NCBI GenBank assembly: GCA_964373805.1
Contig: CAYJWF010000002.1
Coordinates: forward strand, 13,861-77,860
DNA length: 64,000 nt
Direction: 5' to 3'
Source: an uncultured Planctomycetia bacterium
GTDB lineage: Bacteria > Omnitrophota > Gorgyraeia > 1-14-0-20-64-10
Every line of letters begins with the position of its first letter. Within the stretch, counting starts at the first letter, position 1. This document shows, one piece after another, positions 1 through 64,000 of this stretch. The position numbers were made by a program, and so were the translations under genes. The notes under the pieces were generated by a model. That model searched no databases. It saw only the letters and a program-made list of their open reading frames with translations, and was not told where the DNA came from.

Positions 1-655
1 GACGCCGGATACGCTCGCAGCGCGATGTCGAAAATTCCGCGGTCGGTGGATGGAAAACACAGGATGCGTTGGGTTCTGCGCCTTGTTGCCCCGGCACGTG
101 AGGAATCGAGTGGGTTACTTTGACGAGACCCTTCAGCCGATGTATTTTGAGGATGCCGACTACTCCCTTCGAATCCAAAACGCCGGTTTTCTCTGCGGGA
201 TCGCCCAAGGGGCCTACGTCTACCATCACGGCGGCGCTACCCTTCGGCACGATGGCTTACGGGGCAAGCGTTTTCAGGAGAATGAGGACCGCTTCTTTAA
301 GAAGTGGGCGAGACCCCGACCTCTGCGGATTGCCTGGATTCTTCCCCCTTCAGGTGAGGTGGACTCCCCCGAAGAAGCCAGGGAACGGATCCGTTCCCTG
401 GCCAATCAGGGACATAAGATCTGGGTCTTCTTGACCTCGAAGAATCGTCCTCTCGTGCCGGACCATCTGCAAGTCGTTCCGGTCCTGCTTCCCCGACTCG
501 GCTTTTCTCTTTTTGCGCGCTGGAAGATCCTCACCAGGAAGAAAAAGTACCACCAGATCCTTCATGGGGCGGCTGGGGCTGAAGGAAGCCCCACCACGGC
601 CCTCAGGCCGGCGGCTGTGGGCCGACGGGGATTCGAACCCCGCTCACAAGATTAA
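1..655 (+). CDS. Glycosyltransferase family 2, C-terminal portion (5' end outside window; 3' end uncertain, ORF runs into opposite-strand tRNA)
   Basis: Translation contains GT2 C-terminal signature (GCVGFCALLPRHV...FDETL...FEDADYSLRIQNAGF...YHHGGAT) resembling the ED-x-D...YH(K)GG region of family-2 glycosyltransferases; tail after ~residue 150 is low-complexity and overlaps tRNA-Lys. Confidence 0.45.
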   Translation, partial: TPDTLAARCRKFRGRWMENTGCVGFCALLPRHVRNRVGYFDETLQPMYFEDADYSLRIQNAGFLCGIAQGAYVYHHGGATLRHDGLRGKRFQENEDRFFKKWARPRPLRIAWILPPSGEVDSPEEARERIRSLANQGHKIWVFLTSKNRPLVPDHLQVVPVLLPRLGFSLFARWKILTRKKKYHQILHGAAGAEGSPTTALRPAAVGRRGFEPRSQD

Positions 656-689
656 AAGTCTCGTGCTCTTCCTACTGAGCTATCGGCCC
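618..689 (-). tRNA. tRNA-Lys (anticodon UUU)
   Basis: Reverse complement GGGCCGATAGCTCAGTAGG...GACTTTTAATC...GGTTCGAATCCCCGTCGGCCCA folds as cloverleaf: 7-bp acceptor, D arm AGCTCAGTAGGAAGAGC, anticodon loop CU-UUU-AA, T arm GGGGTTCGAATCCCC. Confidence 0.8.
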
Positions 690-690
690 G
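671..690. repeat. 20-bp direct repeat CCTACTGAGCTATCGGCCCG, left copy (inside 5' end of tRNA-Lys); putative att site
   Basis: Identical 20-mer recurs at 2987..3006. Confidence 0.6.
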
Positions 691-783
691 TCCCGCCATT
701 TTAACGGATTTTTCTCTTCGTTGCTAACCTTTGATGCTGTTCTGAGTTACTGCCGAGGTGTCTTGTTGTTGTTTGATGCTGTT

Positions 784-1060
784 TTAGGCTGTTGCGGAGT
801 GATTTGTTAGCGCTACGTTAGCAGGGACCAGGGAACCAAAAACCAAGTCGTCAAGCCTCCGTCCCATCTCTCCCTGTGCATCCGGCAACAGGTGCCCGTA
901 GACGTTAAGGGTGGTGGCCACCGAAGCGTGGCCAAGCTGATTCTGAATGAATTTTACGTTCTCCCCCTGGGCGATCAATAGCGCAGAGAAGGTGTGCGCA
1001 GGTCGTGGAATCGGATCCGACGTAATCCCGCCATCGCACCGGAGAACTTGCGATAATCAC
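784..1060 (-). pseudogene. Tyrosine recombinase (phage integrase) C-terminal remnant, frameshifted and N-terminally truncated
   Basis: Frame 1 (784..978) encodes IAQGENVKFIQNQLGHASVATTLNVYGHL (integrase box II with catalytic Tyr); adjacent frame (975..~1040) encodes GLRRIRFHDLRTPS (HxLR box). The two are consecutive but in different frames; no N-terminal/core-binding domain present. Confidence 0.55.
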
Positions 1061-1086
1061 CCTTATCGCAAGTAATCTCTGAAACC

Positions 1087-1776
1087 TTAAGCCGCCTTCT
1101 GGAAAGCGTGCTTGGTCCTTGTACCCAACGGAAATACCCTGAGGGAGACGTGGTATCCCAAAACCCACACGATCTTCTGAATGGTCGATAGGTTGCTGAA
1201 ATCCCCCTCCTCAATCTTGGAAATGTACTGCTGGGTTACACCGACTCTCTTTGCGAGCTGCCCCTGGTTCAGATGATGGTCGGCGCGGTATTTGACAATG
1301 AGGGAGGCAACCTTGGCCTTTTCCTCCTCCAACTCAAGCAGCTCCCGGAAGCGGGGGTCCTTGCTCTTCTCCCTGAAATGCTCGTCTACGCTCTTTAATC
1401 GGACTCTCATGGTCTTTCCCTCCGATGGCGATAATTTTGAGCTTAGATAAAGACGCCTACGGTCAGCCGCTAACTCGATCTCGTTCCTCGGCGCCTTTTG
1501 GGTCTTTTTCTTGAAAGCATTCGTAAAAATCACCTTGTCCCCATCGAAGAAGTACAGCACACGGAAATCCGAATCCCTCCCTGAGAACCGGAGCTCAAAA
1601 ATCCCACTTCCTAAACTCTTGGCGTGCGGCTCCATCAGCCTCGGGCCGAGGCTCTCCAAGATGGAGCGTTTGTAGGCGAACTTACGCTGAGCCACTTGGT
1701 CTATGCCGTCAATGAACCCCTCCACAGGGTAACGGCCCTGCTCGGTCCCAAAGTATGAGCAATGGTATGTGGTCAA
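1087..1776 (-). CDS. RelE/ParE-superfamily toxin (Gp49/HigB-like) fused in-frame to XRE-family HTH antitoxin (HigA-like)
   Basis: N-terminal 124 aa carry the Gp49-like motif GSGIFELRFSGRDSDFRVLYFF...VIFTNAFKKKTQKAPRNEIELA; C-terminal part (from internal Met at 1410, preceded by GGAGGG) has HTH LNQGQLAKRVGVTQQYISKIEEG. No stop codon separates toxin and antitoxin. Confidence 0.6.
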   Translation of the reverse strand: MTTYHCSYFGTEQGRYPVEGFIDGIDQVAQRKFAYKRSILESLGPRLMEPHAKSLGSGIFELRFSGRDSDFRVLYFFDGDKVIFTNAFKKKTQKAPRNEIELAADRRRLYLSSKLSPSEGKTMRVRLKSVDEHFREKSKDPRFRELLELEEEKAKVASLIVKYRADHHLNQGQLAKRVGVTQQYISKIEEGDFSNLSTIQKIVWVLGYHVSLRVFPLGTRTKHAFQKAA

Positions 1777-2131
1777 CCTTTTCTCATCCTCTTTTAAGTA
1801 TACAACCGAAATGTTGTAACTTCAAGGGTAAAATGCTCACCCTGTCAGCCGGATGGTATCGGTCGCATTGTCCTCTAGGTTCTCATAGCCCCGGAAGTAC
1901 CACAATTGCCCGCATTTGGCGGGGCGAGAGCTCCAAAATTACCGTCTCGCCGAAGTAATTCCCCACCTCTCTTTCTCGTCGGAAGCACTTACCAAATCGC
2001 TGTTTGGCAAAGGTAAGTACCTTACCCTCGCGGCATGCACCGTATGGGGAAAAGCATTTCCATTCGAACCAAAAGGGACCGAGGAGTCTCCAATTCAGTC
2101 CCGTTTTGGACGATTCCGACCTGATCCGAGC

Positions 2132-2401
2132 TCATGTGGCGATCGGAACCCGCTCCTGGTGGTACTTCTCCACCGCCTTCGTGACGTAGGCCATTGGGTT
2201 CTTCACCCCGTTGGCCGCCACGACCTTATCAACCAAGCGCTGGAAATCGCTGGCTAGAAGCTCTGGCCCGGGCCGATTGCCTTTGAAGCCCATCGGGAAC
2301 TGCGTCAGGATGGGAGACGGGTCGGCCTGCATCTTGGCTTCCAGTCGACGGAGGGAGGCATTGATCTTGTCGGCTTCCGGTCCGTCCAAGCGATCTTTCA
2401 A
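2132..2401 (-). CDS. Hypothetical small protein inside the tRNA-Lys islet
   Basis: 89-aa ORF, no recognisable motif; only open frame of size in the 1.8-2.9 kb islet interior. Confidence 0.2.
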   Translation of the reverse strand: MKDRLDGPEADKINASLRRLEAKMQADPSPILTQFPMGFKGNRPGPELLASDFQRLVDKVVAANGVKNPMAYVTKAVEKYHQERVPIAT

Positions 2402-2986
2402 CAGGTCGTCCTGCCTTTCCGTATTCCCGTCAGAAGGACGGATAGGACGGTTAGGTATGGAAGGGACGGACGGACTGGAAGGGCATGGATTAGCAGGGTT
2501 CCTGGCAGGAATGCCGTCAGCATTGCTACCAGCATTGCTATCAGCATCCGCTGATTTCTCGGGGAGCTTCCCAGACTACAGGATCCTGAGGGTAAATCAT
2601 AACCCCGCCCGAGGCCTTGCGGCATGTCGAGCGGGGAGCAATTAAAATCATCAATGCTTGGTCCTGCCTAAAGTATACCCGAGTCGGGGGCTTTCAACAA
2701 GGGAATTCTGTGTCCTAGATAGGTTTCGCGGGGGAGGGGGGCGTAGCCAGAAAAAGATCCTAACACGCTCGCTGGCACTGGCTCCCACCGATCTATAAGT
2801 TACAGTAAGAGGGTACCGGTTAGATCCAACAGGGTACGGGTGGTTGCCATGAATCTCCCCTAGGGTTATATAGCCCCACTTTGAGGCCAAAAAGGGACCT
2901 GGCGGAGAATCTTGTTAGCAGGGTGTTAGCGGGAAAGGAATTGCTAAAATACAACTATCTGGCATCCTTAAGGTTATGGGGGGTAA

Positions 2987-3006
2987 CCTACTGAGCTATC
3001 GGCCCG
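2987..3006. repeat. 20-bp direct repeat, right copy (orphan 5' tRNA-Lys fragment); putative att site
   Basis: CCTACTGAGCTATCGGCCCG identical to 671..690; flanks differ. Confidence 0.6.
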
Positions 3007-3117
3007 AGAAGCGAGAGCGGATACTAACACGATTCATGCAAGTTGATCCGTTCACCCTGAGCAAAGTCGAAGGGTGAACGGGATAGGACACAGAAGTTAA
3101 CACGTTTGTATTAGGCT

Positions 3118-3705
3118 CTAAACGACTTTGAGTTCCGCCTCTTTGGCGGCGAGCAGTTCTTCGACCTTAGCCTGATAGCGGTCGGTGAGTTTCTGAAGTT
3201 GATCCAATCCCTTAAACTTCTCGTCCTCGGGGATCGCCTTATCCTTGAAAAGCCTCTCGATGGCCTCCTTGGCGCCGTGGCGGATCGTTCGAAGGGAGAT
3301 CCGTCCCTCCTCGGCTTGGCCGTGGACCAATTTGGTCAACTCCTCCCGCCTTTCCGTCGATAAAGGAGGAATCGAAACCCGCAAGACCTTCCCATCGTTC
3401 AAGGGAGTAAGCCCCAGACTGGATTTTAAAATCGCCTTCTCCATCTCCGGTAGAATCTTCAAATCCCACGGCTGAACGATGAGAAGCTGGGGATCAGGAC
3501 AGTGGATCGAGGCCAACTGCTTAAGCGGCGTAGGCGTCCCGTAGTACTCGACCCGAACTCCCTCCACCAAGGCCGGGGTGGCTCGTCCGGTGCGAACGCT
3601 CGAGAATTCCCGGATCACCGCTTCCAATGCCCTTTGCATCTTGGCTTCGGTTTCTTTTAAAACCGTTGGGACATTGATGACGATCGGCTTCGATTCGGTT
3701 GACAT
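3118..3705 (-). CDS. frr: Ribosome recycling factor
   Basis: 195 aa; VRTGRATPALVEGVRVEYYGTPTPLKQLASI... typical RRF; synteny frr-pyrH-tsf-rpsB. Confidence 0.9.
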   Translation of the reverse strand: MSTESKPIVINVPTVLKETEAKMQRALEAVIREFSSVRTGRATPALVEGVRVEYYGTPTPLKQLASIHCPDPQLLIVQPWDLKILPEMEKAILKSSLGLTPLNDGKVLRVSIPPLSTERREELTKLVHGQAEEGRISLRTIRHGAKEAIERLFKDKAIPEDEKFKGLDQLQKLTDRYQAKVEELLAAKEAELKVV

Positions 3706-3717
3706 TTTTAGAATCCT

Positions 3718-4452
3718 CTATTGAACCACGGTTCCAATCGCTTCCCCCAGGACCACCCGCTTGATGTTTCCTGAGCGCGCCAAGTTGAACACGATGATCG
3801 GCAACCGGTGCTCCATGCAGAGGGTCACCGCGGCCGCGTCCATCACTTTAAGCTCCTTCTTCAGCAAATCGATGTAGTGCAGGGAGGTGTACTTCGTGGC
3901 TTTGGAGTATCGGTGGGGATCGGCCGAATAGATCCCGTCCACTTTAGTGGCTTTTAGAACCGCCTCCGCGTCCACCTCCATGGCCCGAAGGGCCGCGGCG
4001 GTATCGGTGGAAAAATAAGGATTGCCGGTTCCTGCGGCGAATACCACCACCCGCCCTTTCTCCAGATGGCGGATCGCCCGGCGGCGGATGTACGGCTCGG
4101 CCAACTCCTCCATCTGAATCGCCGTTAAGACCCGGGTGAAACAGCCCTGCTTCTCTAAGGCATCCTGCAGCGCCATGGCGTTGATCACGGTGGCCAACAT
4201 CCCCATGTAATCGGCGGTCGTGCGATCAATCCCCTGGGAACGGGCCGTCGCCCCGGTGCCTCGGAAAATGTTCCCCCCCCCAATCACGACACCAATCTGA
4301 ACGCCTAAGCCCTGGATCTCTTTGAGCTGTGCGGCAATGCGGTGGGTGACGACGGCATCGATCCCAAAACCGGTTTCACTGGACGCCAACGCCTCGCCGC
4401 TTAACTTGAGCACAATCCGGTGGTAAACGGGGCGAGGGGCCTTCTTAGGCAT
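3718..4452 (-). CDS. pyrH: UMP kinase
   Basis: 244 aa; [11 protein letters not shown]...[11 protein letters not shown] amino-acid kinase fold signature of PyrH. Confidence 0.9.
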
Positions 4453-4454
4453 GG

Positions 4455-5039
4455 TCAGCCGGAGGCAGCTTCCGAGGAATTCAACCGTTCCCCAAGAGAG
4501 AACCGGACGAATCGCCGAATCACGATGTTCTCTCCGAGGGCTAAAACGGAATCGTGGAGCAGATCCTGGATCGTCTTGGTGGGATCCTTCACGTACGGCT
4601 GGTCGAGCAAGACCCGCTCTCGATAGAACTCCTCCATGTGGGCCTGCTGCATCGGCTGGGCGGCTTCGTCGTCAACGTCCTGAATCTCTTCGTGAAGATC
4701 CGTCAACGCCTCGCTAATCTCTTCCGGAGAGACCTCTTCTCGACGGACGTGGCGAGGGTTCATGGAAGCCACCTGGAGGCAGAGCGCCTGAACGAAATCC
4801 TTGAAAAGATCCGTGCGGGCCACCGAATCGGTCTCGCAGCTGACCTCCACGAGAACCCCGATGCGGCCCTGATGCACATAACTGGCGATCAAACCGAACT
4901 TCGCCTCTCGCTCAGCGATCTGCGCCGCGAGGGAGGCCCCTTTCGCCCGCAGGCGCTTCACCGCCTCTTCCATATCCCCGCCCGTCTCGGTGAGGGCTTC
5001 CTTGCAGGCTAAGTAGCCGGCGCCGGTTCTCTCCCGCAA
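4455..5039 (-). CDS. tsf: Elongation factor Ts (short form); start uncertain (TTG at 5039, or ATT/ATA at 5069/5075 directly after rpsB stop)
   Basis: [34 protein letters not shown] = EF-Ts N-terminal UBA-like motif; in-frame upstream extension ILTTEQIRT is open to the rpsB stop. Confidence 0.85.
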
Positions 5040-5071
5040 GGTCCTGATCTGTTCCGTCGTAAGGATAATCC

Positions 5072-6016
5072 TTATTCCTCTTTCCCTTTAACCTTGGGGT
5101 CAGCCTTAGGTTTGGCCACCCGCTTCTTCTTAGGGATAACCGGCCCCGTCTCCTCCACCTTCAAGACCTCCTCAGGAACAACGATCTGCTCAACCACTTC
5201 GTCCCCTACGGGAAGCCCCTCCACGGGAGGAATCGCCGTCTCCACCGGCGCCGCCTCCGGGGACTCTTCTGGTGCAGGAATCGGATCCACTGGACTCTCC
5301 GCCTCCGCGGCCGGCGGCGCCAGACCCGCCCGGTAAACTTGGACCCCTTCCAAGATCGCGTCGGCTAAAAGAGAGGTGACGAGCTGGATGGAGCGGATCG
5401 CGTCGTCGTTGCCGGGGATCACATGGGCAAAGGGATCCGGATCGCTGTTCGTGTCCACCAAACCGACGATCGGGATCCCCAATCGGCTCGCCTCCTTGAC
5501 GGCCGTTTCTTCCCGCTTGGCGTCGATCACGTAGAGGGCCTTCGGGAGATGATCCATCTCGATGATTCCGGTTAAGGCCTTCTCCAATTGGGCCAATTTC
5601 TTCTCTTTTCGGGAAGCCTCCCGCTTCTTCAGGCGGTCCAAGGTCCCATCCTGGCTCCACATGCGCAGGGTCTTCAGCCGCTCCACCGACTTGCGGATCG
5701 TTTGAAAGTTGGTCAAGAGCCCTCCCAGCCAGCGCAGGTTCACGTAAAACTGCCCGCAGCGGGTAGCCTCTCGCGCGATGATCTCCTGCCCTTGACGTTT
5801 GGTTCCCACGAAAAGGATTGCCCCTCCCTGGGTGGCCACGGAACGGAGGAACTCGCGCGCCCCGGCGAGGGCGGCGTTCGTCTTCTCGAGATCCAAGATG
5901 TAAATCCCGTTCTTCTGGCCAAAGATGAACCGCTTCATCTTGGGGTTCCAACGGCGGGTCTGGTGCCCAAAATGGACCCCGGCTTCCAGCAGATCCTTAA
6001 TCAATGGTTCGACCAT
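5072..6016 (-). CDS. rpsB: 30S ribosomal protein S2 with ~85-aa Pro/Glu/Ala-rich C-terminal extension
   Basis: MVEPLIKDLLEAGVHFGHQTRRWNPKM... canonical S2; tail AEAESPVDPIPAPEESPEAAPVETAIPPVEG...KKKRVAKPKADPKVKGKEE. Confidence 0.9.
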   Translation of the reverse strand: MVEPLIKDLLEAGVHFGHQTRRWNPKMKRFIFGQKNGIYILDLEKTNAALAGAREFLRSVATQGGAILFVGTKRQGQEIIAREATRCGQFYVNLRWLGGLLTNFQTIRKSVERLKTLRMWSQDGTLDRLKKREASRKEKKLAQLEKALTGIIEMDHLPKALYVIDAKREETAVKEASRLGIPIVGLVDTNSDPDPFAHVIPGNDDAIRSIQLVTSLLADAILEGVQVYRAGLAPPAAEAESPVDPIPAPEESPEAAPVETAIPPVEGLPVGDEVVEQIVVPEEVLKVEETGPVIPKKKRVAKPKADPKVKGKEE

Positions 6017-6042
6017 AGTAAACCAAGAGTATACCTTAAAAG

Positions 6043-6078
6043 GGTGCCAGGCACCATTTTAAAAAGGTGCCTGGCACC
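6043..6078 (-). terminator. Stem-loop (13-bp perfect stem GGTGCCAGGCACC / GGTGCCTGGCACC, 10-nt AT loop) between msbA-like gene and rpsB; candidate terminator/operator
   Basis: Perfect inverted repeat seen directly; on minus strand followed by CTTTTAAGG. Confidence 0.4.
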
Positions 6079-6080
6079 TA

Positions 6081-7946
6081 TCAAGGCGCAACCTGCAATT
6101 CGTAGAGGCGACGATAGACGGAAGAGGCCTCCATCAGCTCCTGGTGACGTCCGCTTCTCGTGGCCCGGCCTTGGTCCAGCACGACGATCCGATCGACGTT
6201 TCGAATGGTCGAGAGACGGTGTGAGATGATGAAAACGGTCCGCCCCCGCATCAATCGATCCAAGGCCTCTTGCACCAGAGCCTCCGATTCCGAATCCAAC
6301 TGGGATGTCGCCTCATCGAGAATCAGGATCGGCGGATCCTTGAGCAGCGCCCGGGCAATGGCAATCCGTTGACGTTCCCCGCCTGATAAACGGGCGCCTA
6401 ATTCCCCTACGGCGGTGTCGTAGCCTTGGGGGAGACGTCGGATAAAACCGTCCGCGTTGGCTGCCTGGGCGGCTCGAACGACTTCTTCCAAGCTGGCCGT
6501 CGGCTTTCCAAAAGCGATGTTGTTCCGGATCGTGTCGTGGAACAGAAACGGCTCTTGGGTCACCAGACCGATTTGGTTCCGAAGAGAAAGTAGGGTGACC
6601 TTCCGAAGGTCCAGGCCATCGATGGAGACGCGGCCGCGGGCCGGATCGTAGAAACGAGGGAGGAGGTTCACCAACGTCGTCTTCCCCGATCCACTCGATC
6701 CCGCAATGGCCACCACCTCCCCCCTGCGGACGGTGAGGTCCACCCCTTGAAGCACAAAGGAGCCCCTCGCTGAGGCTCGGGACTTTTCTGGACTGGCCGC
6801 TGGCGCAGTCAGAAACGTAGAGGAAGGAGCCTGGCTGGCAGGCCGGTACTGAAACCAAACCTCTTCAAATCGGATCTCCCCCTTAAAACCTGGAAGGTCA
6901 AAAGCCCCGGGCTCCTCTCGGACAGAGGGTTGAATCTCCAGCGTCTCCACCACCCGTTTGGCCGCGGTCAAGGCCTGTTGGTTGACCGAATGGAGCCGGC
7001 TCAATCGTTTCACCGGCTGGTAGAGGGAGAGGAGGGCCGCCAGGAAGAAAACGATCGTTCCGGGCGAAAGTTGGCCGTTCAGCACCGCCCGGCCTCCCAC
7101 CTCCAGCACGATCAGCCCTCCGGCCATGCTGATCAAGTCGGTGATTCCGGCTAGGGCCTCCCGGCGCTTGACCGTCTTGACGTTGGCCTTGTAATACTGC
7201 TGGTTGATCGCCGCGAAACGGGCCCCCTCCTTCTCCTCAGCGGAAAAGGCCTTGACGACTCGGATCCCCTGCAAGGTCTCGATGAGCCGACTGTTCAAGT
7301 CGGCCATCCGATCCTGCACCTGGAATCCTAACTTCCGCAGGGCCTTGCCGATCCGGACAATCGGATAGCCCAGAGCCGGCAACAACAGAAGCGTCACAAA
7401 AGCCAGCTTCCATTGGATGGAAAAAACGATTCCCAGGAAAACGGCCACCTGGGCCGTCTGGTAAACCAGGTCGGTGATCCCCTCGGTGATCGTGTTCTGC
7501 AGCACCGAAACATCGTACGTGATCCGTGAGACCAATTCCCCGGTCCGCTCACCGCTGAAGAAATCCAGCGACAGCCGATGGTACTGGCGGTAGAGGGCGT
7601 TTCGGACGTCCCTTAAGAACCGGGCCGAGACATCGTTCATCAGGTAGGTCTGGTAGAAGAGAACCAGGTTCTTCAAGAGGAACAGGACCACCATGGCGAT
7701 CGCCAGAAGGTGCAGCCGCTGGGCGGGATCTACCGCTTGGAACCGTTCGATCCACCCCACCACCGGGCCCGGAACCCAAGGGGGAAGCTGGACCGTTCGG
7801 TTTAAAAGGACGATGTCCACCAACGGGACCAGCATCCCGAGTGATACCCCTTTAAAAAGACTGGACACCAGCATGCAGAACGCGGCCACCCCCAACAGGC
7901 CAACGTGGGGTTTAAGAAACGGAAGTAATTTGGTGTAAATCTTCAC
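6081..7946 (-). CDS. ABC transporter permease/ATP-binding protein, MsbA-like lipid exporter, carrying an in-frame ~20-aa repeat-element insertion
   Basis: Six-TM N-terminal domain plus NBD with Walker A GSSGSGKTT, LSGGERQR signature, Walker B ILILDEATS; extra segment ASQAPSSTFLTAPAASPEKSRASARGS between the YRP motif and the VLQGVDL strand. Confidence 0.85.
   Translation of the reverse strand: MKIYTKLLPFLKPHVGLLGVAAFCMLVSSLFKGVSLGMLVPLVDIVLLNRTVQLPPWVPGPVVGWIERFQAVDPAQRLHLLAIAMVVLFLLKNLVLFYQTYLMNDVSARFLRDVRNALYRQYHRLSLDFFSGERTGELVSRITYDVSVLQNTITEGITDLVYQTAQVAVFLGIVFSIQWKLAFVTLLLLPALGYPIVRIGKALRKLGFQVQDRMADLNSRLIETLQGIRVVKAFSAEEKEGARFAAINQQYYKANVKTVKRREALAGITDLISMAGGLIVLEVGGRAVLNGQLSPGTIVFFLAALLSLYQPVKRLSRLHSVNQQALTAAKRVVETLEIQPSVREEPGAFDLPGFKGEIRFEEVWFQYRPASQAPSSTFLTAPAASPEKSRASARGSFVLQGVDLTVRRGEVVAIAGSSGSGKTTLVNLLPRFYDPARGRVSIDGLDLRKVTLLSLRNQIGLVTQEPFLFHDTIRNNIAFGKPTASLEEVVRAAQAANADGFIRRLPQGYDTAVGELGARLSGGERQRIAIARALLKDPPILILDEATSQLDSESEALVQEALDRLMRGRTVFIISHRLSTIRNVDRIVVLDQGRATRSGRHQELMEASSVYRRLYELQVAP
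6759..6817 (-). repeat. Family-1 ~58-bp repeat element, copy inside msbA-like CDS (in-frame)
   Basis: Reverse complement CGTTTCTGACTGCGCCAGCGGCCAGTCCAGAAAAGTCCCGAGCCTCAGCGAGGGGCTCC matches copies at 15504, 49480, 50754, 55066. Confidence 0.75.
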
Positions 7947-7975
7947 CGAGACCTACATTTTATCATGCTATACTA

Positions 7976-8950
7976 TTGCACCACAATATGAAACCGATAG
8001 GAGCCAAACCGATTAAGGTCGCCGTGATTGGGTGCGGCCATTTAGGAACCATTCACGCCCGGATCTATTCGGAACTTCCTTTTGCGCAATTGGTTTCGGT
8101 CTGTGACATCCTTCCAGATCGGGCCGAGTCGGTCGCCCGCCAATATGGCGGCCTTCCCCTCACCCATTTTCGAGAGCTGCTGGATCGGGTGGAGGCGGTT
8201 TCGATCGCGGTACCCACCCCCCTTCACTTTTCCTTGGCCAAGGCTTTTCTCTCCCGGGGAATCCACGTCTTAGTCGAAAAACCGATCACCCGCACGGTCC
8301 GAGAAGCAGATCGGCTTCTTCAACTGGCCAACGAATCCAAAGCGATCTTCCAGGTCGGCCACGTGGAACGATTCAACGCGGCCCTTCGGAAGGTGACCGA
8401 TCTCTTGAAAGACCCGCGGTTCATCGAGGTCCATCGCCTCGCCCCCTTTCAGCCCCGTGGAACCGAGGTGGGCGTCGTTCTGGATCTCATGATCCACGAC
8501 ATCGACATCCTCTTGGGGCTCGTGAAGAGCCCCATCCACCGCATCGAGGCGGTGGGGGTGAAGGTTCTTACCCCTTTTGAAGACATCGCCAACGCTCGAA
8601 TCTCTTTTGTAAACGGGGCCGTGGCCAATCTAACCGCGAGCCGGATCTCTAAAGAGGCGATGCGGAAGTTCCGGATTTTCCAAACCGACGCCTACGTGTC
8701 GATCGATTTCTTAAGTCCCGCGGCCGACCTCTACCAACATCGGGACGGTCAAATCCTCCATGAGACTCTCGCCATCCCTCAGGAAGAGCCGCTCAAGGCG
8801 GAGCTGGAGGCTTTCCTGGAATCGATCCATCATCGCCGTCCTCCGGTGGTCTCGGGGCCTGAGGCCCGCGAAGCCTTGAACGTGGCCTTAAAGATCACCC
8901 GCCAAATCGAGCGTCAGGTCCAGAAGGGGCTCATCCCCTCCCACAGATGA
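7976..8950 (+). CDS. Gfo/Idh/MocA-family NAD(P)-dependent oxidoreductase (GnnA-like candidate), translationally coupled to lpxB; likely true start ATG at 7988
   Basis: N-terminal Rossmann motif IKVAVIGCGHLGTIHA, EKP motif (VLVEKPIT); stop overlaps lpxB start (8947..8950). Confidence 0.8.
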   Translation: MHHNMKPIGAKPIKVAVIGCGHLGTIHARIYSELPFAQLVSVCDILPDRAESVARQYGGLPLTHFRELLDRVEAVSIAVPTPLHFSLAKAFLSRGIHVLVEKPITRTVREADRLLQLANESKAIFQVGHVERFNAALRKVTDLLKDPRFIEVHRLAPFQPRGTEVGVVLDLMIHDIDILLGLVKSPIHRIEAVGVKVLTPFEDIANARISFVNGAVANLTASRISKEAMRKFRIFQTDAYVSIDFLSPAADLYQHRDGQILHETLAIPQEEPLKAELEAFLESIHHRRPPVVSGPEAREALNVALKITRQIERQVQKGLIPSHR

Positions 8951-10095
8951 GCCGGAGGATTTTCCTGGTCGCCGGGGAATCCTCTGGGGATCTCCACGGC
9001 GGTACCTTAAGTCGCGCCCTCCTTCAACTTCAACCGGATCTCACCCTTTTAGGGATCGGAGGCTCCCAAATGCGGGAAGCCGGGGTGAAGATCCTGGTCG
9101 ATCCGACGCCCCTTGCCGTGGTCGGGTTGGTGGAGGTTTTCCGACATCTTCCTTTCTTTCGGAAACTTTTCCGATCGGCTTGTCAAGCCTTAGACGAACA
9201 TCGACCGGATCTGGTGGTGCTGATCGACTATCCCGGCTTTAACCTCCGATTCGCTCACGAGGTCAAACGCCGAGGCATTCGCCTCGTCTACTACATCTCT
9301 CCCCAGATCTGGGCCTGGGGCCGCGGCCGGATCCACAAGATCAAGCGGCTCGTCGACCGGATGATCGTGGTGTTTCCCTTTGAGAAAGAGCTTTACGAGA
9401 AAGCGGGAGTGCCGGTCACCTTCGTGGGACACCCCCTTCTGGATCTTGCTCACCCGACCTTGTCCCGTTTAGAGGCCTTGGAACGGCTGGGCTTATCCGA
9501 TGGGATGCCGATCATCGGGCTCTTGCCGGGTTCCCGGGAAGTGGAAGTCCGCCGCATCTTGCCGGTCCTGCTCGAAAGCGGTGAGAGGATGCGAGACCGC
9601 CTTCCTTCCACGGCGCAATTCCTTCTCATCAAGGCGCCGCATCTGGCGTGGGAGATTTACAAGACGATCCTGGACCGCTCTTCCCTGAATCCCAAGGTGG
9701 TGGAGCGCTGGGACTACGACGGCATAGCCGCCTGCGACCTGGTCCTGGTCGCCTCCGGCACCGCGACCCTGGAGTGCGCCCTCTTGAACCGCCCCATGCT
9801 GATCGTCTACAAAACCTCCTGGCTCACTTACCTCGCCTCCCGACTCCTCATCCGGATTCCAACCATCGGTCTGGTCAACGTGGTCGCCGGCAGACGAGTC
9901 GTTCCAGAGTTCATTCAGCATCGGGCTACGTCGGAAACCATCGCCACGGCTGCCCTCCAGCTCTGGAGTTCAGCCGGTCAACGAGAAGCGATGCGGGATG
10001 CCTTTTCCCAGATCCGCCGCAGCCTAGCCGAACCCGGCGCCAGCCTTCGCGCCGCCCAAGCCATCCTCTCCGGGTTGGATAGAAAGATGGTATAA
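8947..10095 (+). CDS. lpxB: Lipid-A-disaccharide synthase
   Basis: 382 aa; IFLVAGESSGDLHGG...LLGIGG...LVDYPGFNLR GT19 LpxB signature. Confidence 0.85.
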   Translation: MSRRIFLVAGESSGDLHGGTLSRALLQLQPDLTLLGIGGSQMREAGVKILVDPTPLAVVGLVEVFRHLPFFRKLFRSACQALDEHRPDLVVLIDYPGFNLRFAHEVKRRGIRLVYYISPQIWAWGRGRIHKIKRLVDRMIVVFPFEKELYEKAGVPVTFVGHPLLDLAHPTLSRLEALERLGLSDGMPIIGLLPGSREVEVRRILPVLLESGERMRDRLPSTAQFLLIKAPHLAWEIYKTILDRSSLNPKVVERWDYDGIAACDLVLVASGTATLECALLNRPMLIVYKTSWLTYLASRLLIRIPTIGLVNVVAGRRVVPEFIQHRATSETIATAALQLWSSAGQREAMRDAFSQIRRSLAEPGASLRAAQAILSGLDRKMV

Positions 10096-10106
10096 TTGAG
10101 ATTGAG

Positions 10107-10468
10107 ATGGGCGTCTTCTACCAAACAGCAACGGTATCGAATCCACAGACTCCTGAGCGACGGGAAGCGTTTAAGTTTCTCGTCGCTACAGGGGTTTTTT
10201 TACCGTAGTTCCGCGGAATCACCTTTCCAAACTGGGTATAAAACCGACCCGTGAGGAAACCGTCCAATTCGCTGACGGCCGCAAAGCCCAATGGAAGGTG
10301 GGAGAGGTTTACCTGCGTCTGGACGGCCGTTCTACTCACACCTGGGTTCTGTTCGGAAAACCTGGAACCCAACCACTTCTGGGAGCCTACACCTTGGAAG
10401 GCCTGGGTTTAACCGTCGATCCCCGCCGAAAGCGGCTCGCCCCCATGCCGGTCGTCATCGTCGCCTAA
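10107..10468 (+). pseudogene. Retropepsin-like (clan AA) aspartic protease, ~120 aa if repaired; frameshift in a T7 homopolymer and catalytic Asp replaced by Ala
   Basis: Frame 0 10107..10208 MGVFYQTATVSNPQTPERREAFKFLVATGVF; frame 2 continues TVVPRNHLSKLGIKPTREETVQFADGRKAQWKVGEVYLRLDGR...LLGAYTLEGLGLTVDPRRKRL (retropepsin C-terminal pattern). The shift sits in the TTTTTTT run at 10195..10201; VATG occupies the position of the usual DTGA motif. Confidence 0.4.
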
Positions 10469-10560
10469 GTCCCCAGGATCGTTCCCATTCAATGGGTGTT
10501 CTTGGTTTTGTTTTAAGGTCGCCATTTGTGACCATCTGGCCGTGACGAGAAAATGGGGGG

Positions 10561-11670
10561 TTATGCCTCTCGATCCAAAACGGCGTAGCGGCGCTCTTGG
10601 AATGTTTGGTAAGTAACCGTTCCCACGTTGAGGAACCGCCCTTCTTCAAGCCCCGCGGCCCGAATGAGGGCCTCCAGGCCGGCTGCCCCAGCTACGGAAA
10701 GATCCTCTACGGCTTTACGGGAGGCACGGATGATGGCGTAAGGCTCCACCCCATTGAGCTTCCAGGCATTGACTTCCTCTAGGCCAACCATCTGGGCATT
10801 CAAGAGAATGACATCCCCGTTGGCTACAGCGAGTTTCGGCATATCCTCTTCTTGGGGCCTGGGGCTCTTCGACAGGGGAATCCGCTTGACCCCAAGTGGA
10901 AGCACCCCCTCCAGTCCTACCTGATCAAACAGAAACCGCCCCTCAAGCTCTCCGGCTTGTTCCACATCAACGTAGATCTTGTTCCCCCTGTGGAGGACTC
11001 CCCCGTTGCCCTCAATCGCCCGAACCAACTCCCCCTCCTCCAGGCCGGCCCTGAACGAAGTCGAAGAGCCGGTGGGGGAATGAAGCTTGGCCAATAATCG
11101 CTGGACCGTTTCGGACTTCAGGAGGTCGCCCAAAAGCGAGGGGATCTGACCGGGATTGTTGGTACTTCTCGAATCGATAAGTACATCCGAATATCCTAGA
11201 TTATCTGGATGAGATTGTCTCACCTGTTTTCTCTCCAACACAGAAACGTAGTACCGCTGCGGCTCATCATCCCAGCGGCGGGCTTGCCCTACAACAATCC
11301 GTATCCCCGCCGGGTTACCCTGTTCCGCCACCCTGGGATTCCAAATCCAAACGCCCCAATCTTCCCCTCGCCCACCTTGTTCACCCTTTACCGGTACCGC
11401 AGATACCCTGGATCGCAATCCTAGATAGTCACTCAGAGACCTGTTCACCACCGACTCGATTTGATTCCGGTCAGGAGAGCTCGCCACACGGCCACCGACG
11501 ATCCCCTCCTCCAAGCCGGCGCGGACCTCTTTTCGAACCTCTTGGGAAGCGGGACCTTGAATGCGTAGGGCAAAGGAAGGAGATGGCAGGGTGAGGCTTA
11601 AGATGAGGAGAAACGCAACGATTCGGGGAGTGGGGTTATCCATCGATTCGTCGGGTTGCCTGCTGACCAT
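10561..11670 (-). CDS. Hypothetical secreted protein (signal peptide), function unknown
   Basis: 369-aa ORF; N-terminal hydrophobic segment VAFLLILSLTLPSPSFA; good coding statistics; no confident domain call. Confidence 0.5.
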   Translation of the reverse strand: MVSRQPDESMDNPTPRIVAFLLILSLTLPSPSFALRIQGPASQEVRKEVRAGLEEGIVGGRVASSPDRNQIESVVNRSLSDYLGLRSRVSAVPVKGEQGGRGEDWGVWIWNPRVAEQGNPAGIRIVVGQARRWDDEPQRYYVSVLERKQVRQSHPDNLGYSDVLIDSRSTNNPGQIPSLLGDLLKSETVQRLLAKLHSPTGSSTSFRAGLEEGELVRAIEGNGGVLHRGNKIYVDVEQAGELEGRFLFDQVGLEGVLPLGVKRIPLSKSPRPQEEDMPKLAVANGDVILLNAQMVGLEEVNAWKLNGVEPYAIIRASRKAVEDLSVAGAAGLEALIRAAGLEEGRFLNVGTVTYQTFQERRYAVLDREA

Positions 11671-11749
11671 TAAATTTACATCAAAAAGTCCGGGTTGTCA
11701 AATTAAATTACTAGGACAGATTACGACTAACTAATCTTCGATAATTTGT

Positions 11750-12049
11750 TTAGGAGCCGACGATGTCGAAGAGTCCCTCTACCACGCGGTTGCCCTCTTC
11801 CTCTGGAAGATGGGTTAGCTTGGAACCCAGTCGCTCGGAAGAGAGGGTCCGAATCTGACTGATCTTAATCCAGGAAGGCTTGGGAAGCAGCCGTTCGGGG
11901 GGTTCATACGTTAAGGGAAACCCAGCCCGCTGCGGCCGGCTGGTGATGGCCAGCGCCATCACCGTGCCCGAGTGGGCGTTGAAGGTCTCGTGGCTGATCA
12001 CCACTATCGGCCGGCGGCCCGCCTGTTCTCTGCCACGAGTGGGCTCCAT
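11750..12049 (-). CDS. MazF/PemK-family endoribonuclease toxin; N-terminal strand apparently frameshifted (first 13 codons MARILRGDIYWAD lie in another frame, ORF 11904..12086)
   Basis: EQAGRRPIVVISHETFNAHSGTVMALAITS matches MazF core; upstream frame carries RGDIYWAD, the typical first beta strand, separated by a +1 shift near 12049. Confidence 0.6.
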   Translation of the reverse strand: MEPTRGREQAGRRPIVVISHETFNAHSGTVMALAITSRPQRAGFPLTYEPPERLLPKPSWIKISQIRTLSSERLGSKLTHLPEEEGNRVVEGLFDIVGS

Positions 12050-12070
12050 CGGCCCAATAGATGTCCCCTC

Positions 12071-12316
12071 TTAGGATACGGGCCATGCGTCAGCTGAGAA
12101 AGATTCTTTCGCTAGGCCACGTTCTTCCTTCACGTTGAGTTTCTTGACCTCTTCGGCCAGGCGGCTGTGCTTCCAATGTTCAACCTTTTCGCGCAGCGTC
12201 TGTCTGAAAACCTGGCTTCGGCTGGCAACCCGCCTTTGGGCAACCCATCGGTCGACCCACCGCAACAGTTCTTGATCCACCGTAATGGCAATCTTGGCAG
12301 CGCTCATCCCATTCAC
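12071..12316 (-). CDS. Ribbon-helix-helix (CopG/MazE-like) antitoxin
   Basis: 81 aa; MSAAKIAITVDQELLRWVDRWV RHH motif; immediately upstream of MazF-like gene. Confidence 0.6.
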   Translation of the reverse strand: MNGMSAAKIAITVDQELLRWVDRWVAQRRVASRSQVFRQTLREKVEHWKHSRLAEEVKKLNVKEERGLAKESFSADAWPVS

Positions 12317-12389
12317 CTCCAGTATTCTGTTTTATCATACCAACGGCTTTTCGTTGGAAAAACTTGGGCTCTTAAGCTTGATGGGGGCG

Positions 12390-13727
12390 TTACAGCAGGG
12401 GGAGGTAGGTTTTCAGTTCGTAGTCGGTGACGGCGGCGCGGTAGCGCTGCCACTCGATCCGCTTGTTCTGCAAGAAGGAGGTGAAGATGTGGTCTCCCAA
12501 CGCCTCTTTGAGGAGGCTCGAACCCTCCGCAACCTCAATGGCCTCTCCCAAATCCCGGGGCAAGGCTTGGACCTTCAGCCGACGTCGTTCCTCCTCGGTC
12601 AAGGCCGACACATTCGTTTCCGCCGCCGGAGGAAGCGGCTCGTTGTCCTTTAATCCCTTCAAGCCGGCCGCCAAAATTGCGCTAAAGGCCAGATACGGAT
12701 TGCAGGCCGGATCCGGGGATCTCAACTCCAGCCGACAGGCCGACTCCTTCCCTGGCTTCGTCCGAGGAATCCGAACGAGATCGGCTCGATTGGTCAGAGC
12801 CCAGGTCACATAGACCGGCGCCTCGAATCCAGGGGTGAGCCTCTTGTAGGAATTGACCCATTGGTTGGTGACGACGGTAAACTCCCGAACATGTTTTAAC
12901 ATCCCAGCAAGGAACTTCTTCGCGACGTCCGACAAGCCGGTGGGATCGTTCGCATCGAAGAAGGCGTTCCGTTCTCCCTTAAAGAGAGAGATGTTGACGT
13001 GCATCCCGGAGCCGTTTTCTCCTTTTAAAGGTTTCGGCATGAAGGTGGCGTACACCCCATTTTTCAAGGCGATCTCCTTGACGACGAGGCGGTAGGTCAT
13101 TACCGAGTCGGCCATGGTGAGGGCGTCCGTGTAGCGAAAGTCGATCTCATGTTGGGAAGGGGCCACCTCGTGGTGACTGAACTCCACCCCCATCCCCAAC
13201 TCCTCCATGGCCAGGATCGTCTCCCGCCGAAGATCGCTGGCAAAGTCCAGGGGGGTAAGATCGAAGTAACCGCCGATGTCGAGTGGTGTCGGATCCTCGG
13301 ACGATTTGAAGTAGAAATGCTCCAGCTCCGGCCCCACGTAAAAGGTGTAGCCCAACTCCGCGGCCTTCTTTAAGTTCTGCTTTAAGATGGTGCGGGGATC
13401 CCCTTCAAACGGCTCTCCACCCGGCTTGACGATGTCGCAGAACATCCGGGCCACCGCGTTCTCCTTAGGCCGCCAAGGCAAGATCGCAAAGGTGTTGGGG
13501 TCCGGGAGGGCCACCATGTCCGATTCCTCCACTCGGGTAAATCCCTCCACGGCGGAGCCGTCGAAGCCGACCCCCTCCTCGAGCGCCTCCTCCAGCTCCT
13601 CGATGGTAATGGCCACATTCTTTAGCAGCCCTAAGATGTCGGTAAACCAGAGCCGAATGAACTTGACGCCCAGATCGCGGGCCGACTTTAAAACGTACTC
13701 TTTGTCTTTGAGTGTGACTGCTGGCAT
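12390..13727 (-). CDS. glnA: Glutamine synthetase type I (GSI-alpha-like, 445 aa)
   Basis: GS beta-grasp and catalytic motifs: FDGSAVEGF, HHEVAPSQHEIDF, KPLKGENGSGMHVNISL, NPYLAFSAILAAGLKG. Confidence 0.85.
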   Translation of the reverse strand: MPAVTLKDKEYVLKSARDLGVKFIRLWFTDILGLLKNVAITIEELEEALEEGVGFDGSAVEGFTRVEESDMVALPDPNTFAILPWRPKENAVARMFCDIVKPGGEPFEGDPRTILKQNLKKAAELGYTFYVGPELEHFYFKSSEDPTPLDIGGYFDLTPLDFASDLRRETILAMEELGMGVEFSHHEVAPSQHEIDFRYTDALTMADSVMTYRLVVKEIALKNGVYATFMPKPLKGENGSGMHVNISLFKGERNAFFDANDPTGLSDVAKKFLAGMLKHVREFTVVTNQWVNSYKRLTPGFEAPVYVTWALTNRADLVRIPRTKPGKESACRLELRSPDPACNPYLAFSAILAAGLKGLKDNEPLPPAAETNVSALTEEERRRLKVQALPRDLGEAIEVAEGSSLLKEALGDHIFTSFLQNKRIEWQRYRAAVTDYELKTYLPLL

Positions 13728-13750
13728 GGAAACCTTTTCTTAGAAGAATA

Positions 13751-13778
13751 GGGGGACAGCTTTAAAGACCTGTCCCCC
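13751..13778 (-). terminator. Hairpin GGGGGACAG(N10)CTGTCCCCC followed on minus strand by U-rich tract; terminator of glnA(beta) before glnA(alpha)
   Basis: 9-bp GC stem then TATTCTTCT on the transcribed strand. Confidence 0.45.
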
Positions 13779-13875
13779 TTCTTGAGATCCCTCGTCCTCC
13801 TCGTTTCACTCGGAGTCCTCGGGATGTAATTCGGCCTGGCACTTACGTCGTTTCACTCCGTAAGTGCCGGCCTCA

Positions 13876-15483
13876 TTACACGTCAAAATACAGATAGAAC
13901 TCGTACGGATGGGGTCGGAGCTTGACCTTCGGAATCTCCTGCCGCTTGTACTCGAGCCACACCTCGATCACGTCCTTGGTGAAGACGTCCCCTTTAAGGA
14001 GAAAGGCGTGATCCCTTTCCAAGGCGTCTAAGGCTTCTTCCAGTGAACCGGGCACCGTTGGGATCTTGGCCGCTTCCTCCCGGGAGAGCTCGTAGGTGTT
14101 CTTATCCAGAGGCTGACCCGGATCGATCCGGTTCTGAATCCCATCCAACCCGGCCATCAGCATGGCTGGGAAGGCGAGGTACGGGTTGCAGGAAGGATCC
14201 GGCGGCCGGAACTCCACCCGCTTCGATTTCGGATAGTCCACGTAGACCGGGATTCGGCAGGCGGCCGACCGGTTCCGGGCCGAATAGGCCAAGTTCACCG
14301 GCGCCTCGTAACCCGGCACCAACCGCTTGTACGAGTTGGTTGTGGGGGCCGCGAAGGCCAGGATCGAAGGGGCATGCTTGATCAGGCCCCCGATGTACCA
14401 CTTGCACAGCTGGCTGATCAAGGCATAGCCGTTCTTGTCGTAGAAGAGGTTCTTGCCCTCTTTCGCCAAGCTCTGGTGGGTATGCATCCCCGATCCGTTG
14501 TCGCCGTAAAGCGGCTTCGGCATGTAGGTGGCCACCTTGCCGTGCTTGCGGGCCACATTCTTGATGATGTATTTCAACATCAACAAGTGGTCGGCCATCT
14601 TGGTTAAGGAGGCGTACCGCATGTCGATCTCCGCCTGACCGGCCGTCGCCACTTCGTGATGGTGCTTCTCCACCGGAACCCCAGCCGCCCGTGCCGTATT
14701 CATGATTTCGCTGCGGATGTCCTGGAAAGTGTCGTGGGGGGGCACCGGGAAGTAACCCTCCTTGAATCGGGGTTTGTAGCCTAAGTTCGGCTTCTCCTCC
14801 CGACCGGAGTTCCACTCCCCCTCGATTGAATCCACATAGTAATAGCTGGAATTTTCCGTGGAATCGAAGCGGATGTCGTCAAAGATGAAGAACTCCGGTT
14901 CCGGCCCCCAGTAGCTGACGTCGGCGATGCCGGTCTTCTTAAGATACAACTCCGCTTTCTTCGCGATGTAGCGGGGATCCCGACTGTACGGCTGTTTGGT
15001 CAAAGGGTCAAAGATGTCGCAAACCAAGCTTAAGGTGGGAACGCCACACACCGGATCCAGCACCGCGGTGGAAGGGTCTACGAAAAGGTTCATGTCCGAC
15101 TCCTGGATCTTCTGGAACCCACGAATCGAGGAGCCATCGAATCCAATCCCATCCACCCAAATCCCTTCTTTGGAATTCTCGCTCAGTTCCGAGACCGGAA
15201 TCGAGAAGTGCTGCCACATCCCAGGCAGGTCGTTAAACTTAAGATCCACGACCTGGATGTTGTGGTCCTTGATCAGTTTAAACAGGCGCCGAATCTCGCT
15301 TTCGTCCACTTTCGCCGGACCGGCGGCCGCCTGGGTTTGAGTCGTCCCTTCAACACGCGCTCGGCTTCTTGCCATCGTTTCCTTTACCCTTTCCCTTTCT
15401 AGGGTCATTGTACCACCACGCCCTTGTGCCATGTCGCTCGTTCCTCCACTGTTCTTACTTCGGGTTACGGTTGATCGAGCCAT
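13876..15483 (-). CDS. glnA: Glutamine synthetase type I (GSI-beta-like); annotated start gives ~65-aa N-terminal extension, true start may be downstream
   Basis: [59 protein letters not shown]; adenylylation-loop region present. Confidence 0.8.
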
Positions 15484-15503
15484 AAAAAGGCAGCCTCCTA
15501 TAA

Positions 15504-15561
15504 GTTTTTGGCTGCGCCAGCAAACAGTCCAGAAAAGTCCCGAGCGGAGCGAGGGGCCTCC
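15504..15561 (+). repeat. Family-1 ~58-bp repeat element, intergenic copy (glnA-glnK spacer)
   Basis: GTTTTTGGCTGCGCCAGCAAACAGTCCAGAAAAGTCCCGAGCGGAGCGAGGGGCCTCC. Confidence 0.75.
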
Positions 15562-15562
15562 C

Positions 15563-15901
15563 CTATAACGCCGCTTCGCTCATCTCCCCGGTGCGAATCC
15601 GGATGACCTCCTCCACGGTTGAGACGAAGATCTTCCCATCCCCCACCGAACCGGTCTTGGCGGCCTCTTGGATCGCGCGGACGATTTTGCTGACGTCCTT
15701 GTCGCTCACCACAATCTCCAGCTTAACTTTCGGCAACAGTTCCACCCGGTACTGCTCCCCTCGCCACTGCTGAACCACCCCTTTCTGCTTGCCGTGGCCT
15801 TCCACTTCGGAGATGTTGAGGCCCGGGAAGCCCACCTTTTCTAAGGCCCGACGAACTTCATCCACCTTCTCAGGACGAACGATGGCTTCGATCTTCTTCA
15901 T
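15563..15901 (-). CDS. glnK: Nitrogen regulatory protein P-II
   Basis: 112 aa [20 protein letters not shown]...GDGKIFV; overlaps amtB start by 4 nt (glnK-amtB pairing). Confidence 0.9.
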
Positions 15902-17268
15902 CGTTTGCTCCCTTCATGAACCATCTCCCCATGGCTATCGTTGCTCCGCGCCACCGCCGTAGCATAGGAGTAGGAGGGCTTCCGAATCACAAATTCTGGG
16001 TAGGCGGCATTGCCGTGTTCCCCCACATCCAGACCGGCAATCTCCTCTTGAAGAGGAACCCGGATCCCCACGGTAACCTTCAAGATGGCCCAAGCTAAGA
16101 CAGAGATCAGAAACACATACAATCCCACACCAAACACCCCTGTGGCTTGGGCGGCCAAAAGCTTAGATCCTCCCCCAAAGAAGAGGCCGTTACCGGTCGT
16201 TCCAGGGACAAACATATCCTGCGCAAAAAGGGCCAGCGACAAGGTACCCCAGACGCCGTTGACCAGGTGAACCGAGATCGCTCCCACCGGATCATCCACC
16301 CGCATCCGGTCAAAGGCCATGACCGACACGACGACCAACGCCCCGGCCACCAAACCAATGAGGAGAGAACTTTCGACACTGACGAAAGCGCAGGGAGCCG
16401 TGATGGCCACGAGGCCGGCCAAACAGCCGTTTAACGTCATCCCGAGATCCGGTTTGCCCAATAAAAACCACGAGGTGACCGTAGCGCTTAAAATCGCCGC
16501 TGCGGCCGCGGAGTTCGTGGTGATGCAGATCCGGGAAATCGCCTCCGGATCGGCCGCCATGGTAGAACCTGGGTTAAAGCCAAACCACCCCAGCCACAGG
16601 ATGAAGGTCCCGAGGGTGGCTAAACTCAAATCGTGCCCAGGGGTTGGGCTAATGCGGCCGTTGGGCCCGTACTTCCCGAATCGTGGCCCCAGCATCAAGG
16701 CCCCAGCCAAAGCGGCCCATCCTCCCACCGAGTGGACCACCGAGGAGCCGGCAAAGTCCCACATCCCGGCCTTGGCCAACCACCCCCCTCCCCAAATCCA
16801 GTGACCGGTCACCGGATAGATCAAGATCCCCATGACAAAGGAGAAGAGGATGAACGAAAGATACTTGATCCTTCCTCCCACCGCTCCGGAGACGATCGTC
16901 GCCGCCGTCCCAGCAAAGACCAACTGGAAAAAGAACTTGGCGAACAAGGGGACGCCGGTCCAGTTCATCGAGCCGTAAACCCCTTTGTAGGCCGCGCTGG
17001 TGGCCGGGGAGTTATCGGCCCCGTGAAGACCGAACAACCCCTGCATGCCAAACCACGGGGTACCATCCCCAAACATGAGACCAAACCCCAAGAACCAGAA
17101 GGCGATCGAGGTCACGGCGAACACCACGAAGTTCTTGGAGAGCACATTGACACAGTTCTTGGACGGCTGAAAACCAGCCTCCACCATCGCGAAGCCGGCG
17201 TTCATCCAGAAAACCAGCATCGCCGTCAGCAATGTCCACATCGTATCCATCATCACCTTTGGATCCAT
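15898..17268 (-). CDS. amtB: Ammonium transporter
   Basis: 456 aa, ~11 TM; Amt signature regions (GAVAERIRF-like GAVGGRIKY, HGxxGxxG). Confidence 0.9.
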   Translation of the reverse strand: MDPKVMMDTMWTLLTAMLVFWMNAGFAMVEAGFQPSKNCVNVLSKNFVVFAVTSIAFWFLGFGLMFGDGTPWFGMQGLFGLHGADNSPATSAAYKGVYGSMNWTGVPLFAKFFFQLVFAGTAATIVSGAVGGRIKYLSFILFSFVMGILIYPVTGHWIWGGGWLAKAGMWDFAGSSVVHSVGGWAALAGALMLGPRFGKYGPNGRISPTPGHDLSLATLGTFILWLGWFGFNPGSTMAADPEAISRICITTNSAAAAAILSATVTSWFLLGKPDLGMTLNGCLAGLVAITAPCAFVSVESSLLIGLVAGALVVVSVMAFDRMRVDDPVGAISVHLVNGVWGTLSLALFAQDMFVPGTTGNGLFFGGGSKLLAAQATGVFGVGLYVFLISVLAWAILKVTVGIRVPLQEEIAGLDVGEHGNAAYPEFVIRKPSYSYATAVARSNDSHGEMVHEGSKR

Positions 17269-17283
17269 GCTTTAACCTCCTTA

Positions 17284-17342
17284 GAGAACGCTTCTCTCGG
17301 GGACACTTCCTTCTCAGAGAAGTGTCCTTTTAAGAAGCGTTC
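17284..17342 (-). promoter_or_regulatory. Nested inverted repeat (AGAACGCTTCT...GGACACTTC / GAAGTGTCC...AGAAGCGTTCT) between porin gene and amtB; terminator/attenuator candidate
   Basis: Two concentric perfect inverted repeats seen in sequence, directly upstream of the amtB RBS AAGGAGG. Confidence 0.35.
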
Positions 17343-17350
17343 TTGTTACC

Positions 17351-18607
17351 TTAAAAATAGACGTACGCCGCCACCCCCACCGTGTGCTGCGTGGTATCAG
17401 ACCTGAAAGTGTTCCGGCTGGTGAAGAAATTCTCCGAAGTTTTATCGAACCTATACTCCGGTCGAATCAAAAGGTTGAATCCCTTGCCTAAGGCCATCTT
17501 ATAATTCAGTGTCGCCGTCACCCCGTAAAGGGTCTGATCCACGCCGCTGGCAAAGCCGTCCTGGTCGTGGAGGTATTCTAACCGAACAGCCGGCTCCAGA
17601 TGGTCTGTTAGCTGATACCGTACCACGCCGGCCAATCCGTGCCAGACCGCGTTTTGGGTATTGGAGGCCAGCGCATTCTCCTCCAAGCCAACATCTCCAT
17701 ACAACAAGAGGTTCAGCTTTGGAATCGGCGTGTTGAAGAAGGCCTGGAAATCCACGAGGTGCCGGAGGTTATTCTGGATATTCCGCTGCTCCGGACCCAC
17801 CAGATAGTTTAGGTACAAATTAAACCAGGAGCAGGGCAGCCACCCGATGGAAGGTCCTACGGTAATCCCCCGATTATTGTCACCCGTAGTCACGTTCCAA
17901 CCCCGCAGAAGGTACAGCTCCGTATAGAACTTGTCGCTCCAAGGATAATTCAAACGGACCCCCGTGTCTTGGAAGGGGATCGCGTAGCTGTAGAGGAAAC
18001 TTCGAGAATGATTGTTGTTCTTGATCGTCTCAATGGTCTCCCCCCCGATGTGGGTGACGAATTTGCCTGCATCGATTCTTACGCCCTTGCCCACGGGAGC
18101 CACCCAGCCCACCGAGGCATGGGAGATCCATTTGTCGGCGTGGTGAACCACCCCTTCTCCCAAAGCCCCCTGAATCGTGTCGTAGATGATCTCCGGGGTA
18201 TCGCCCCAGTTGACATCCAGTTTGAAACCGGCCCCGCCCCACTCTCCTAAGGTCGGAACCTTCTCCAGCTCCACCTCCACCAAGGAGAGGCCCAACTCAT
18301 CGTTCTGGATGTCGAATGTTCGACCCTCGATGGTGACATTGGTGGCCTTCACCACCGAGGAGCTTTGATTGGCATTCACCGTGCTCCGAGAGGGCTGGTT
18401 GACGTTGTGCACGAAGTGGGTGTCGAGCCACCCGCGGATCTTGATTTTCCTCAACCACTCCAGACCGGTCCACTCACCGGCATCCTTGGTGGCCGCCTCG
18501 GTCCAGATTCCATTGACCTCTGCCGCGTGGGCAAATGGGAATGGAACCACCAAGACGCCGATGATCGCTACGAACAGAAGAAACCTTAGAGAAAATGCTT
18601 GAAACAT
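17351..18607 (-). CDS. Outer-membrane beta-barrel porin (signal peptide, C-terminal aromatic residue)
   Basis: 418 aa, N-terminal signal FLLFVAIIGVLVVPFPFAHA, alternating amphipathic strands, ends ...AAYVYF. Confidence 0.6.
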   Translation of the reverse strand: MFQAFSLRFLLFVAIIGVLVVPFPFAHAAEVNGIWTEAATKDAGEWTGLEWLRKIKIRGWLDTHFVHNVNQPSRSTVNANQSSSVVKATNVTIEGRTFDIQNDELGLSLVEVELEKVPTLGEWGGAGFKLDVNWGDTPEIIYDTIQGALGEGVVHHADKWISHASVGWVAPVGKGVRIDAGKFVTHIGGETIETIKNNNHSRSFLYSYAIPFQDTGVRLNYPWSDKFYTELYLLRGWNVTTGDNNRGITVGPSIGWLPCSWFNLYLNYLVGPEQRNIQNNLRHLVDFQAFFNTPIPKLNLLLYGDVGLEENALASNTQNAVWHGLAGVVRYQLTDHLEPAVRLEYLHDQDGFASGVDQTLYGVTATLNYKMALGKGFNLLIRPEYRFDKTSENFFTSRNTFRSDTTQHTVGVAAYVYF

Positions 18608-18822
18608 CGGGGAGCACCTCCTTTTCTATTTTAAGGTTTGAGGGAGATTTTACGCCAGGACGTTACCGAAAGATAACGGCAACGTTAAATCTTTGTTACG
18701 AGCAGAAGTGAGCGAAGCGAACGCAGCGAGTGGTTTCGTCTCCTTTAACGAAAGCCACGAGCAGCGCCAGCGCCGAAGCTACGAGGTAGGCAGCCGAGTA
18801 GTGAGGCTTCCATTAGCCGAAG

Positions 18823-21378
18823 CTAAGAAACAGGCGCAGGTGCCGGGCCCCGTTCAAAGAGGTACCGTAAAAGATAGAGAGAATCTTCGGGGCCGATTTT
18901 TCCATCCCCATTGACATCCGCCGCCTCCGGGATGGGCGGGGCTGGAATCCGCTGAGCCAGGTAGCTGTTGATGAAGGCTGCGTCCGAGATGTTGACCTCT
19001 CCGTCTGCGTTGGAGTCTCCCCGGATGAAGCCCACCGGGGCGGGCCCGCGTTGAAAGATATAGGCCAACAGGTAACGTACATCGGCTAGGGTGATCCTCA
19101 AGTCCCCGTTTGTATCGGCCGAAGCTGGAGCCGCCAGGGTAGGCTTGCGCCCCATAAGATGGAGCTGGATCCAGACGCAGTCGGTGATGTTGATCCGGCC
19201 ATCCCCGTCCACATCCCCCCGAACATATTCCACCGGGGCCTGTCCGCCCTGGAACAGATAGCGCAACAGGAGCTGAAAGTCGCCTGCCGTAATCTTGCCA
19301 TCTCCATCGACATCGGCGCGGGGAGTGGCCGGTGGGCGCCCTCCACGAAACAGATAGTTCATGATGAAGATGGGATCCGCGATGTTGATCCGCCCATCCC
19401 CATTGGCATCGCCCCGCAGGGGTCCACGAGTGACGTTCCTCACCGTGATGAGAACCGTCTCTTGGGTATCTCCCCCTTTACCATCGCTGGCTTCCAACAA
19501 AACGATCACCGTCCGGATCCCCTCCTTGGGGCTGACAAAAGAAAAGGGAGGGGGCCATTGAAAGGTCCCGGCTCCACTCGCCGGGTCCGCCGTAAAGGTT
19601 GCCCCGATCTTCTCCAACGGATCCCCGTTGGCCAGCCGAGCCGTCAACGTCAGACGATCCCCATCCGGATCGGTGGCCTGTACCGTAAACCGCAAGGTCT
19701 GGCCTTCATCGACCAACTGCCGAGGAATCGGCTGGATTTTCGGGGCAGCATTCGGCCGCGGAGCCAGCGGAAATACGCCCGATCGCTGTGCATCGTGTCG
19801 ATCCTGCGGCCACGGGAGTCGGTCAGGGTCATACCGCCCTGGCAGATGGAAGGCGTTCATGGACTGAGAAACCCCCTGAGGGACAACGATCTCAACGGTT
19901 CCATCTCGATCCAGATCGACGATGGAGGGGGCGGCCATCCAGCGGATAGCGGAGACTCCCAGTAGAACATCTCCGCTCAGTGGAAGAGGAAAACCGTTGA
20001 CCGGACTCCCATCCTCGTGCCAAGCGGCTAAGGTATACTTCACTGAAAGCAGTCCAGCCAGATTAAAGAATTCAGTGGCTAAGATCTCCAACCTCTGATC
20101 CCCATCGATATCCCCCACAATGGGGCCCTCCAAGATCCCCGTTGCACCGATCCCATCGGCTTCCATCTGGACGGGCCAACCGTCACGGACATTCCCCTGC
20201 GGATCGAACACCGTTAGGGTTACATTCTCATCTCTCTGTAGATACCGATGGGCCGACGAGCCAACCACCAACTCCGGCTGTCCATCCCCCTCAAAATCGG
20301 CCAGGGCAATCACCGGAGACCGGCCGGTCGGTCTCGGCCACCCTGGCATCGCTTCTCCATTCCCGCGCAATACGGAAACGAGCCCTATCCTCTCGCTTTC
20401 CGAGGAAACCCCTCCCAGCACAATCTCCATTACGCCATCTTTGTCCAGGTCACCCAGGACGGGTGGCCTTGTAGTAGAGGAAGTCATCCGAGAGACCGGT
20501 TGGTTAAGGAGAACCTTTCCCTGTTGATTGAAAACCACCAAGGAAACGGAAAACGGCCCAGGTGTCAGCTGCCTGGAGACCACCAATACCAGCTCCGGCG
20601 CTTGATCCCCTCGCACATTTCCTATGGCTACCCCATGACCTGTAAAAAGGTCATCCCCTGGGATCATCACCGGCCATCCAGCCAGGGGGGTACCGGAGGC
20701 GTCCCATACATAGACGAAGACGCCGTTTTCTCCAGCCGGACGAAACCGCGTCGAGGTGACCACGACAACCTCCAGGTCACCATCGCCATCGACATCCGCG
20801 AGGGTTTGATACGGTGGAGGAAATCGATCGGATCGGTCCAACCGGATGGGCCAGCCAGGCAACAGAGTTCCATCCTGCCTCCAGGCATGAACCGCCGAAG
20901 TTATGATCTGGGGAGACTCCTCTCGCCAAAAAGCGGTCTGCACAATCTCCAACCGTCCATCCCCGTCCAAGTCGCCCAACAAAGGGGAGGAATCGGTCAG
21001 GGCGTTTAACCCAAAGCCAAGGGGGGTTCCGTCGATCGGTTGAGGCCACCCCGGATGCGGCTGACCGTCCCATCGGTAGACCGCTACGACTGGCCTGCCG
21101 AATGGCTGCGGCGGGAAGATTTCTGGCGGGAAGCCCTCTGCGATATTGCCCTCCACCACAACCTCCGGATAACCGTCCCCATCCAGGTCGGCAATCGTTG
21201 GAGAATTTCTCACCCAAGGATGCTGGATCTGGCCCCCCTGTTGGATCGTCACCCGCACCGGCCAGCCGGGAAGCTGCTCCGGCGGCTCCGCGGCAAAAGC
21301 TGGAGTTAAGAACGAAAGAGTCCCAAGAAACAACCCTAGAGCGAAACTTCTCTTCTCGATGATCGCGGTCCGCTTCAC
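18823..21378 (-). CDS. Secreted FG-GAP/VCBS beta-propeller protein with cadherin-like Ig domain and six C-terminal type-I dockerin-like Ca-binding repeats
   Basis: Signal peptide; seven DxDxDGxxE blades (DLDGDGYPEVVV, GDLDGDGRLEIV, ADVDGDGDLEVVVV ...); six DxNxDGxIxxxD repeats each followed by LxYLF (GDANGDGRINIADPIFIMNYLF ... ADVNGDGKIGPEDSLYLLRYLF). Confidence 0.7.
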   Translation of the reverse strand: MKRTAIIEKRSFALGLFLGTLSFLTPAFAAEPPEQLPGWPVRVTIQQGGQIQHPWVRNSPTIADLDGDGYPEVVVEGNIAEGFPPEIFPPQPFGRPVVAVYRWDGQPHPGWPQPIDGTPLGFGLNALTDSSPLLGDLDGDGRLEIVQTAFWREESPQIITSAVHAWRQDGTLLPGWPIRLDRSDRFPPPYQTLADVDGDGDLEVVVVTSTRFRPAGENGVFVYVWDASGTPLAGWPVMIPGDDLFTGHGVAIGNVRGDQAPELVLVVSRQLTPGPFSVSLVVFNQQGKVLLNQPVSRMTSSTTRPPVLGDLDKDGVMEIVLGGVSSESERIGLVSVLRGNGEAMPGWPRPTGRSPVIALADFEGDGQPELVVGSSAHRYLQRDENVTLTVFDPQGNVRDGWPVQMEADGIGATGILEGPIVGDIDGDQRLEILATEFFNLAGLLSVKYTLAAWHEDGSPVNGFPLPLSGDVLLGVSAIRWMAAPSIVDLDRDGTVEIVVPQGVSQSMNAFHLPGRYDPDRLPWPQDRHDAQRSGVFPLAPRPNAAPKIQPIPRQLVDEGQTLRFTVQATDPDGDRLTLTARLANGDPLEKIGATFTADPASGAGTFQWPPPFSFVSPKEGIRTVIVLLEASDGKGGDTQETVLITVRNVTRGPLRGDANGDGRINIADPIFIMNYLFRGGRPPATPRADVDGDGKITAGDFQLLLRYLFQGGQAPVEYVRGDVDGDGRINITDCVWIQLHLMGRKPTLAAPASADTNGDLRITLADVRYLLAYIFQRGPAPVGFIRGDSNADGEVNISDAAFINSYLAQRIPAPPIPEAADVNGDGKIGPEDSLYLLRYLFERGPAPAPVS

Positions 21379-21522
21379 TGGTTTTCTCCTCTTTTCATGG
21401 GTGGCTGCGATGTAAACCTTTGTAAGTGGGATTTACTCTTATACTCTTCTTTAAGTGGCCCGATGCTACTCTATTTTAATATGGATGTCAAATAAATAAT
21501 AAAACCGGCTGGATAGGGAGAT

Positions 21523-22347
21523 CTAGGCGTAGTGCCGAAGCAGGCTCTTTACCTTAGGAAACTTCAAATGCTCAAGCTCATTTGGATCCAGCACGAAACG
21601 CTCCAGTTCCAAGCGCACCGCTTTCCAATCCACTGCTTCGAGTTCATCCTCCACCCACCCGGGAAACTCTCGCTCCTTAATCTCACTCCCACCTCCCTGC
21701 GTCTGGCGAATGGCGTTGTTGAGCAGTTTCAGGTTGGGCATGACACCCCGCCCCAGATACCAGACCAGATCGTAAACATCCCTTCCCTTCCGGTAGCGAC
21801 GAAAGAACAAGGCGTGGAGCTTCAGCGCGAAAAGCGAAGGCAGATCAAAGACGGTCACCGCGTAAGAAATGGGGGTCGTCACCAGCTCCACCTCGGTCTT
21901 TCCTCCCTTAGGGGGACGGGTGTCGATCTCCCACTTGAGCGTGAGTTTCTGCTCCGGCAGGTCCGAGAGATTGAACTCCTTCAATAAACCGGGGAATCGG
22001 CAATCGGCCGTCCGGACCGTCTTCTCTTTCCGGGGATAAACCTCGCATCCCAGCCCTTGAAGCTTAAGATCCTTGGCTACCTTCTCAAGGAGGGTCTGAA
22101 ACTCAAACCCTTCCGAATGGAGGAGGGAAAAATCCAGATCCTCCGAATAGCGATTCGTCCGATACAGCAGCCTCAAGGCGGTCCCACCGGTAAAGACAAG
22201 GTTTTGAAAGGCTCCATGACGGGACAGGCTCTGCAGCGTGAGATGTTGGAGGATCTCCGCGAGGGCCAGACGCTTCAAGTGAGGCTGAGGAACCCGGTCC
22301 AACTCTCGACGGATCAGATCCTTCAACGCAGCACCTCCTGGATCCAC
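21523..22347 (-). CDS. AbiEii/AbiGii-family nucleotidyltransferase toxin (type IV TA / abortive infection)
   Basis: 274 aa with FTGGTALRLLYRTNRYSEDLDF motif diagnostic of DUF1814/AbiEii. Confidence 0.75.
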   Translation of the reverse strand: MDPGGAALKDLIRRELDRVPQPHLKRLALAEILQHLTLQSLSRHGAFQNLVFTGGTALRLLYRTNRYSEDLDFSLLHSEGFEFQTLLEKVAKDLKLQGLGCEVYPRKEKTVRTADCRFPGLLKEFNLSDLPEQKLTLKWEIDTRPPKGGKTEVELVTTPISYAVTVFDLPSLFALKLHALFFRRYRKGRDVYDLVWYLGRGVMPNLKLLNNAIRQTQGGGSEIKEREFPGWVEDELEAVDWKAVRLELERFVLDPNELEHLKFPKVKSLLRHYA

Positions 22348-22952
22348 CGCCTGACCACGGAGATCAACCTTTGGGATCCGAATCGCTCTGCACAGGCCCT
22401 GACCTTCTGGGGATCCAGCCCCTCACAATTCTGAAAACGATAAGACTCTTTGAACACCGCCCCCTCCATAGCTGAAAGTCGGGAGAGATTTAAATACAGA
22501 AAGTCAACCACCGCCTTCTCCGGTGTAGCCACCAGAATGGAAAGCCCTCCCGCCGCCGAGATCGACTCGAACCCTCCGTAACCGGCCGGAAGCAGATGCT
22601 GATAAATAAAGATCCCAAACTCATTCTCGAAACGACAGGTCTTCCGGGGGGTGATCGACGTTGTCGCCGCGACAAACTCGGGGATCATCCCATGATACGC
22701 CAAGGCGGACTCCAGGCTCACATAGGACGGCAGATAGATCTGATTGGCGAGGTAAAAGCGAGACGGCTCCACCTGCCGATCCTCGTCATTAAGGACATAG
22801 AGCCCCTTGCGCAACGGCCGGATAAGCCCCTTCTTTTTCCAACCCGCCAGTTGGACCCGAAGCGTTCCCACCTGGTCCGTCAGAGAAACCAGCATGCTGG
22901 ACGAAAAGAGGGGGTACCTCCTCATCTTCCGACGAAACTCGTTGTATTTCAT
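22323..22952 (-). CDS. AbiEi-family antitoxin/transcriptional regulator
   Basis: 209 aa; YVSLESALAYHGMIPE core of AbiEi; overlaps abiEii by 25 nt in the canonical order. Confidence 0.7.
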   Translation of the reverse strand: MKYNEFRRKMRRYPLFSSSMLVSLTDQVGTLRVQLAGWKKKGLIRPLRKGLYVLNDEDRQVEPSRFYLANQIYLPSYVSLESALAYHGMIPEFVAATTSITPRKTCRFENEFGIFIYQHLLPAGYGGFESISAAGGLSILVATPEKAVVDFLYLNLSRLSAMEGAVFKESYRFQNCEGLDPQKVRACAERFGSQRLISVVRRWIQEVLR

Positions 22953-23045
22953 TTCATTATACTTTTCTATAATCTACAGAAATGATACCATCCCCGGCCT
23001 TCTTCATCAAGCGCTCTTAGCACACGCAGATTATTTCGTGGGTTT

Positions 23046-26000
23046 CTATCCCAATCCGTCCGGGGTGGGATCGGCGCCGGGATTCGGATACGGCGGGACC
23101 GGCGGTGGGCCGCCTTTGAATAGGTGGCTCACCAAACGGAGAGCATCCGTGACATCGATCCATCCGTTATCATCGACATCGCAGGGATCTAAGGAAGGGA
23201 CCTTCTGCCCCCGGTACAGATAAAGCAGGATCGTCACCACATCGGAGATGTCCACCCGACCATCCCCATTGGCATCGCCGCGGATAAACGACGGTTGGGC
23301 AGTCACTGTAACCGTTACTTCTTCGGTATCGCTGAAGTCGCTCGGATCCATGACCCGGAAGAAGAAGGTGTTGGTGCCCACCTGGTCTGCCCCCGGCATC
23401 CATCGGAGAATTTTCGTCAACGTACCGGGCTCGGAACGGACCGTTTCCAAGCTTGCCCCTCTAGGTAGTGGGGAAGGACGTGTCGCCAACACCAATGGAT
23501 CTCCATCCGGATCGGTGGCGGAAATGGGGAATTGGAGCGTCTCCCCAACACGAGCCGTTCTAGAACCGATCGGCTCTAGAACGGGTGAACGACTAGAAGG
23601 CCCGAACTCAGACACGTAGACCTGTCCCGTCAAAGTCATCCGGCTACTCACACCTATCCAGGCCACTCGATTACCGGAAAGGGAAGGCGCTGCATTAATC
23701 TCAAACAACGAAGAGATAACCCGGTGCGTCTCCCCTGTCGTCAAATCCTGGAGGAACGTAAGAGGAGGGATTCGGAATTGACCCCAAAAATCTTCCCAGA
23801 CCACCTGATTCCCTGCAACATCCGGACGGATCTGGGTAGCCGGGTGAGAGGTAAGCTGCCGTTCCCTCCCAGTTCGCAAGTCGTAGAGAAAAAGATCAGC
23901 GGGATCAGGATCAAGCGCATCCTGTTCCCGGTGATCCTCGTAGATGATCCAGTCACCCCAGATCACTGGTCTAACCTGGTCAGACGGATGGTCGGTAATC
24001 CGACGTTCCGTATCGGTAGACAGATCGTAGAGGTAAACGTCGACGTTTCCGCCTTCCGCATGAGAATAAACGATTCGGTCGCCGGACACCCCAACCTGAG
24101 GCCGCGGGTTTGCGAAGCCTGGATCCTCAAAGACAGGTTTCTGCAGACGCTCCCTGAACGTGGTTAAATCGTAGACCTCTAGAATGTGATCGACTGTCAC
24201 ATAAACGAGCCAATGACCAGACATAACAGGAGGCGAATCAAAGGGTAGATTCCCTGCGATTCCTCCCTGATTCACGATGCGCTCCTGCTTGGTGTTGAGG
24301 TTGAATAGATGAATCCTGCTTTGCTGGCCTAACCAAACAATCCAATCTCGCCAGATGGTTGGAGGCGATAACCAAGTGAGATCGGAGGAGATTGACCGCT
24401 TTGTGTCGGTAGGTAGGTCATAGAGATAAAGATGGTTCGAGGTGGGGTCTCTATCCCCTGTGGTTTCTTCCCCCCAAACGATCCGGTCTCCTGAGATCGA
24501 AGGCCCCCACTTCTGTTGGGGGCCGTCCGTAAGCCGTCTGGGGGTAACCCATTCCAAGTAGTACTGCGCTACCTCTTGGAACCGTTGTCCACTTGATGTC
24601 GTAACTGAAAGGAGAACCAAGCTAGGGCCATCCGGTAGATCTCCGATCAGCCAATTTCCCAACACCCCATCCACCACGGGGGTAAACACCGGGCCCCCCA
24701 TCGATCGCCACGGTCCTACGGGGATATCGGTCTGATAGAGCAACTCATACTGCTGAAACCCGGGTCCTGCCGCTGTTCCGGTAACCATTACGGAGCGATC
24801 CCGTCGGCTGAGGATCGCCTTATCTTGCGGGCTGGTGAGGTATACCTGTGGGACCGAATCGATCGTCAGGGCCCGAGCAGCGTTAACGCGTCCAAATCCG
24901 GTCTCCCAATCAAAGCCTGGGGTCCCTACATCATCCGCAGAAATCTGCAATACCCGTCGAACCTCTTCATTGGAAAACTCGGGATGCCTGGACAAGACCA
25001 ACGCGCACACACCGGCCACATGGGGAGCCGCCATGCTGGTCCCTCGAGCCCTGTAATAGGATCCCCCTACCACCATCCTGCCCGCAAAGGCTGGACCACA
25101 ACTTTCCCGATAAATATCGGTTCCCATAGCGCGGAGGGACAGAATCGATGGGGTCACTTCCGAACAACCACCTCCTGACTCACCCCCCGGAGCTGCTACA
25201 TCGATCTCTGCTCCTAGGTTAGAGAAACTGCTCCTCTGATCCAAGTGGTCCAGGGATGCCACCGAGATGACCTCGGATGCGTTCTGGGGACTGAAGGCAG
25301 CTACATCGTCCCGACTATTTCCACCCGCAAATACCAATACCAAGCCGTTGGCGTAGGCCAGACGTATAGCTTCCATAACGAGCGGATTCTCTGGGCACCG
25401 ACCCATACATCCCCAACTGTTGTTGATCACATCCGCTACCCCGTGGTTCACGGGGTAGCGGATACCCTGTGCCAGAACACTGGAAGTGGAGATGCCACGA
25501 TCATCTAGTACCTTAACCGGCATAACCTTTGCCCGGGGCGCCACCCCAACGACCCCGATCCCATTGTTAGCTACTGCAGCAATCGTACCGGCTACATGGG
25601 TCCCGTGTCCATTAAGGTCCATGGGATCCTTATCCCCGTAAATCACATCCCAACCAAACATGTGATCACCAATCTCATTCCATTCCACCTGCCTGTTGCC
25701 ATTAAGATCTACATCGTCCAGATCAACGACTCCATCCCCATTGCGATCCGGAACGATCCCAGGATCCACCCAGACGTTCTTCCAGATGTCCGGATGGTTA
25801 TAGTCCAAGCCGGTATCGACGACAGCCACCACGATCCCTTCCCCTTGGGAAATCTTCCAAGCTTCGTCGGCTTTGATCTTCTTTAATCCCCACAGATCCC
25901 CGTACTCTTGGCCCCAGGCCCCGGTTGACCAGACCCCATCTTGATCTGGATCGACATACGTATCGTTGGGAAGGGTATCCGGGAAGGCTTGGATCTTCAT

Positions 26001-26651
26001 AATGTAGTCTGGCTGAGCGTATTCTACTGCCGGATCATCTTGATAGGTACGCACCATCGATGGGATATCGGTCGATTCATCCACCTTAAGGAGATACGTC
26101 CCATCCAAAGAGGGAACCACCGCATCCTTCGGGGCACGCTTCTGCCGACGCTCTAAGCGGGCTATGAGTCCTTCCTGGCCTTTAATCCGGGAATCCAACT
26201 CCGCTTTCTCCTTCTCGATCCGAGTCTGGTATTCCTTGGATTCTGGGGAATCCTTATCCTTCCACCAGTACCAGCTCGGATGCTCCTGACCCTCCAGACC
26301 TGCTCGCTTCTTCTTTAACTCCTGCAACCGTTCCTGGGCGGTCGGCTCCTTCGGAAAAACCTCTGTCACCGAGCTCACACCAAATCGCTGATTCAACGGC
26401 TCGATCGCCGAAAGGTCGTACCCTTCCTTGACCTTGACGATGATCTGACCAGGGGCATAGGTAGGAGCTGTCGGCCTGCCCTCCTCTACTTCCTGATGGG
26501 AATCAGGTTCCCCCTCTACCCCGCCAAAGGCAGAAGGCTGACAAAGGATGAGGGAAAAAACCAAAGAAACGGCTAGGGCTGTGTGCTTATGGCCCATTGC
26601 CAAAATGCGATCCCCCTTTGTCGCCATGGTACTTCTATAAACCCGATTCAC
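23046..26651 (-). CDS. Secreted subtilisin-like serine protease (S8) with N-terminal I9 propeptide, beta-propeller, cadherin-like Ig domain and C-terminal dockerin-like repeat
   Basis: Catalytic triad motifs VAVVDTGLDYNHPD, HGTHVAGTIAA, GTSMAAPHVAG; repeated DRIVW/LYDL blades; C-terminal GDANGDGRVDISDVVTILLYLY...DVDDNGWIDVTDALRLVSHLF. Confidence 0.85.
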   Translation of the reverse strand: MNRVYRSTMATKGDRILAMGHKHTALAVSLVFSLILCQPSAFGGVEGEPDSHQEVEEGRPTAPTYAPGQIIVKVKEGYDLSAIEPLNQRFGVSSVTEVFPKEPTAQERLQELKKKRAGLEGQEHPSWYWWKDKDSPESKEYQTRIEKEKAELDSRIKGQEGLIARLERRQKRAPKDAVVPSLDGTYLLKVDESTDIPSMVRTYQDDPAVEYAQPDYIMKIQAFPDTLPNDTYVDPDQDGVWSTGAWGQEYGDLWGLKKIKADEAWKISQGEGIVVAVVDTGLDYNHPDIWKNVWVDPGIVPDRNGDGVVDLDDVDLNGNRQVEWNEIGDHMFGWDVIYGDKDPMDLNGHGTHVAGTIAAVANNGIGVVGVAPRAKVMPVKVLDDRGISTSSVLAQGIRYPVNHGVADVINNSWGCMGRCPENPLVMEAIRLAYANGLVLVFAGGNSRDDVAAFSPQNASEVISVASLDHLDQRSSFSNLGAEIDVAAPGGESGGGCSEVTPSILSLRAMGTDIYRESCGPAFAGRMVVGGSYYRARGTSMAAPHVAGVCALVLSRHPEFSNEEVRRVLQISADDVGTPGFDWETGFGRVNAARALTIDSVPQVYLTSPQDKAILSRRDRSVMVTGTAAGPGFQQYELLYQTDIPVGPWRSMGGPVFTPVVDGVLGNWLIGDLPDGPSLVLLSVTTSSGQRFQEVAQYYLEWVTPRRLTDGPQQKWGPSISGDRIVWGEETTGDRDPTSNHLYLYDLPTDTKRSISSDLTWLSPPTIWRDWIVWLGQQSRIHLFNLNTKQERIVNQGGIAGNLPFDSPPVMSGHWLVYVTVDHILEVYDLTTFRERLQKPVFEDPGFANPRPQVGVSGDRIVYSHAEGGNVDVYLYDLSTDTERRITDHPSDQVRPVIWGDWIIYEDHREQDALDPDPADLFLYDLRTGRERQLTSHPATQIRPDVAGNQVVWEDFWGQFRIPPLTFLQDLTTGETHRVISSLFEINAAPSLSGNRVAWIGVSSRMTLTGQVYVSEFGPSSRSPVLEPIGSRTARVGETLQFPISATDPDGDPLVLATRPSPLPRGASLETVRSEPGTLTKILRWMPGADQVGTNTFFFRVMDPSDFSDTEEVTVTVTAQPSFIRGDANGDGRVDISDVVTILLYLYRGQKVPSLDPCDVDDNGWIDVTDALRLVSHLFKGGPPPVPPYPNPGADPTPDGLG
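23059..23097 (-). repeat. 39-bp segment at 3' end of S8 protease gene (encodes PPYPNPGADPTPD), duplicated at 27881..27919
   Basis: 38/39 identical to 27881..27919. Confidence 0.7.
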
Positions 26652-26705
26652 CCGATTTTATTCCAGGATTATCCTTGAAAAGTGGCAGGTCGACTTTAGA
26701 CCCCT

Positions 26706-26939
26706 TTAACCCAAAAGCTGACGGAGATCTTTGGCTGTCAACTGCACACCGCGTAAGATGGCTCGGAGGGTTCCTGGTTTGATTGGCTTCGAACCGTGGA
26801 GGATAATCGTTGCCCGGCGGGATAGGTCTCCCTTATGTCTCATGAGCACGTGAGACCCTCGTTGACGGAGAACGATAAAACCGGCTTTCTCAAGAGCACG
26901 AACAACTCGCTGGCCAGGAACTTGTGGGAGGTCGCTCAC
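26706..26939 (-). CDS. hicA: HicA-family mRNA interferase toxin
   Basis: 77 aa; GFIVLRQRGSHVLMRHK...GTLRAILRG typical HicA. Confidence 0.7.
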   Translation of the reverse strand: MSDLPQVPGQRVVRALEKAGFIVLRQRGSHVLMRHKGDLSRRATIILHGSKPIKPGTLRAILRGVQLTAKDLRQLLG

Positions 26940-27175
26940 GCAGCGACACGAACCTCCCGCAGGAAGACATCGGACGATGGGATCGGTTGATGGTCTGCCT
27001 CTAATCCTCCCAGGTAGAGAACGATGGCCTCTTTAATGTTAGCAAGGGCTTCTTTCTCGGTTTCCCCTTGACTGGCACAGCCAGGAAGTGCCGGTACATA
27101 GACCGAAAAACCGCCTTCCGACTCTGTCTGAAAGACCACACCGAATCGCCGAATCACGGATTTCACCTCCTTCAT
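26936..27175 (-). CDS. hicB: HicB-family antitoxin
   Basis: 79 aa; FSVYVPALPGCASQGETEKEALANIKEAIVLYL (HicB/UPF0150 fold); overlaps hicA by 4 nt. Confidence 0.7.
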   Translation of the reverse strand: MKEVKSVIRRFGVVFQTESEGGFSVYVPALPGCASQGETEKEALANIKEAIVLYLGGLEADHQPIPSSDVFLREVRVAA

Positions 27176-27356
27176 TACAGTTTACCACAGACAAACCCAT
27201 CAGGAGGTCTGTTGACACAAAGATTGCCTCGGTCCCGCTTCGGCTAAAGCCTCGCGGTCCCTCGCAATGACTTAAAGGGGCTACAGCGAGTCGAGGAATT
27301 GGGTGCCTTTCGTTAAAGGACGGTGGACAAACTTCTCTAGGTTCCTGGAACCTTTT

Positions 27357-27530
27357 TTAGAATCCAACTCGCAAAGCGCTGGGCAGTCTCGCAGCACGCA
27401 TGGGCCTCCTCTGCTGAGGGCAATGCTCCAACTGCTGGATACCGTTCAATCGCCGAGCTGCTCGATGGGGATCCTGCTGCGCTTTCTGCAGCCACTCGGC
27501 AGGATAACCGGAAGGCTTACGACTTGGCAT
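27357..27530 (-). pseudogene. HEPN-domain toxin remnant (57 codons, truncated/frameshifted) downstream of MNT gene
   Basis: ATG overlapping MNT 3' end; encodes PAEWLQKAQQD...LNGIQQLEHCPQQRRPMRAARL resembling PF05168 HEPN N-terminus (AEWLxKAxxDL...FHAQQAAEKALKALL) then stops; a second frame continues with EEAHACCETAQRFASWILKK. Confidence 0.35.
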
Positions 27531-27843
27531 AGAGAACTTTACCGGACTGCAAAATATCCATCAGGAACTGGTCGCCTAAGGCCAGACGCCGGCTAAGTTC
27601 TTGAGGGGTCAGCACGATCGGATCAAAGGGGATACCTCGCCTTAAAGGCGAGACGAGCTGGCGGACGGTCGCCAACCGCTGATGAAACGTCTGCGGCGTC
27701 CGTTTGACGATCAAAAGGTCGATGTCGCTTTCAGCCTTTTGCCGACCCGTGGCAAACGAGCCAAACAGAACGATCCGTTCCGGCTGATAACGGGTCTTTA
27801 AAACCTCCCGAATGCGCTGTATCACTCGCTTGGACTTATTCAT
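27517..27843 (-). CDS. Minimal nucleotidyltransferase (MNT) antitoxin of HEPN/MNT module
   Basis: 108 aa; IVLFGSFATGRQKAESDIDLLIV (GS...DxD polymerase-beta-like NTase motif). Confidence 0.7.
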   Translation of the reverse strand: MNKSKRVIQRIREVLKTRYQPERIVLFGSFATGRQKAESDIDLLIVKRTPQTFHQRLATVRQLVSPLRRGIPFDPIVLTPQELSRRLALGDQFLMDILQSGKVLYAKS

Positions 27844-27880
27844 GCTACCTTCTATTTTACCACAAGCTTAATTGAGGTTA

Positions 27881-27919
27881 TCCGGCGTGGGATCGGCGCC
27901 GGGATTCGGATACGGCGGG
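27881..27919 (-). repeat. Orphan 3' fragment of a dockerin-type gene (…PPYPNPGADPTPDNLN*) duplicating the S8 protease 3' end
   Basis: 38/39 nt identity to 23059..23097; open only ~17 codons (TGA immediately upstream). Confidence 0.7.
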
Positions 27920-27924
27920 GCTGG

Positions 27925-27950
27925 GGGTCAGACCCCGAGGGGTCTGACCC
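27925..27950 (-). terminator. GC-rich hairpin GGGTCAGACC-CCGAGG-GGTCTGACCC downstream of response-regulator gene
   Basis: 10-bp perfect stem; T-run only on the plus-strand side, so terminator function for the minus-strand gene is uncertain. Confidence 0.3.
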
Positions 27951-27958
27951 TTTATAAT

Positions 27959-28633
27959 TTACAGGGATTCGAGGAACTTGTAGCCGACGTTGCGGACGGT
28001 GTCGATGAGGCTGGCGTACTTGGGGCCCAGTTTGGCCCGGAGGCGGCGGATGTGGACATCCACGGTCCTCGTACCCCCTATGAAGTCGTAGTCCCAGACC
28101 TGGTTAAGGAGCTGATCGCGGCTGAAGACCCGGGTGGGGTGGGTGGCCAGGAATTTCAAGAGCTCAAACTCCTTGTAGGTGAGCTCCAACGGTTCGTCTT
28201 TTAAGGTCACCTCGTATTGATCGACGTCCAATCGGAGATCCCCAATCTCAATGCCGGTCCCTGGGGCAGCGTGATTGAGGCGCTTCAGCACAAACCGAAT
28301 TCGAGTCTCCAACAGCTCTGGATCCGCTGGACCTACGAGGAAATCCTCCAACCCGCTGATCGATGGAAGCTCCCTAAGATGATCTGGCTTCAAGAGGACC
28401 AAAAGTGGCAGATCTTTCGCCGGTGGTTGGCTCCGCAGCCGAGCCACCAGCTCCGCCAATCGGCCAACGGCTGTCGCATCGAGAAGCCCAAAGTTGAACC
28501 GGTCCTTGACCTCTTCCAGCCGGTCCAATTCGTCAACGGAAAAGGCGCTCACCCGAAAACCTCGCCGAACCAGGTAGCTCTTCAGCCGCTTTAAGCCGGC
28601 CTCCTCAGAACCGATCAACAGTAAGGTTTCCAT
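27959..28633 (-). CDS. OmpR/PhoB-family winged-helix response regulator with atypical receiver domain; orphan (no kinase adjacent)
   Basis: C-terminal wHTH LTYKEFELLKFLATHPTRVFSRDQLLNQVWDY...TVDVHIRRLRAKL; receiver lacks the usual N-terminal DD acidic pair (LLLIGSEE). Confidence 0.7.
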   Translation of the reverse strand: METLLLIGSEEAGLKRLKSYLVRRGFRVSAFSVDELDRLEEVKDRFNFGLLDATAVGRLAELVARLRSQPPAKDLPLLVLLKPDHLRELPSISGLEDFLVGPADPELLETRIRFVLKRLNHAAPGTGIEIGDLRLDVDQYEVTLKDEPLELTYKEFELLKFLATHPTRVFSRDQLLNQVWDYDFIGGTRTVDVHIRRLRAKLGPKYASLIDTVRNVGYKFLESL

Positions 28634-28653
28634 AGCGGATCAGCGCTCGTTCG

Positions 28654-30363
28654 TTAAAGGGATTTCTCCGTGTACCGGTTGGTGATCGGCATCCGCCGAT
28701 CCTTGCCAAAAGCCCTAGGGGTTATTTTAATCCCAATCGGGGCCTGCCGGCGCTTATATTCGTTTAAGTCGATCATTCGAAGGACACGGTCTGTCTCACG
28801 AGGAGGGCTTTTAAGCCTCCGTCGGATCTCCGAGGCAGTTTGATTCTCCTCAACGTAGGCCTTGACGATGGAATCCAGCCGATCGTACGGAGGCAACGTA
28901 TCCTGATCCCGTTGGTTCGGCCTCAACTCCGCGGTGGGAGGCCGCCGGAAAACCGATTCCGGGATCACCGGCTTGCCAAAGATTCGGTTGGCGGTCCGAC
29001 CCAAACGATAGACCCAGGTCTTAGGCAGATCTTTAATCACCGCGAATCCCCCCACCATGTCGCCGTAAAGGGTGCAGTAACCGGTGGAAAGTTCCGACTT
29101 GTTCCCGGTGGCCAAGGCCAGCCAATGGAACTTGTTGGCGAGGGCCATCAAGAGAGTTCCCCGAATCCGGGCTTGGAGATTTTCCTCGGTGACGTCGACC
29201 GGTCGATCCCTAAAGACCGGTTTCAAGGTAGCGAGAACCGTTTGGAACATCCGCTCGATGGGAATTTCCAAAAACGGGATTCCGAGATTCAACGCCACGG
29301 CCTTGGCATCGGCTTGGGTCTCATTGGAAGAGTAACGGGAAGGCATGGAGACCCCGGTGACCGCTTCCTTTCCTAACGCGGCGACGGCGACGGCCGCGGT
29401 CAGGGCCGAGTCGATTCCTCCGCTTAGGCCGATCACCACGTGGGAGAAACCGTTTTTCCGAACGTAATCCCGGGTGCCTAAGACCAGGGCTTGAAAGACC
29501 TCTGCATCGGAATCCAGAACCGTCAAAACGGTGTCTGACACCTCGCGGCTGCGAGAAGCGGTGCCAGACACTTTGAGAGGAACTTCCACGAGAAACAAGC
29601 CCTCTTGAAATTGGGGAGCCCGAAATACGATCCTCCCCGAAGGGCTGGCGACCAGGCTTCCCCCATCGAAAACCAACTCATCCTGGCCACCGACTAAGTT
29701 GACGTAAACCACCCAACTCTTACACCGACCGGCCCAATCCTGGATAAGCCGCTCCCGTTCCCGGAGCTTGCCGGCATGGTACGGCGAGGCCGACAGGTTG
29801 ACCAGGATCTGAGCCCCCGCCTTCGCCTCGGCCAAGGGAGGCCCGGTTTTAACCCAGATATCCTCACAGATCGACACTCCAATAAGAACGGTACCAGGTA
29901 CATTTTTCGCGAAACTTTTATAAAGTTGAGCCGTTTTTGTACCTGGTACCATTTCTACGACAAGTGGATCGCCACCCGGGGTGAAGTACCGCTTCTCATC
30001 GAACACCCCGTAGTTGGGGAGCATCATCTTGTGGTAACCCGCCGCCCTGCGGCCGTTGGACAAGACGGCGGCCGCGTTGTACAGCGAGCCCTTCTGGTCT
30101 CTATCGACAAAACCAACGAGCGCCGTGATCCCTCGGGTTAAGGGGACCAACTTTTTCAGTGAGGCCAAATTCCCTCGGATAAAGGCCGGGTTAAACAAAA
30201 GGTCCTCCGGCGGATAGCCGGTCAAGGCCAATTCTGGAAAGACCACGAGATCCGCCGCCTGTTGTTTCGCTTGGGCGAGAAAACAAGCGATTTTCGTGCG
30301 GTTCCCATTTAAGTCCCCGACGGTCACGTTGATCTGGGCCAAGGCAATCCTCAACTTCCTCAT
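28654..30363 (-). CDS. nadE: Glutamine-dependent NAD+ synthetase (N-terminal nitrilase/CN-hydrolase domain + NadE domain)
   Basis: 569 aa; LRIALAQINVTVGDLNGN (CN hydrolase), SGGIDSAL P-loop of NAD synthetase. Confidence 0.9.
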   Translation of the reverse strand: MRKLRIALAQINVTVGDLNGNRTKIACFLAQAKQQAADLVVFPELALTGYPPEDLLFNPAFIRGNLASLKKLVPLTRGITALVGFVDRDQKGSLYNAAAVLSNGRRAAGYHKMMLPNYGVFDEKRYFTPGGDPLVVEMVPGTKTAQLYKSFAKNVPGTVLIGVSICEDIWVKTGPPLAEAKAGAQILVNLSASPYHAGKLRERERLIQDWAGRCKSWVVYVNLVGGQDELVFDGGSLVASPSGRIVFRAPQFQEGLFLVEVPLKVSGTASRSREVSDTVLTVLDSDAEVFQALVLGTRDYVRKNGFSHVVIGLSGGIDSALTAAVAVAALGKEAVTGVSMPSRYSSNETQADAKAVALNLGIPFLEIPIERMFQTVLATLKPVFRDRPVDVTEENLQARIRGTLLMALANKFHWLALATGNKSELSTGYCTLYGDMVGGFAVIKDLPKTWVYRLGRTANRIFGKPVIPESVFRRPPTAELRPNQRDQDTLPPYDRLDSIVKAYVEENQTASEIRRRLKSPPRETDRVLRMIDLNEYKRRQAPIGIKITPRAFGKDRRMPITNRYTEKSL

Positions 30364-31163
30364 AGCGCGACGATGGACATCCCTTTCCGGTCGGCCTCAG
30401 CGACGAGTTGAGGAAGCTGAAACAAGAGTGTCCGCTTCGCCTCCACCCCTAACACAGACACCCGGGCTTCCTCCATGGCTTGGATTGTTTCTAAGCCGAC
30501 CACCGGGATATCGAACCGCATATCGTGCTCCGGGCCGCAGGCCTTGACCACCACACATCCTACACCGGCCACCTCGCCTGCCCTTCGGATAGAGGCATCG
30601 GTCCCCTCCATCCCCTCGACGGCGACCACCGCTTTGCGTCGAACCACGAGAGTCTGACCGATCCCCAGTCTGGAAAGTTGTCTAGCCAACGGGAGCCCAA
30701 AGGCAAGATCGGCCTGTTCTTCTTGGGTAGGAACTCTTTGGGTCAAGGGTCCCGGACCAGGGATCCAATCCTTCAAGAACGTCCCAGAATCCAACACCCG
30801 GAACCCCTGGGCCTCTAAGTAATGGACCGCCATCTTCATCGCTGAAGTCCCGGATCGGTCCGGCAACAGCTTAAGCAACTGCTGGACCACTGCCTCAAAT
30901 CGACCCTCCCCTTGAAGGAGTCGCTCCGGCTTGATCTGACCGGCGAGGATCACCTCCTGAACCCCTTCCTTCTTCAATAGATCAGGCACCTGCCCGATCT
31001 GGGAGAAAGTCAACCAATGCATCCGATCCACTTCTTGCTCCAAGGAAGAGGAGGTTTCTTCCTTGAAACCGATCGCGACGACCTCGTAGCCTTGGGCCTT
31101 GGCCGCCCTGGCCACGTAAATGGGAAAGGTTCGGTTTCCTGCGATAATCCCAAGTTTAGGCAT
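30360..31163 (-). CDS. lpxI: UDP-2,3-diacylglucosamine diphosphatase LpxI (DUF1009)
   Basis: 267 aa; N-terminal LGIIAGNRTFPIYVARAA and C-terminal VVAVEGMEGTDASIRRAG...VVVKACGPEHDMRFDIPVVG match the LpxI family; located in lipid A cluster. Confidence 0.65.
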   Translation of the reverse strand: MPKLGIIAGNRTFPIYVARAAKAQGYEVVAIGFKEETSSSLEQEVDRMHWLTFSQIGQVPDLLKKEGVQEVILAGQIKPERLLQGEGRFEAVVQQLLKLLPDRSGTSAMKMAVHYLEAQGFRVLDSGTFLKDWIPGPGPLTQRVPTQEEQADLAFGLPLARQLSRLGIGQTLVVRRKAVVAVEGMEGTDASIRRAGEVAGVGCVVVKACGPEHDMRFDIPVVGLETIQAMEEARVSVLGVEAKRTLLFQLPQLVAEADRKGMSIVAL

Positions 31164-31198
31164 GGGAGTTGGCTAGAACCAAATGGGGTAAGACCCCA

Positions 31199-31471
31199 TC
31201 ATCCCTAGTTACTTAGCCTTCCTTCGGAAAGGGGGGTGTGTTGGGGCGTGCTGAGGAAACGGACGATCCCCCCATGGGAATTTCCCCCCAACGAGACCGA
31301 TTGCTTTTGCCTGCCTGCGCCGAGCAACGCGAGGCAGGCAGGCCGGATGGGGGAGTACGGAGGGGGAAACCAGGCAGTGGTTTCCCCCTCCGAGAGGCTG
31401 GGCGACTAACGATGGTGGCCACTCCACCGAAGCCGGGAGGCACACGATAACCGATGGATTCATCCCTAGTT
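31199..31471. repeat. Structured intergenic element (~260 bp) flanked by 12-bp direct repeats TCATCCCTAGTT (31199..31210 and 31460..31471), containing GC-rich hairpins; MITE-like or structured RNA
   Basis: Direct repeats seen; internal palindromes GCCTGCCTGC(N15)GCAGGCAGGC at 31309..31343 and GGAAACCA-GGCAG-TGGTTTCC at 31365..31385; sits between lpxC-fabZ stop and lpxI start. Confidence 0.5.
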
Positions 31472-31480
31472 GCCCAGCCT

Positions 31481-32830
31481 CTAAAGCTTCCCGTCCCCTT
31501 CCAACAAGGCAAACATGAGATCCCCCTCCGCCACGACCTTCTCCTCCACCAGGGCCCGGGTCCGCATCTGGCCGGTTTTGGAGCGAAGCTTCAGCACCTC
31601 CGCCTCCAGGCGAAGGGTGTCCCCGGGTAAGACGGTCCGCCGAAACTTGACGTTATCCATCGCCACAAAATAGGCGTACTTGCCCAGATTCTCCGGCTTA
31701 TTCAACAAGAGGATGCCCGACACCTGGGCGAGGGCCTCGATGATCATCACCCCCGGCATCACCGGACGCTTGGGGAAATGACCGGCAAAGAACGGCTCGT
31801 TGATGGTCACGTTCTTCAACCCCACCGCCCGCTGATCGGGAACCAACTCGACGATCCGATCCACCAAAAGAAACGGATAGCGGTGGGGGAGAATCCGCTC
31901 AATGGCGAAGATGTCGAGGGCGGTCGCCTCCGGTTCGACGAACTGCGCCTGGATCCCCCCTTCCCTGCCGCGCTCCAACGTTTGCCGGAGCTTCTGAACG
32001 AGCCGTAGGTTCAACGCATGGCCGGAACGGATGGCGATCACATGCGCTTGAAGGGGCCGGCCCAGAAGGTACAGATCCCCAATGAGATCGAGGACCTTGT
32101 GTCGGACGAACTCATCTGGAAAACGCAAGCGGTTGTTGATCACCCGCCCCTCGGCATCGACCACCACGGTGTTCTCGTAATTGGCTCCCCGGCCCAACCC
32201 GATGCGACGCAGCGCCTCCACCTCCTGGGCAAGACAAAAGGTTCGGGAAGGGGCCAGCTCCGTTTCCAAGAATGGAGAGGTCAAGTTCGCCGAAAAAAAC
32301 TGGGCCTTTAAACCGGGGATGGGATAGCTCAACGTGTAGGAAACGCGAAAGGCTTCGTCGGGCAACACCGCTACGATGGCCGAGTCCTCCTCGATCCAAA
32401 CCGGCTCCCGCACCGGGATCACCTGACGCGGAGCCTCCTGTTCCTGGAAACCAGCCTGCCGAAGGAGCTCCACAAAGGGATAGGCCGATCCATCGAGTCC
32501 CGGGACCTCTTCACCATTTAACTCCACGAGAAGGTTATCCACCCCGGAAGCGTAACAGCCGGCCATGAGGTGTTCGATGGTATGAACCTCAACGGCCCCC
32601 TGGCCGATCGAGGTCCGCCGAGGCCGACGAGAGGCGTCGAGGATGTTGGTGATCGAGGCGGCCACAGGCTGGGAACCGGCCAAGTCGGTCCGAATAAAAG
32701 CGATCCCATTGTCGGACGGAGCTGGCTTAAACTCCACTTGGGAACGCCGCCCGGAATGAAGGCCCACCCCTTCTACCCGGGCCGGCCGACGGATGGTGCG
32801 CTGTCGACTAAGGGGGGCCTTGTCTTCCAA
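31481..32830 (-). CDS. lpxC-fabZ: Bifunctional UDP-3-O-acyl-GlcNAc deacetylase / 3-hydroxyacyl-ACP dehydratase (LpxC-FabZ fusion)
   Basis: N-terminal LpxC (TIRRPARVEGVGLHSGRRSQVEFKPA...HTIEHLMAG) and C-terminal FabZ hotdog (ILPHRYPFLLVDRIVEL...EPFFAGHFP..PVMPGVMIIEALAQ). Confidence 0.85.
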   Translation of the reverse strand: MEDKAPLSRQRTIRRPARVEGVGLHSGRRSQVEFKPAPSDNGIAFIRTDLAGSQPVAASITNILDASRRPRRTSIGQGAVEVHTIEHLMAGCYASGVDNLLVELNGEEVPGLDGSAYPFVELLRQAGFQEQEAPRQVIPVREPVWIEEDSAIVAVLPDEAFRVSYTLSYPIPGLKAQFFSANLTSPFLETELAPSRTFCLAQEVEALRRIGLGRGANYENTVVVDAEGRVINNRLRFPDEFVRHKVLDLIGDLYLLGRPLQAHVIAIRSGHALNLRLVQKLRQTLERGREGGIQAQFVEPEATALDIFAIERILPHRYPFLLVDRIVELVPDQRAVGLKNVTINEPFFAGHFPKRPVMPGVMIIEALAQVSGILLLNKPENLGKYAYFVAMDNVKFRRTVLPGDTLRLEAEVLKLRSKTGQMRTRALVEEKVVAEGDLMFALLEGDGKL

Positions 32831-33914
32831 GCTGCTTCTCCAAGGCCGCTATCTTCCGATTCAACTCTTCTACCGCCCGGTGCAACTCGGGCAGCCGCTG
32901 AAGGGCGGCGTTCACCCGTTTCGCTTTGACCAGAGGCTTGGCCGGGGTTCCCCAGACCGAGACGTTGGCGGGGACCGACTTCGACACGCCGGCCTGAGCC
33001 CCTACGTTCACATGGTCTCCGATGGTGATGTGCCCCACCACGCCCGCCTGACCGGCGAGGACCACGTGGTGGCCTAAAACCGTGGAACCGGAGATCCCGG
33101 CTTGGGCCACCACCATACAGTTGCTTCCCATCACCACGTTGTGCGCGATCTGGACGAGGTTGTCGATCTTGGTCCCCTGGCCGACCACCGTCTTGCCGAA
33201 TCGGGCTCGATCGATGGTGACGTTGGCCCCAATCTCCACGTCGTCTTCGATCACCACGGTTCCGATTTGGGGAATCTTCTGGTGGACCCCCTCCACCGTG
33301 GCGAAGCCGAATCCATCCGAGCCGATGACCGTACCGGAATGAACCACGACCCGGTTCCCGATCTCGACCTTTTCTCGAATCGAGACGTGAGGGTAGATCA
33401 AGCAGTCGTTGCCGATGTGGGCTTGGCACCCGACGTACGCGCCGGCGTAGAGAACCGTTCGGTCCCCGATTTCGACGCCGTCCTCAATCACCACAAACGG
33501 ACCGATCGCCACCCCTTTGCCTAAATGGACCTTAGCCCCCAGAACCGCCTTGGGGCTAATCCCTTGGGGATGCTGAGGCATCACGGGCGACAAGAGGGTG
33601 ACCAGCTTGGCGAAGGCGAGCGACGGATTTTCCGTTCGGATAATCGGCTTCAAGCCGGCCGGAACCTCTGGGGAGGTAATCACGGCGGAGGCTCCTGTTT
33701 CCTTGATCAAATGGAGATATTTGGAGTTCGCCACAAAGGTGAGATCCCCGGCCTTCGCCTCCTTAATGCCGCCGAGGCCCGTAATGAGCGTCCGGCCGTC
33801 TCCAAGGAGATCTCCTCCAATGAGTTTGGCGATCTCCTTTAACGTGCGGGGTTTAAGGGCCCCGTTGCTTCTTGTAGCTCGCGTTGAGGGTTTCCAGGAC
33901 TTCGTCGGTGACAT
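32808..33914 (-). CDS. lpxD: UDP-3-O-acylglucosamine N-acyltransferase; annotated start probably too far upstream (overlaps lpxC-fabZ by 23 nt)
   Basis: TLKEIAKLIGG N-terminus, long left-handed beta-helix hexapeptide repeats (IGDRTVLYAGAYVG..., IGNDCLIYPHVSI...). Confidence 0.85.
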   Translation of the reverse strand: MSPTKSWKPSTRATRSNGALKPRTLKEIAKLIGGDLLGDGRTLITGLGGIKEAKAGDLTFVANSKYLHLIKETGASAVITSPEVPAGLKPIIRTENPSLAFAKLVTLLSPVMPQHPQGISPKAVLGAKVHLGKGVAIGPFVVIEDGVEIGDRTVLYAGAYVGCQAHIGNDCLIYPHVSIREKVEIGNRVVVHSGTVIGSDGFGFATVEGVHQKIPQIGTVVIEDDVEIGANVTIDRARFGKTVVGQGTKIDNLVQIAHNVVMGSNCMVVAQAGISGSTVLGHHVVLAGQAGVVGHITIGDHVNVGAQAGVSKSVPANVSVWGTPAKPLVKAKRVNAALQRLPELHRAVEELNRKIAALEKQLGRQGPP

Positions 33915-34467
33915 CGGTCGTTTCTTTCTCGTAATAGAGAACCGCCTTTTCGCTCAAGATGAGCTCAAATCCGTGGGCCTTGGCATAGGAGGTCACGGCC
34001 GTTTCGATCTCATCGAGGATTCGCTTCATGGATTCGTCCCATTGCTTTTTAAGGGACTCCTTGGCCTGCTGATCAAAGTTGGCGAGCCCTTTCAGCTTTT
34101 CTTCCATCTGGCCTTGACGCACCCCTCTGGCCTGCTCGTTCAAGAGGGCCAGCTCCTCTCGAAGGTTCTTGATCTCTGAGACCACCCGTTCCCGCTCGCC
34201 CTGCTTGGTATTGGAAAGCTGCTCCATCTGGGCGTTGGCGGCTTTCGTCCGCTCGTACTCCTGAAACAGTTTTTCTACGTTGACCACCCCAATCTTGTGA
34301 ACCGACGAGGTGGACTCCTCGGCGCGAAGGACAGGAGACAGAAGACAGAGAACAGAGAACAGAAAACAGAAAACAGACGGTCTGACCCCTCCCCTCTGTC
34401 CTCTATCCTCTAATATCTGATCTCTGAGATGTCCAACCTCTGACCTCTGCCCTCTGTCCTCTGACAT
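33853..34467 (-). CDS. skp: Periplasmic chaperone Skp (OmpH family); start codon uncertain because the 5' end lies in a large inverted repeat
   Basis: Signal peptide VFCFLFSVLCLLSPVLRA then coiled-coil OmpH body (KIGVVNVEKLFQEY...); lies between bamA and lpxD as in many diderms. Confidence 0.7.
   Translation of the reverse strand: MSEDRGQRSEVGHLRDQILEDRGQRGGVRPSVFCFLFSVLCLLSPVLRAEESTSSVHKIGVVNVEKLFQEYERTKAANAQMEQLSNTKQGERERVVSEIKNLREELALLNEQARGVRQGQMEEKLKGLANFDQQAKESLKKQWDESMKRILDEIETAVTSYAKAHGFELILSEKAVLYYEKETTDVTDEVLETLNASYKKQRGP
34336..34465. repeat. Large imperfect palindrome: tandem CAGAGAA/CAGAAAA heptamers (34336..34378) opposed to CT-rich complement (34398..34465) overlapping the skp 5' coding region
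   Basis: Seen directly; the two arms are reverse complements around GACGGTCTGACC. Confidence 0.6.
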
Positions 34468-34478
34468 CTTTCTTCTCC

Positions 34479-36908
34479 TTAAAAGCCCCTGCTGGCCGAG
34501 AAGTGCAGCCGTCCGCTCTTTCGTTCCCCCTTATCCGGATTGATGGGCCAACCGTAATCCAGTTTCACCGGCCCAAACGGCGTTTTAATCCGAACGCCCC
34601 CACCCACCCCTGATTTGAAACCTTCCTGGGCAAACTCCCCCACGTTGTTCCAAACGTTCCCCACATCGAAAAAGGCCGCCCCTTTCAAAAACTCTACGAT
34701 GGGAACGGTGTACTCGGCATTGAAGACCGCTAGGGCCTCTCCCCCAATGGGATCGCTGGTCACGCCATCCTTAGGGCCGATCCGCCGTTCCCGATACCCA
34801 CGGACCGAATCGGCCCCCCCGGCGAAGAATCGCTCGAAGATCGGTACCGCCTTGGAATCTCCAAACTCGTTGGCGAGTCCTACGTTTAAGTGGAATTCCA
34901 ACACCTGATTCTCCCAAAGGGGCTCGAAAAAGACCGCCCCGGAACTGGTCCACTTCCAAAAATCTTTCTGTCCGCCGAGGAACGACCCGGCGGTCTCGAT
35001 GTCGTTGTCGAGGAGGTACCCCTGCTTGGGGTTAAAGACGCTGTCCCGCGTATCCCGCGTGTATCCCAATCGAATCGAAGCGACGGTGTTCCGTCCCACC
35101 TCATCCCGCAACGCCGAGGAGGCGGTATCCGAAACTTCGCTGACCGAAACCCGCTCCAGCCGATACATCGCGTCCACCCGATCGTAATCCCCGAAGGCGC
35201 GGCCCAACCGCAGGTCACCTCCTCGGCGAGTCAAGTCGAAGCTGAAACCCTCTCCACGGGTTCGGGTCGTGTTGAACAGATCAAACCCAAAGAGGTAAGG
35301 CCGGTCAAAGACCCAGGGCTCGGTGAAGGAAAGCTCGAAATCTCGACGACGGGTACCGGCCATCACCCGAAATTTAAGTTCCTGGCCACCTCCGACAAAC
35401 GTGGGCCAGTTGAACAGATCGAAGTTTCGCTGGGAAATCTCGGCGAAGCCGATCAGTTTGTCCAAGGAGCTGAAGCCCCCTCCAAAAGAGAACTCGCCGG
35501 TCTTCGACTCCTTGACCGTTACGACGAGGTTGCGCCGGTCCGGCCGATCGGAAGGGGCGGTCTCTAAGCTCACTTCTTCAAAAAACCCCAAGTTGTACAA
35601 CCGCTCTTTGGAGCGTCGAAGCTTCTCCCCATCGAAACGCTCTCCCGGAGCGATCCGAAGTTCCCGGCGAATCACCAGATCCCGCGTCTTGACGTTGCCC
35701 TGAATCAGGATCTGACCCACATAGGCCACCGATCCTTCCGCGATCTGGTAGGTCACGTCGACGCGGTGGGTCGCGGGGTTCAGGGCCGTCGCCGGTTCCA
35801 CCGATGCGGCCATGTATCCTCTGGCGAAATAGACCGATTGCAGGGAAGCCACCTCCTGGGCCAACCGCTCCTGACTAAAGGGCTCCCCCTCGATCAGTTT
35901 CAATCGGGATTTAAGCTCCTCCACAGGAATCTGTTCCGCTCCCTTTAAGAGCGTCTGGCCCACCAGGTAGCGAGGGCCTTCGGCGATCGTCACAGCGACC
36001 GTCAGCCAACGTCTCTTCTCATCAAAGGAGGTCTCGGCCCCCACCTGGACGTCGCTGTAGCCCTCCACCCGGTAAAGCTCCTTCAGGCGCTCCACATCCT
36101 CCTCCAAGACCTCAGAGCGATAGTAGCCAGAGGTCAGCCACCCTCCCTGTTTGGTGGCCATGGCCTTTCGGAGTCGCCGATCGGAGAGACGAACGTTCCC
36201 AACGAATTGGATCCGACGAACCCGTACCTTTCGCCCTTCGGTGATGGCGATAAAGACCGTGGCCTTGTTGGTCGCCTCATCCACCTTCACCTCCTGCGCC
36301 ACCTCGACCAGGTGAAACCCCTTCGTCCGATAAAGCTGGCGGATCCTTTCCAAGTCCTCCTTCAGTTCTCGACGATCCAACAGCTCCTGTTCCTTGGTCT
36401 TCAGCTCCTCCCGAAGCTTGGCCTCTCGGAAGTGCCGACTGCCGGTGATCACGACCCCACTCACCAAGGGCCGCTCCTTGACCCGGAACCGAACGAGAGA
36501 TCCCTCCCGATAGGGCCGGACCTCCGCTGAGACGTCGGTAAAGAACCCGGTGCCGTAGAGCCTTTTGATGTCCTCATCCACGGTGGGTTGATTCACCCGA
36601 TCCCCCGGGCGGGTCTTAATCTTGGCCAGAATCGTAGCGGATGATACGATCGAGTTCCCTTCCACCTCGACCGCCGTCACCTTGCCCTCGGCCGGTGGTT
36701 CAGGAGCCTGCTGAAGAGATGGCTCTGCCCTCTCCGCCTCCTGGGAAACCGGTTCCTCCCTTGGAGGCTCCTCATCGGCCCTCGCCCCCCCACCGGCGGC
36801 TAGAAGGGCCACCAACAGATAGACGGTTCGTTTCATGGAAAGAGGAAACAGCTTAGCACACCCGACGGTCAATGGCAACGGCGGGTTCCTAGGTGGGTGT
36901 ACAGCCAA
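34479..36908 (-). CDS. bamA: Outer membrane protein assembly factor BamA (Omp85); likely true start at internal MKRTVYLL (about 36836)
   Basis: Signal peptide, Pro/Glu-rich linker, five POTRA-like segments, C-terminal 16-strand barrel ending ...HFSASRGF. Confidence 0.85.
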   Translation of the reverse strand: MAVHPPRNPPLPLTVGCAKLFPLSMKRTVYLLVALLAAGGGARADEEPPREEPVSQEAERAEPSLQQAPEPPAEGKVTAVEVEGNSIVSSATILAKIKTRPGDRVNQPTVDEDIKRLYGTGFFTDVSAEVRPYREGSLVRFRVKERPLVSGVVITGSRHFREAKLREELKTKEQELLDRRELKEDLERIRQLYRTKGFHLVEVAQEVKVDEATNKATVFIAITEGRKVRVRRIQFVGNVRLSDRRLRKAMATKQGGWLTSGYYRSEVLEEDVERLKELYRVEGYSDVQVGAETSFDEKRRWLTVAVTIAEGPRYLVGQTLLKGAEQIPVEELKSRLKLIEGEPFSQERLAQEVASLQSVYFARGYMAASVEPATALNPATHRVDVTYQIAEGSVAYVGQILIQGNVKTRDLVIRRELRIAPGERFDGEKLRRSKERLYNLGFFEEVSLETAPSDRPDRRNLVVTVKESKTGEFSFGGGFSSLDKLIGFAEISQRNFDLFNWPTFVGGGQELKFRVMAGTRRRDFELSFTEPWVFDRPYLFGFDLFNTTRTRGEGFSFDLTRRGGDLRLGRAFGDYDRVDAMYRLERVSVSEVSDTASSALRDEVGRNTVASIRLGYTRDTRDSVFNPKQGYLLDNDIETAGSFLGGQKDFWKWTSSGAVFFEPLWENQVLEFHLNVGLANEFGDSKAVPIFERFFAGGADSVRGYRERRIGPKDGVTSDPIGGEALAVFNAEYTVPIVEFLKGAAFFDVGNVWNNVGEFAQEGFKSGVGGGVRIKTPFGPVKLDYGWPINPDKGERKSGRLHFSASRGF

Positions 36909-36920
36909 ACCATGAGAGAG

Positions 36921-39900
36921 TTACACGCTAACCTTGGCCAATTCCTTCAGGTGGTCGGCGAGTTTGTTGAGACGGATGCCGTAGAAGGACTCGACCTCAG
37001 ACTGTGAGAGGCCCTCTTCCAATCCGGCCAGATTGCCGAGGATTCGCTTGAGCACAAAAGGGAGGTCGCCCATTGGAAGATGGGTAACCGTAATCGGAAC
37101 TCCGCGCGATTGGAGGAGTCGATTCAGAGCCTCAGCCCCATCCTCGGTGTCCAAATATCCCATCCGTCCAGCACCGAGGAGAGCCAGCGAACCGGCAGCT
37201 TCTTCCAGCCCCCCTGCTGCCAAAAGGACGCTGGGGTGATCCGCGTACGAAGGTGCCTCCGGGCCAATGACAACGAGGAACGGACCCAGCGCCGGCACCT
37301 GAGCCTTCAGGCGATCCAGGAATCCGATGAGTTCTGGCCCATCGGTTTTTAGCCCACTTGGCCCAATCCCGATCAAGGGCTGGGTTTTAAGTTCCGTCGC
37401 CAGGACCCGAGCGATCCGGACCATATCCTCCTCCAATCCAGCACTTGGTTTCCACTCATCGGGAGAAAAGGTCTGAATGCCGTCTTTGACCTTGACCAGT
37501 ACGGTGTCAGACTCTGGGTCATAGTGAATGGTCGTGGGTTCATTGAGCGCTTTACTCGGCAACTCCGCGGGAGGCTCGGTCGCCATATCATAGACGCGGA
37601 GCTTCTCCCGGTCATCGGTCACAAACAGGAGCTTTCGATCAGAAACATAGGCCATATCGCCAGTAAACCTGTATTCTCCAAAAGGCTCCCCAATCTGCTC
37701 TCCCGTCGTCGCATCAAAGCGGAGTAAGCGACAAATCGAAAGCTGACCAGGAAGATCAGGACCGACGGGGACAAGAAGGGTGTTATCATCCGCATCATAG
37801 ACAACCACGCTAGGGTTCAATGTGGAAATCGTTGGAGCTATCTCCTGTCCGGTTTCTGGGTCAAAGGTCCGTATCTGACTAACGAAGGCCACGAAGAGCC
37901 TCCGGTTTCGTAAATCCTGAGCGACGTCATTCACAGCCTCCAGAGAACGTACCGGAATGTTCTTGATCAGTTCTCCGGTCTCTCCTTGAAATAGCCGAAT
38001 CTCCCGCGTATTCTTAAATATTCCGGAAACTCCCTCCACCAGGATATCCGTATCCGGATCGTAATCTGCCTTGCGTAGCGTCACAACCTGCCGAACGGTC
38101 TCGGAAGGTTCCATTCTCTTTGGCTTGAACCATGGAGCAGCTTCTCCATTGGTCAGCTTCTCCAAAGCCTCCAATTGCGTCCTCACTTGGCTCAAAATCG
38201 GCTCCTCCAGATGCTGACTCGGTTCAACTCCCAGACCGATCAGCCGACCGGTCAGCTCCGCTAGTTTGGTGTCGTCCGACCCCAACCAGTCGGCCGGATT
38301 ACCACCGTAGAGGCTCATGGCATGCACCGCCCGCTGCGGCTTGGAACCCCTATCGACAAATTCCCGACGACCCCACCGAATCAGGGCTGCTTTAGAGATC
38401 GGTGGCCTTCCAGAATAAGGAGAAAGCGACAGAGAAGAGGCGTTACTGATTCTCTCCATAGCCTCCTTGAAAGCAGGGCCCGCGTGCCTTAAGGCTCCAT
38501 GGACATGTGGCCAATCAAAGTGATGTGCCAAAAGAATTAAGTTCTCTACCGCCAAGATATCCCGGCGCAACAGCCTGGGAGTCGACCGGAGCCACTGGGT
38601 AGTCTCGTTAAGTTTCTGATCGGCATACTCCACATTCGTAGGACCGTATCGAGGTCTTTCCAAGATTACACGCAGTTCATCCGACAGCTCTTCCAGGCCG
38701 GTCTTAGGCTCCGTTGGTGGATCGGGTGGGACTTGGCCTCTGAGTTGCGCGATCTCTTCATCCACGAGGCGCTCCACATCCGCTGGAGCTGCGCCTGGCT
38801 GTACCCCACGCTGCACCAAAGCCTCCACGTACCGGTCTATGGGGCGAAGCTGGGCGTTGGTATCCAGCTCTTCCATGCGGACCATCTCCACATTGGAAAA
38901 ACGCCCTTTAAGCAACCGCTCCGTCTGAAAGGCATGCATTCGGCCTCGGGGGACGACCATGACTGTACTTTCAGGTTCAGGATCTTCTTCCAGATACATC
39001 AAGGCCTTCAAGGCTGAGATCAGTTCCAGGCCGATCTGAACATCGTCCCTCTGGTAAGCGCTGGCTAGTTTTTCCTGTGCAGCATGAAGCAGATCGGCCT
39101 TCACCTGGGATTCAGCGGAAGGGTCCTTCACCTGTTGGAGAGCCAGATTCTCCCGCTCACGGGCCAAGAGAAATCTCCACCAGGATTCAAAGGAGGGTTC
39201 CTCCCGTAACGGGACGACGTTGATCCCTCTCTTCTGCTTCTCCACCAGAATCTCGAACAACCGGCGGTTCCAATCGGATGGAATAGGCGGATTAAACGAT
39301 GTCGACCCGGCCCGGATCTGGCTCACCCAGCCATCCATGAACTCGTTGACTCCTTCCATCGCCTGATGAAACGCCGGACGAACGATTTGGTCCACTCCCT
39401 GGGGATCCCTCCTAGCCGCCGCGATCAGATCTCCTGGTTGAAGGCCGGCGATCTGAAGCAACTCTGTCAGGAACGGTCCACCCACTTCCAACGGGACGAC
39501 CAGATGTTTGACGCCTGGTCGGGCACTCAAGAAACCATCCAACCGCTTTTTGAACTCCTCCAGCACCTTCATGGACAAGGGATCATCTCCATGCAGCAGG
39601 AAGCCGGCCAGAACCGGAATCTGAGAGATCCTTGTGGTACCAAGACCCGTTTGGGCAATCAACCACACTGGCCTAAGCTGTGGGAAACTCTGAACAAGCT
39701 GCCGAAAAAGTCCAGCCTCTAAAGTAGTGGGATCTTCGTGACGGTGGTGAGCTACCTCCCCTGCAACCAAATCGACCAAACGGGATAGGCTAAGAGGCGA
39801 ATCGGCAGAAATGTAAAAGTTAACCCGATTATCTTCAGGATCACCCGGCTTGGTGTACCTTACGACAGACAGCGCGTTCTTTCCATGCGAATCGCGATGG

Positions 39901-42900
39901 GTGACGACAGAACCTCTCGGATCGGTCACGGGAATAGGGTCTTGGAGGATGGCCCTAAATCTGTAAGACTCCCCATACCCTGTATTTGGATCCTCCGTAG
40001 ATAGATACTGTGAGCTGAGCCAATTTCGGAGAACAATCTCAATATCTTTAGGAGTCAAACCAGCCCAGTCATCTCCCAAAGTGGCAGGAGCTCCCCTGGT
40101 TTCCTCCTCCGGTGGGATCGGTTTCTCTAGCTCAGCCTTAATCTTGGCCAGCGCTTCCTCGGTTGGGAGTATATCGGCTGGGATCCCCAGACCGATCAGC
40201 CGACCGGTCAGCTCCGCCAGTTTCGTGTCATCCGACCCCAACCAGTCGGCCGGCTTGCCGCCGTAGAGGCGCATCGCCTGCACCGCCCGCTGGGGCTTGG
40301 TCCCTTTTCCAAACTCTTGACGACCAGAACGGATGAGCTCCGTCGAAGTGGGTTCCTCCTCCAGACCGGAGGCGGGGCCGGCGCTTAACCAGGTCAGGAG
40401 ACGGTCCATGCGGGGATCGCTGTAAAGATCCCCTGGCATGGCGATGGGATTGCTGTTGGAATCAAGCCGTTGCCATGCCAGAGCTCTCTGGAAGGTACTC
40501 CGCAATCGGTCGTCCGGCTGACTCAAGAAGGCATCCACCACCTCCAGGAACTGGGCCCAGCTCTGGCTCGTGGCCAACCGGTAGAGGTGATCCTTGAGCT
40601 GCTCGGTGGACAACCGTTGGGGAAGGTCAGGAAAGGAACCGGTGAGAACCAGCCCCTTTTGCGTGTCGGTTGGAGCGGGAAGGTGCCGCCCCAGGGCGGC
40701 TGCCTGAATGGTTTTAGCTTGGGAGTCGGTCTCTCTGGAAAAGGCCTCTAAGAGAGCAGGCACCAGTTGAGGCGATAAGGAGAGGTCCGAGCCTAAGCCC
40801 AGCTTGGCCGCCTCTCTCCGAGCAGCCACGTCTGGATCCGTTATCTTGGCGATGAGGGTCCTGAGGGCTGCTTCCGGAGAAGGGTTTACCTGGATATCGA
40901 GTTTGGCATCTTGAAGGGCCTTCCGGATCGTCTCGGGTTCCCCTTCCTTCAGGGGAACGTAGGTTCGCAGGATCAAATCGATCAGAGGAACGGATTGATC
41001 GGGCCTAAGGCTTAAATTCCCGACAGCCGCCTCAGTCAGGCGCATGTCGGGCGGCTCATACAGCTCCCCCTGTCGGAATAAGGGACGCAACACGTTGGCG
41101 GCCTTGACCACACTCCGGATGGCTTCCTCAGGAATCGTGGGATGGTCCTCGCGGAGGATCGCCACCTCATCGTTCTCCTCCGGATAACCGTAGCGATGGA
41201 TCGCCCAGCGATCTACAAATTCAGCGGAAAGCTCGTATACCTCATACGGCGGCCGAGGGGGATTCATGTTCAGACCCACGACCGCCCCCTCCGGTAAAAC
41301 AAACTCCTCGCCGTTGTCCATGAGGACTCTGCGCTCAGCCAGGAAGTCATTGAAGGCGGCCAACGTTCCTGGCAGGGCTTTGTTCCCTTCGTCCCAAACA
41401 ACGATGGGCGGACCTTCTCTCGCCACTCTGTCCGGCCTGAGGTAGGCCAGTGGTAAGGAATCTCTCCAGAGGGTCTTTCCCTTCTCGTACCATCGGATCA
41501 CCAGCATGTCCCGGACCTTAAAGTCCTTGCTCATTCCGAGGACGATGAGGTTCCGTTTTAAGGTCCTGGCCAAAATCTCCATAAAATAGTTCTTACCGGT
41601 TCCGGCATCTCCAATGTTCAGGAGGTGTTCTCCTAACGCCACCGACTTGAGTAGATCTTCCAGTTTCCTGAGGTTCCCGGCACTCTTCCGGAACAGCTTG
41701 GTGGGAATTAACCCTCCGGTTCCAGTGGCCAGGGAAATCCGGACATCCGCCGGCCAGTGAGGATACCGGATGAAACTCGAGGAATCGGTCTGAGGGTCCG
41801 ATGGAACCACGATCGGCTCCACAGCAAGAGACCTGGCGGCTGGCCAAGGCTGACCCGCAGGCCAGTGGGTCGGTTTAAAGACCCGCTCCAGGAGGTCCTG
41901 GACGTGTTGTTCCATCCCATCCCCATGGACCGTATCGTCCACCCAGTAGCTTTTGAAGAAGATATCCGGTATTCGGGCCAGATCCTCCGGAAAGGTATCG
42001 AGATGCCGAACCATCCGGACTAAGGCTCGGGTGGTCACCACAAAAGGAGATTCTGCCTGCCGGGCATCTGCCCGAAGCAACCGGGCCGCCTCCAGGAGGC
42101 CATCGATGATTCCATCGGAGACCACCCAATCTCCATCGGTGGTCTTGCGCCTCCTCTGCTGGCGAAGGATCTGCCGCTCGTGTTCTTGAAAGAGCGCAAA
42201 TTCCAGGTTGTCCTTCCCATCGGCCAGTTTCTCCGATGGATAATCCAGTCGGAGCTTGCCGAAACGGGTGAGAAACTCACCCGGAAGTTGCCTCCCCTTA
42301 TACTGCATGAGGGAAACAATATCCCCTTCCGGCGGGTTGATCGCTGCGACGAATCGGCTGTTGGGATGGAACCTGGCCACCCGGTCATGGAGAACTTTGA
42401 CTCGGCTTTGCAAGGGATCGTTCAGTTCCGCCAGAACGGAGCCTGGTGCCCGGTTGACTTCCGATAGAATCACTAAATCCCCCAATTCCCCTCCTTCCAC
42501 GATATCCGAGGTGGACCATTCCATTTCCTCTCCTCGATGGGAGAGGCGCTCGGTGACGTTGGGCTTACGCATGTTCTCGTTGAAGGTCACCACCCGAACC
42601 CGGGTTTGGTGAACGTAATTCAGCAGTTGGGAGCGGACCGTTGCCAACGTGGAATCGGTCATCTGGGTCGCCTTCCCTTGCAGCCACCCCCGATAGATCT
42701 CCCAGATGTATCGGGCGTAGAGGCTCTTGCCGATCCCGGCCTGCCCGATCAACAGGAGGTTGTTCCGAGTCGGATGCCGCAGGACATCCCACATCTGTTT
42801 CAGCTTCAGCACCGTCCAGTCAGAGAGTTCTATCTTCAGAGTATTCGGCGGATCGATCCGGATCCCATCGATCTCAAACCAAGCCTGGTCCCCTTGCCTG

Positions 42901-45900
42901 TGAAACAAAAGCTCCCCAGCGCCCGGCAAGCCCTCAAACGGGGAAAGCCGCGGGAAGGCCAACGGCAGACGCTCGGACGCTACCTCCTCCAAGCCAGCCT
43001 CTGGTCCAGCCTGGGGACTGGGGCCGCTGGGCTTCCAGGGGCGGACTGGGCGGCGCATCTCCTGGTTCATGGTGAAGATCCCTTTGCGGACCAGTTGGTG
43101 CATCTGGGGAATATGGATCCCGTAAGGGCCGTAGGTCTGTTTCACCGCGGCCATGGCAGGACCCAGGCCCCAGCCGAAAATCCGGATGTCCGGGTTTTTC
43201 TCCATCAACTGGGCCATGGCGGAAGCTCCACCTGCCCCGGAAAGCCCATCGGAGATCACCCAGAGGATCTTCTCGGTCTCGGTATCGGCCCCTTCTCGAA
43301 GGCGAGCCATCTCCTCGGCGACAGCACCGACATCGTCCGTTCCGCCGTGGGTTAGGTTCAGCGCCTGGTCGACTACGAATGCGGCCTTCTGCTCGTCCCA
43401 CTTCTCATCGAATCTCTTGACCACAATGGAGGCGTTAGGTGTCCAATTCGAAAAGAGGGTGATCTCAAACTGTTGCCCTGGAACTGGGGCAACCGCCTCG
43501 GCCAAGGTGACCAGGAGATCCAGGGCATGGTCGATCTTTCGCTCCTCCTTCTCGACGGCCTCCTTCTTTTTCCTGAGTAACTCTTCCAAATCCAGTCCTT
43601 GGCTCTTCCAATTCTCCCAATCCACCGGATTCTGCATGCTGCCGCTGACATCCAGCAGGAAGGAACGGCGCTGCTTGACCTTTCCTGGGTCCAGGACATC
43701 CTGGAAGATAAAAGGCCAACCGGTAGAGGCCAGCGGCAGCTCTTCCTCATCCAGGTCGTCCCCTTCCCGGAGGCCACCGACGTATTCGGTCGTCTCTCTC
43801 ATCTGTACCGATTGGAAAAGATGGGCCCTAGCGACAGAGATGAGTGAGAGTCTCTTGGCTACGTATCTGCGGTACCGATCCCGCTGATCGGTCAACGCCT
43901 CCTTGCGGACCTTCCGCTGCTCCTGTTGGCGTTGAACAGCTTGCCTTTCTCGTCCCCTTCGCTCCTGTGGAGAAACCTCGAACTCCCGCTGGAGCTTCGC
44001 CATGTCGCCCAGCTCCACGGGGGATAATGGGACCTCGGCCGGTTTCGGGGCTGCTGGGGGGAGTACCTTGAGAAGCTCCTCGCCGATTAACTCCGGCAAG
44101 GTCTCTCCAAGGCCGCCGGGTGAAAAATCGGGTGGCGTCGGAGCTGTTGGGATAGGAATCCCCGATTCCTGGGCTTGGGATCGGGCCTGCTGACCAGCCT
44201 GACGAATTCCTTCTGAAATGGATGCCGCCTGCTCACCCAATGATTGACTTTGCTGAGAGAGCTTCTGGGCCGTATCCGCCATCGGCGTTCCAGAGGATTC
44301 TTGAGCCAGTTGATTGAAACGGCTCTGAATCACGATCACCTGCGCCTGGATCCGGCCAGCCTGCTGACCAGCCTCATCCATTCCCTCGATGATGAGGATG
44401 ACCTGAAGCGGGACACCTGGATCTCCTTGAGCCATCCCTTTGAGGTTCTTAAGCCTTTCGGCCAGTTGGGCCAGCATCTGAAGAAGCTCGTGGAGTGCGC
44501 CGGAAATCGATTTCGCATCCTGACCGGCCTGTTTGGCCTCTGCTGCAAGCTCCGGTTTTCCTTGGGCCTGCGCTTGGGGCCACACCCCTTGCGCCAGTTC
44601 CTGTAAAATCCGACGGAGGGTCAGAGCCATGGCCTCGGCCTGTTGCCTCTGTTTCTTTAATTCCGGATTGGCCCATTCGGCGATCGAGCGGGCTGCCTCA
44701 AAGATTCGCTCCTGAGGAGATTTCCTGCTGGAGATATTTTTCGATTCTCGCGCCACCGCGCCCGCGGTGGACTCCGCCCCTTGAGCCAAGTCCTGGATCT
44801 GGCCCGCCTGTTGGGCTACAGAGGCAGCCTGTTCCTGAACGGAACGGGCCAGATCCCGCAAGGTGGAAACATCCGGCTTGGGCTGATTTCCTTCCTTAGC
44901 CAACGCCTGCGCCTGATCCGGAAGCCTCTCTGCCTTCTCGGTAAGCTCCTTGGCTTGGGCCTCGATCTGCTCAAACTGACCCGGCAGACGATGGGCCAGA
45001 TCTCGAAGCTTCTGGACAGGACCCGGAGCCAACTGGCTTAACCGTTCGGCATACTCGGGAACCTGTTTAGCTTGAGCCGCAGATTCTTGGGCTTGGGTGC
45101 AAAGATCCCCAACCTCCTTTTGGAGGATCTGCGACATCTGGGTAAGATTTTCCAATTGCTTAGAAGGGATCGGCGCGGCGCCGGCTGCATGACGGACCTC
45201 CTGGGCCCCTGAGCCCAATCCACCGGCTGATTGCTCAGCGGTTTTCGCCTCCCCAACGATCTCTTGAGCGGCCCGGGAAAGGTCCCGGGCCAGTTGACCA
45301 ACCTTCTCGGCCCGGCGCTGAAGATCCTCATGTAATTTCCCCATGGCTTCCGGGGAAGCCGAGCCGGGGCGACCCGATAAGAGACCCTGCGGGATTACCC
45401 CAGCCAAAGGAAATTTCGGCGCCATTTGCCGGACGGTTTCCTCCAACCGCTGGTCTCTCATGCGGGGATCGAACTGAAGCAGCCGTTCGGCAACTGGCCA
45501 GAGGTCGTCTCGGACCATCCGATACAAGGAGCTGAACTCTATCCCAACGGATTTCTGACGCGTCAGCCGGGTTTGATCCAACGCCTCACGGACTTCGGGG
45601 GAAACGATCCTCTCATCCTTGACCTGTTCTCCCGGCTTGGCCACCGTCTGCCTGCGGCCTTCGTAGAGGATCCCTTCCAAGAACTGGAGGAAGAGAGGCA
45701 GTTGTCCCATCGCACCTTGGGCGGCCTCAAGTTTCTGGCTGTAAAGCGCCGTATCCAGATTCACGAAGTCAGCCTGCATGCCGGGAAGCCGGGCCGTCAC
45801 CCGAGCGCGGGCCCAGGGAATTCCCGTAGCACGCAAAAGAGCCAGAAACGCTCCGTTGGTGGCCAGAGGAGGGTCTACCACGGAAAAATCCAGGTGGATC

Positions 45901-46265
45901 GCTGCCGCTACCGCCTCCATCAGGAAGGCAAGGAGAACCTGATCAGGCTGATCGCTGTACCGCTTGAAATCCTCTGGCGCATACTGGAGGATGTGGAGGC
46001 TTGGGATGTACCGCCACTGGGGCCAGTCCCCTTCCCAGAGCGCCTCCCAGGTCCGAAGCTGAAGCTTGTAGTCGCCGGTAAATGTACGGGCTAATCGAGT
46101 TAGGCGATCCAGAAATTGCGGATCGATCTCTCGGAGGGCCTCCTCAAGCCCCGACTCGACCGTCGCAGAACCCACTCCCTGTGTCCGGAGAGCCCACGCA
46201 GGATGCGGCAGACTGAGGATGACTGCAAGCAAAAGCGCTACAGACGTGCGCCAGAATCTTGGCAT
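36921..46265 (-). CDS. Giant (3114 aa) multidomain protein: N-terminal signal/anchor, ~500-aa Gln/Ala-rich helical region, VWA (MIDAS) domain, two MoxR/midasin-like AAA_5 ATPase modules, duplicated ~55-aa module, beta-propeller-like repeats, C-terminal domain
   Basis: MIDAS LLDVSGSMQNP...THGGTD...VISDG; Walker A LLLIGQAGIGKS and second P-loop NIGDAGTGKN; Walker B VVWDEGNKALPGTLAAFNDFL; repeated SLYGG-PADWLGSDDTKLAELTGRLIGLG; single uninterrupted ORF ending 12 nt before bamA. Confidence 0.8.
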   Translation of the reverse strand: MPRFWRTSVALLLAVILSLPHPAWALRTQGVGSATVESGLEEALREIDPQFLDRLTRLARTFTGDYKLQLRTWEALWEGDWPQWRYIPSLHILQYAPEDFKRYSDQPDQVLLAFLMEAVAAAIHLDFSVVDPPLATNGAFLALLRATGIPWARARVTARLPGMQADFVNLDTALYSQKLEAAQGAMGQLPLFLQFLEGILYEGRRQTVAKPGEQVKDERIVSPEVREALDQTRLTRQKSVGIEFSSLYRMVRDDLWPVAERLLQFDPRMRDQRLEETVRQMAPKFPLAGVIPQGLLSGRPGSASPEAMGKLHEDLQRRAEKVGQLARDLSRAAQEIVGEAKTAEQSAGGLGSGAQEVRHAAGAAPIPSKQLENLTQMSQILQKEVGDLCTQAQESAAQAKQVPEYAERLSQLAPGPVQKLRDLAHRLPGQFEQIEAQAKELTEKAERLPDQAQALAKEGNQPKPDVSTLRDLARSVQEQAASVAQQAGQIQDLAQGAESTAGAVARESKNISSRKSPQERIFEAARSIAEWANPELKKQRQQAEAMALTLRRILQELAQGVWPQAQAQGKPELAAEAKQAGQDAKSISGALHELLQMLAQLAERLKNLKGMAQGDPGVPLQVILIIEGMDEAGQQAGRIQAQVIVIQSRFNQLAQESSGTPMADTAQKLSQQSQSLGEQAASISEGIRQAGQQARSQAQESGIPIPTAPTPPDFSPGGLGETLPELIGEELLKVLPPAAPKPAEVPLSPVELGDMAKLQREFEVSPQERRGRERQAVQRQQEQRKVRKEALTDQRDRYRRYVAKRLSLISVARAHLFQSVQMRETTEYVGGLREGDDLDEEELPLASTGWPFIFQDVLDPGKVKQRRSFLLDVSGSMQNPVDWENWKSQGLDLEELLRKKKEAVEKEERKIDHALDLLVTLAEAVAPVPGQQFEITLFSNWTPNASIVVKRFDEKWDEQKAAFVVDQALNLTHGGTDDVGAVAEEMARLREGADTETEKILWVISDGLSGAGGASAMAQLMEKNPDIRIFGWGLGPAMAAVKQTYGPYGIHIPQMHQLVRKGIFTMNQEMRRPVRPWKPSGPSPQAGPEAGLEEVASERLPLAFPRLSPFEGLPGAGELLFHRQGDQAWFEIDGIRIDPPNTLKIELSDWTVLKLKQMWDVLRHPTRNNLLLIGQAGIGKSLYARYIWEIYRGWLQGKATQMTDSTLATVRSQLLNYVHQTRVRVVTFNENMRKPNVTERLSHRGEEMEWSTSDIVEGGELGDLVILSEVNRAPGSVLAELNDPLQSRVKVLHDRVARFHPNSRFVAAINPPEGDIVSLMQYKGRQLPGEFLTRFGKLRLDYPSEKLADGKDNLEFALFQEHERQILRQQRRRKTTDGDWVVSDGIIDGLLEAARLLRADARQAESPFVVTTRALVRMVRHLDTFPEDLARIPDIFFKSYWVDDTVHGDGMEQHVQDLLERVFKPTHWPAGQPWPAARSLAVEPIVVPSDPQTDSSSFIRYPHWPADVRISLATGTGGLIPTKLFRKSAGNLRKLEDLLKSVALGEHLLNIGDAGTGKNYFMEILARTLKRNLIVLGMSKDFKVRDMLVIRWYEKGKTLWRDSLPLAYLRPDRVAREGPPIVVWDEGNKALPGTLAAFNDFLAERRVLMDNGEEFVLPEGAVVGLNMNPPRPPYEVYELSAEFVDRWAIHRYGYPEENDEVAILREDHPTIPEEAIRSVVKAANVLRPLFRQGELYEPPDMRLTEAAVGNLSLRPDQSVPLIDLILRTYVPLKEGEPETIRKALQDAKLDIQVNPSPEAALRTLIAKITDPDVAARREAAKLGLGSDLSLSPQLVPALLEAFSRETDSQAKTIQAAALGRHLPAPTDTQKGLVLTGSFPDLPQRLSTEQLKDHLYRLATSQSWAQFLEVVDAFLSQPDDRLRSTFQRALAWQRLDSNSNPIAMPGDLYSDPRMDRLLTWLSAGPASGLEEEPTSTELIRSGRQEFGKGTKPQRAVQAMRLYGGKPADWLGSDDTKLAELTGRLIGLGIPADILPTEEALAKIKAELEKPIPPEEETRGAPATLGDDWAGLTPKDIEIVLRNWLSSQYLSTEDPNTGYGESYRFRAILQDPIPVTDPRGSVVTHRDSHGKNALSVVRYTKPGDPEDNRVNFYISADSPLSLSRLVDLVAGEVAHHRHEDPTTLEAGLFRQLVQSFPQLRPVWLIAQTGLGTTRISQIPVLAGFLLHGDDPLSMKVLEEFKKRLDGFLSARPGVKHLVVPLEVGGPFLTELLQIAGLQPGDLIAAARRDPQGVDQIVRPAFHQAMEGVNEFMDGWVSQIRAGSTSFNPPIPSDWNRRLFEILVEKQKRGINVVPLREEPSFESWWRFLLARERENLALQQVKDPSAESQVKADLLHAAQEKLASAYQRDDVQIGLELISALKALMYLEEDPEPESTVMVVPRGRMHAFQTERLLKGRFSNVEMVRMEELDTNAQLRPIDRYVEALVQRGVQPGAAPADVERLVDEEIAQLRGQVPPDPPTEPKTGLEELSDELRVILERPRYGPTNVEYADQKLNETTQWLRSTPRLLRRDILAVENLILLAHHFDWPHVHGALRHAGPAFKEAMERISNASSLSLSPYSGRPPISKAALIRWGRREFVDRGSKPQRAVHAMSLYGGNPADWLGSDDTKLAELTGRLIGLGVEPSQHLEEPILSQVRTQLEALEKLTNGEAAPWFKPKRMEPSETVRQVVTLRKADYDPDTDILVEGVSGIFKNTREIRLFQGETGELIKNIPVRSLEAVNDVAQDLRNRRLFVAFVSQIRTFDPETGQEIAPTISTLNPSVVVYDADDNTLLVPVGPDLPGQLSICRLLRFDATTGEQIGEPFGEYRFTGDMAYVSDRKLLFVTDDREKLRVYDMATEPPAELPSKALNEPTTIHYDPESDTVLVKVKDGIQTFSPDEWKPSAGLEEDMVRIARVLATELKTQPLIGIGPSGLKTDGPELIGFLDRLKAQVPALGPFLVVIGPEAPSYADHPSVLLAAGGLEEAAGSLALLGAGRMGYLDTEDGAEALNRLLQSRGVPITVTHLPMGDLPFVLKRILGNLAGLEEGLSQSEVESFYGIRLNKLADHLKELAKVSV
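38230..38344. repeat. Intragenic 115-bp direct repeat, copy 1 (inside giant gene)
   Basis: ~90% identical to 40186..40300. Confidence 0.7.
40186..40300. repeat. Intragenic 115-bp direct repeat, copy 2 (inside giant gene)
   Basis: ~90% identical to 38230..38344; both encode the PKPQRAV-A-LYGG-PADWLGSDDTKLAELTGRLIGLG module. Confidence 0.7.
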
Positions 46266-46421
46266 CTATGGGTTTGCCTTTTCGGGGAACTCTCTATCGC
46301 TTCTTCCAACTATAATATATTCTAACTACACTTTCCAAGTATAGCCGATAGGGCCCATAGAAATCAAGAGGAATTTACGGGGTGAAAAATATCAAGGCAA
46401 GGTGCCAGGTCGACCCGACCC

Positions 46422-47804
46422 CTAGCCGGGACGGCGGGAGAGGTTCTCGAAGCGAGTGAACTCCTTGAGGAAGGTGAGGTGAATAGAGCCGACCGGGCCG
46501 TTTCGCTGTTTGGCGATGATGATCTCCGCCCTGCCCCTGTTCTCATCGCTGGGATGGTAGAGCTCTTCTCGGAACAGCAGGACCACCACATCGGCGTCTT
46601 GTTCCAGCGCACCTGATTCTCGGAGATCGGCGAGTTGGGGACGACGGTCCTCCCGCTGCTCGGGGGCGCGGGAAAGTTGGCTGATGGCGATCACCGGAAC
46701 GTGGAGCTCCTTGGCCATGGCCTTCAAAGAGCGGGAGATCTCGGAGATCTCCTGCTGCCGATTCTCCAGGCGTAGCGGTCCGCGCATCATCTGAAGATAA
46801 TCCACGATGATGAGGCCCACCTTATGTTGGCTTTTGAGGCGCCTCGCCTTCGCCCGAAGCTCCAGCGCCGAGATGGCCGGGGTGTCGTCCACGAGGATCG
46901 GGGCCTCGGACAGCTTTCCCGCGGCGTTGGTCAGCCGCGGCCAGTCCGACTGAGAGAGGAACCCGGTCCGGGCCTTGTGCACATCCACCCGGGCATGGGC
47001 ACAAAGCATCCGATGGACCAGTTGCTCCTTGGACATCTCCAGGCTAAAGATCGCGACCGGGATCCGTTCCACCACCCCCGCGTGTTCGGCCATGCAGGCG
47101 GCCAAGGCCGATTTCCCCATGGAAGGGCGGCCGGCGACGATGATGAGATCCGACGGCTGCAACCCAGCGGTCTGAACGTCCAGGTCGTGGAGACCCGTTG
47201 GGATCCCCGTCACCAGCTCCTTGCGCTGGTAGAGGCGCTCGATCGTTTCAATGGAATCTTTGAGCATCTCCTTCAAGAAGATCGCTTCGGAGGTGGTGGA
47301 CTTGGTGGTGAGCTCGAAGAGGATCTGTTCCGCTTTATCTAAGAGGGCCTCAACGTCGTCCTGGTTTTCGTAACATTCCCCGACGATCTGGGTGGCCGTG
47401 GCGATGAGGCTGCGCAGGAGCCCCTTCTCCTTGACGATCTTGGCGTAATGCTGAACGTTGGCCGCTGTGGGAACCACCGTGGTGAGGGAGGCCAAGTAAG
47501 AGGCGCCGCCCACTTCTTCCAACAGGCCTTGGGATTTGAGTTCCTCCCTGACGGTCACCAGATCCACCGCCTTCTGCCGAGTAAAGAGATTCGACATCGC
47601 CTGAAAGATCTTGCGGTGGTCTTCGCGATAGAAGGCGCCGGCGATCAACAGCTCGAGGCCGATGGGAACGGCCTCCTCGTCCATCAGCATGGATCCCAAA
47701 ACCGCCATCTCCGCCTCAACGTTTTGAGGCGGAACCCTTTCGATCAGCTGTTCAACGGTGAGAATCGGCATGGGAGGATTTGGGGATGATTTCAATCCTG
47801 ACAC
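46422..47804 (-). CDS. dnaB: Replicative DNA helicase DnaB (true start probably Met at ~47771 to avoid overlap with rplI)
   Basis: N-terminal PPQNVEAEMAVLGSML, Walker A GRPSMGKSA, arginine finger/RecA-like C-terminal domain. Confidence 0.9.
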   Translation of the reverse strand: MSGLKSSPNPPMPILTVEQLIERVPPQNVEAEMAVLGSMLMDEEAVPIGLELLIAGAFYREDHRKIFQAMSNLFTRQKAVDLVTVREELKSQGLLEEVGGASYLASLTTVVPTAANVQHYAKIVKEKGLLRSLIATATQIVGECYENQDDVEALLDKAEQILFELTTKSTTSEAIFLKEMLKDSIETIERLYQRKELVTGIPTGLHDLDVQTAGLQPSDLIIVAGRPSMGKSALAACMAEHAGVVERIPVAIFSLEMSKEQLVHRMLCAHARVDVHKARTGFLSQSDWPRLTNAAGKLSEAPILVDDTPAISALELRAKARRLKSQHKVGLIIVDYLQMMRGPLRLENRQQEISEISRSLKAMAKELHVPVIAISQLSRAPEQREDRRPQLADLRESGALEQDADVVVLLFREELYHPSDENRGRAEIIIAKQRNGPVGSIHLTFLKEFTRFENLSRRPG

Positions 47805-48219
47805 GGGCCAACACCCCGGCGGCTACCCGAATGGGAACTTCGGAACCTCCCAGACGGGTGATCGGCTGTTCCATCACCAGCTGCTGCTTCTCGATGGAGA
47901 TCCCCTGTCGCTTAAGTTCCTGAACGATGGCAGCGGCGGTCACGGCCCCGTGGAGTTTGCCCTGATCTCCTACGGATACCGCGATCGTAAGGGAGGTTTC
48001 CTCAAGACGCTGTTTCAGTTGCAGGGTCTTTTGGCGCTGACCCTCGGCTTGACGCAGCAGCGTTAACCGCTCAGCCTCCATTCGGGATCGATTGGAGGCG
48101 GTCGCCGGCAAGGCGAGGCCCCTTGGGAAAAGGAGGTTGCGGGCGTAGCCGTCCTTGACCTCCACCACCTCACCCATCTTTCCCAGATGGCCAACGTCCT
48201 TGAGTAAAACGATTTTCAT
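47752..48219 (-). CDS. rplI: 50S ribosomal protein L9
   Basis: MKIVLLKDVGHLGKMGEVVEVKDGYARNLLFPRGLA canonical L9 N-domain. Confidence 0.85.
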   Translation of the reverse strand: MKIVLLKDVGHLGKMGEVVEVKDGYARNLLFPRGLALPATASNRSRMEAERLTLLRQAEGQRQKTLQLKQRLEETSLTIAVSVGDQGKLHGAVTAAAIVQELKRQGISIEKQQLVMEQPITRLGGSEVPIRVAAGVLARVRIEIIPKSSHADSHR

Positions 48220-48231
48220 GGCTCGCCCGTT

Positions 48232-48507
48232 TTATTCCGCCAGATACGGCAGAAGCGCCATCGCCCTCGCCCGCTTAATCGCCCGGGCCAGCTGACGTTG
48301 ATGACCGGCGCAGTTGCCGGAGATGCGGCGAGGCAGAATCTTGCCCCGTTCCGAGGTAGACTTTAAAAGCCGGGCGGTATCGAGGCCATCGATGAGGGTA
48401 ACCCTCTCCTGACAAAATTTGCAGACCTTCTTTCGGAAGGGACGGCGGCGATCCAATCGGTCGGCCTTCCCCTTCTCCCGATCTCGGGCCCTTCCCATCG
48501 CGCGCAT
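48232..48507 (-). CDS. rpsR: 30S ribosomal protein S18
   Basis: FRKKVCKFC...[12 protein letters not shown]...[20 protein letters not shown]. Confidence 0.85.
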
Positions 48508-48508
48508 T

Positions 48509-48991
48509 TTAAAAAGGAACCTCTCCGGACTCCGCCTCCGGTGGAAGCCCGGGAACGTCGGCGGATCCGACGGCCTCCTCCACGGTAGGAGCGGTCCGCT
48601 CCCGAGAAACTTGTTCCGGAACCTCTTCCAAAGAAGAACCTCCCTCGGCCCCTGGTTTGGGAGCCTTGCTCAAAAACTGGATGTTCTGGGCGACCACCTC
48701 GATGGTGGACCGTTTTTGGCCTTCGGGCGTCTCCCACGACCGACTCTGCAAGCGGCCTTCCACAAAGAGCGGAGATCCTTTTGAAAGGTACTCTCCGCAG
48801 AGCTCCGCTTGTCGGGCCCACGCCACCACCCGAACAAAGCAGCTCTCCTCCCGTTTCTCCCCTGAGGCCAAGGTATAAGCCCGGTTCGTGGCTACGGTGA
48901 AGGTCGCCACCGCCGTTCCACTGGGGATGTAGCGCAGCTCCGGATCCCTCGCCAGCCTTCCAATCAAGAACACCTTATTCAGATTTGCCAT
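48509..48991 (-). CDS. ssb: Single-stranded DNA-binding protein
   Basis: [23 protein letters not shown]-fold N-terminus; Gly/Pro-rich linker; acidic tail ending ...EVPF. Confidence 0.85.
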
Positions 48992-49313
48992 CGGACGTCT
49001 CCCGTTTAGTCTCTTGCGGAGGTTTACCCCCTTGAAAGATCGTCAAGCGCACCAGCGACTCCATGGAAGCAATCGTCTTCCTCAAAGAGGAGATTTCCAA
49101 AGGGGGCACCTCAAAGTTCACTTTGAGATAGATCCCTTCGGTCACCCGCTTGATTCGGTAACTGAGTCTCCTTTTCCCTAAAGGGGTGCACCCCAAAACC
49201 TTTCCCCCGAGACGGAGCACCTGTTCGCCAAACTGATGGGTGAACTCCGTCAGAGCCTGTTCACTCAAATCGGGGGCCGCGATGATCAGCGCCTCGTACT
49301 CTCTCATGGGCAT
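48975..49313 (-). CDS. rpsF: 30S ribosomal protein S6
   Basis: MREYEALIIAAPDLSEQ...; rpsF-ssb-rpsR-rplI order. Confidence 0.85.
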   Translation of the reverse strand: MPMREYEALIIAAPDLSEQALTEFTHQFGEQVLRLGGKVLGCTPLGKRRLSYRIKRVTEGIYLKVNFEVPPLEISSLRKTIASMESLVRLTIFQGGKPPQETKRETSDGKSE

Positions 49314-49320
49314 TTTCTCT

Positions 49321-49956
49321 CTAAACCCTCACCTTCTGGTTAAAAAGATTCATGGCAGCGGTCAAACCTTTCTGGACCCAAACCTCACAGGCCAACCCGG
49401 CGGCCCGTAAACCTTCCTCCAAGGGCTTCTTCTCCTCCAGACGGAAACGCCCCAAAACAAAAGGGGTCAACTCCCTTTTGCTTTTGGCTGCGCCAGCGAC
49501 CAGTCCAGAAAAGTCCCGACCATCAGCGAGGGGCTCCTCCAGGCCTGGATGGGCCCCAATCCCCACTCGGAGCCGCGCCACGTGATCGGAGTCTAACGCC
49601 TCTAAGATGGAACTTAACCCCCGATGCCCGCCGGCCGATCCCTGGCCCCGCAGTCGAATGGCGCCTAAGGGGAGCCGAACGTCGTCGCAAACAACGAGCC
49701 AACCGGACCGATCCAACTTCCATCGACGGACGAGACACCCTACCGCCTCCCCTGAGGCGTTCATCCAGGCGCGCGGCTGAACCAACCGGACCGAATGACC
49801 GTCGACAACCCCTTCCCCTACCCGACAGCGGCAGAGGGATTTTTTTAACGGGATCGACCATCGCTCCGCCAGTCGACCAACCACCGAAAACCCAACGTTG
49901 TGTCTCGTGCCGGCGTACGTCCTTCCAGGGTTGCCCAGCCCGATGATCACCTTCAC
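49321..49956 (-). CDS. pth: Peptidyl-tRNA hydrolase carrying an in-frame 20-aa repeat-element insertion
   Basis: MKVIIGLGNPG...TRHNVGF...GGHRGLSSIL...RLRVGIGAHPG; between GIGAHPG and FVLGRF lie 27 residues instead of the ~7 in E. coli Pth, encoded by repeat copy 49480..49540. Confidence 0.85.
   Translation of the reverse strand: MKVIIGLGNPGRTYAGTRHNVGFSVVGRLAERWSIPLKKSLCRCRVGEGVVDGHSVRLVQPRAWMNASGEAVGCLVRRWKLDRSGWLVVCDDVRLPLGAIRLRGQGSAGGHRGLSSILEALDSDHVARLRVGIGAHPGLEEPLADGRDFSGLVAGAAKSKRELTPFVLGRFRLEEKKPLEEGLRAAGLACEVWVQKGLTAAMNLFNQKVRV
49480..49540 (+). repeat. Family-1 ~58-bp repeat element, copy inside pth CDS (in-frame, translated as EEPLADGRDFSGLVAGAAKS)
   Basis: GCTTTTGGCTGCGCCAGCGACCAGTCCAGAAAAGTCCCGACCATCAGCGAGGGGCTCCTCC. 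Confidence 0.75.
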
Positions 49957-50729
49957 CCCTTCTGCTCTTGCGGCTTCTGCTGGGCTTTGGCCTTCTCCTT
50001 TTCTTTCGCCTTCTCCTTCGATTTTTCCTCAGCCTCCTCGGCGGCAATCTCTTCCGGCTTCTTCTGCTTCAAGACCTCCGGCTCTGCCGCCTCAGCGGGA
50101 GCCTCTGCCGCCGGCAACGCCTCTTCTTTCTTCGGCAAGACGCAGGCCGCCACCGGCAACTCCGGATCGGTGATCAACCGAATCCCCGGCGGTAAGGAAA
50201 CGGCCTTCACCAAGAGGGTCTTCCCCAAGCTTAAACCGGACACCTCCACCAGAATCTCGGGCGGAATCTCCGTAGGCAGACACTCGACCTGGAGATCCCA
50301 CCTAAGGTGCTCTAAGATCCCGCCCTCTTGCCTGACCCCGAGCGGCTCCCCTTTAAAGACGAGGGGAACCGTCACCGTAATCCTCTTGGTCAACGAGACC
50401 CGGTGGAAATCCACGTGGATGATCTGATGAGAAACGGGATGATGCTGGAGTTCCTTAATCAACACGGAGCCTTCCTTGAGCCGGCGTTCCCCACGGCCTT
50501 GGAGCTCTTCTTTAAGCTTCAGGGTGATCAAGACGTTCCCCCCGGCCTTGGTGCGCAGGATTTTTGAAAACCCCTTGGCTCCTACACGAATGGAAACCGA
50601 AGGCTCCTTCTCGCCGTAGACGATTCCCGGTATCCACCCCTCCCGGCGCAAGGACCGGGCCGCCCTCTTCCCACCGCCTTCTCGCGCCAACCCCTCCAAG
50701 ACGACTTGACTCGACGGCTTAGGGTTCAT
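49953..50729 (-). CDS. rplY: 50S ribosomal protein L25/general stress protein Ctc with Lys/Glu/Ala-rich C-terminal extension (start at MNPKPSS, not the upstream in-frame Met at 50849)
   Basis: GGKRAARSLRREGWIPGIVYG L25 N-terminus; ATG at 50727..50729 preceded by AAAGGAG and overlapping prs stop (TGATG); upstream 40 codons are repeat-derived. Confidence 0.8.
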   Translation of the reverse strand: MNPKPSSQVVLEGLAREGGGKRAARSLRREGWIPGIVYGEKEPSVSIRVGAKGFSKILRTKAGGNVLITLKLKEELQGRGERRLKEGSVLIKELQHHPVSHQIIHVDFHRVSLTKRITVTVPLVFKGEPLGVRQEGGILEHLRWDLQVECLPTEIPPEILVEVSGLSLGKTLLVKAVSLPPGIRLITDPELPVAACVLPKKEEALPAAEAPAEAAEPEVLKQKKPEEIAAEEAEEKSKEKAKEKEKAKAQQKPQEQKG

Positions 50730-51802
50730 CAACGCCTCCGAAGCTTCTCCTTTGTTTTTGGCTGCGCCAGCGGCCTGTCTAGGAAAGTGCCGCGCATCAG
50801 CGCGGCCTTCTCCATGGGTTCCTTGGCCAAAGGCGGGGCTTCCTCCCAATGGTCGTGAAAGAGAACGCTGAGCGACTCCTCCTGGTGGATCCGCCGGATC
50901 GCCTCCGCGAACAAGCCGGCCACGGAGAGAACCTTGACCTTCGGCATCCCTCGCCCGGCAGGGATGGGAATCGTATCGGTGACCACCAACTCCTTTAAAG
51001 GGGAGGCGGTCAACCGTTCCTTGGCCGGACCGGAAAGAACCGCGTGGGTCACGGCCGCGAACACCTCCTTCGCTCCAGCCTCCTTCAAGGCCCGCACCGC
51101 TTCCACGAGAGATCCGGCAGTGGAGACGAGGTCGTCCACGATGAGGGCGTTCTTGCCGTTGACCTCGCCCATGATGTCCATCACCTCGGCCTCCTCGTGA
51201 CTGATCCGACGTTTATCCACCATCGCCAAGGCGGACTGAAGGCGCTTGGCGTAGGCCCGGGCCATCTTAATGCCCCCCACATCCGGGGAGACCACCACCA
51301 GATCCGGAATCGGCCGCTCGGTCGTGAAGTATTCCACGAAGGTGTTCACCGCGAACAGATGATCCAAGGGAATGTCGAAGAATCCTTGGATTTGGCCCGC
51401 GTGCAGGTCCATCGTCAACACCCGATCGGCCCCGGCCACGGTAATGAGATTGGCCACCAGCTTCGCCGTGATCGGCACGCGCGGTTGGTCCTTGCGATCC
51501 TGGCGGGCGTAGCCATAGTAAGGAAGAACCGCCGTGATGCGCCGAGCCGAGGCCCGTTTCAACGCGTCGAGAAGGATGAGCAGCTCCATGAGATGGTCGT
51601 TCACCGGGGGTGCCGTCGGTTGGATCACAAAAACGTCCAGCCCCCGCACGTTCTGTTGGATCTTGACCCGAATCTCCCCCTCGCTAAAGCGCCCCACCAG
51701 CGCCTGACCCAGGGGAACCCCCAGCGCCTCGGCGGCCCTCGCCGCAAAAGCGGGGTGGGCGTTTCCACAAAAGAGAACCGGCGGATCCGTCTTAACTCCC
51801 AT
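50729..51802 (-). CDS. prs: Ribose-phosphate pyrophosphokinase with ~35-aa C-terminal extension read through a repeat element
   Basis: Prs motifs (VVSPDVGGIKMARAYAKRL, DLHAGQIQGFF); normal end near ...SLSVLFHD; tail MEKAALMRGTFLDRPLAQPKTKEKLRRR is encoded by repeat copy 50754..50813. Confidence 0.9.
   Translation of the reverse strand: MGVKTDPPVLFCGNAHPAFAARAAEALGVPLGQALVGRFSEGEIRVKIQQNVRGLDVFVIQPTAPPVNDHLMELLILLDALKRASARRITAVLPYYGYARQDRKDQPRVPITAKLVANLITVAGADRVLTMDLHAGQIQGFFDIPLDHLFAVNTFVEYFTTERPIPDLVVVSPDVGGIKMARAYAKRLQSALAMVDKRRISHEEAEVMDIMGEVNGKNALIVDDLVSTAGSLVEAVRALKEAGAKEVFAAVTHAVLSGPAKERLTASPLKELVVTDTIPIPAGRGMPKVKVLSVAGLFAEAIRRIHQEESLSVLFHDHWEEAPPLAKEPMEKAALMRGTFLDRPLAQPKTKEKLRRR
50754..50813 (+). 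repeat. Family-1 ~58-bp repeat element, copy at 3' end of prs (in-frame)
   Basis: GTTTTTGGCTGCGCCAGCGGCCTGTCTAGGAAAGTGCCGCGCATCAGCGCGGCCTTCTCC; contains hairpin GCCGCGC-ATCA-GCGCGGC. Confidence 0.75.
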
Positions 51803-51806
51803 GACT

Positions 51807-53087
51807 TTATCGCCCCCCCACGGTGGAACCGGCCTTGACCACCTGTCCGGGAGGAATTTGAAGAGGTCCTAAAATCAAGGTCCCCCCTTCCATCCGGGCT
51901 CGATCTCCAATTCGAATCGGATGGCTTAGAGAAGCCGCTGGCCCGAGGGCCGTGGTGAGGCTTCCTCTAGCCGAAGCCGCTTTCCGATGATTTCCCCCGA
52001 TGGTCACCGTCCCTACCCCCACGAAGACGCCCCGTCCAATGTGGGCGTGCGTGATGAAGCTGTGGTGGAGGATCCGACTCTTGGCCCCCACCCGACATTC
52101 GGCCAATTCCACAAAGTTGCCCACCTCCACCCCATCCTCTAAAATCGTCCCGGCCCCTACCCGACAAAAAGGGCCCAAGTGACAGCGGCGTCCAATCCGA
52201 ACCCCCTTTTCAATGACCGTGTGCGGATAGACCACGGTGTCCTGCCCAATCAAGGCCGATCCATCGATGTAGGTCGTATAGGGATCCACGATCGTCACCC
52301 CACCCAACATAAATTTTTCGAGCACACGGCTGCGCATGACGGTCTGCACGCGGGCCAGGTCCGCCCGGGTGTTGATCCCCAGGAACTCCCCCACGGACCG
52401 GGTAGACGCCGAGGCCAAGGGGGCTCCCTGCTTGACCAAGTAGGCGACCGTGTCGGTGAGGTAATACTCGCCGTTGCGCGCTGGCCGAATCCGCTTTAAA
52501 CTTTCCCTCAGGGCATTGGCCTTGAAGCAGTAGGCCCCGACGTTGATCTCCTCAATGGCCCGCTCCGTTGGGGTGGCATCGGCCTCCTCAACAATCCGGA
52601 CGACTCGACTGGTCTCATCCCGAACGACTCGACCGTAGCCGGTCGGCTCCTTAAGGAAAGCCGTCAGCAACGTACAGGCGGCCCTTTCCCGATGATGGGT
52701 CTCCATCAATCCCCGGATGGTTTGTGCCGTCAACAGGGGGGTATCCCCATACAGAACGACGATATCCCCTTGAAAGCCGGCCAAGCGTGGCAGGGCCTGT
52801 TGAACCGCGTGGGCGGTTCCTTTCAAGGGCCGTTGGACTACAGTCTTGACCGCCGGTCCGATTTGATCCTGAACCAAATCGGACCGGTAACCGACCACCA
52901 CGACGATCCGTTCAATACCGACCTCCTGGACCGCCTCCAGCACATGGCAAATCAACGGCTTGCCATAGAGGGAATGAATCACCTTGGGGATTTGGGAAAG
53001 CATCCGCGTCCCATCCCCGGCCGCCAGGACGATGGCCGCCACGTTCTTCTCTTCCTTACGCCTAGGCGACGGCCGCCTGTTTTCCAT
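51807..53087 (-). CDS. glmU: Bifunctional GlcNAc-1-P uridyltransferase / GlcN-1-P acetyltransferase
   Basis: N-terminal [13 protein letters not shown] nucleotidyltransferase motif; C-terminal left-handed beta-helix. Confidence 0.85.
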
Positions 53088-54333
53088 CTCGGTAGACCAA
53101 AATCGGCATCGCCCGCTGGGTCACACAGGCCGGGGTCACGATACATTCCGCCACGTCGCTCTGGCTGGGAAGCTGAAACATCACCTCCAGCATGATCTCC
53201 TCCAAAATCGCCCGGATCGCACGGGCCCCGGTCTCCTTGGAGATCGCCTCCTCAGCGATCAGCTCCAAGGCCTCCTCTTCCACGGTCAGCTTCACATTCT
53301 CCAACTCGAAGAACTTCATGTATTGCCGGACGACGGCGCTCTTGGGCTTCAACATCACGTCGATCAATTCCCTCTTGGTCAAAGGACTGAACGCCGCCAC
53401 CACGGGAAAACGTCCCACAAACTCCGGAATCATCCCGAACTTAATGAGATCCGCCGGCTCCACGTGCCTTAAGAGATCTCCTCGATTCTCTCCAGAATTC
53501 GAACCGGAACCGGCCTGCCCGGAATCGGCCTGAAAACCGATGACCTTCCCCCCTATCCGCCGGTGAATGATCTTGTCCAACCCCACAAAGGTCCCCCCAC
53601 AGATGAATAAGATGTTGGAGGTATCGATCTGGAGGTATTCCGCTTGGGGGTGCTTGCGGCCCCCCTGGGGTGGAACGTTGGCCACCGTTCCCTCCACAAT
53701 CTTGAGGAGCGCCTGCTGAACTCCCTCTCCCGAGACGTCGCGGGTGATGGAAACGTTCTCGTGGGTCTTTCCGATCTTATCGATCTCATCGATGTAGACG
53801 ATCCCGGCCTGGGCCCTCTTCACGTCAAAGTTGCAGTTCTGCAGCAGCCGAAGCAGAACGGTCTCCACATCCTCCCCCACGTAACCGGCCTCCGTCAAAG
53901 GGGTGGCGTCGCACAAGGCGAACGGGACGTCCAGGATCTTCGCCAGGGTGCGGGCCATCAGCGTCTTTCCACAGCCGGTGGGCCCCATGAACAAGAGGTT
54001 CGACTTCTCCAACTCCACGTCACTCACCGTCGGGCCGGCCCAGGTCCGTTTGTAATGGTTGTAGACGGCCACGGCCACCTGGCGCTTAGGCATTTCCTGA
54101 CCGACGACGTACTGATCCAGTTGGCGCTTCATCTGGGCCGGGGTGGGCAGTTCCCCTAAGGTCGCCGTCTTCTTCGGAGCGTGGGTGAAATCCTCTTCTT
54201 TGGAAAGGATCTGACCGCAGAGCTTGATGCAAAGGTCGCAGATGTAGACGCCGCTCGGTCCACTGAACAGCTTGTGGATCCGCTCCCGGCCTCGTCCGCA
54301 AAAAGAACACCGCTCCCGTGTCGTGGTAGTCAT
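53062..54333 (-). CDS. clpX: ATP-dependent Clp protease ATP-binding subunit ClpX (no clpP in window)
   Basis: N-terminal C4 zinc finger CSFCGRG...CDLC, Walker [12 protein letters not shown]-like loop, sensor motifs. Confidence 0.9.
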
Positions 54334-54513
54334 TTCCTCTTCGTTTCTCGATCACCTGAAGGTGATCGGTTCCAGGAAAATCCCGCCCTCGGGGGATCCC
54401 CCTAGGTTCTCGTCCAGGCTAAGCCAACTCTTCCTCTCCCGTGAAACTCCTATTCGTCGTTTCACGGGACTTTCCTGGGCCGGCCCCTACGGGGCCTCAA
54501 ATCTTAGAGGACG

Positions 54514-54584
54514 TTGCCCCGCTAGGACTCGAACCTAGATAACCAGACCCAAAATCTGGCGTCCTACCATTGGACGACAGGGCA
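54514..54584 (-). tRNA. tRNA-Gln (anticodon UUG)
   Basis: Reverse complement TGCCCTGTCGTCCAATGGTAGGACGCCAGATTTTGGGTCTGGTTATCTAGGTTCGAGTCCTAGCGGGGCAA folds as cloverleaf with anticodon loop UU-UUG-GG; followed by GC hairpins. Confidence 0.7.
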
Positions 54585-54645
54585 GAAGACTATAGACGGC
54601 CCCCCGGGTAGGACACTGGGGGACAGCCCTGCGGGGGACACTCTG

Positions 54646-55062
54646 CTACGCAGGGTGTCCCTCTGGGGAGGGTCCCCGTTTCAGTTCCGCCTCGTACGCC
54701 TGAAGAACCTTCTCTTGAATCGCCTGCCGACACTCAACGGTGATGGGATGGGCAATGTCCCGGTGCTCGGTGGAACCTTCCCCGTGGGATTCCGGGCCCG
54801 AATCTTTGGGGAGCGTCGTCGGATTGAACGCCCCCCCACACTGATTGCAGAATCGGCACCGGACGACGTTCCGGAACCCACATTGGGGACAGGGCCTCTT
54901 CGCCCGTTCCGAGGGCATAGCCACAAAGAGGCCTTTGTTGCCCTCAATGACCTTGACGTTTCGAACGACGAAACAACCGTCGAAGGTGATCGTCGCATAG
55001 GCCTTCAATTTCGATCCGGCCTCAGGGTTTCTCAAAAAAATGCGAACGTCTGTGACTTCCAC
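54646..55062 (-). CDS. spoVG: SpoVG-family protein with ~42-aa zinc-ribbon insertion
   Basis: MEVTDVRIFL...VIEGNKGLFVAMPSE and HRDIAHPI flank an inserted segment KRPCPQCGFRNVVRCRFCNQCGGAFNPTTLPKDSGPESHGEGST (CxxC-x7-CxxCxxC). Confidence 0.8.
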   Translation of the reverse strand: MEVTDVRIFLRNPEAGSKLKAYATITFDGCFVVRNVKVIEGNKGLFVAMPSERAKRPCPQCGFRNVVRCRFCNQCGGAFNPTTLPKDSGPESHGEGSTEHRDIAHPITVECRQAIQEKVLQAYEAELKRGPSPEGHPA

Positions 55063-55065
55063 TAC

Positions 55066-55123
55066 GTTTCTGGCCGCGCCAGTGGCCGTCCAGGAAAGTC
55101 CCGCGCATCAGCGCGGGGCTTCC
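55066..55123 (+). repeat. Family-1 ~58-bp repeat element, intergenic copy filling the ispE-spoVG spacer
   Basis: GTTTCTGGCCGCGCCAGTGGCCGTCCAGGAAAGTCCCGCGCATCAGCGCGGGGCTTCC; hairpin CCCGCGC-ATCA-GCGCGGG. Confidence 0.75.
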
Positions 55124-55127
55124 ACGC

Positions 55128-56129
55128 CTACCCTCTCGTGGCGGCAACGAACATCTGCCACCCCGTCTCTCTCTCTCTCAAACGCTGGGCAACCCTCTGC
55201 GCCTCTTGTTCAGTGGCGCAGAGGGCCAGCACCGTCGATCCGGACCCCGACACCAAGGGCCGCGAATGGGTAACCCTTCGAATCGTCGCCTTCACCTCCC
55301 GGACGACCGGGTAAAGGGCTTCTACGGTGGGCTCCAAGGCATTAAAGAGGAGCTCCTCAACTTGACGCACGTGGTTCTCTCTTAAGGCGCGGCAGATGAG
55401 TGTAACATCGGCCCCAGGGGCTGTCAAGCCTGTCCTGAGCGAGGGTGCATCCCAGATTCGTCGGCGCTTTTGGCTGTCATCCTCATGAAAATGAGGATCT
55501 GATTCCCACTTTCGCGGGAATGACAACCGATAAACTTGGGATGCACCCCTGAGCCGAGCCGAAGGGGTGAAAGCCTGGTAAACGGCTCTCGTTGAAATGG
55601 GAACGTTGGGGTATACCAAAAGATGCCACAGGGACATCGGAAAAGTAACCGGTTCCAGCTCCTCGCCCCTGCCCCGGCCCAACGCCCAGGGCCGTTGGGC
55701 AAGAAAGAAAGGGACGTCCGAACCGAGCTGCCGGGCGATGCGATCCAGTTCAGCCTCCGACAATCGGTTGGAACTTAGTTGCTGGAGGGCCAACAGGGTG
55801 GCGGCGGCGTCGGAGGAACCTCCGCCCAATCCGGCCGCGACTGGAATCTGTTTTTTAAGTTGAATCCGAATCCCAAGGGAGTCGTTGGTCGCCTGTCGAT
55901 AAGCGAAAGCCGCTCGGACCGCCAGGTTGGTCCCGTCCACCGGAACTTGGGGGCTGTCGCAGAGGCATTCGATCCGGCCGTCCCCGGTCAACTCCACGGT
56001 GAGGCGATCGGCCAGATCGATCCGCTCAAATAAAGTGACGAGGCTGTGGTAACCGTCCGGGCGTTTGCCCACCACATCGAGAAAGAGATTCACCTTGGCG
56101 TACGCCGGAACGCTCACCGCTCGCTTCAC
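55128..56129 (-). CDS. ispE: 4-diphosphocytidyl-2-C-methyl-D-erythritol kinase with an in-frame 38-codon insertion derived from a MITE-like element
   Basis: GHMP kinase motifs (KVNLFLDVVGKRPDGYH, PVAAGLGGGSSDAAA); 333 aa vs ~285 typical; extra segment LSFPRKWESDPHFHEDDSQKRRRIWDAPSLRTGL maps to 55441..55554. Confidence 0.8.
   Translation of the reverse strand: MKRAVSVPAYAKVNLFLDVVGKRPDGYHSLVTLFERIDLADRLTVELTGDGRIECLCDSPQVPVDGTNLAVRAAFAYRQATNDSLGIRIQLKKQIPVAAGLGGGSSDAAATLLALQQLSSNRLSEAELDRIARQLGSDVPFFLAQRPWALGRGRGEELEPVTFPMSLWHLLVYPNVPISTRAVYQAFTPSARLRGASQVYRLSFPRKWESDPHFHEDDSQKRRRIWDAPSLRTGLTAPGADVTLICRALRENHVRQVEELLFNALEPTVEALYPVVREVKATIRRVTHSRPLVSGSGSTVLALCATEQEAQRVAQRLRERETGWQMFVAATRG
55441..55547. 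mobile_element. 107-bp MITE-like element with 13-bp terminal inverted repeats (GGGTGCATCCCAG / TTGGGATGCACCC) and 7-bp flanking direct repeat CCTGAGC (55434..55440 and 55548..55554); inserted in-frame in ispE
   Basis: TIRs 12/13 complementary; internal hairpin ATCCTCA-TGAAAA-TGAGGAT; element plus duplication = 114 bp = 38 codons. Confidence 0.65.
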
Positions 56130-56143
56130 GGGTTACCCTCTTT

Positions 56144-57394
56144 TTAAGGAAGTGCCGCAGGAGTGGTGGAATTGCGTCGACGGTAAATCGGAAGATCCTT
56201 GGCTGGAACGGCCCAACGGGTCCCCTTCAACGCGTCGGTGACCTTGAGCTCCTCAAAATCGGAGAAACGATAGCTGTGCAAGAGATAGGCGCTCGTTTCC
56301 ATGAGGACCCGGCTCACCTCTTCTGGGGGAATCGGCTTTAAAGCGGCACCTTCTTCCTCTTCTAAAGGGATAAACTCAGCGGAAACCCGTTTCGCGATCT
56401 GCTCCGACAAAAATTGGGCGAGATCCATCGGCTCCAAATAGAAGCCTCCCTTCCACTTCTCCGGGGCCCCAAACGACTCATAGGCAGCCGGCATCTTCAA
56501 AGATTCCAACCGCTCGAGGTTTAACAGCTTCCCCTGACCCTCTTTTAACTCCACGGTAAACAAAACGGCCCCAGGCTCTTCCAAGGGGGCCAGGGAGACG
56601 TAGACCAAACAGCGATCGGATTGGATCTGGCGCACCGGCCAATCCTCCTCGATCAAATTCAACCCTCGGCCCTGGAGCTCCACGGCGAGCCTCAAGATTT
56701 TTTGCAGAAGCTCCTTAAACTGCTGGGTCGAGGCCACATACCGGGTCAAAAGCTGAGGCAATGGCTTTCGAAACAGATCCGCGAGAAAAGCCCTCACCGT
56801 TTCCCGGGCGGCCCCCTCCGGTTGAGGACGCACCTGCACGCGCGAGCGCTGTTGAAGTTCCCCGATGGAGATGTCCAAGTACTGAACCCTCTTTAAGTCG
56901 TTCAGGTGCCCTGAGAAGACCACCTCCAGGCCGGTCGGCCCCGGATCCCGGGCGATCAACACGTAAAATTCCAAGTGGGCGTCCGTTGAGAGGGCGACTC
57001 GGCGTAAAGCGGTCGAGACCCGATCCAATTTCGTTAAGGCTTCCGATTTCTTCTCCGAACGGGGCCCCGATTCCTTTTCCTTCTTATCGGCCCGGACAAA
57101 AGGGGCCCGGGCTAAGAATTGGAAGTCAAACGCCTTCTCCTCATACTGGCCTTCCACAAAAACCACGGTGGCAGGAGGCGGCCCGGAGGATTGCTTCATC
57201 AACTCCTCGATCAAACCCGGGATGGGAACCTGCACCCCCACGGTGGTCTTGACCACCTGGGAAAGCACATCGATCCCGTACTCCCGCTTGCACAGCCCGA
57301 CCAACGACTCGGCCACCCGTTCCTTCGGATAGCTCGGCCCACAGGAGCTTAAGAGAAGCGTCGCCCCTAAAAGGGCGATGGAGCGGCTCAACAT
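56144..57394 (-). CDS. Hypothetical lipoprotein (lipobox LLSSC)
   Basis: 416-aa ORF; MLSRSIALLGATLLLSSCG signal/lipobox; no domain recognised. Confidence 0.5.
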   Translation of the reverse strand: MLSRSIALLGATLLLSSCGPSYPKERVAESLVGLCKREYGIDVLSQVVKTTVGVQVPIPGLIEELMKQSSGPPPATVVFVEGQYEEKAFDFQFLARAPFVRADKKEKESGPRSEKKSEALTKLDRVSTALRRVALSTDAHLEFYVLIARDPGPTGLEVVFSGHLNDLKRVQYLDISIGELQQRSRVQVRPQPEGAARETVRAFLADLFRKPLPQLLTRYVASTQQFKELLQKILRLAVELQGRGLNLIEEDWPVRQIQSDRCLVYVSLAPLEEPGAVLFTVELKEGQGKLLNLERLESLKMPAAYESFGAPEKWKGGFYLEPMDLAQFLSEQIAKRVSAEFIPLEEEEGAALKPIPPEEVSRVLMETSAYLLHSYRFSDFEELKVTDALKGTRWAVPAKDLPIYRRRNSTTPAALP

Positions 57395-57414
57395 GGGAAG
57401 GTTTCCTTGAACCC

Positions 57415-59061
57415 CTAAGAACCGGAAGGGGAATCCTTCGAGGAGGGAAGAGGCATCCGAGACTTCCCGTACTCGGCAAAGATCGCCTCAATCTCGTCGT
57501 ACTCCAGCTCCTCCTTCTCCAGGAGTTCCTTGGCGAAACGGTCCAGGATCATCCGCTCTTTGGTCAACAGCTGTTCCACCTCCTCGGCGCAGGTTCGGAA
57601 GATGGCGTTGGTCTCGGCGTTGAGCTCACTCTTGACCGTATCGGAGAGCTGAGAGGAATTGCCATCGGCCAGCATCGCCCAATCGCCCAGATATTTGGTT
57701 CCCATCCCGAAACGCCAAACCATGTTGTGGGCGCGGCCCATGGCGTCCCGAAAGTCGCTGGCTACCCCACTGCAGGTGGTTCCAGAAACCAGCTTCTCCG
57801 CCATGTAGCCGCCTAAGTCGACCTTGATGTCGGCCAAAAGCTGATCCTTACTTTGGGTATGAAGCTCCTCCCTGGGACTGGGCCAGACGACTCCCAAGGT
57901 TCCCCGGCGAGCGATGATGGAGGCCTTGAAGACGTCGTCGATCGGATGGAGCAGGTACATGACGATCAGGTGTCCCGCCTCATGGTAAGCGGTCATGCGC
58001 CGCTCCGTCTGACTCATGCTCTTTCGATGTTTGATCCCCAGATCGATCCGCTCCAGCGCCTCGGAGATGTCGCCGTAGGTCACCTTTTCCCGCTTGTACC
58101 GAGTGGCAATGAGGGCTGCTTCTTTGACAATGTTTTCAATCTCCGCCGGAGTTTTTCTGACGGCGCGCCGAGCCACACGCCCGACATCGATGTTCGGCTC
58201 GGCCTGGACCTTGCCCAGATAATAGGTAAACAGCTTCTCCCGCCCTTCCAGGTTGGGTCGATCCACGTAGATCTTCCGGTCAAATCGGCCTGGCCTTAAC
58301 ATCGCTATATCCAACACCTCTTCCGCCGCATTTGTCGCCCCGATCACCACGACGTTCTCCTGGGCTCCCTGGAGGCCGTCCATCTCCACGAGAAGGGCGT
58401 TTAAGGTGGAGTTCGTCTCCTGGCCCCCCATCCAGCTAAAGCTTCGGGATCGACCAACGGCATCCAACTCATCGATGAAGATGATGCAGGCCCCCTGGGC
58501 ATACGACATCCGTCGGGCATCCTTGAACAGCTTTCGGACCCGGCTGGCTCCCACTCCCACGAACACCTCGACGAAATCGCTGGCGGCTAAGGAAAGGAAG
58601 GGGATCCCAGCCTCTGTCGCGATCGCCTTGGCGAGGTACGTCTTCCCGCAGCCGGGAGGGCCCACCATCAAGATCCCCCGTAGGATCTTCCCACCCATCT
58701 TTTTCAAGCGGGCCCGATCCCTTAAGAGCTGCACCACCTCCCAGGCCTCCTCCTTGGCCTCGTCAATCCCGATGACGTCCCTAAAATGCACATTGACCTG
58801 TTGCCCCTTGACCTGCTTTCGGTTCTGCTTGGAGAAATAGCCGAACAGGACCCAGACGTAGATGAAGGCGGAGATGGCGCCCATCAACAGCCACACCAGG
58901 ATCGTCATCGGCAGGGTGGCCAACTGCATGTTCCGGTAGAACGACTCCAACTTGGACATCCCGTACCAGGTCAACCCAAAGCAGATCACCGCCGTTAAGG
59001 TGATCGCAATGCCCAGCCAGTGATCCTGACAAAAGATCTTAAGTTTTCGCCACCCACGCAT
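57415..59061 (-). CDS. ftsH: FtsH-like membrane-anchored AAA+ zinc metalloprotease (short paralog, 548 aa)
   Basis: Two N-terminal TM helices, Walker A GPPGCGKT, Walker B IIFIDELD, second region of homology, HEAGH zinc motif. Confidence 0.8.
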   Translation of the reverse strand: MRGWRKLKIFCQDHWLGIAITLTAVICFGLTWYGMSKLESFYRNMQLATLPMTILVWLLMGAISAFIYVWVLFGYFSKQNRKQVKGQQVNVHFRDVIGIDEAKEEAWEVVQLLRDRARLKKMGGKILRGILMVGPPGCGKTYLAKAIATEAGIPFLSLAASDFVEVFVGVGASRVRKLFKDARRMSYAQGACIIFIDELDAVGRSRSFSWMGGQETNSTLNALLVEMDGLQGAQENVVVIGATNAAEEVLDIAMLRPGRFDRKIYVDRPNLEGREKLFTYYLGKVQAEPNIDVGRVARRAVRKTPAEIENIVKEAALIATRYKREKVTYGDISEALERIDLGIKHRKSMSQTERRMTAYHEAGHLIVMYLLHPIDDVFKASIIARRGTLGVVWPSPREELHTQSKDQLLADIKVDLGGYMAEKLVSGTTCSGVASDFRDAMGRAHNMVWRFGMGTKYLGDWAMLADGNSSQLSDTVKSELNAETNAIFRTCAEEVEQLLTKERMILDRFAKELLEKEELEYDEIEAIFAEYGKSRMPLPSSKDSPSGS

Positions 59062-59081
59062 GTTAAGGAAGTCCTTTCCTT

Positions 59082-60590
59082 TTATCGGTGCCTGGCACCG
59101 TTACCGGCACCGTTTAAGGCCCCTTCGGCCTCCTTCTGTTTGCCCAGTGATAAGTATACCTGACCCAAATGCTCAAAAACCTCCGGATCTGGCCTCTGAA
59201 CCGAGGCCTCTTTCAGAAGAATCTCAGCCTCCTCCAGCCGGCCCAACTTGAAGTAGATCCAGCCCAACGAATCGAGATACGCCCCGTTCTCAGGATCCAA
59301 CGCCAACGCCTGCTCCACGAGGCCGGCGGCCTCTGGAAGGTGGACCCCCCACGTCGCGTAGAGATACCCCAGACTGTTCATGAGATCCGGGTCGTTGGGC
59401 TCCAATTCCAGTGCCTGGCGGAAGGCCCCCTCCGCCTCCGGGTAACGGCCCCACTGAAAGTACAAGCTCCCTAACCCTAAGAAGATCCTCGCTTCGTGAG
59501 GGGCGATTTCCACCGCCTGCTGAAAGGCGGCTTCCGCCTCCGGTTTCTGGTCGCCGGTCTCAAAGGCCAGTGCCAAAACCAACCAGAGTTCGACCGAATT
59601 CTCCTCCGCGGGCGTCTGAACTTCCAGACCAGTCTTGACCAGCTCCACCGCATCCTTCCAACGACCCTGCTCGAGGCGAAGCTGTCCAAGCTCCAGATAC
59701 CCCGTCGGATCTCGGGGAGAAAAGCTCAAATACCGGTTCAGCCACCGGTCGGTCTCCTCCAGATCTCCCAATCGATACGAAAGGGCGGCCAAGTAGCGGA
59801 TCAACCGCGTATTGGCCGGCTCCAATTCCAGCGCCTTGACGAACTCCTCCTTCGCCCCTTTCAAATCCCCGGTTAACTCCAAGCCGACGCTCAAACCCAA
59901 TCGAGCCTCCACGCCCTCGGGATCGAGGGTGATCGCCCGACGGAAATGATCCACCGCCTCCTCCCATCGGCCGACCTTCGCATACAAGACCCCGACGTTG
60001 CAATGGCCGACCGAGGAATCGGGTCTCTCCTTCAGCAACCGTTCGTAGATCGCGAGAGCTTCCTGCACCTTTTCCTGGAGGAGGTAAAGATCGGCCAAGT
60101 GACTGAGCGCCCCCAAATGACCCGGATCGCGGAGCAAGATCTGGCTGTATTGAACGGCCGCCTCCTCGAATCGTTCTTCGTTGGTGTACAGGATCCCTAA
60201 GAGGAAGTGGGAGCGCGGATCCGCCGGATCAAGCCGGGTGGCTGTTTCGAAAAGCTCGGTCGCGTGGGGCCCATCGTCCATCTGGAGGTAGACCGTCCCC
60301 AAGCGCAACGCCATCTGGACGCTCTCCGGTCGGTATTGGATCGCCTGTCGGTACGCTTGTTCAGCCGCTTTCCAATCGCCTTGACCCTCGGCAAGGAGAC
60401 CCGCTAGGTAACGGCTTAATCCCTGAGCCTGGAGAAGGGACTTCCCTTCCAAGCCGATCCCCGGAGCGGGCCAGTGGAGGAAAGAGACCGAACGGGCCTC
60501 GGCGGTCATCATCATCCGACCGACCGGCTTGCAGCCAGCCAGCGTTCCCACAAAAAGGAATAACCCTATAACGATAAGCTTCATCGCCAC
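59082..60590 (-). CDS. TPR-repeat lipoprotein
   Basis: Lipobox LAGC; ~12 tandem 34-aa TPR units (W/LG-Y-A-F-P pattern). Confidence 0.7.
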   Translation of the reverse strand: MAMKLIVIGLFLFVGTLAGCKPVGRMMMTAEARSVSFLHWPAPGIGLEGKSLLQAQGLSRYLAGLLAEGQGDWKAAEQAYRQAIQYRPESVQMALRLGTVYLQMDDGPHATELFETATRLDPADPRSHFLLGILYTNEERFEEAAVQYSQILLRDPGHLGALSHLADLYLLQEKVQEALAIYERLLKERPDSSVGHCNVGVLYAKVGRWEEAVDHFRRAITLDPEGVEARLGLSVGLELTGDLKGAKEEFVKALELEPANTRLIRYLAALSYRLGDLEETDRWLNRYLSFSPRDPTGYLELGQLRLEQGRWKDAVELVKTGLEVQTPAEENSVELWLVLALAFETGDQKPEAEAAFQQAVEIAPHEARIFLGLGSLYFQWGRYPEAEGAFRQALELEPNDPDLMNSLGYLYATWGVHLPEAAGLVEQALALDPENGAYLDSLGWIYFKLGRLEEAEILLKEASVQRPDPEVFEHLGQVYLSLGKQKEAEGALNGAGNGARHR

Positions 60591-60613
60591 TCGTGTACGG
60601 TTTACCGTTTACC

Positions 60614-60703
60614 CTATTTCTTCTTATGCCGATCGCGCCGCAGCCGCTTCTTCCGCTTATGTTTGGCCATCTTCCTGCGGCGCTTTTTCCGTAAGTTGGG
60701 CAT
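60614..60703 (-). CDS. Candidate 29-aa highly basic peptide immediately downstream of hisG (TAG-ATG junction)
   Basis: MPNLRKKRRRKMAKHKRKKRLRRDRHKKK; 19 of 29 residues are Lys/Arg; no homology assignable from sequence alone. Confidence 0.2.
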   Translation of the reverse strand: MPNLRKKRRRKMAKHKRKKRLRRDRHKKK

Positions 60704-61582
60704 CTAGTAAATCACCTTATTCAAGGAGTATTCGATGATCCCCTCGGCCCCTGCCTTCTTAAGCTCCGGAACGAGGCTGCGCACCACCTTCTCGTCCAGG
60801 ACCGTCTCCACGGCAAACCAGCCGTTGGAGCTTAAGGGGGAAACCGTCGGCTTCTTGATGGCCGGCAGAACCTCCAGCACCTTCTTCAGACTCTTCTTGG
60901 AAACGTTCATCTTGAGTCCCACCTTATCCCGGGCGGCGATGGCCCCCTTCAACAGGGTGGCGATCGATTCCAATTTCTTTCGCTTGAACGGATCCTTCCA
61001 AGCCGCCTTGTTGGAGATGAGCTGGGTCGTCGAGGTGCAGATCGTATCGACGACCCGCAATTTATTCGCCCGCAAAGAGGCCCCGGTTTCGGTGAGCTCC
61101 ACAATGGCGTCCACGAGATCCGTTCCCACCTTGGCCTCGGTGGCGCCCCAGGAAAACTCTACCACGGCGTTGACCTTGTGAGACTTTAAGTACGACTTGG
61201 TGAGCGCCACCAATTCGGTGGCGATCCTTTTGCCCTCCAGATCCTTCGGCCTCTGGATCTTGGAATCCACCGGGACCGCTAAGACCCATCGAACCGGTTG
61301 GAACCCCTGCTTGGAATAACTCAGATCCGTCACCTTGACCACGTCGGAGCCGTTTTCCATGATCCAGTCGTTGCCGGTAATTCCTCCATCGAGGACTCCC
61401 GCCTCAACGTACCGAGACATCTCCTGGGCTCTTAACAGCACCACCTCCAGCTCTTCGTCATCGATGGAGGGGAAATACGACCGATCCGTAATATTCAAAT
61501 GAAAGCCGGCCTGCCGCAACAATTGAACGGTAGACTCCTGAAGGCTCCCTTTGGGCAGCCCTAATTTAAGCCTCATTCCCAC
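60704..61582 (-). CDS. hisG: ATP phosphoribosyltransferase (long form)
   Basis: 292 aa; [12 protein letters not shown]...GNDWIMENG...; C-terminal regulatory domain present. Confidence 0.85.
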
Positions 61583-61721
61583 CCTCCTCTAATAAAAAGG
61601 CCTCTTTGATCTGACGCTTGACCTTGGGCCTTCGGTAGACCCTCTTCGAAGGCTTCACCCGAGTGCGCGGATGAATCCGCCAGAAGCGACGGACCTTCAC
61701 GGTCCGTTTCCGTTTTGCCAT
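61566..61721 (-). CDS. Candidate 51-aa basic protein overlapping hisG start by 17 nt
   Basis: [51 protein letters not shown]; ribosomal-protein-like composition but no confident family match. Confidence 0.25.
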
Positions 61722-61790
61722 AAAACGGCTATTCTACGGGAAAGCTGCCTTTAAGTCAACTCAAAGAACGCTGCTTAAGGGCAGTGTGAA

Positions 61791-62834
61791 TTGATAACTA
61801 ATTTTAAAATTAATATGTCTACTAACCATAACAAAAAACCTTCCCCTTGCCTTCTCTTGGGCCTTATGGGTACAATAGGTTTTGTGAAGTGGATTCGAAA
61901 GCGAGTGGGGATCGTGGCGGGGGCCGCCATTGCAGGATTCCTCCTTTGGCTCGTGGGAACCGTGGTCTCCATCCAGACCACCCAGGCGGAGTCGGTGGGT
62001 CTTTTATTCGGCAAGAAGGTGCCTTTCAAGGAGTTCATGGAGGCGTCCCAAGCGGTCACCCATCAGGCGATCTTGACCCATGGAGACCGGTTCCAACAGG
62101 AAGTCACCAACGACCTCCTGGAAGCCCAAGCTTGGGAAAGATTGACCTACCTGGCCGAAGCCAAACGTCTTAAGATCCGAGTTTCCGACCAAGAGGTGGT
62201 CGAAGAGATCCAGAACCTCTTCCAGAGCAATGGTCAATTCGACCGAAAGGGGTACGAGACGGTGGTTCAATACCTGCTGGGAACCTCGCCTCGTGCCTTC
62301 GAGGAGGGGATCCGCGGGACCTTGACCATTCGGAAGCTGCTCGATCAAGCTCTCGAAAATCCCACCGTCACCGAGGAGGAATTGAAGAAAACCTTCCACG
62401 AGCGGGAAGACAAGATTCAGATCAGTTACCTGGTCCTTTCGCAAGAGCCGCTGGCTCGGGAGATCGCCGAAAGCGTGCGTCAAGATTGGGCGAGGATGAA
62501 GCCGATCGCCAAACAACTGGACGCCAAGATCCAACGGTTGGAATACTTCAAACGGACCGAGGATCTCCCGGAGTTGGGCTACGCCGGATCCACCTTTGGG
62601 CCGGCCTTCTCGCTTCAACCCGGGGAGGTGACCGGTCCTGTCTCCTCCCAAAAGGGGTGGCTGGTGGTCAAACTCGAGGACCAACGTCCGGCCGATGAGG
62701 AAAATCTGCCGGCGATGCGGGAAACTCTGGAAAAACAGATCACCAACCAGAAGCGGCTGATGGCCTATTTCAGCTGGTACTCCGACCTACGCAAGCGGGC
62801 CAACCTCAAGAAGAAGCTAGAGGCTAAGAGCTGA
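61791..62834 (+). CDS. SurA/PpiD-like periplasmic chaperone with parvulin-type PPIase domain (true start likely downstream of annotated Met)
   Basis: N-terminal TM (IVAGAAIAGFLLWLVGTVV), SurA_N-like helical domain, C-terminal parvulin-like segment GSTFGPAFSLQPGEVTGPVSSQKGWLVVKL. Confidence 0.6.
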   Translation: MITNFKINMSTNHNKKPSPCLLLGLMGTIGFVKWIRKRVGIVAGAAIAGFLLWLVGTVVSIQTTQAESVGLLFGKKVPFKEFMEASQAVTHQAILTHGDRFQQEVTNDLLEAQAWERLTYLAEAKRLKIRVSDQEVVEEIQNLFQSNGQFDRKGYETVVQYLLGTSPRAFEEGIRGTLTIRKLLDQALENPTVTEEELKKTFHEREDKIQISYLVLSQEPLAREIAESVRQDWARMKPIAKQLDAKIQRLEYFKRTEDLPELGYAGSTFGPAFSLQPGEVTGPVSSQKGWLVVKLEDQRPADEENLPAMRETLEKQITNQKRLMAYFSWYSDLRKRANLKKKLEAKS

Positions 62835-62964
62835 GCAGGGAAGAGGTAAGACGAAAAATAAAAATGTATTGATAAATCTCTGTAACGTATTGTATACTTT
62901 TTAGGGGGGAGGCCCCGCCTTTGGCGGGACATCCGCTGGCGCCGGCAAGAGCGCCAACGAGAAG

Positions 62965-63279
62965 ATGCCCGCCTCCACCGCTAGGGGACAGGCCCGTATT
63001 CCATTCATCGCCTTTGCTGAGATGTATGCCGCCTTGTGGCTTCGATTCGGGCAGGCAAAAGCCGATGAAGCCATCGCCTCTATCCAACAGTGGCAGTTAC
63101 CTTGGGCCTGGCCTACGGAAGAGGTCGTCTTGCTAGCGGGGCGATGGCGGGCCGTTTACCGTCTGGGGGTGGCCGACAGCTTCATCGCTGCCCTAGCCTT
63201 CAGACACCAAGCCACGTTGGTCACCAAAGACCCAGACTTCCGCCCCCTTCAACAGGACCTCAAGCTCCTGTTTCTTTAA
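62965..63279 (+). pseudogene. PIN-domain (VapC-like) toxin remnant, C-terminal part only
   Basis: [28 protein letters not shown] = PIN C-terminal motif; upstream frame lacks the N-terminal Asp-containing strand; 3' end overlaps nrdR on opposite strand. Confidence 0.4.
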
Positions 63280-63741
63280 AAGGCATCTGCTTCTTGGTAA
63301 GCAGTTCTCGAAGCTCCTTGAGGAATTGTTGAGGTCCTTAAAGGAGCGGTAGACCGAGGCGAAACGGACGTAGGCCACCTCGTCCAGCTCGTGGAGCCGC
63401 TTCATGAGCCTCTCCCCGATTTCCACCGATGGGATCTCCCGCTCAAATTCTCGCGCGATCTCCTGTTCCAGTTCGCCTACCATCGACTCGATCCGCTCGG
63501 TGGGAATGGGTCGTTTCTCACAAGCCTTGAGAAGGCCGCTTAGAATCTTCTTCCGATCAAACGGCTCCCGGCGGCCATCCCGTTTGACCACCAAAAGAGG
63601 AGATTCCTCGAGCCGTTCGTAGGTGGTGTACCGCCGCTGACATTTCAGGCATTCCCGTCGCCGCCGGATCGCGGCTCCATCCGGCGACTCCCGCGAGTCG
63701 ATGACTTTACCTTCCCCGAACCCGCAATACGGGCACCTCAC
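63193..63741 (-). CDS. nrdR: Transcriptional repressor NrdR (C-terminal end possibly over-extended)
   Basis: [17 protein letters not shown]...[17 protein letters not shown] zinc ribbon + ATP-cone. Confidence 0.85.
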
Positions 63742-63754
63742 GAAAGTCCACTCT

Positions 63755-64000
63755 TCATCCGCGGGGGAGACGGCTATCCTCGGTAACGATCTGAATATCC
63801 AAACCGATCTGCTGAAGGGGTAGGAAATCGTGATCCGCTGTGATCAGCTTCACCCGATGGACTTGGGCCACAGCGGCTAGAAAGATATCCCTGAAACCAA
63901 CCGATTTCTTCCTTCGGCGAAGCTGCCGCCAAAGATCACCCGCCTTTGAGGAAACCTCCCGGGTAAACTCCAAAACCGGCAGATGGGAAAACCGATGATC
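63755..64000 (-). CDS. PIN-domain (VapC-like) protein, partial (5' end beyond window)
   Basis: [24 protein letters not shown] matches PIN C-terminal motif; reading frame stays open to the window edge. Confidence 0.4.

Follow-up and report, generated by a model that had tools for sequence, protein, structure and literature searches.

The tRNA-Lys(UUU) locus of a Planctomycetota-like metagenome-assembled genome raises the question of how the 5' end of a tRNA gene came to be present twice in the same orientation, at the two ends of a 2.3-kb segment. We analysed this segment within a continuous stretch of 64,000 nt of DNA (hereafter, the window). The coordinates of all the features considered are listed in Table 1.

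Table 1. Features of the tRNA-Lys locus, in order of position along the window
Feature	Position	Strand	Basis
tRNA-Lys(UUU), intact	617-689	minus	ARAGORN; Rfam RF00005 at 618-689, 69.9 bits
Putative att core, copy 1 (attR), at the 5' end of intact tRNA-Lys	671-690	minus	exact 20-mer
Putative P arm of a former attP, integrase stop to core, ~130 nt	691-830	minus	alignment to contig L166
Promoter-like TTAGCA-18-TAAAAT in the P arm	698-727	minus	consensus scan
Tyrosine integrase remnant, ~85 C-terminal residues with HDLRH, LGH and catalytic Y	784-1062	minus	three-frame translation
Bipartite motif TTGTTAGC-N5-GTTAGC, P-arm copy, antisense to int	804-822	plus	putative integrase arm-type site
Hairpin, perfect 11-bp stem, at the junction of the toxin-antitoxin cassette and the integrase cut-off point	1046-1073		inverted-repeat scan
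Fused 229-aa ORF, Gp49/DUF891 (HigB-like) + HTH_3 (HigA-like)	1087-1776	minus	Pfam
89-aa ORFan, treated as cargo or remnant	2132-2401	minus	ORF
Bipartite motif TTGTTAGC-N5-GTTAGC, P'-arm copy; distance to the orphan core 56 nt, on the islet side	2912-2930	plus	motif scan
Putative att core, copy 2 (attL), orphan tRNA-Lys 5' fragment	2987-3006	minus	exact 20-mer
Native flank between frr and the orphan	3007-3117	minus	frr terminator-like hairpin at 3048-3081 (inverted-repeat scan)

Boundaries of the islet and state of the site in relatives

Both ARAGORN and Rfam identified the tRNA-Lys(UUU) gene of the original prediction, and its orientation on the minus strand places its 5' end at position 689. 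The predicted 20-mer at this end, CCTACTGAGCTATCGGCCCG, was also found, except that this copy extends one base past the tRNA: on the tRNA strand it reads C + GGGCCGATAGCTCAGTAGG, that is, one upstream base followed by tRNA nt 1-19. The repeat contains the acceptor 5' strand, U8-A9, the D-stem 5' strand and six of the eight D-loop bases, and ends at G18G19. Even when up to three mismatches were allowed, exactly two copies were detected in the 64 kb, identical to each other and on the same strand; the chance expectation for such a pair is 0.02, and two matches were obtained in none of 100 shuffled sequences. The identity stops at both edges of the 20-mer without extension on either side. The second copy is an orphan as predicted, since no tRNA (ARAGORN), Rfam family or gene was found over it. 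The stub of nt 1-19 (2987-3005, minus strand) thus lies upstream of the intact tRNA gene in direct orientation, the configuration of a 5' integration. An intact tRNA gene with a displaced, directly oriented end fragment of the same gene is the pattern by which Islander recognizes islands, and a repeat of acceptor 5' strand, D-stem and D-loop with the island upstream corresponds to the D-loop/5' sublocation. The islet also stands out in base composition: GC content was 53.1% over the 2,296 bp separating the copies, compared with 57.7+-1.7% for stretches of equal size, and none of 586 windows was lower.

The orphan copy is located 112 nt after frr. In two outgroups (L004 and L079), tRNA-Lys itself follows frr on the same strand, at a distance of 77-100 nt, and the last 25 nt of the flank preceding the orphan are similar to the native upstream flank of tRNA-Lys in L048 (p ~0.005, anchored alignment). 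As judged from these sequence comparisons, the orphan is at the ancestral position of tRNA-Lys. None of the relatives with 70-82% identical frr contained the 2.3-kb islet, so that its conservation with intact genes, which would have spoken against a mobile origin, was not observed in them, and two tRNA-Lys genes at the locus were seen in no relative examined.

A clean pair of occupied and empty sites was found for a parallel islet only. L027 and L003 are conspecific (96.1% identical over 5.57 kb) and differ at tRNA-Lys: L027 carries a 1,245-bp PhdYefM/ParE toxin-antitoxin islet with a copy of tRNA nt 1-19 at each end, a 19-nt repeat that stops at the same tRNA position as the repeat in the window (19/20, D-loop). 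L003 lacks this islet, and its intact tRNA is joined directly to a sequence matching the flank beyond the L027 orphan (34/40 identical). The idea that the same element is present in the window and in L027 was dropped, because neither the interiors nor the arms of the two islets are significantly alike. Since, in addition, the bipartite motif described below is missing from L027, this pair shows the process at the site and not the same element. The tRNA-islet-orphan block of the window is inverted relative to its frr and glycosyltransferase flanks when compared with L027, indicating that the locus has been rearranged in ways that integration leaves unexplained.

For the organism of the window, no empty-site strain was found, all four sequencing runs being occupied; searches for identical proteins, with frr and the 89-aa ORF as queries, returned the same organism only (99.97-100% identical, always occupied). 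No intact element with the core of the window was present in viral, phage and plasmid collections, the latter two of which gave no blastn match to the islet. Scans of viral contigs with the integrase remnant, with the -10 box plus the tRNA 5' end, with the arm motif and with the predicted attP junction returned generic integrases of at most 57% identity or nothing.

Integrase remnant and cargo

A frameshifted C-terminal remnant of a tyrosine integrase had been predicted next to tRNA-Lys, and this was borne out, with truncation at the N terminus in addition. The remnant adjoins the intact tRNA-Lys and points in the same direction. A 1-nt deletion at about 996 splits the conserved boxes over two frames, RIRFHDLR in one and HTFSALLIAQGENVKFIQNQLGHASVATTLNVYGHL in another, and tblastn accordingly gave two segments in different frames (1055-996 and 996-787); the N-terminal ~250-300 aa are absent. 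The uncorrected ORF gave a weak PF00589 match below the Pfam cut-off (19.8 vs 27.1 bits), and after repair of the frameshift the remnant matched the phrog_1 integrase (E=4e-21). A tyrosine integrase inside the island beside the att site, as sought by Islander, is therefore represented here by this remnant alone. Homologues of the remnant were up to 74% identical to it and belong to PF00589; tRNA-Lys was adjacent in none of the neighbourhoods of the nearest ones. Many of the nearest homologues are short C-terminal fragments or split genes, in a protein search that seems biased to short sequences. No helper integrase of the same family was found in the 64-kb window. In related integrases on viral contigs, int faces the tRNA 3' end, which is the canonical layout.

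An SSV-type 'suicidal' integrase, with attP inside int, was considered as the source of the fragment. Integrases of this type are split by integration, and the N- and C-terminal fragments each abut an att site at the break. This origin was rejected: the C-terminal end of the remnant, and not its break point, faces the att site, and no integrase-like ORF lies beside the other 20-mer.

The HigB/HigA-like module of the original prediction was detected by its domains, Gp49 (3e-21, residues 21-107) followed by HTH_3 (8.6e-9, residues 162-209), which is the domain content and order of HigB/HigA type II modules, a Gp49/RelE-fold toxin domain and then an XRE-HTH antitoxin domain. The likeness includes a promoter-like site ahead of the ORF (1797-1825, promoter scan) and the location on a mobile islet. 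The module differs in that the two domains are not encoded by separate genes; they share one uninterrupted 229-aa frame with no stop in between. The same single gene is annotated on contig L163, and the closest relative of the ORF (P0121) carries an in-frame deletion of the toxin core. The remaining DNA between the repeats, described earlier as of low complexity, includes the second arm-site motif and an 89-aa ORFan, for which Pfam and NCBIfam gave no match, PHROG a marginal one only, and database searches matches in the same organism only. The islet is a dead remnant with no evident adaptive cargo apart from the toxin-antitoxin-like gene.

Putative arm sites and the upstream region of tRNA-Lys

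With up to two mismatches allowed, the bipartite motif has two matches in the 64 kb, against an expectation of 0.12, and one of them is inside each end of the islet. Again antisense to int, it was also found beside tRNA-Met att cores at loci located through the nearest integrase homologues (L033-L037). In L033 and L035-L037 it accompanies tRNA-Met 3' fragments that begin in the anticodon loop, and in L034 one copy lies 65 nt 3' of the full tRNA-Met and is identical in 18 of 19 positions to the copy at the orphan end of the islet. The spacings between motif and core are 114 and 56 nt in the islet and 119 and 70 nt in L035. Because the motif flanks att cores beside the nearest integrase homologues, it is probably an arm-type site of the integrase, and its presence on both sides of the core corresponds, at the level of sequence, to a heterobivalent attP. 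A tRNA-like fragment at 2908-2924 in inverted orientation was rejected, being at noise level and overlapping the arm motif.

The DNA between the integrase stop and the core, which contains imperfect 28-nt direct repeats (730-757 and 772-799), is collinear with positions 535-760 of the unrelated contig L166 (local alignment score of 53, compared with 17.1+-2.5 for shuffled sequences). The aligned arm of L166 follows an integrase fragment 70% identical to the remnant. Beyond the arm, L166 has a tRNA 3'-like fragment whose T-loop reads GGTTCGACTCC and which is not tRNA-Lys. This collinearity indicates that the P arm is element-borne and moves together with the integrase rather than with the host tRNA. 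Rfam gave no match to the tRNA fragments of L166, L033 and L035, as expected for fragments.

The -10 hexamer TAAAAT of the promoter-like site in the P arm ends 8 nt ahead of tRNA-Lys nt 1. The site matches the consensus in only 9 of 12 positions, and the number of promoter-like sites in the region shows no enrichment (three found, 1.5 expected). A similar flank was found upstream of tRNA-Lys in L046 (p<0.001), L002 (p=0.001) and L042 (p=0.004), all of them lacking an orphan tRNA-Lys copy. The islet probably brought the DNA now at the promoter position of tRNA-Lys, as suggested by the alignment to L166. Since tRNA nt 1-19 and everything upstream would now be derived from the element, transcription of tRNA-Lys presumably starts at the P-arm promoter or reads through from int.

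Probable integration into the 5' part of tRNA-Lys

The original prediction of an att-bounded island that has lost its integrase agrees with the repeat, the remnant, the low GC content, the absence from relatives, the L027/L003 pair and the arm motifs. We consider it highly probable that 691-2986 is what remains, in decayed and non-autonomous form, of a small integrative element, inserted in the 5' part of tRNA-Lys(UUU) by a heterobivalent tyrosine integrase. The target would have been a tRNA-Lys gene originally ~110 nt downstream of frr. The attP would have consisted, in order, of the int 3' end, the ~130-nt P arm with one arm site and TTAGCA-18-TAAAAT, the 20-bp core identical to C + tRNA nt 1-19, and the P' arm with the second arm site. 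Recombination within the core would have joined the native upstream flank to a dead 19-nt tRNA stub (attL), and rebuilt the complete tRNA at the far end (attR), with nt 1-19 from the element and nt 20-73 native, in a mirror image of the canonical tRNA integration. The crossover probably took place in the D-loop, by analogy with the loop-centred sublocations of this integrase family. The attB junction is predicted as ...GTTAGTATCCGCTCTCGCTTCTCGGGCCGATAGCTCAGTAGGAAGAGCACGAG... and the circular attP junction as ...AATCCGTTAAAATGGCGGGACGGGCCGATAGCTCAGTAGGTTACCCCCCATAACC..., and an intact element should carry the integrase, the arm motif and the P arm, followed by CGGGCCGATAGCTCAGTAGG. At a later stage, the N-terminal two-thirds of the integrase would have been lost at the boundary of the Gp49-HTH cassette and the 1-nt frameshift gained, leaving an islet that should no longer be self-mobile. 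As both cores and both arm motifs are intact, excision in trans by a related integrase is perhaps possible, and the toxin-antitoxin module would stabilise the islet.

Three other explanations were weighed against this integration. The stub might be the leftover of a second, tandem tRNA-Lys that was destroyed by an unrelated insertion or deletion, the two 20-mers then being paralogous 5' ends. The tRNA 5' ends are indeed conserved among relatives, the extra upstream C could match by chance in one case of four, and the locus is clearly prone to rearrangement. This explanation is nevertheless improbable, given that the stub ends at the same nucleotide (19/20) as in L027, for which L003 presents a single tRNA and a clean insertion, that no relative has the tandem pair it calls for, and that the arm motif of the integrase family is present at both ends of the islet at att-like distances. 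We likewise assign only a slight chance, if anything a little smaller, to the possibility that the flank 691-730 is the ancestral host promoter of tRNA-Lys, and that islet and stub arrived otherwise, with the tRNA never a target of recombination. Against it, the flank is the distal end of the ~130-nt arm, whose collinear counterpart in L166 follows a related integrase and precedes a tRNA 3' fragment and not tRNA-Lys; the flank of the orphan itself resembles the native flank of L048; and a host promoter offers no mechanism for a 20-bp copy of the tRNA 5' end at the far side. What speaks for it is that the same flank precedes tRNA-Lys in L046, L002 and L042, all without an orphan, so that integration must also assume older insertions in these lineages with the stubs lost.

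A target-site duplication by a transposase, or a repeat by chance, is the least credible of all. Insertions in relatives (L046) do duplicate the first 8 nt of tRNA-Lys (GGGCCGAT), but neither transposase nor terminal inverted repeats were found at the islet, usual target duplications are shorter than 20 bp, the islet contains the integrase remnant and arm sites, and a chance repeat is opposed by the low expectation given above.

If the islet is the product of 5' integration, the closest comparison within the integrase subfamily is with the tRNA-Met anticodon-loop islands (L033-L037). The integrases are ~64-66% identical in the catalytic C-terminus, the bipartite arm motif flanks the core at comparable distances on either side, int has the same orientation as the tRNA, an identity block extends from a tRNA loop to a tRNA end, and the cargo is mostly toxin-antitoxin or defence genes. 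An anticodon-loop class is reportedly among the classes of tRNA sublocation distinguished for tyrosine-integrase islands by Williams in 2002. The tRNA-Met islands carry the 3' part of the tRNA, insert downstream and leave the host promoter in place; in contrast, the islet in the window carries the 5' part, inserts upstream and displaces the host promoter. Keeping its arm motif and a homologous P arm, one integrase/attP architecture may have switched from 'loop to 3' end' to the mirror-image '5' end to D-loop'. As 5'-targeting elements must supply a promoter for the rebuilt tRNA, the P arm might then have become the resident tRNA-Lys promoter in several lineages of this planctomycete clade (the window, L042, L046 and L002), even in those from which the rest of the element is gone. 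Such domestication of an attP arm as a host tRNA promoter is put forward tentatively, and we regard it as rather doubtful.

The islet may also be compared with CIMEs, the cis-mobilisable, integrase-less, att-flanked remnants of integrative elements. It resembles them in having two intact att cores and no working integrase, and differs from them in the lack of a helper integrase of its family within the window, mobilisation in trans being hypothetical here.

To our knowledge, the 3' part of the gene is the target of almost all elements that integrate into tRNA genes, and the host promoter is kept. Insertion in the 5' part separates the tRNA from its promoter, and expression then depends on DNA brought by the element. 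The duplication of the 5' end, pointed out as unusual in the original prediction, is indeed so but has a precedent: 5'/D-loop integration upstream of arg2A (tRNA-Arg) was described in Klebsiella pneumoniae for integrase clade I.d (bioRxiv 10.1101/2020.11.02.365908), and a fragment of the tRNA 5' end is accepted by Islander when it lies upstream of the gene (PMC4383910). Common to both cases are an island upstream of a tRNA gene and a tyrosine integrase; the phylum, the tRNA (Lys-UUU here) and probably the integrase lineage differ, and only a 2.3-kb decayed remnant is left here. The 5'/D-loop mode is thus rare but already described, and this locus is a further example, not a new kind.

The locus adds a second case of the D-loop/5' sublocation, phylogenetically remote from the first, and ties the 5' mode to an integrase subfamily whose other members combine the same arm sites with anticodon-loop/3' targeting. 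Island-finding tools limited to 3' fragments would miss such islets. The two att architectures could aid understanding or re-engineering of site choice by integrases. The locus suggests, moreover, that an element-borne arm can outlast the decay of its element as the upstream region of a tRNA gene.

The tRNA-Lys repeat and the contents of the islet

The 20-mer CCTACTGAGCTATCGGCCCG was detected at exactly two sites, 671-690 and 2987-3006, when the 64-kb window was scanned with up to three mismatches (0.02 expected), and the identity ended abruptly at both sides. On the tRNA strand it corresponds to C+GGGCCGATAGCTCAGTAGG, one upstream base plus tRNA nucleotides 1-19, which span the 5' strands of the acceptor stem and the D-stem, U8-A9 and six of the eight D-loop bases, ending at G18G19. 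At 2987-3006, neither a tRNA (ARAGORN), an Rfam family nor a credible ORF was found; this stub is located upstream of the intact tRNA-Lys in direct orientation. The original prediction that the tRNA-Lys 5' end is shared with an orphan copy was thus borne out. Since the repeat consists of tRNA nucleotides 1-19, the gene lies on the minus strand, and the second site carries no tRNA, Rfam family or credible ORF, the duplicated piece is indeed the tRNA 5' end, not the 3' end.

The GC content of the islet (691-2986) was 53.1%, compared with the mean of 57.7±1.7% for all other 2,296-nt segments, none of which was as low, indicating the suspected compositional deviation. The next-lowest stretches (53.5-54.2%) were observed at about 24900-27900 and about 60600-62900; a tRNA-Gln is located at 54513-54584. 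On the minus strand of the islet, the integrase boxes RIRFHDLR and HTFSALLIAQGENVKFIQNQLGHASVATTLNVYGHL are in separate frames, as predicted, overlapping at base 996, where one base has been lost between the codons CGC (Arg) and CAC (His). The repaired 90-aa remnant matched the phrog_1 integrase at 4e-21 and PF00589 proteins with up to 74% identity. Besides the frameshift, the N-terminal two-thirds of the integrase is gone, because homology starts only at ~1055-1062. No second integrase of this family was found in the 64-kb window. As for the predicted HigB/HigA-like module, the toxin and antitoxin domains were confirmed but form a single frame instead of two genes. In its closest and only close relative, P0121 (65-75% identical), the toxin core is missing: an in-frame deletion with a '..KS' site on either side joins toxin residues 1-54 straight to the antitoxin. 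These two proteins possibly represent a fused or degenerating toxin-antitoxin lineage.

Features of the islet and of the comparison loci (L numbers)
Feature	Location	Strand	Remarks
tRNA-Lys(UUU)	window 617-689	minus	ARAGORN; Rfam 618-689, 69.9 bits
Motif copies	window 804-822 and 2912-2930	same as each other, antisense to int	114 and 56 nt inside the 20-mers
Hairpin, perfect 11-bp stem	window 1046-1073		at integrase break point, after stop of Gp49-HTH ORF
Gp49/DUF891 + HTH_3 ORF, 229 aa (Gp49-HTH)	window 1087-1776	minus	Gp49/DUF891 3e-21, HTH_3 8.6e-9
ORFan, 89 aa	window 2132-2401		matches restricted to same organism
Phd/ParE	L027
MazF/RHH	L047 3153-3762		immediately downstream of frr
Unclassified small-ORF pair	L046 757-1361		immediately downstream of frr
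NT/HEPN	L035-L037		directly after truncated C-terminal integrase fragments of the remnant's subfamily
AbiEi/AbiEii (abortive infection)	L167-L171		directly after truncated C-terminal integrase fragments of the remnant's subfamily
Double-hairpin unit	L046 1457-1618; L049 1895-1979; L027 9665-9733; L003 5797-5836

The tRNA-Lys locus in relatives

The closest genomes were uncultured Planctomycetia MAGs with ~70% identical frr, together with metagenome contigs (70-82%). In the more distant L004 (Omnitrophota) and L079, tRNA-Lys follows frr at a distance of 77-100 nt and shares its strand. The window stub likewise shares the strand of frr and follows it at 112 nt, and because of this common arrangement it is taken to mark the ancestral position of tRNA-Lys. 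In an anchored alignment, the 25 nt upstream of the stub were similar to the native tRNA-Lys upstream flank of L048 (p about 0.005).

The 2.3-kb islet was present in none of the relatives compared; for the window's own organism only the occupied form was found, in four sequencing runs, and no empty site. No intact element was found, and viral, phage and plasmid collections gave no match. One occupied/empty pair was identified between L027 and L003, which are 96.1% identical over 5.57 kb. The order in L027 is tRNA-Lys, a 1.2-kb islet (PhdYefM+ParE), a 19-nt stub of tRNA nucleotides 1-19 and a hairpin-rich flank, whereas in L003 the intact tRNA lies directly against this flank (34/40 identical). 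The L027 repeat ends at the same tRNA nucleotide as in the window, and the two islets are otherwise unrelated. L027 demonstrates that elements of this clade's genomes do insert at precisely this 5' position of tRNA-Lys, but not that the same element was responsible.

When window 1-3120 was compared with L027 7749-10879, the tRNA-islet-stub block of the window proved to be inverted between the convergent frr and glycosyltransferase genes. tRNA-Lys and frr converge in L003, L027 and L048, and are co-directional in the window, L042, L046, L002, L004 and L079. The glycosyltransferase ORF of the window (50-655, plus strand), with no stop before 655, overlaps the tRNA gene by 39 nt, its final ~13 codons being the antisense strand of the tRNA-Lys 3' end; the same 353-aa gene is called in contig L163. 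The L027 homologue ends instead inside a hairpin unit marked by GGGCCGAT, which equals tRNA-Lys nucleotides 1-8. This sequence precedes a ~55-nt double-hairpin unit (GATCCCCTTAGGGGATC + GCCCACCTnnnGGTGGGC) located directly 5' of tRNA-Lys or the stub. L046 and L049 carry the unit in tandem copies, and its conservation between distant relatives is ~85%. The unit looks like either a small insertion that duplicated 8 bp at the 5' end of the tRNA or the scar of an older element. In L002 (15516-15534) and L003 (about 5588-5605), short tRNA-Lys 3'-end fragments were also detected, 130-160 nt beyond the intact gene on its downstream side, one example, TCGGCTCCTTGTCGGCCCA, being 89% identical to the tRNA-Lys 3' end; these suggest that canonical 3'-targeting elements have also used tRNA-Lys.

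Toxin-antitoxin genes are recurrent survivors at this locus and beside truncated integrases of the remnant's family, which would fit stabilisation by addiction.

Putative arm-type motif and origin of the tRNA-proximal arm

The bipartite motif TTGTTAGC-N5-GTTAGC is present in exactly two copies in the window (up to two mismatches; 0.12 expected). Scanning of 1.5 Mb of fetched loci for the form TTGYTAGC-N5-GYTAGC indicated clustering in those reached via the nearest integrase homologues. In L034, the motif follows a full tRNA-Met at 65 nt on its 3' side, and the integrase lies another 3.6 kb on; in L033 and L035-L037, an orphan tRNA-Met fragment spanning the anticodon loop to the 3' end lies between two copies. 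The motif gaps in L035 are 119 and 70 nt, and the strand relation to the integrase is as in the window. In L166, the motif comes straight after the stop codon that ends an integrase fragment with 70% identity. From this distribution we infer that the motif is a putative arm-type site of the remnant's integrase subfamily, and the islet ends look like both arms of a single attP. Related integrases were called as two adjacent ORFs in L033 (5057-6249), L034 (5312-6435) and L038 (5305-6249), an N-part and an 82-144-aa C-part separated by a frameshift or in-frame stop, which may reflect pseudogenisation or an artefact of a search biased to short proteins.

Window 691-830, which connects the integrase stop with the tRNA, is collinear with the sequence following the L166 integrase; the alignment extends from the motif as far as ...GAAAAATCCGTAAAATG (local score 53 versus 17.1±2.5 for shuffles). 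There, the arm is followed not by tRNA-Lys but by a tRNA 3'-like fragment, recognised by inspection as a T-arm (GCAGG-TTCGACT-CCTGC) and acceptor strand. At the distal arm end in the window is a promoter-like TTAGCA-18-TAAAAT, its -10 hexamer ending 8 nt before tRNA nucleotide 1. The same ~40-nt flank is found before tRNA-Lys in L046 (p<0.001), L002 (p = 0.001) and L042 (p = 0.004), which might have marked it as the ancestral host promoter of the gene. In L166, however, the flank is linked to an integrase, and because of this linkage the arm next to the tRNA is assigned to the element. Given an element-borne flank, L046, L042 and L002 are most simply read as older insertions of the same kind, the stubs of which have since been lost.

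Proposed mode of insertion

In integrase orientation, the islet reads stub core, 56 nt, motif, cargo, integrase, motif, 114 nt, and core plus tRNA. The tRNA-Met islands match this layout (tRNA core, 65-70 nt, motif, cargo, integrase, ..., motif, 119 nt, stub core) but differ in which part of the tRNA is mimicked by the core; in viral relatives, the integrase faces the tRNA 3' end. The element would supply the promoter-like arm and tRNA nucleotides 1-19, inserting upstream of tRNA-Lys, with the crossover, by analogy, probably in the D-loop between the D-stem strands. A 5' fragment upstream of the tRNA is accommodated by the Islander configuration filter (PMC4383910). After insertion, the integrase was truncated and frameshifted, leaving the islet non-autonomous; excision in trans is conceivable since neither the two cores nor the two motifs have been damaged.

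The observation is confirmed, and its reading as an att-bounded islet that has lost its integrase is supported with the refinements described. The islet is a dead remnant, and its class, 5'/D-loop tRNA integration, is rare but already known. Two points are of note: one att architecture is used in mirror image, and an attP arm may now act as the tRNA promoter region in several lineages.

Follow-up and report, generated by a model that had tools for sequence, protein, structure and literature searches.

The window, which is the whole 64,000-nucleotide stretch of DNA analyzed here, contains a single open reading frame (ORF) in which a Gp49/HigB-like toxin is followed by an XRE-type antitoxin. The features of the locus are listed in Table 1. 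It has been proposed by the sequence-only reading that a HigB/Gp49-HigA-like toxin-antitoxin module was fused into one ORF at this site. We confirmed this proposal by domain analysis, since both Pfam domains scored above their cut-offs and the intervening stop codon was absent. The strand, which was absent from that reading, is minus. In the toxin portion, the Gp49 family (PF05973) matched amino acids (aa) 21–107 over profile positions 2–89 of 90 (E = 3e-21; 75.7 bits against a cut-off of 23.9), and phrog_2523 likewise matched this portion (E = 1.6e-19). Both of the toxin motifs quoted earlier were also found, FELRFSGRDSDFRVLYFF at aa 60–77 and FKKKTQKAP at aa 88–96. HTH_3 (PF01381) matched aa 162–209 (E = 8.6e-9; 35.7 bits against a cut-off of 23). 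Among the NCBIfam models, the C-terminal half was nearest to the HipB/Y4mF and MqsA kinds of type II antitoxin, with scores below threshold. A Shine-Dalgarno-like GAGGA sequence (1791–1787) lies ahead of the TTG start codon. As had been read earlier, the antitoxin keeps its own ATG (1410–1408), which is now codon 123, and its own GGAGGG ribosome-binding site (1423–1418), both of which are intact.

Table 1. Features of the toxin-antitoxin locus, in window coordinates.
Feature	Positions	Strand	Details
Predicted sigma-70-like promoter	1797..1825	minus	TTGAAG (1825–1820), 17-nt spacer, TATACT (1802–1797); consensus scan
Palindrome, candidate operator	1801..1818	minus	TACAAC-N6-GTTGTA; overlaps the −10 hexamer
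Fused ORF, 229 aa	1776..1087	minus	TTG start at 1776; stop at 1089–1087
Toxin portion, Gp49/HigB-like, RelE superfamily	1426..1776	minus	Codons 1–117; Pfam PF05973 and Foldseek
Former toxin stop codon, now TCG (Ser118)	1423..1425	minus	TAG in L004, L005, L006, and L007, directly before GGAGG
New linker S-E-G-K-T	1411..1425	minus	Five codons; old stop codon plus old 12-nt intergenic spacer
GGAGGG, Shine-Dalgarno of the antitoxin	1418..1423	minus	7 nt 5′ of the ATG; now within the fused ORF
Antitoxin portion, XRE-type HTH (HigA-like)	1087..1410	minus	Codons 123–229 plus stop; Pfam HTH_3
Perfect 11-bp inverted repeat, 6-nt loop	1046..1073		ACTTGCGATAA/TTATCGCAAGT; 14 nt past the stop codon

We then examined the region upstream of the toxin start in the window and in three related loci (L004, L002, and L003). 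The promoter arrangement recurs 5′ of the toxin gene in all three relatives, as judged by consensus match alone. As for the palindrome, the ACAA and GTTGTAT columns were invariant across the four upstream regions. The palindrome is listed as a candidate operator, and it would be the one expected for autorepression by an HTH antitoxin.

Loss of the toxin stop codon

The junction between the two parts was compared with those of related modules. Contig CAYJTC010000023.1 from a Planctomycetia MAG (L004) carries a cassette of equal length, which could be aligned with that of the window, promoter through antitoxin stop codon, without any gap. The two sequences showed 89.7% identity over 785 shared bases in blastn. 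At codon 118, L004 has TAG where the window has TCG, and the antitoxin of L004 is a separate ORF located at 913–1236 of L004. The TAGGAGG junction was also found in L005 and L006, which are two contigs of one relative, and in L007 from another; in these, the ATG follows after 12 or 13 nt. The spacer from TAG to ATG in L004 and L007 is 12 nt and in frame, and the Shine-Dalgarno sequence is kept as TAGGAGG(G/T) in all four contigs. The substituted base corresponds to window position 1424; on the minus strand the window reads C and the relatives A, and on the plus strand they read G and T, respectively.

Because TAG is present in L004, L005, L006, and L007, the comparison indicates that TAG is the ancestral state and that the TCG of the window is derived, through a coding-strand A-to-C change at 1424. 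Since the spacer in the L004/L007/window sub-lineage is 12 nt long and in frame, loss of this stop codon joins both ORFs via five residues. The sequence-only reading had offered two explanations for the fusion, and the first of them, that the toxin lost its stop, was thus supported by the TAG in the gapless L004 alignment and in three contigs of two further relatives. Comparison with orthologous higBA pairs likewise favored stop loss, as the close homologues all encode a separate toxin and antitoxin.

The bicistronic modules of L004, L005/L006, and L007 resemble that of the window in the predicted promoter and candidate operator, in the toxin (85–90% identity), and in the TAGGAGG junction design, in which the window has TCG for TAG. 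The L004 antitoxin (P0158) is ~95% identical to the window antitoxin. In contrast to the window, however, these modules keep the TAG stop codon, and their flanking DNA is unrelated. We consider it very likely that a single-base stop loss in a canonical toxin-first type II operon produced the 229-aa toxin-linker-antitoxin chain, and that it represents a near-neutral allele of a probably silenced module.

A frameshift origin of the fusion was first inferred from a net +19-nt difference relative to L002 and L003 and from an ATGA in the window, which was taken as a relic stop. In L002 and L003 (~60–65% protein identity), toxin and antitoxin are two genes, and the stop of the first overlaps the start of the second by 4 nt, GTGA or ATGA. 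This frameshift origin was ruled out, because the closer L004, L005, L006, and L007, which were reached through the 90% cluster of the query and a genome-collection scan, showed that the in-frame 12-nt spacer predates the fusion.

The reliability of the junction sequence was evaluated using a second assembly. Logan contig L001 (run ERR4904390) was identical to the window over the whole cassette and encoded the same 229-aa ORF, indicating that the junction sequence was reproduced by a second assembler. Zero stop codons were found in the interval between the Gp49 and HTH_3 domains of this ORF in both assemblies. In 3163 shared bases, L001 and the window showed one mismatch, at window 3054 (A against G), far from the junction. 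This position lies in a non-coding stretch downstream of frr, and the difference indicates either a population polymorphism or another source sample. It could be argued that codon 118 is truly TAG and that the locus is an ordinary bicistronic higBA-like pair altered by a sequencing, assembly, or consensus artefact, given that the fused allele occurs in one genome only, that the contig is metagenome-derived and mixed strains can affect the consensus, and that both agreeing assemblies may stem from the same reads. However, the same base was obtained from two different assemblers, whose assemblies are not byte copies, as they differ at 3054. Furthermore, the change is a substitution outside repeats and homopolymers, where a consensus error is not likely. 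We therefore regard an artefact at base 1424, whether from a strain mixture or from the consensus, as very improbable.

Condition, predicted structure, and proposed behavior of the fused chain

In addition to the junction, the condition of the two parts was analyzed. Between the window and L004, the toxin codons showed 22 synonymous and 12 non-synonymous differences, and the antitoxin codons showed 16 and 5, respectively. Synonymous differences exceeded non-synonymous ones in both parts, indicating evolution under constraint; both genes have thus experienced purifying selection. In a 63-sequence alignment, all 24 family positions conserved at 90% or more were kept in the window toxin. The toxin was also aligned by HMMER with HigB-TAC of M. 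tuberculosis, for which the list of pocket residues was taken from PMC9098466. Eight of the nine mapped residues were kept: K58, E66, R68, R77, F93, K95, Q98, and K99 of HigB-TAC correspond to K53, E61, R63, R72, F88, K90, Q93, and K94 of the window toxin. The ninth, N73, aligns to D68, and D is also found in the unfused close relatives. Because the conserved residues are intact, the toxin domain seems to be without decay, which would mean that the stop loss was recent or harmless. Absence of decay is equally compatible with a functional fusion under selection.

M. tuberculosis HigB1/HigB-TAC (Rv1955; 7AWK, 7NBU) was the best PDB sequence match to the window toxin (E = 2e-5). It is Gp49-like and is a ribosome-dependent mRNase (PMC9098466). 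The mycobacterial system has a SecB-like chaperone as its third component, whereas the window locus has no adjacent chaperone gene. Besides the change of N73 to D68, R117 of the tRNA-contacting helix in M. tuberculosis is not conserved in the window.

The fused protein was modeled by AlphaFold2 with the 63-sequence alignment. A single confident, compact model was obtained (pLDDT 92.6; pTM 0.88), and the mean pLDDT of the blocks spanning the linker was 82 at residues 111–120 and 89 at residues 121–130. In the toxin, strands were formed by aa 5–10, 52–56, 59–65, 70–78, and 81–89 and helices by aa 17–24, 27–46, and 97–115. The model thus has the RelE-like fold, namely an antiparallel sheet with flanking helices and, as Gp49-like members typically do, a long helix at the C-terminus. 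A short strand was also observed at aa 126–129, in the antitoxin N-terminus. In Foldseek, the best structural match of the toxin half was S. pneumoniae HigB (6af4_A; TM 0.79), and the TM against 7nbu_Y was 0.72; the antitoxin domain matched HipB- and HigA2-type HTH proteins.

S. pneumoniae HigBA (6AF3/6AF4; Foldseek E = 2e-6, TM 0.79–0.80) shares with the window the toxin-first order, the HTH antitoxin, and the long C-terminal toxin helix, and E66, R68, R73, F90, and K92 of its HigB have counterparts in the window. In that system, HigB and HigA contact each other through their N-terminal strands and helices (PMC7984235). However, the identity is ~22%, and S. pneumoniae HigB and HigA are two separate chains in a heterotetramer, whereas the pair in the window is covalently joined.

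With the stop codon lost, a free toxin is no longer encoded at this locus. On this basis, we propose how the fused allele may behave. Ribosomes initiating at 1776 would produce the toxin-SEGKT-antitoxin chain, and free antitoxin would still be made from the retained Shine-Dalgarno sequence and internal ATG. The tethered antitoxin part would bind its own toxin in cis. By homology, the toxin is a predicted ribosome-dependent mRNA endonuclease. The C-terminal helix of the Gp49-like HigB of M. tuberculosis contacts the P-site tRNA and is required for activity (PMC9098466); thus, a 112-residue appendage on this helix should hinder entry into the ribosomal A-site. The toxin would be held permanently 1:1 with the antitoxin, and the module is probably silenced. 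The stop-loss mutation could then be tolerated by the cell because free toxin would never be exposed. We infer that the allele is tolerated, recent, and neutral or near-neutral, rather than an adapted single-chain system. Cis-neutralization and internal initiation are both put forward as proposals from the gene layout and the predicted fold.

Relatives and spread of the fused state

The distribution of the fusion was analyzed by profile search and cluster look-up. In the profile search, ~20 toxin clusters were 74–90% identical to the window toxin, and all of them were separate proteins of 111–119 aa with PF05973 only. The 90% cluster of the query itself included four free 107-aa antitoxins (P0155–P0158), which start at the same Met and begin with MRVRLKSVDEHF. 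It also included the toxins P0159 (117 aa) and P0160 (93 aa), which have the same endpoint, with tails ...SKLSP or ...SKASP. In the relatives, the antitoxin is a separate 107-aa gene located 12–13 nt past the toxin stop. Records of the identical fused protein are limited to one NCBI contig (109,401 bp) and Logan run ERR4904390. As far as these sequences show, the fusion is private to one genome, and no other sampled relative carries it. The fused state was also sought among diverged relatives as a sign of selection and was not found, and the close relatives were all bicistronic.

A single-sequence word-index protein search gave two matches, as if the protein were an orphan; this status was rejected once the profile search and cluster look-up found its relatives. 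The plasmid collection contained distant bicistronic relatives alone (<35% identity). In PADLOC, no full-length match was obtained to systems such as NsnC; the matches were at the domain level, to generic HTH models and to the last 80 of the 293 positions in the NsnC profile, and no partner gene was apparent in the ORF lists.

Fused Gp49-HTH proteins were observed elsewhere, 7 among the best 150 cluster representatives and ~17 clusters in the profile search. They showed 24–35% identity to the query, being more distant from it than the unfused relatives, and the window fusion is accordingly unrelated to them by descent. All eight that were checked in the cluster table belonged to 90% clusters with one or two members. 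Their junctions were heterogeneous, either frameshifts from an A-rich KKTQKTP tract or direct end-to-start joins. The low identity, small clusters, and heterogeneous junctions indicate that fusions of the Gp49-HTH pair are recurrent and, as read from these proteins, polyphyletic. Membership of the window protein in a conserved fused clade was ruled out on the same three grounds. The second explanation of the sequence-only reading, a single-chain variant, was thus not borne out as an established fused lineage, since no relative shares the fusion and the fused proteins elsewhere are so distant in sequence.

The fused architecture itself has been catalogued. Gerdes (mBio 2025, PMC11980606) listed 69 gp49-HTH fusions, the largest class of 195 fused RelE/ParE-superfamily modules, and the window fusion is another instance. 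That catalogue is purely bioinformatic and heterogeneous, whereas the fusion in the window was traced to one base and is private to one genome. It was argued in the same study that some of the fusions are functional. The window protein could likewise be a functional, selected single-chain toxin-antitoxin, in which the tethered antitoxin would be a domain for inhibition in cis or for sensing, as it is in fused defence toxin-antitoxins. The compact, confident AlphaFold model and the intact catalytic residues of the toxin would agree with this, and so would the ~17 fused Gp49+HTH clusters at the top of the profile search, including P0166 on 9 contigs and P0172 with 28 member sequences. However, the fused state was found in no close relative. 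The linker consists of nothing but the translated former spacer, and neither the internal ribosome-binding site nor the ATG has changed, such that no sign of post-fusion adaptation is apparent. The distance, the heterogeneous junctions, and the one- or two-member clusters of the other fused proteins also stand against it. We therefore consider a selected single-chain system unlikely.

CapRel-type fused defence proteins also carry toxin and antitoxin in one polypeptide, and the CapRel antitoxin inhibits in cis (PMC13423816, PMC11980606). CapRel differs from the window protein in its unrelated toxin fold and chemistry, its evolutionarily conserved fusion, and its demonstrated phage-sensing role, and the likeness is one of analogy only. 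There is a slim chance that the fused allele is functional, for example by freeing toxin on degradation of the antitoxin part, and that it shows a single-chain toxin-antitoxin at the very start of its emergence, as a viable cis-inhibited chimera beside free antitoxin. If so, a one-base stop loss in an in-frame higBA-like operon would be the route to conserved fused toxin-antitoxin defence proteins.

The finding has little weight alone, since the toxin-antitoxin family is very common and the point mutation is private. Its modest value is that of a clean, polarized example of how a fusion originates, in which a single identified base separates the derived state from the ancestral one and the rest is intact. 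A toxin-first module whose spacer is in frame needs one mutation to become a fusion, and this short distance helps to explain why Gp49-HTH is the commonest fusion class in the RelE/ParE superfamily. It also calls for caution in annotation, as multidomain toxin-antitoxin proteins in MAGs can be single-genome stop-loss alleles and not families.

Several other rearranged members of the family were observed. P0001 (ENA ERZ27297570, a 763-bp contig) is a 154-aa relative in which toxin residues 1–54 are joined in frame to the antitoxin from residue 7 onward, and its N-terminus is near-identical to the unfused toxin P0179. The deletion covers residues 55–128 (74 codons) between two short AAGAG repeats, with the junction known from the protein only. 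Lost with it are the core of the toxin, its stop codon and the spacer, as well as antitoxin residues 1–6. Judged from this protein, free toxin was lost a second time, independently, within the sub-lineage, and the antitoxin was kept. P0034, P0162, P0163, and P0166–P0169 are mutually diverged fused Gp49-HTH proteins of ~213–219 aa, low-GC-looking, with a common altered toxin C-terminus that follows from the A-rich KKTQKTP tract, e.g., ...KKHQSQKFKKQK..ILWKGL..M. It looks as if their final ~30 toxin codons are read in the antitoxin frame. P0166 was found on 9 contigs from three sources. Recurrent slippage at homopolymers or sequencing error could account for the altered C-terminus of this group, or the group may be a conserved clade that is frameshifted and fused. 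P0004 (217 aa) has two tandem Gp49-like toxin domains in one ORF and is thus a toxin-toxin fusion of the same family.

Genomic surroundings and mobility

Homology between the window and L004 is limited to the cassette at 1082–1864, from the promoter to just beyond the stop codon (~90% identity), and the flanks are unrelated. Since the homology stops at the cassette edges, the DNA around the module differs between the two genomes, which is what mobile toxin-antitoxin cassettes would be expected to show, and the whole promoter-toxin-antitoxin unit thus behaves as such a cassette. The inverted repeat at 1046–1073 is located exactly at the edge where L004 homology stops. Lacking a U-run, it is not a canonical terminator, and it received no terminator call in the scan; L004 shows no conservation of the corresponding region. 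The repeat may form a hairpin at the transcript end, or it may mark a cassette boundary or serve as a site of recombination.

A probable remnant of a tyrosine recombinase or integrase was also found beside the module. The minus-strand ORF at 784–978 would correspond to the C-terminal part of such an enzyme and reads ...GHASVATTLNVYGHL, matching PF00589 at positions 140–168 of 172 (E = 7e-4, sub-threshold). An out-of-frame piece, ...RFHDLR, lies just upstream (region 784–1040, minus strand), and the N-terminal two-thirds of the protein is absent. A tRNA-Lys gene at 617–689 adjoins the remnant. The recombinase remnant and the tRNA-Lys gene suggest a decayed integrated element that carries the toxin-antitoxin cassette.

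Follow-up and report, generated by a model that had tools for sequence, protein, structure and literature searches.

What is a repeat of fewer than 60 nucleotides that occurs in spacers as well as in-frame within essential genes, and how did it get there? The question is raised by a 64-kb stretch of Omnitrophota DNA (here called the window), in which a sequence-only reading had described five copies of such a repeat and likened them to the Rickettsia palindromic elements (RPEs). This double distribution is supported by our analysis, and all five copies are present within a few bases of the positions given (covariance model scores of 70.6 to 83.9 bits). That description overlooked approximately 10 nt at one end of the repeat and did not remark that the copy in the msbA-like gene (c1) is inverted relative to the other four (c2 to c5); furthermore, we add two old, diverged members (c6 and c7). 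The genome, described as high-GC, has a GC content of 55% to 60% in the window and is thus moderately high only. We consider it probable (roughly 0.8) that the repeats belong to one family of mobile DNA elements, very small and non-autonomous, which generate 7-bp target duplications in purine-rich targets.

The sequence-only reading had proposed a comparison with shuffled sequence, and the similarity among the loci indeed exceeds that expectation: the core CAGTCCAGAAAAGTCCCG, with up to 3 mismatches, has 5 matches in the 64-kb window against 0.08 expected, with none of 100 shuffles reaching 5. One of these matches is the diverged c6, and the prs copy c4 is missed at this stringency. The shorter core CCAGRAAARTCCCG yields 6 matches in the window against 0.18 expected. 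The covariance model built from the five strong copies (mean column identity of 89%; pairwise identity of 73% to 93%) recovers them with E values of 1e-16 to 5e-20, the next-best match in the window scoring 15 bits. Copy number and unit properties are those of the 5 strong and 2 diverged copies within the 64-kb window. Searches of GTDB genomes, JGI metagenomes, IMG/VR and plasmids returned no copies outside the lineage. The family was also not found in 62 kb of syntenic DNA from three other Omnitrophota, which fits a recent, lineage-restricted spread.

Members of the repeat family and neighboring genes in the window; gene identities are from Pfam and PDB searches.
Feature	Position	Strand	Evidence
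c1, in msbA-like gene	6756..6826; core 6763-6819 (57 nt) plus 7-nt flanks	-	covariance model, 83.9 bits
c2, 79-nt glnK-glnA spacer	15494..15565; core 15501-15556	+	covariance model, 70.6 bits
c3, in pth	49471..49540, 70-nt unit; 56/57-nt core 49477-49533 plus flanks	+	covariance model, 78.5 bits
c4, 3' tail of prs	50744..50813; 56-nt core 50751-50806	+	covariance model, 74.7 bits
c5, ispE/spoVG junction	55056..55125; 56-nt core 55063-55118	+	covariance model, 79.1 bits
c7, diverged member, directly upstream of clpX start	54340..54397	+	covariance model, 15.2 bits, E 0.037; exact core match
c6, diverged member, immediately 3' of tRNA gene	54438..54506	-	covariance model, 13 bits, E 0.14; exact 14-nt core
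MsbA-like ABC exporter, host gene, 621 aa	6081..7946	-	ORF plus Pfam/PDB searches
pth, peptidyl-tRNA hydrolase, host gene, 211 aa	49321..49956	-	ORF plus Pfam/PDB searches
prs, ribose-phosphate pyrophosphokinase, host gene, 357 aa	50729..51802	-	ORF plus Pfam/PDB searches
spoVG, affected by c5	54646..55062	-	SpoVG Pfam profile begins at ORF residue 1
tRNA gene next to c6	54514-54584	-	

The element consists of two adjacent hairpins, A and B, joined by the conserved shorter core. The inner stem of hairpin A (TTTYTGG...CCAGRAAA) is variable; hairpin B (CCCGNGC-loop-GCGNGGG) takes the form CCCGAGC/GCGAGGG in c1 and c2 (CCCGACC in c3), and c4 and c5 have CC(C)GCGC/GCGCGG(G). The two diverged members have wholly different yet self-complementary stems around the same core: c7 retains the layout of the strong copies, with ATCACC-TGAA-GGTGAT as the inner stem of hairpin A and CCAGGAAAATCCCG as the core, whereas c6 combines the hairpin A GGCCCC-GTA-GGGGCC and the core CCAGGAAAGTCCCG with a longer hairpin B, CCCGTGAAAC...GTTTCACGGG. 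The two-hairpin fold has z scores of -2.5 to -4.5 in 5 of the 7 members, including -4.5 in c6, -3.8 in c5 (the best among the five strong copies) and -2.45 in c7; in c2 and c3, the hairpins have decayed (z of +0.35 and +1.2). Folding pairs only the internal hairpins. When the ends are set from the target duplications in c4 and c5, only approximately 5 of 15 positions agree between the two termini (TACGTTTCTGG... and, as reverse complement, CCCCGCGCTGA...), so that terminal inverted repeats are missing, which is unusual for elements that DDE transposases move. The terminal trinucleotide is not constant (GTA, TTA, AAA or GAA), and 5 of the 6 consensus frames are without a stop codon. Four of the five strong copies run in the direction of transcription; the exception in orientation, c1, is 91% complementary to c3 over 57 nt.

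The sister-strain contig L005 has 93% nucleotide identity but is without the pth and prs copies, with a gap of exactly 63 nt at each site. In L005, the empty prs site reads GGAACCCCT-GGAGAAG-CTTCGG, with a single GGAGAAG, whereas the filled site reads GGAGAAG-56 nt-GGAGAAG, a perfect 7-bp duplication (CTTCTCC at 50744-50750 and 50807-50813; GGAGAAG on the gene strand). The duplication at c5 is likewise perfect (CTTCCAC at 55056-55062 and 55119-55125; GTGGAAG on the gene strand) but differs from that of c4, indicating that the target, and not the element, supplies the duplicated sequence. The duplications are imperfect in c2 and c3 (GGAGGAG/GGGAGTT in c3, with GGAGGAT in the empty site), and the c1 flanks (CTTCCTC and CTCCTTT) agree at only 4 of 7 positions; an alternative repeat at c1, two copies of GCTCCTT, is offset by 4 nt, and a unit of 64 or 67 nt would call for a compensating indel. 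Thus, the two 63-nt gaps, together with the 7-bp duplications, point to a small, non-coding, multi-copy mobile element of 56 nt (5 strong plus 2 diverged copies in the 64 kb) that forms a double hairpin and is non-autonomous. Each unit of 56 + 7 = 63 nt is 21 codons. Outgroup parsimony is the one argument that excludes loss in the sister strain by precise excision instead of gain here. All seven flanks consist of at least 6 purines out of 7 and contain GGA, a pattern which was defined after inspection of the data and is displayed by 4.5% to 5.5% of background 7-mers.

As had been claimed, the msbA-like, pth and prs open reading frames all remain open across their copies, in three different combinations of frame and orientation, and encode exactly the peptides quoted. 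In Pth, c3 adds 21 residues at about positions 140-160 (...GLEEPLADGRDFSGLVAGAAKSKRE...), in the loop after the last beta-strand. The predicted protein is 211 aa long compared to 187-198 aa in most relatives, and the segment is missing from all 11 other Omnitrophota Pth orthologues aligned. The L005 gaps at both sites and, for pth, these orthologues bear out lineage-specific insertion at pth and prs. The alignment of Pth to PDB chains is interrupted between query residues 139 and 160, both corresponding to chain residue 142, and in the AlphaFold model, where residues 137-161 have pLDDT values below 50 and the rest of the fold is confident, the insert is predicted to be a disordered loop. In Prs, c4 adds 21 residues to the C-terminal tail, beyond the conserved domain. 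The proposed location of the inserts in loops or tails therefore holds for Pth and Prs, and for the msbA-like gene with a qualification. Here, c1 reads as ...STFLTAPAASPEKSRASARGSF... and follows the A-loop Tyr (FQY/RPAS...) in the beta1-beta2 loop of the nucleotide-binding domain, a low-complexity, hypervariable loop whose length varies by 0-20 aa among Omnitrophota. Because the loop is already variable and the nearest relative has a different 36-37-nt segment at this position, with no clean empty site found for the msbA copy, c1 is only a putative clean insertion.

The remaining four of the seven members (c2, c5, c6 and c7) lie at gene junctions inside operons. In the case of c2, the left flank on the gene-sense strand, TAGGGGAGG, includes TAG, the stop codon of glnK, and the downstream glnA (ATG at 15483) has the right flank, TAGGAGG, as its Shine-Dalgarno sequence; this spacer also occurs in the independent assembly L007. 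The copy assigned earlier to the ispE/spoVG spacer is indeed at that junction, but the insertion falls right on the start codon of spoVG: the native GTG start (55060-55062) lies in the downstream duplicate, its upstream counterpart is 2 nt past the ispE stop codon, and the start has moved a further 63 nt away from the original ribosome-binding site, GAGAGGG, within the end of ispE. The c7 flank AGAGGAA (gene strand) abuts the clpX ATG at 54333-54331.

We infer that the element is moved in trans by an enzyme encoded elsewhere in the genome, which would probably recognize the hairpins and the core and cut the target with a 7-bp stagger; such a cut would duplicate 7 bp of target at each insertion and thereby add 63 nt. 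No gene for a transposase, integrase, reverse transcriptase or HUH enzyme and no autonomous partner or parent insertion sequence was found in the window. The targets are purine-rich, resemble Shine-Dalgarno sequences and contain GGA (about G-R-G-G-A-R-G), with a constant strand orientation towards the element. Given the 21-codon unit and the open consensus frames, coding insertions would usually keep the frame and add 21 residues, expected to be rich in Pro, Ala, Ser, Gly, Lys and Arg. The element is presumably selfish and not host-beneficial, and its placement in the Pth loop, the Prs C-terminal tail and the MsbA loop after the A-loop Tyr may reflect survivorship, with selection retaining only copies in permissive loops and tails. 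The unit would then act as a harmless floppy extra loop within essential proteins. At operon junctions, the duplicated target could re-supply a downstream Shine-Dalgarno sequence (clearly in c2, and possibly in c7, with its purine flank next to the ATG), or the insertion could displace a start codon from it, as at spoVG.

It is unlikely that the family mainly represents a structured RNA or cis-regulatory module (mRNA stabilizer, attenuator, protein-binding site or small RNA) selected by the host at operon junctions, with the genic copies being incidental. The location of c2, c5, c6 and c7, the two-hairpin layout kept with paired changes in stem B, and the full replacement of the stems around an invariant core in c6 and c7 would suit such a role, but conservation of structure is equally expected if a mobilizing enzyme recognizes hairpins, and the hairpins of c2 and c3 have decayed. 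Moreover, both orientations relative to transcription occur (c1 versus c3 and c4), and the presence of copies differs between 93%-identical strains, along with target duplications. No promoter or terminator signals above shuffled expectation were detected, and a known Rfam 15 RNA family was rejected: the gathering score was reached only by tRNAs and by nothing on the element, even at E up to 10 (the best match on a copy has 19.7 bits against a cut-off of 46, E = 1). Quite unlikely, too, is mobilization by a single-strand-specific HUH/Y1 enzyme, as for REP/REPIN with RAYT or the IS200/IS605-type palindrome-associated elements, both of which recognize hairpins and not inverted-repeat ends (PMC3733652). 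The element shares with these families its small size, hairpin-based architecture (two subterminal hairpins, no terminal inverted repeats) and orientation-specific placement beside a preferred short sequence, and two copies end in ...CGTA/G, resembling the GTAG tag of REPs (PMC3733652). However, such families are extragenic and insert without target duplication (PMC3733652), whereas three copies here are inside genes, and c4 and c5 have perfect, differing 7-bp duplications, with one copy in the empty site. The variable terminus, with no conserved GTAG or CGTC tag, sets the element apart from REP/REPIN (20-40 bp palindromes with a conserved GTAG/CGTC head), and the variable-sequence duplications, despite the hairpins, from IS200/IS605-type elements, which insert 3' of a fixed tetra- or pentanucleotide; no Y1 transposase gene was found in the window.

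A SINE-like spread through an RNA intermediate and target-primed reverse transcription is very unlikely. In such a scheme, read-through transcripts with an A-rich tail and the former purine flank at their end would prime cDNA synthesis by annealing to similar purine-rich targets, which would account for target duplications without inverted-repeat ends, for the A-rich, variable 3' end of the mRNA-sense strand immediately before the duplication (CCAAAAACAAA, CCAAAAGCAAAA and CAGAAACGTA), for the co-orientation of four of the five strong copies with transcription and for the mutual likeness of the targets. By contrast, duplications of a constant 7 bp are seen more typically with transposases, purine-rich sense strands would equally explain the target and orientation biases, and no reverse transcriptase was found in the window; we know of no bacterial precedent for SINE-like retroposition. 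It is hardly plausible that some copies are translational-bypass ("hop") cassettes like those of T4 gene 60 or the Magnusiomyces mitochondrial "byps", which are mobile, hairpin-forming coding inserts of 27-55 nt (bioRxiv 10.1101/2022.08.31.505936). At spoVG, a ribosome from the upstream GTG-GAA would land on the identical GTG-GAA 63 nt downstream; the upstream GTG keeps the native ribosome-binding site and meets, after five codons, a TGA located in the loop of a GC-rich hairpin, and the downstream start is without a Shine-Dalgarno sequence. In bypass, the codons for take-off and landing match, a stop or hungry codon lies next to the take-off codon, a stem-loop forms at take-off, a mini-Shine-Dalgarno is located about 6 nt ahead of the landing site, and the nascent peptide provides a signal (bioRxiv 10.1101/2022.08.31.505936). 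These features are mostly missing here: in c5, the stop comes three codons past GAA, the landing site is without a mini-Shine-Dalgarno at that spacing, and essentially no nascent peptide would exist, with only two codons read before take-off. Furthermore, the matched codons are found in c5 only, and although bypass cassettes are skipped by the ribosome and usually carry stops or shift the frame, the genic copies here are plainly open, so that read-through suffices. Finally, an artefact, through assembly chimeras or independently evolved low-complexity peptide segments, is barely credible: the msbA loop is naturally low-complexity and length-variable among relatives, but the nucleotide identity spans unrelated loci, frames and orientations, L005 has its 63-nt gaps, and the same filled alleles recur in independently assembled contigs from ERR4904390, ERR4904391, ERR4904392 and ERR3478686.

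Among the known systems, RPEs are short palindromic selfish repeats of about 100-150 bp, found between genes and in-frame in unrelated housekeeping genes (Ogata et al. 2000, summarized in PMC10969869). The resemblance noted earlier stands for behavior, namely intergenic copies and in-frame copies in unrelated genes (pth and prs with empty-site alleles) that add a peptide at fold-compatible positions. It does not extend to family membership, the element being shorter, without sequence similarity to RPEs, from moderately GC-rich Omnitrophota and not AT-rich Rickettsia, and endowed with a 7-bp duplication and an intrinsic 21-codon unit. To our knowledge, RPEs are without clear target-site duplications. 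MIRUs, reportedly described by Supply and colleagues in 1997, are said to be 40-100 bp repeats at operon gene junctions, oriented with transcription and interacting with flanking stop and start signals, much like the junction copies here. Unlike the element, MIRUs are mostly tandem, intergenic, minisatellite-like units, and we know of no in-frame insertion of MIRUs into essential genes with target duplications. Also comparable are the bacterial MITEs that insert into genes, including Coxiella QMITE2 (150-190 bp, 7-11 nt direct repeats; PMC5896051) intragenic ERIC and the Anabaena MITEs (PMC10969869). As the element described here, MITEs are non-autonomous, strain-polymorphic and flanked by variable direct repeats of approximately 7 nt, form stable secondary structures and are occasionally found in-frame within, or at the 3' end of, open reading frames. 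What defines MITEs, however, is a pair of terminal inverted repeats inherited from the parent insertion sequence; the element has no such repeats and is two to six times shorter. In-frame insertion is a behavior already known from RPEs and MITEs, whereas the present family is new and unusually small.

Comparison with a sister strain demonstrated the insertion of a small repeat, composed of 2 hairpins joined by a conserved core, in both pth and prs. The sister-strain contig L005 (run SRR22387996), which spans the 2 genes, aligns with window positions 48700–51500 at 93% nucleotide identity, and the alignment contains, in pth and prs alike, a gap of exactly 63 nt. The empty site in prs reads GGAACCCCT-GGAGAAG-CTTCGG and the filled site (...ATG-GAGAAG...) reads GGAGAAG / 56 nt / GGAGAAG-CTTCGG, that is, a 56-nt element inside a perfect 7-bp target-site duplication. 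In pth, the empty site is CTGGAGGATTTGACC and the filled one, longer by 63 nt, consists of CTGGAGGAG / element / GGGAGTTGACC, the target duplication having diverged since insertion. Consistently, the closest Pth relative, P0002, encoded on L005, has 190 residues versus 211 here and lacks exactly a 21-aa segment, which is also absent from 10 more distant Omnitrophota orthologues. The lineage-specific insertions that the sequence-only reading had proposed for Pth and Prs are thus borne out by a single contig carrying unusually clean filled/empty evidence for 2 genes, and the element is mobile. Identical Pth, Prs, and GlnK proteins are encoded on Logan contigs from 4 runs (ERR4904390, ERR4904391, ERR4904392, and ERR3478686) and on one 109-kb NCBI contig; because the filled alleles recur on these independently assembled contigs, an assembly artefact is excluded. 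The stretch of pth around the insert is unusually diverged between the 2 strains: in a tract of approximately 170 nt located 5′ of the insert, identity to L005 is approximately 75%, compared with 93% to 99% in the surroundings, which points to either a recombination tract or a local acceleration of change.

Five strong copies of the element (c1 to c5) are present at the sites where they had been reported, with coordinates that were correct within a few bases but approximately 10 nt short at one end. A covariance model built from these copies and run without filters over the whole window scored them at 70.6–83.9 bits, with the next-best match at 15 bits. In a common orientation, the 5 loci have a mean column identity of 89% over 57 columns, c1 being inverted relative to c2–c5, an orientation that the sequence-only reading had not mentioned. 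An excess over shuffled sequence was also found: the 18-nt core CAGTCCAGAAAAGTCCCG occurs 5 times in the window at ≤3 mismatches (0.08 expected; 5 occurrences in 0/100 shuffles), a count that takes in the diverged member c6 and misses the prs copy c4. A 14-nt core, CCAGRAAARTCCCG, has 6 matches (0.18 expected). The gene names hold as well: Pth (PF01195), Prs, L25, S6, SSB, S18, L9, DnaB, an MsbA-type ABC exporter adjoining lpxB, GlnK, AmtB, 2 GlnA genes, IspE, SpoVG, ClpX, and GlmU. All 3 host open reading frames (ORFs) remain open across their copies, with peptides identical to those originally quoted, and the copies are read in 3 different frame/orientation combinations. The organism is an uncultured bacterium, the closest named relatives of which are Candidatus Omnitrophica/Omnitrophota genome bins; its placement in Omnitrophota is based on the closest named homologues. 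The analysis covers 64 kb of genome and a few short contigs.

Repeat copies and other features of the window. Flanks are read on the strand starting GCCCC...; z-scores compare single-stranded DNA folds with dinucleotide-preserving shuffles.
Feature	Position	Strand	Site or content	Flank	Fold z-score	Found by
c1			msbA-like gene	GAGGAAG	−2.5	
c2			glnK–glnA spacer	TAGGAGG	+0.35	
c3			pth	GGAGGAG	+1.2	
c4			prs 3′ tail	GGAGAAG	−2.8	
c5			ispE/spoVG junction	GTGGAAG	−3.8	
c6	54438–54506	−	clpX–tRNA spacer	GAGGACG	−4.5	covariance model and 14-nt core
c7	54340–54397	+	clpX–tRNA spacer	AGAGGAA	−2.45	covariance model and 14-nt core
Low-identity tract	49550–49720		pth, 5′ of insert			
48-nt repeat, copy 1	569–616		abuts tRNA gene			
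tRNA gene	618–689	−				
48-nt repeat, copy 2	51933–51980		within glmU			
glmU	51807–53087	−				
spoVG	54646–55062		138 aa			
Giant ORF	36921–46265		3114 aa; dnaB on one side, bamA on the other			
Repeats in giant ORF	38230 and 40186		115 nt			
LpxC/FabZ-like ORF	31481–32830		449 aa			
Gp49-like gene	1087–1776		fused to HTH domain			
Toxin gene	11750–12049		MazF/PemK			
AbiEii gene	21523–22952		with upstream partner			
Nucleotidyltransferase gene	27517–27843		small			
Glutamine synthetase, first	13876–15483					
Glutamine synthetase, second	12390–13727					
31-nt direct repeats	34381–34469		5′ end of ompH-like ORF			
ompH-like ORF	33853–34467					
bamA stop codon	34479					

Within proteins, the inserts are tolerated as disordered loops or tails. 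The best PDB alignment of Pth halts at query residue 139 and restarts at residue 160, both corresponding to chain residue 142, and an AlphaFold model (12-sequence alignment) has a core with pLDDT of approximately 90–97 and residues 137–161 below 50, without secondary structure. On these 2 grounds, the Pth insert is predicted to form a disordered loop between the last β-strand (RLRVGIG) and the C-terminal helices, in line with the loop position initially suggested; the Prs insert is likewise located where it had been placed, in the C-terminal tail past the conserved domain. Read-through of the copies is predicted to yield the tryptic peptides DFSGLVAGAAK (Pth) and GTFLDRPLAQPK (Prs). Judging from its sequence, which is 91% identical to c3, the msbA copy c1 is clearly a member of the family, but the comparison with relatives gave no clean insertion event for it: the additional residues come after the A-loop Tyr (FQY/RP...) in the β1–β2 loop of the nucleotide-binding domain (PDB alignment), which carries from 0 to approximately 20 extra residues among Omnitrophota, and at this site the sister-strain msbA contig, L006 (89% nucleotide identity), contains another segment, of 36–37 nt, rather than a clean empty site. 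The apparent unit of c1 (element plus one duplication) is 64 or 67 nt, implying a later compensating indel, and its exact insertion event and duplication are not reconstructable.

The ends of the element, as set by the duplications, have no terminal inverted repeats, and the fold consists of 2 adjacent hairpins, A and B, which have decayed in c2 and c3. Hairpin B exists in 2 versions that differ on both sides of the stem, namely, CCCGAGC/GCGAGGG with tandem G.A mismatches in c1 and c2 (CCCGACC in c3) and the perfectly paired CC(C)GCGC/GCGCGG(G) in c4 and c5. Five of the 6 consensus frames are free of stops, the remaining one containing the TGA of CTGATG; so many open frames are statistically unremarkable at this GC content (roughly p = 0.15 by our own estimate). 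More telling is the unit length: the units of c3, c4, and c5 all measure 63 nt, although no reading frame constrains c5, and the preservation of frame is therefore intrinsic to the element.

All 7 flanks, including those of the diverged members c6 and c7, have purines in at least 6 of 7 positions and contain GGA, compared with 4.5% to 5.5% of the 7-mers in the window; for the 4 best-defined sites, the bias has p of approximately 1e-5 under a purine/GGA criterion picked after viewing the data. The 2 available empty sites, GGAGAAG and GGAGGAT, are purine-rich themselves, and thus the bias belongs to the target rather than to the element ends. The element combines a staggered 7-bp target duplication with a purine/GGA target bias and a fixed orientation.

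At the ispE/spoVG junction, c5 displays a perfect GTGGAAG duplication around the 56 nt, differing in sequence from that of c4, which indicates that the duplicated bases derive from the target and not from the element. The upstream duplicate begins 2 nt past the ispE stop codon and the downstream one contains the GTG start of spoVG, at which position 1 of the SpoVG Pfam profile aligns with residue 1 of the ORF. Hence, before insertion, there was tight coupling between the 2 genes (TAG-GC-GTG), the ribosome-binding site, GAGAGGG, being contained in the terminal part of ispE. The spoVG start is now 63 nt further away, without an obvious Shine-Dalgarno sequence, and a mini-ORF of 5 codons (GTG GAA GCC CCG CGC TGA) begins at the former start. 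At c2, the duplicated segment includes the stop codon of glnK at one end of the element and, at the opposite end, the AGGAGG Shine-Dalgarno that serves the downstream glnA. In the older family members c6 and c7, both the core and the left arm (TTTCTCG / ATTTGAGG) are retained, and their hairpins, wholly unlike those of the strong copies in sequence, have kept self-complementarity: c7 has the inner stem ATCACC-TGAA-GGTGAT in hairpin A, and c6 has GGCCCC-GTA-GGGGCC in hairpin A and CCCGTGAAAC...GTTTCACGGG in hairpin B. The purine flank of c7, AGAGGAA, abuts the clpX ATG, nearer than the typical Shine-Dalgarno spacing. Exact-protein look-ups with SpoVG (2 candidate starts), ClpX, and IspE matched no record, a negative to which no significance is attached, and those with GlnK and NrdR returned the same organism only.

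Searches of GTDB representative genomes and JGI metagenome contigs with 2 complementary degenerate patterns covering both element halves yielded no matches, nor did blastn against plasmids. Syntenic DNA (62 kb) from 3 more distant Omnitrophota, including the positions orthologous to c1–c4, contained no copy (best score, 11.8 bits; E = 0.28). Given this absence, the family looks young and lineage-restricted. The single match in IMG/VR, L011, is confined to the core, without flanking similarity or a covariance-model score, and was dismissed as a chance match. The element-encoded peptides, concatenated, matched only Pth, Prs, and MsbA in a database of 5.8 billion proteins, at 28–33 bits; as a peptide of 20 aa is too short for this purpose, the lack of other matches carries little weight. 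Identity with an Rfam family was rejected since none matches the element, as was a promoter or terminator function, the signal not exceeding shuffled expectation.

No transposase, integrase, reverse transcriptase, or HUH enzyme is encoded among the approximately 40 ORFs of the window, and the element would be non-autonomous, moved in trans by an enzyme recognizing the conserved core and hairpins. A classical DDE MITE is disfavored by the missing terminal inverted repeats, and the target duplications speak against REP/RAYT or IS200/IS605 chemistry. The A-rich 3′ end, co-orientation with transcription, and the duplications make a retro-type route conceivable, although nothing supports it directly. 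As for spoVG, translational bypass of the gene 60 type would have ribosomes skip the insert, but most features defining such bypassing are missing. The copies in essential genes would be survivors of purifying selection. Insertion at a ribosome-binding site duplicates the Shine-Dalgarno-like target and leaves an intact copy beside the downstream start, a re-supply that is clear at c2, whereas insertion at the start codon itself, as in c5, moves that codon away from its Shine-Dalgarno.

Small mobile repeats that insert in frame are well documented, examples being Rickettsia palindromic elements (RPEs), QMITE2, ERIC, and Anabaena MITEs (PMC10969869, PMC5896051), and this behavior is therefore known rather than new. 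What sets the present element apart is its very small size, host phylum, and 21-codon unit, as well as a clear 7-bp duplication without terminal inverted repeats and a Shine-Dalgarno-like target. It is unlikely (roughly 1 chance in 5) that these properties define a class of prokaryotic mobile DNA with a new mechanism, hairpin-defined and devoid of terminal inverted repeats, with fixed 7-bp duplications, orientation-specific homing to Shine-Dalgarno-like purine motifs, and a streamlined, nearly stop-free 21-codon unit for low-harm colonization of coding sequences and operon junctions, its mover being a structure-recognizing transposase or reverse transcriptase of a kind that has so far not been associated with such elements. 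Should the mobilizing enzyme prove new, its interest would extend to transposon biology more widely. The element ranks with the smallest mobile repeats of bacteria for which a target duplication can be demonstrated, and it extends the RPE-type phenomenon, i.e., selfish DNA persisting in essential coding genes, to Omnitrophota, a largely uncultured phylum. The 56 + 7 = 63-nt unit offers a simple account of coding-sequence neutrality, in which element length, and not only later selection, preserves the frame. Given the apparent preference for Shine-Dalgarno-like sites, the start of translation at operon junctions can be rewired by insertion, as at spoVG, glnA, and clpX. Such inserts also inflate and fragment gene calls, give proteins of metagenome-assembled genomes spurious "lineage-specific loops," and are usable as strain-level markers.

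The window contains a second, unrelated repeat pair of 48 nt (GCGGCT.GGGCT.AAGGAAGCC.CACCACGGCCCTC.GGCC.GCGGCT), the copies of which are 85% complementary and each form 2 small hairpins. The copy within glmU encodes 16 residues replacing a usually conserved left-handed β-helix motif; an in-frame length insertion was rejected because the PDB alignment is ungapped there. Two 31-nt direct repeats (TCTGACCCCTCCCCTCTGTCCTCT...), 84% identical and spaced by 58 nt, are located beside the bamA stop codon, and the internal repeats of the giant ORF are 91% identical and 1956 nt apart.

Several genes have uncommon architectures. That of SpoVG is unusual, its 82-position Pfam profile being stretched over residues 1–124 due to an internal zinc-ribbon-like insert (CPQCG...CRFCNQCG; weak DZR match at residues 56–76). 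In the lpxI-lpxC/fabZ-lpxD-ompH-bamA cluster, one ORF joins LpxC (residues 10–282) to a FabA/FabZ-like dehydratase domain (residues 314–436), a fusion shared by L012, a relative's contig. Toxin-antitoxin or defense-type genes are scattered in housekeeping operons. The tandem glutamine synthetase genes downstream of amtB-glnK, the first with an N-terminal extension of approximately 74 aa ahead of the GS β-grasp domain, keep this arrangement on 2 relatives' contigs, L014 and L015.
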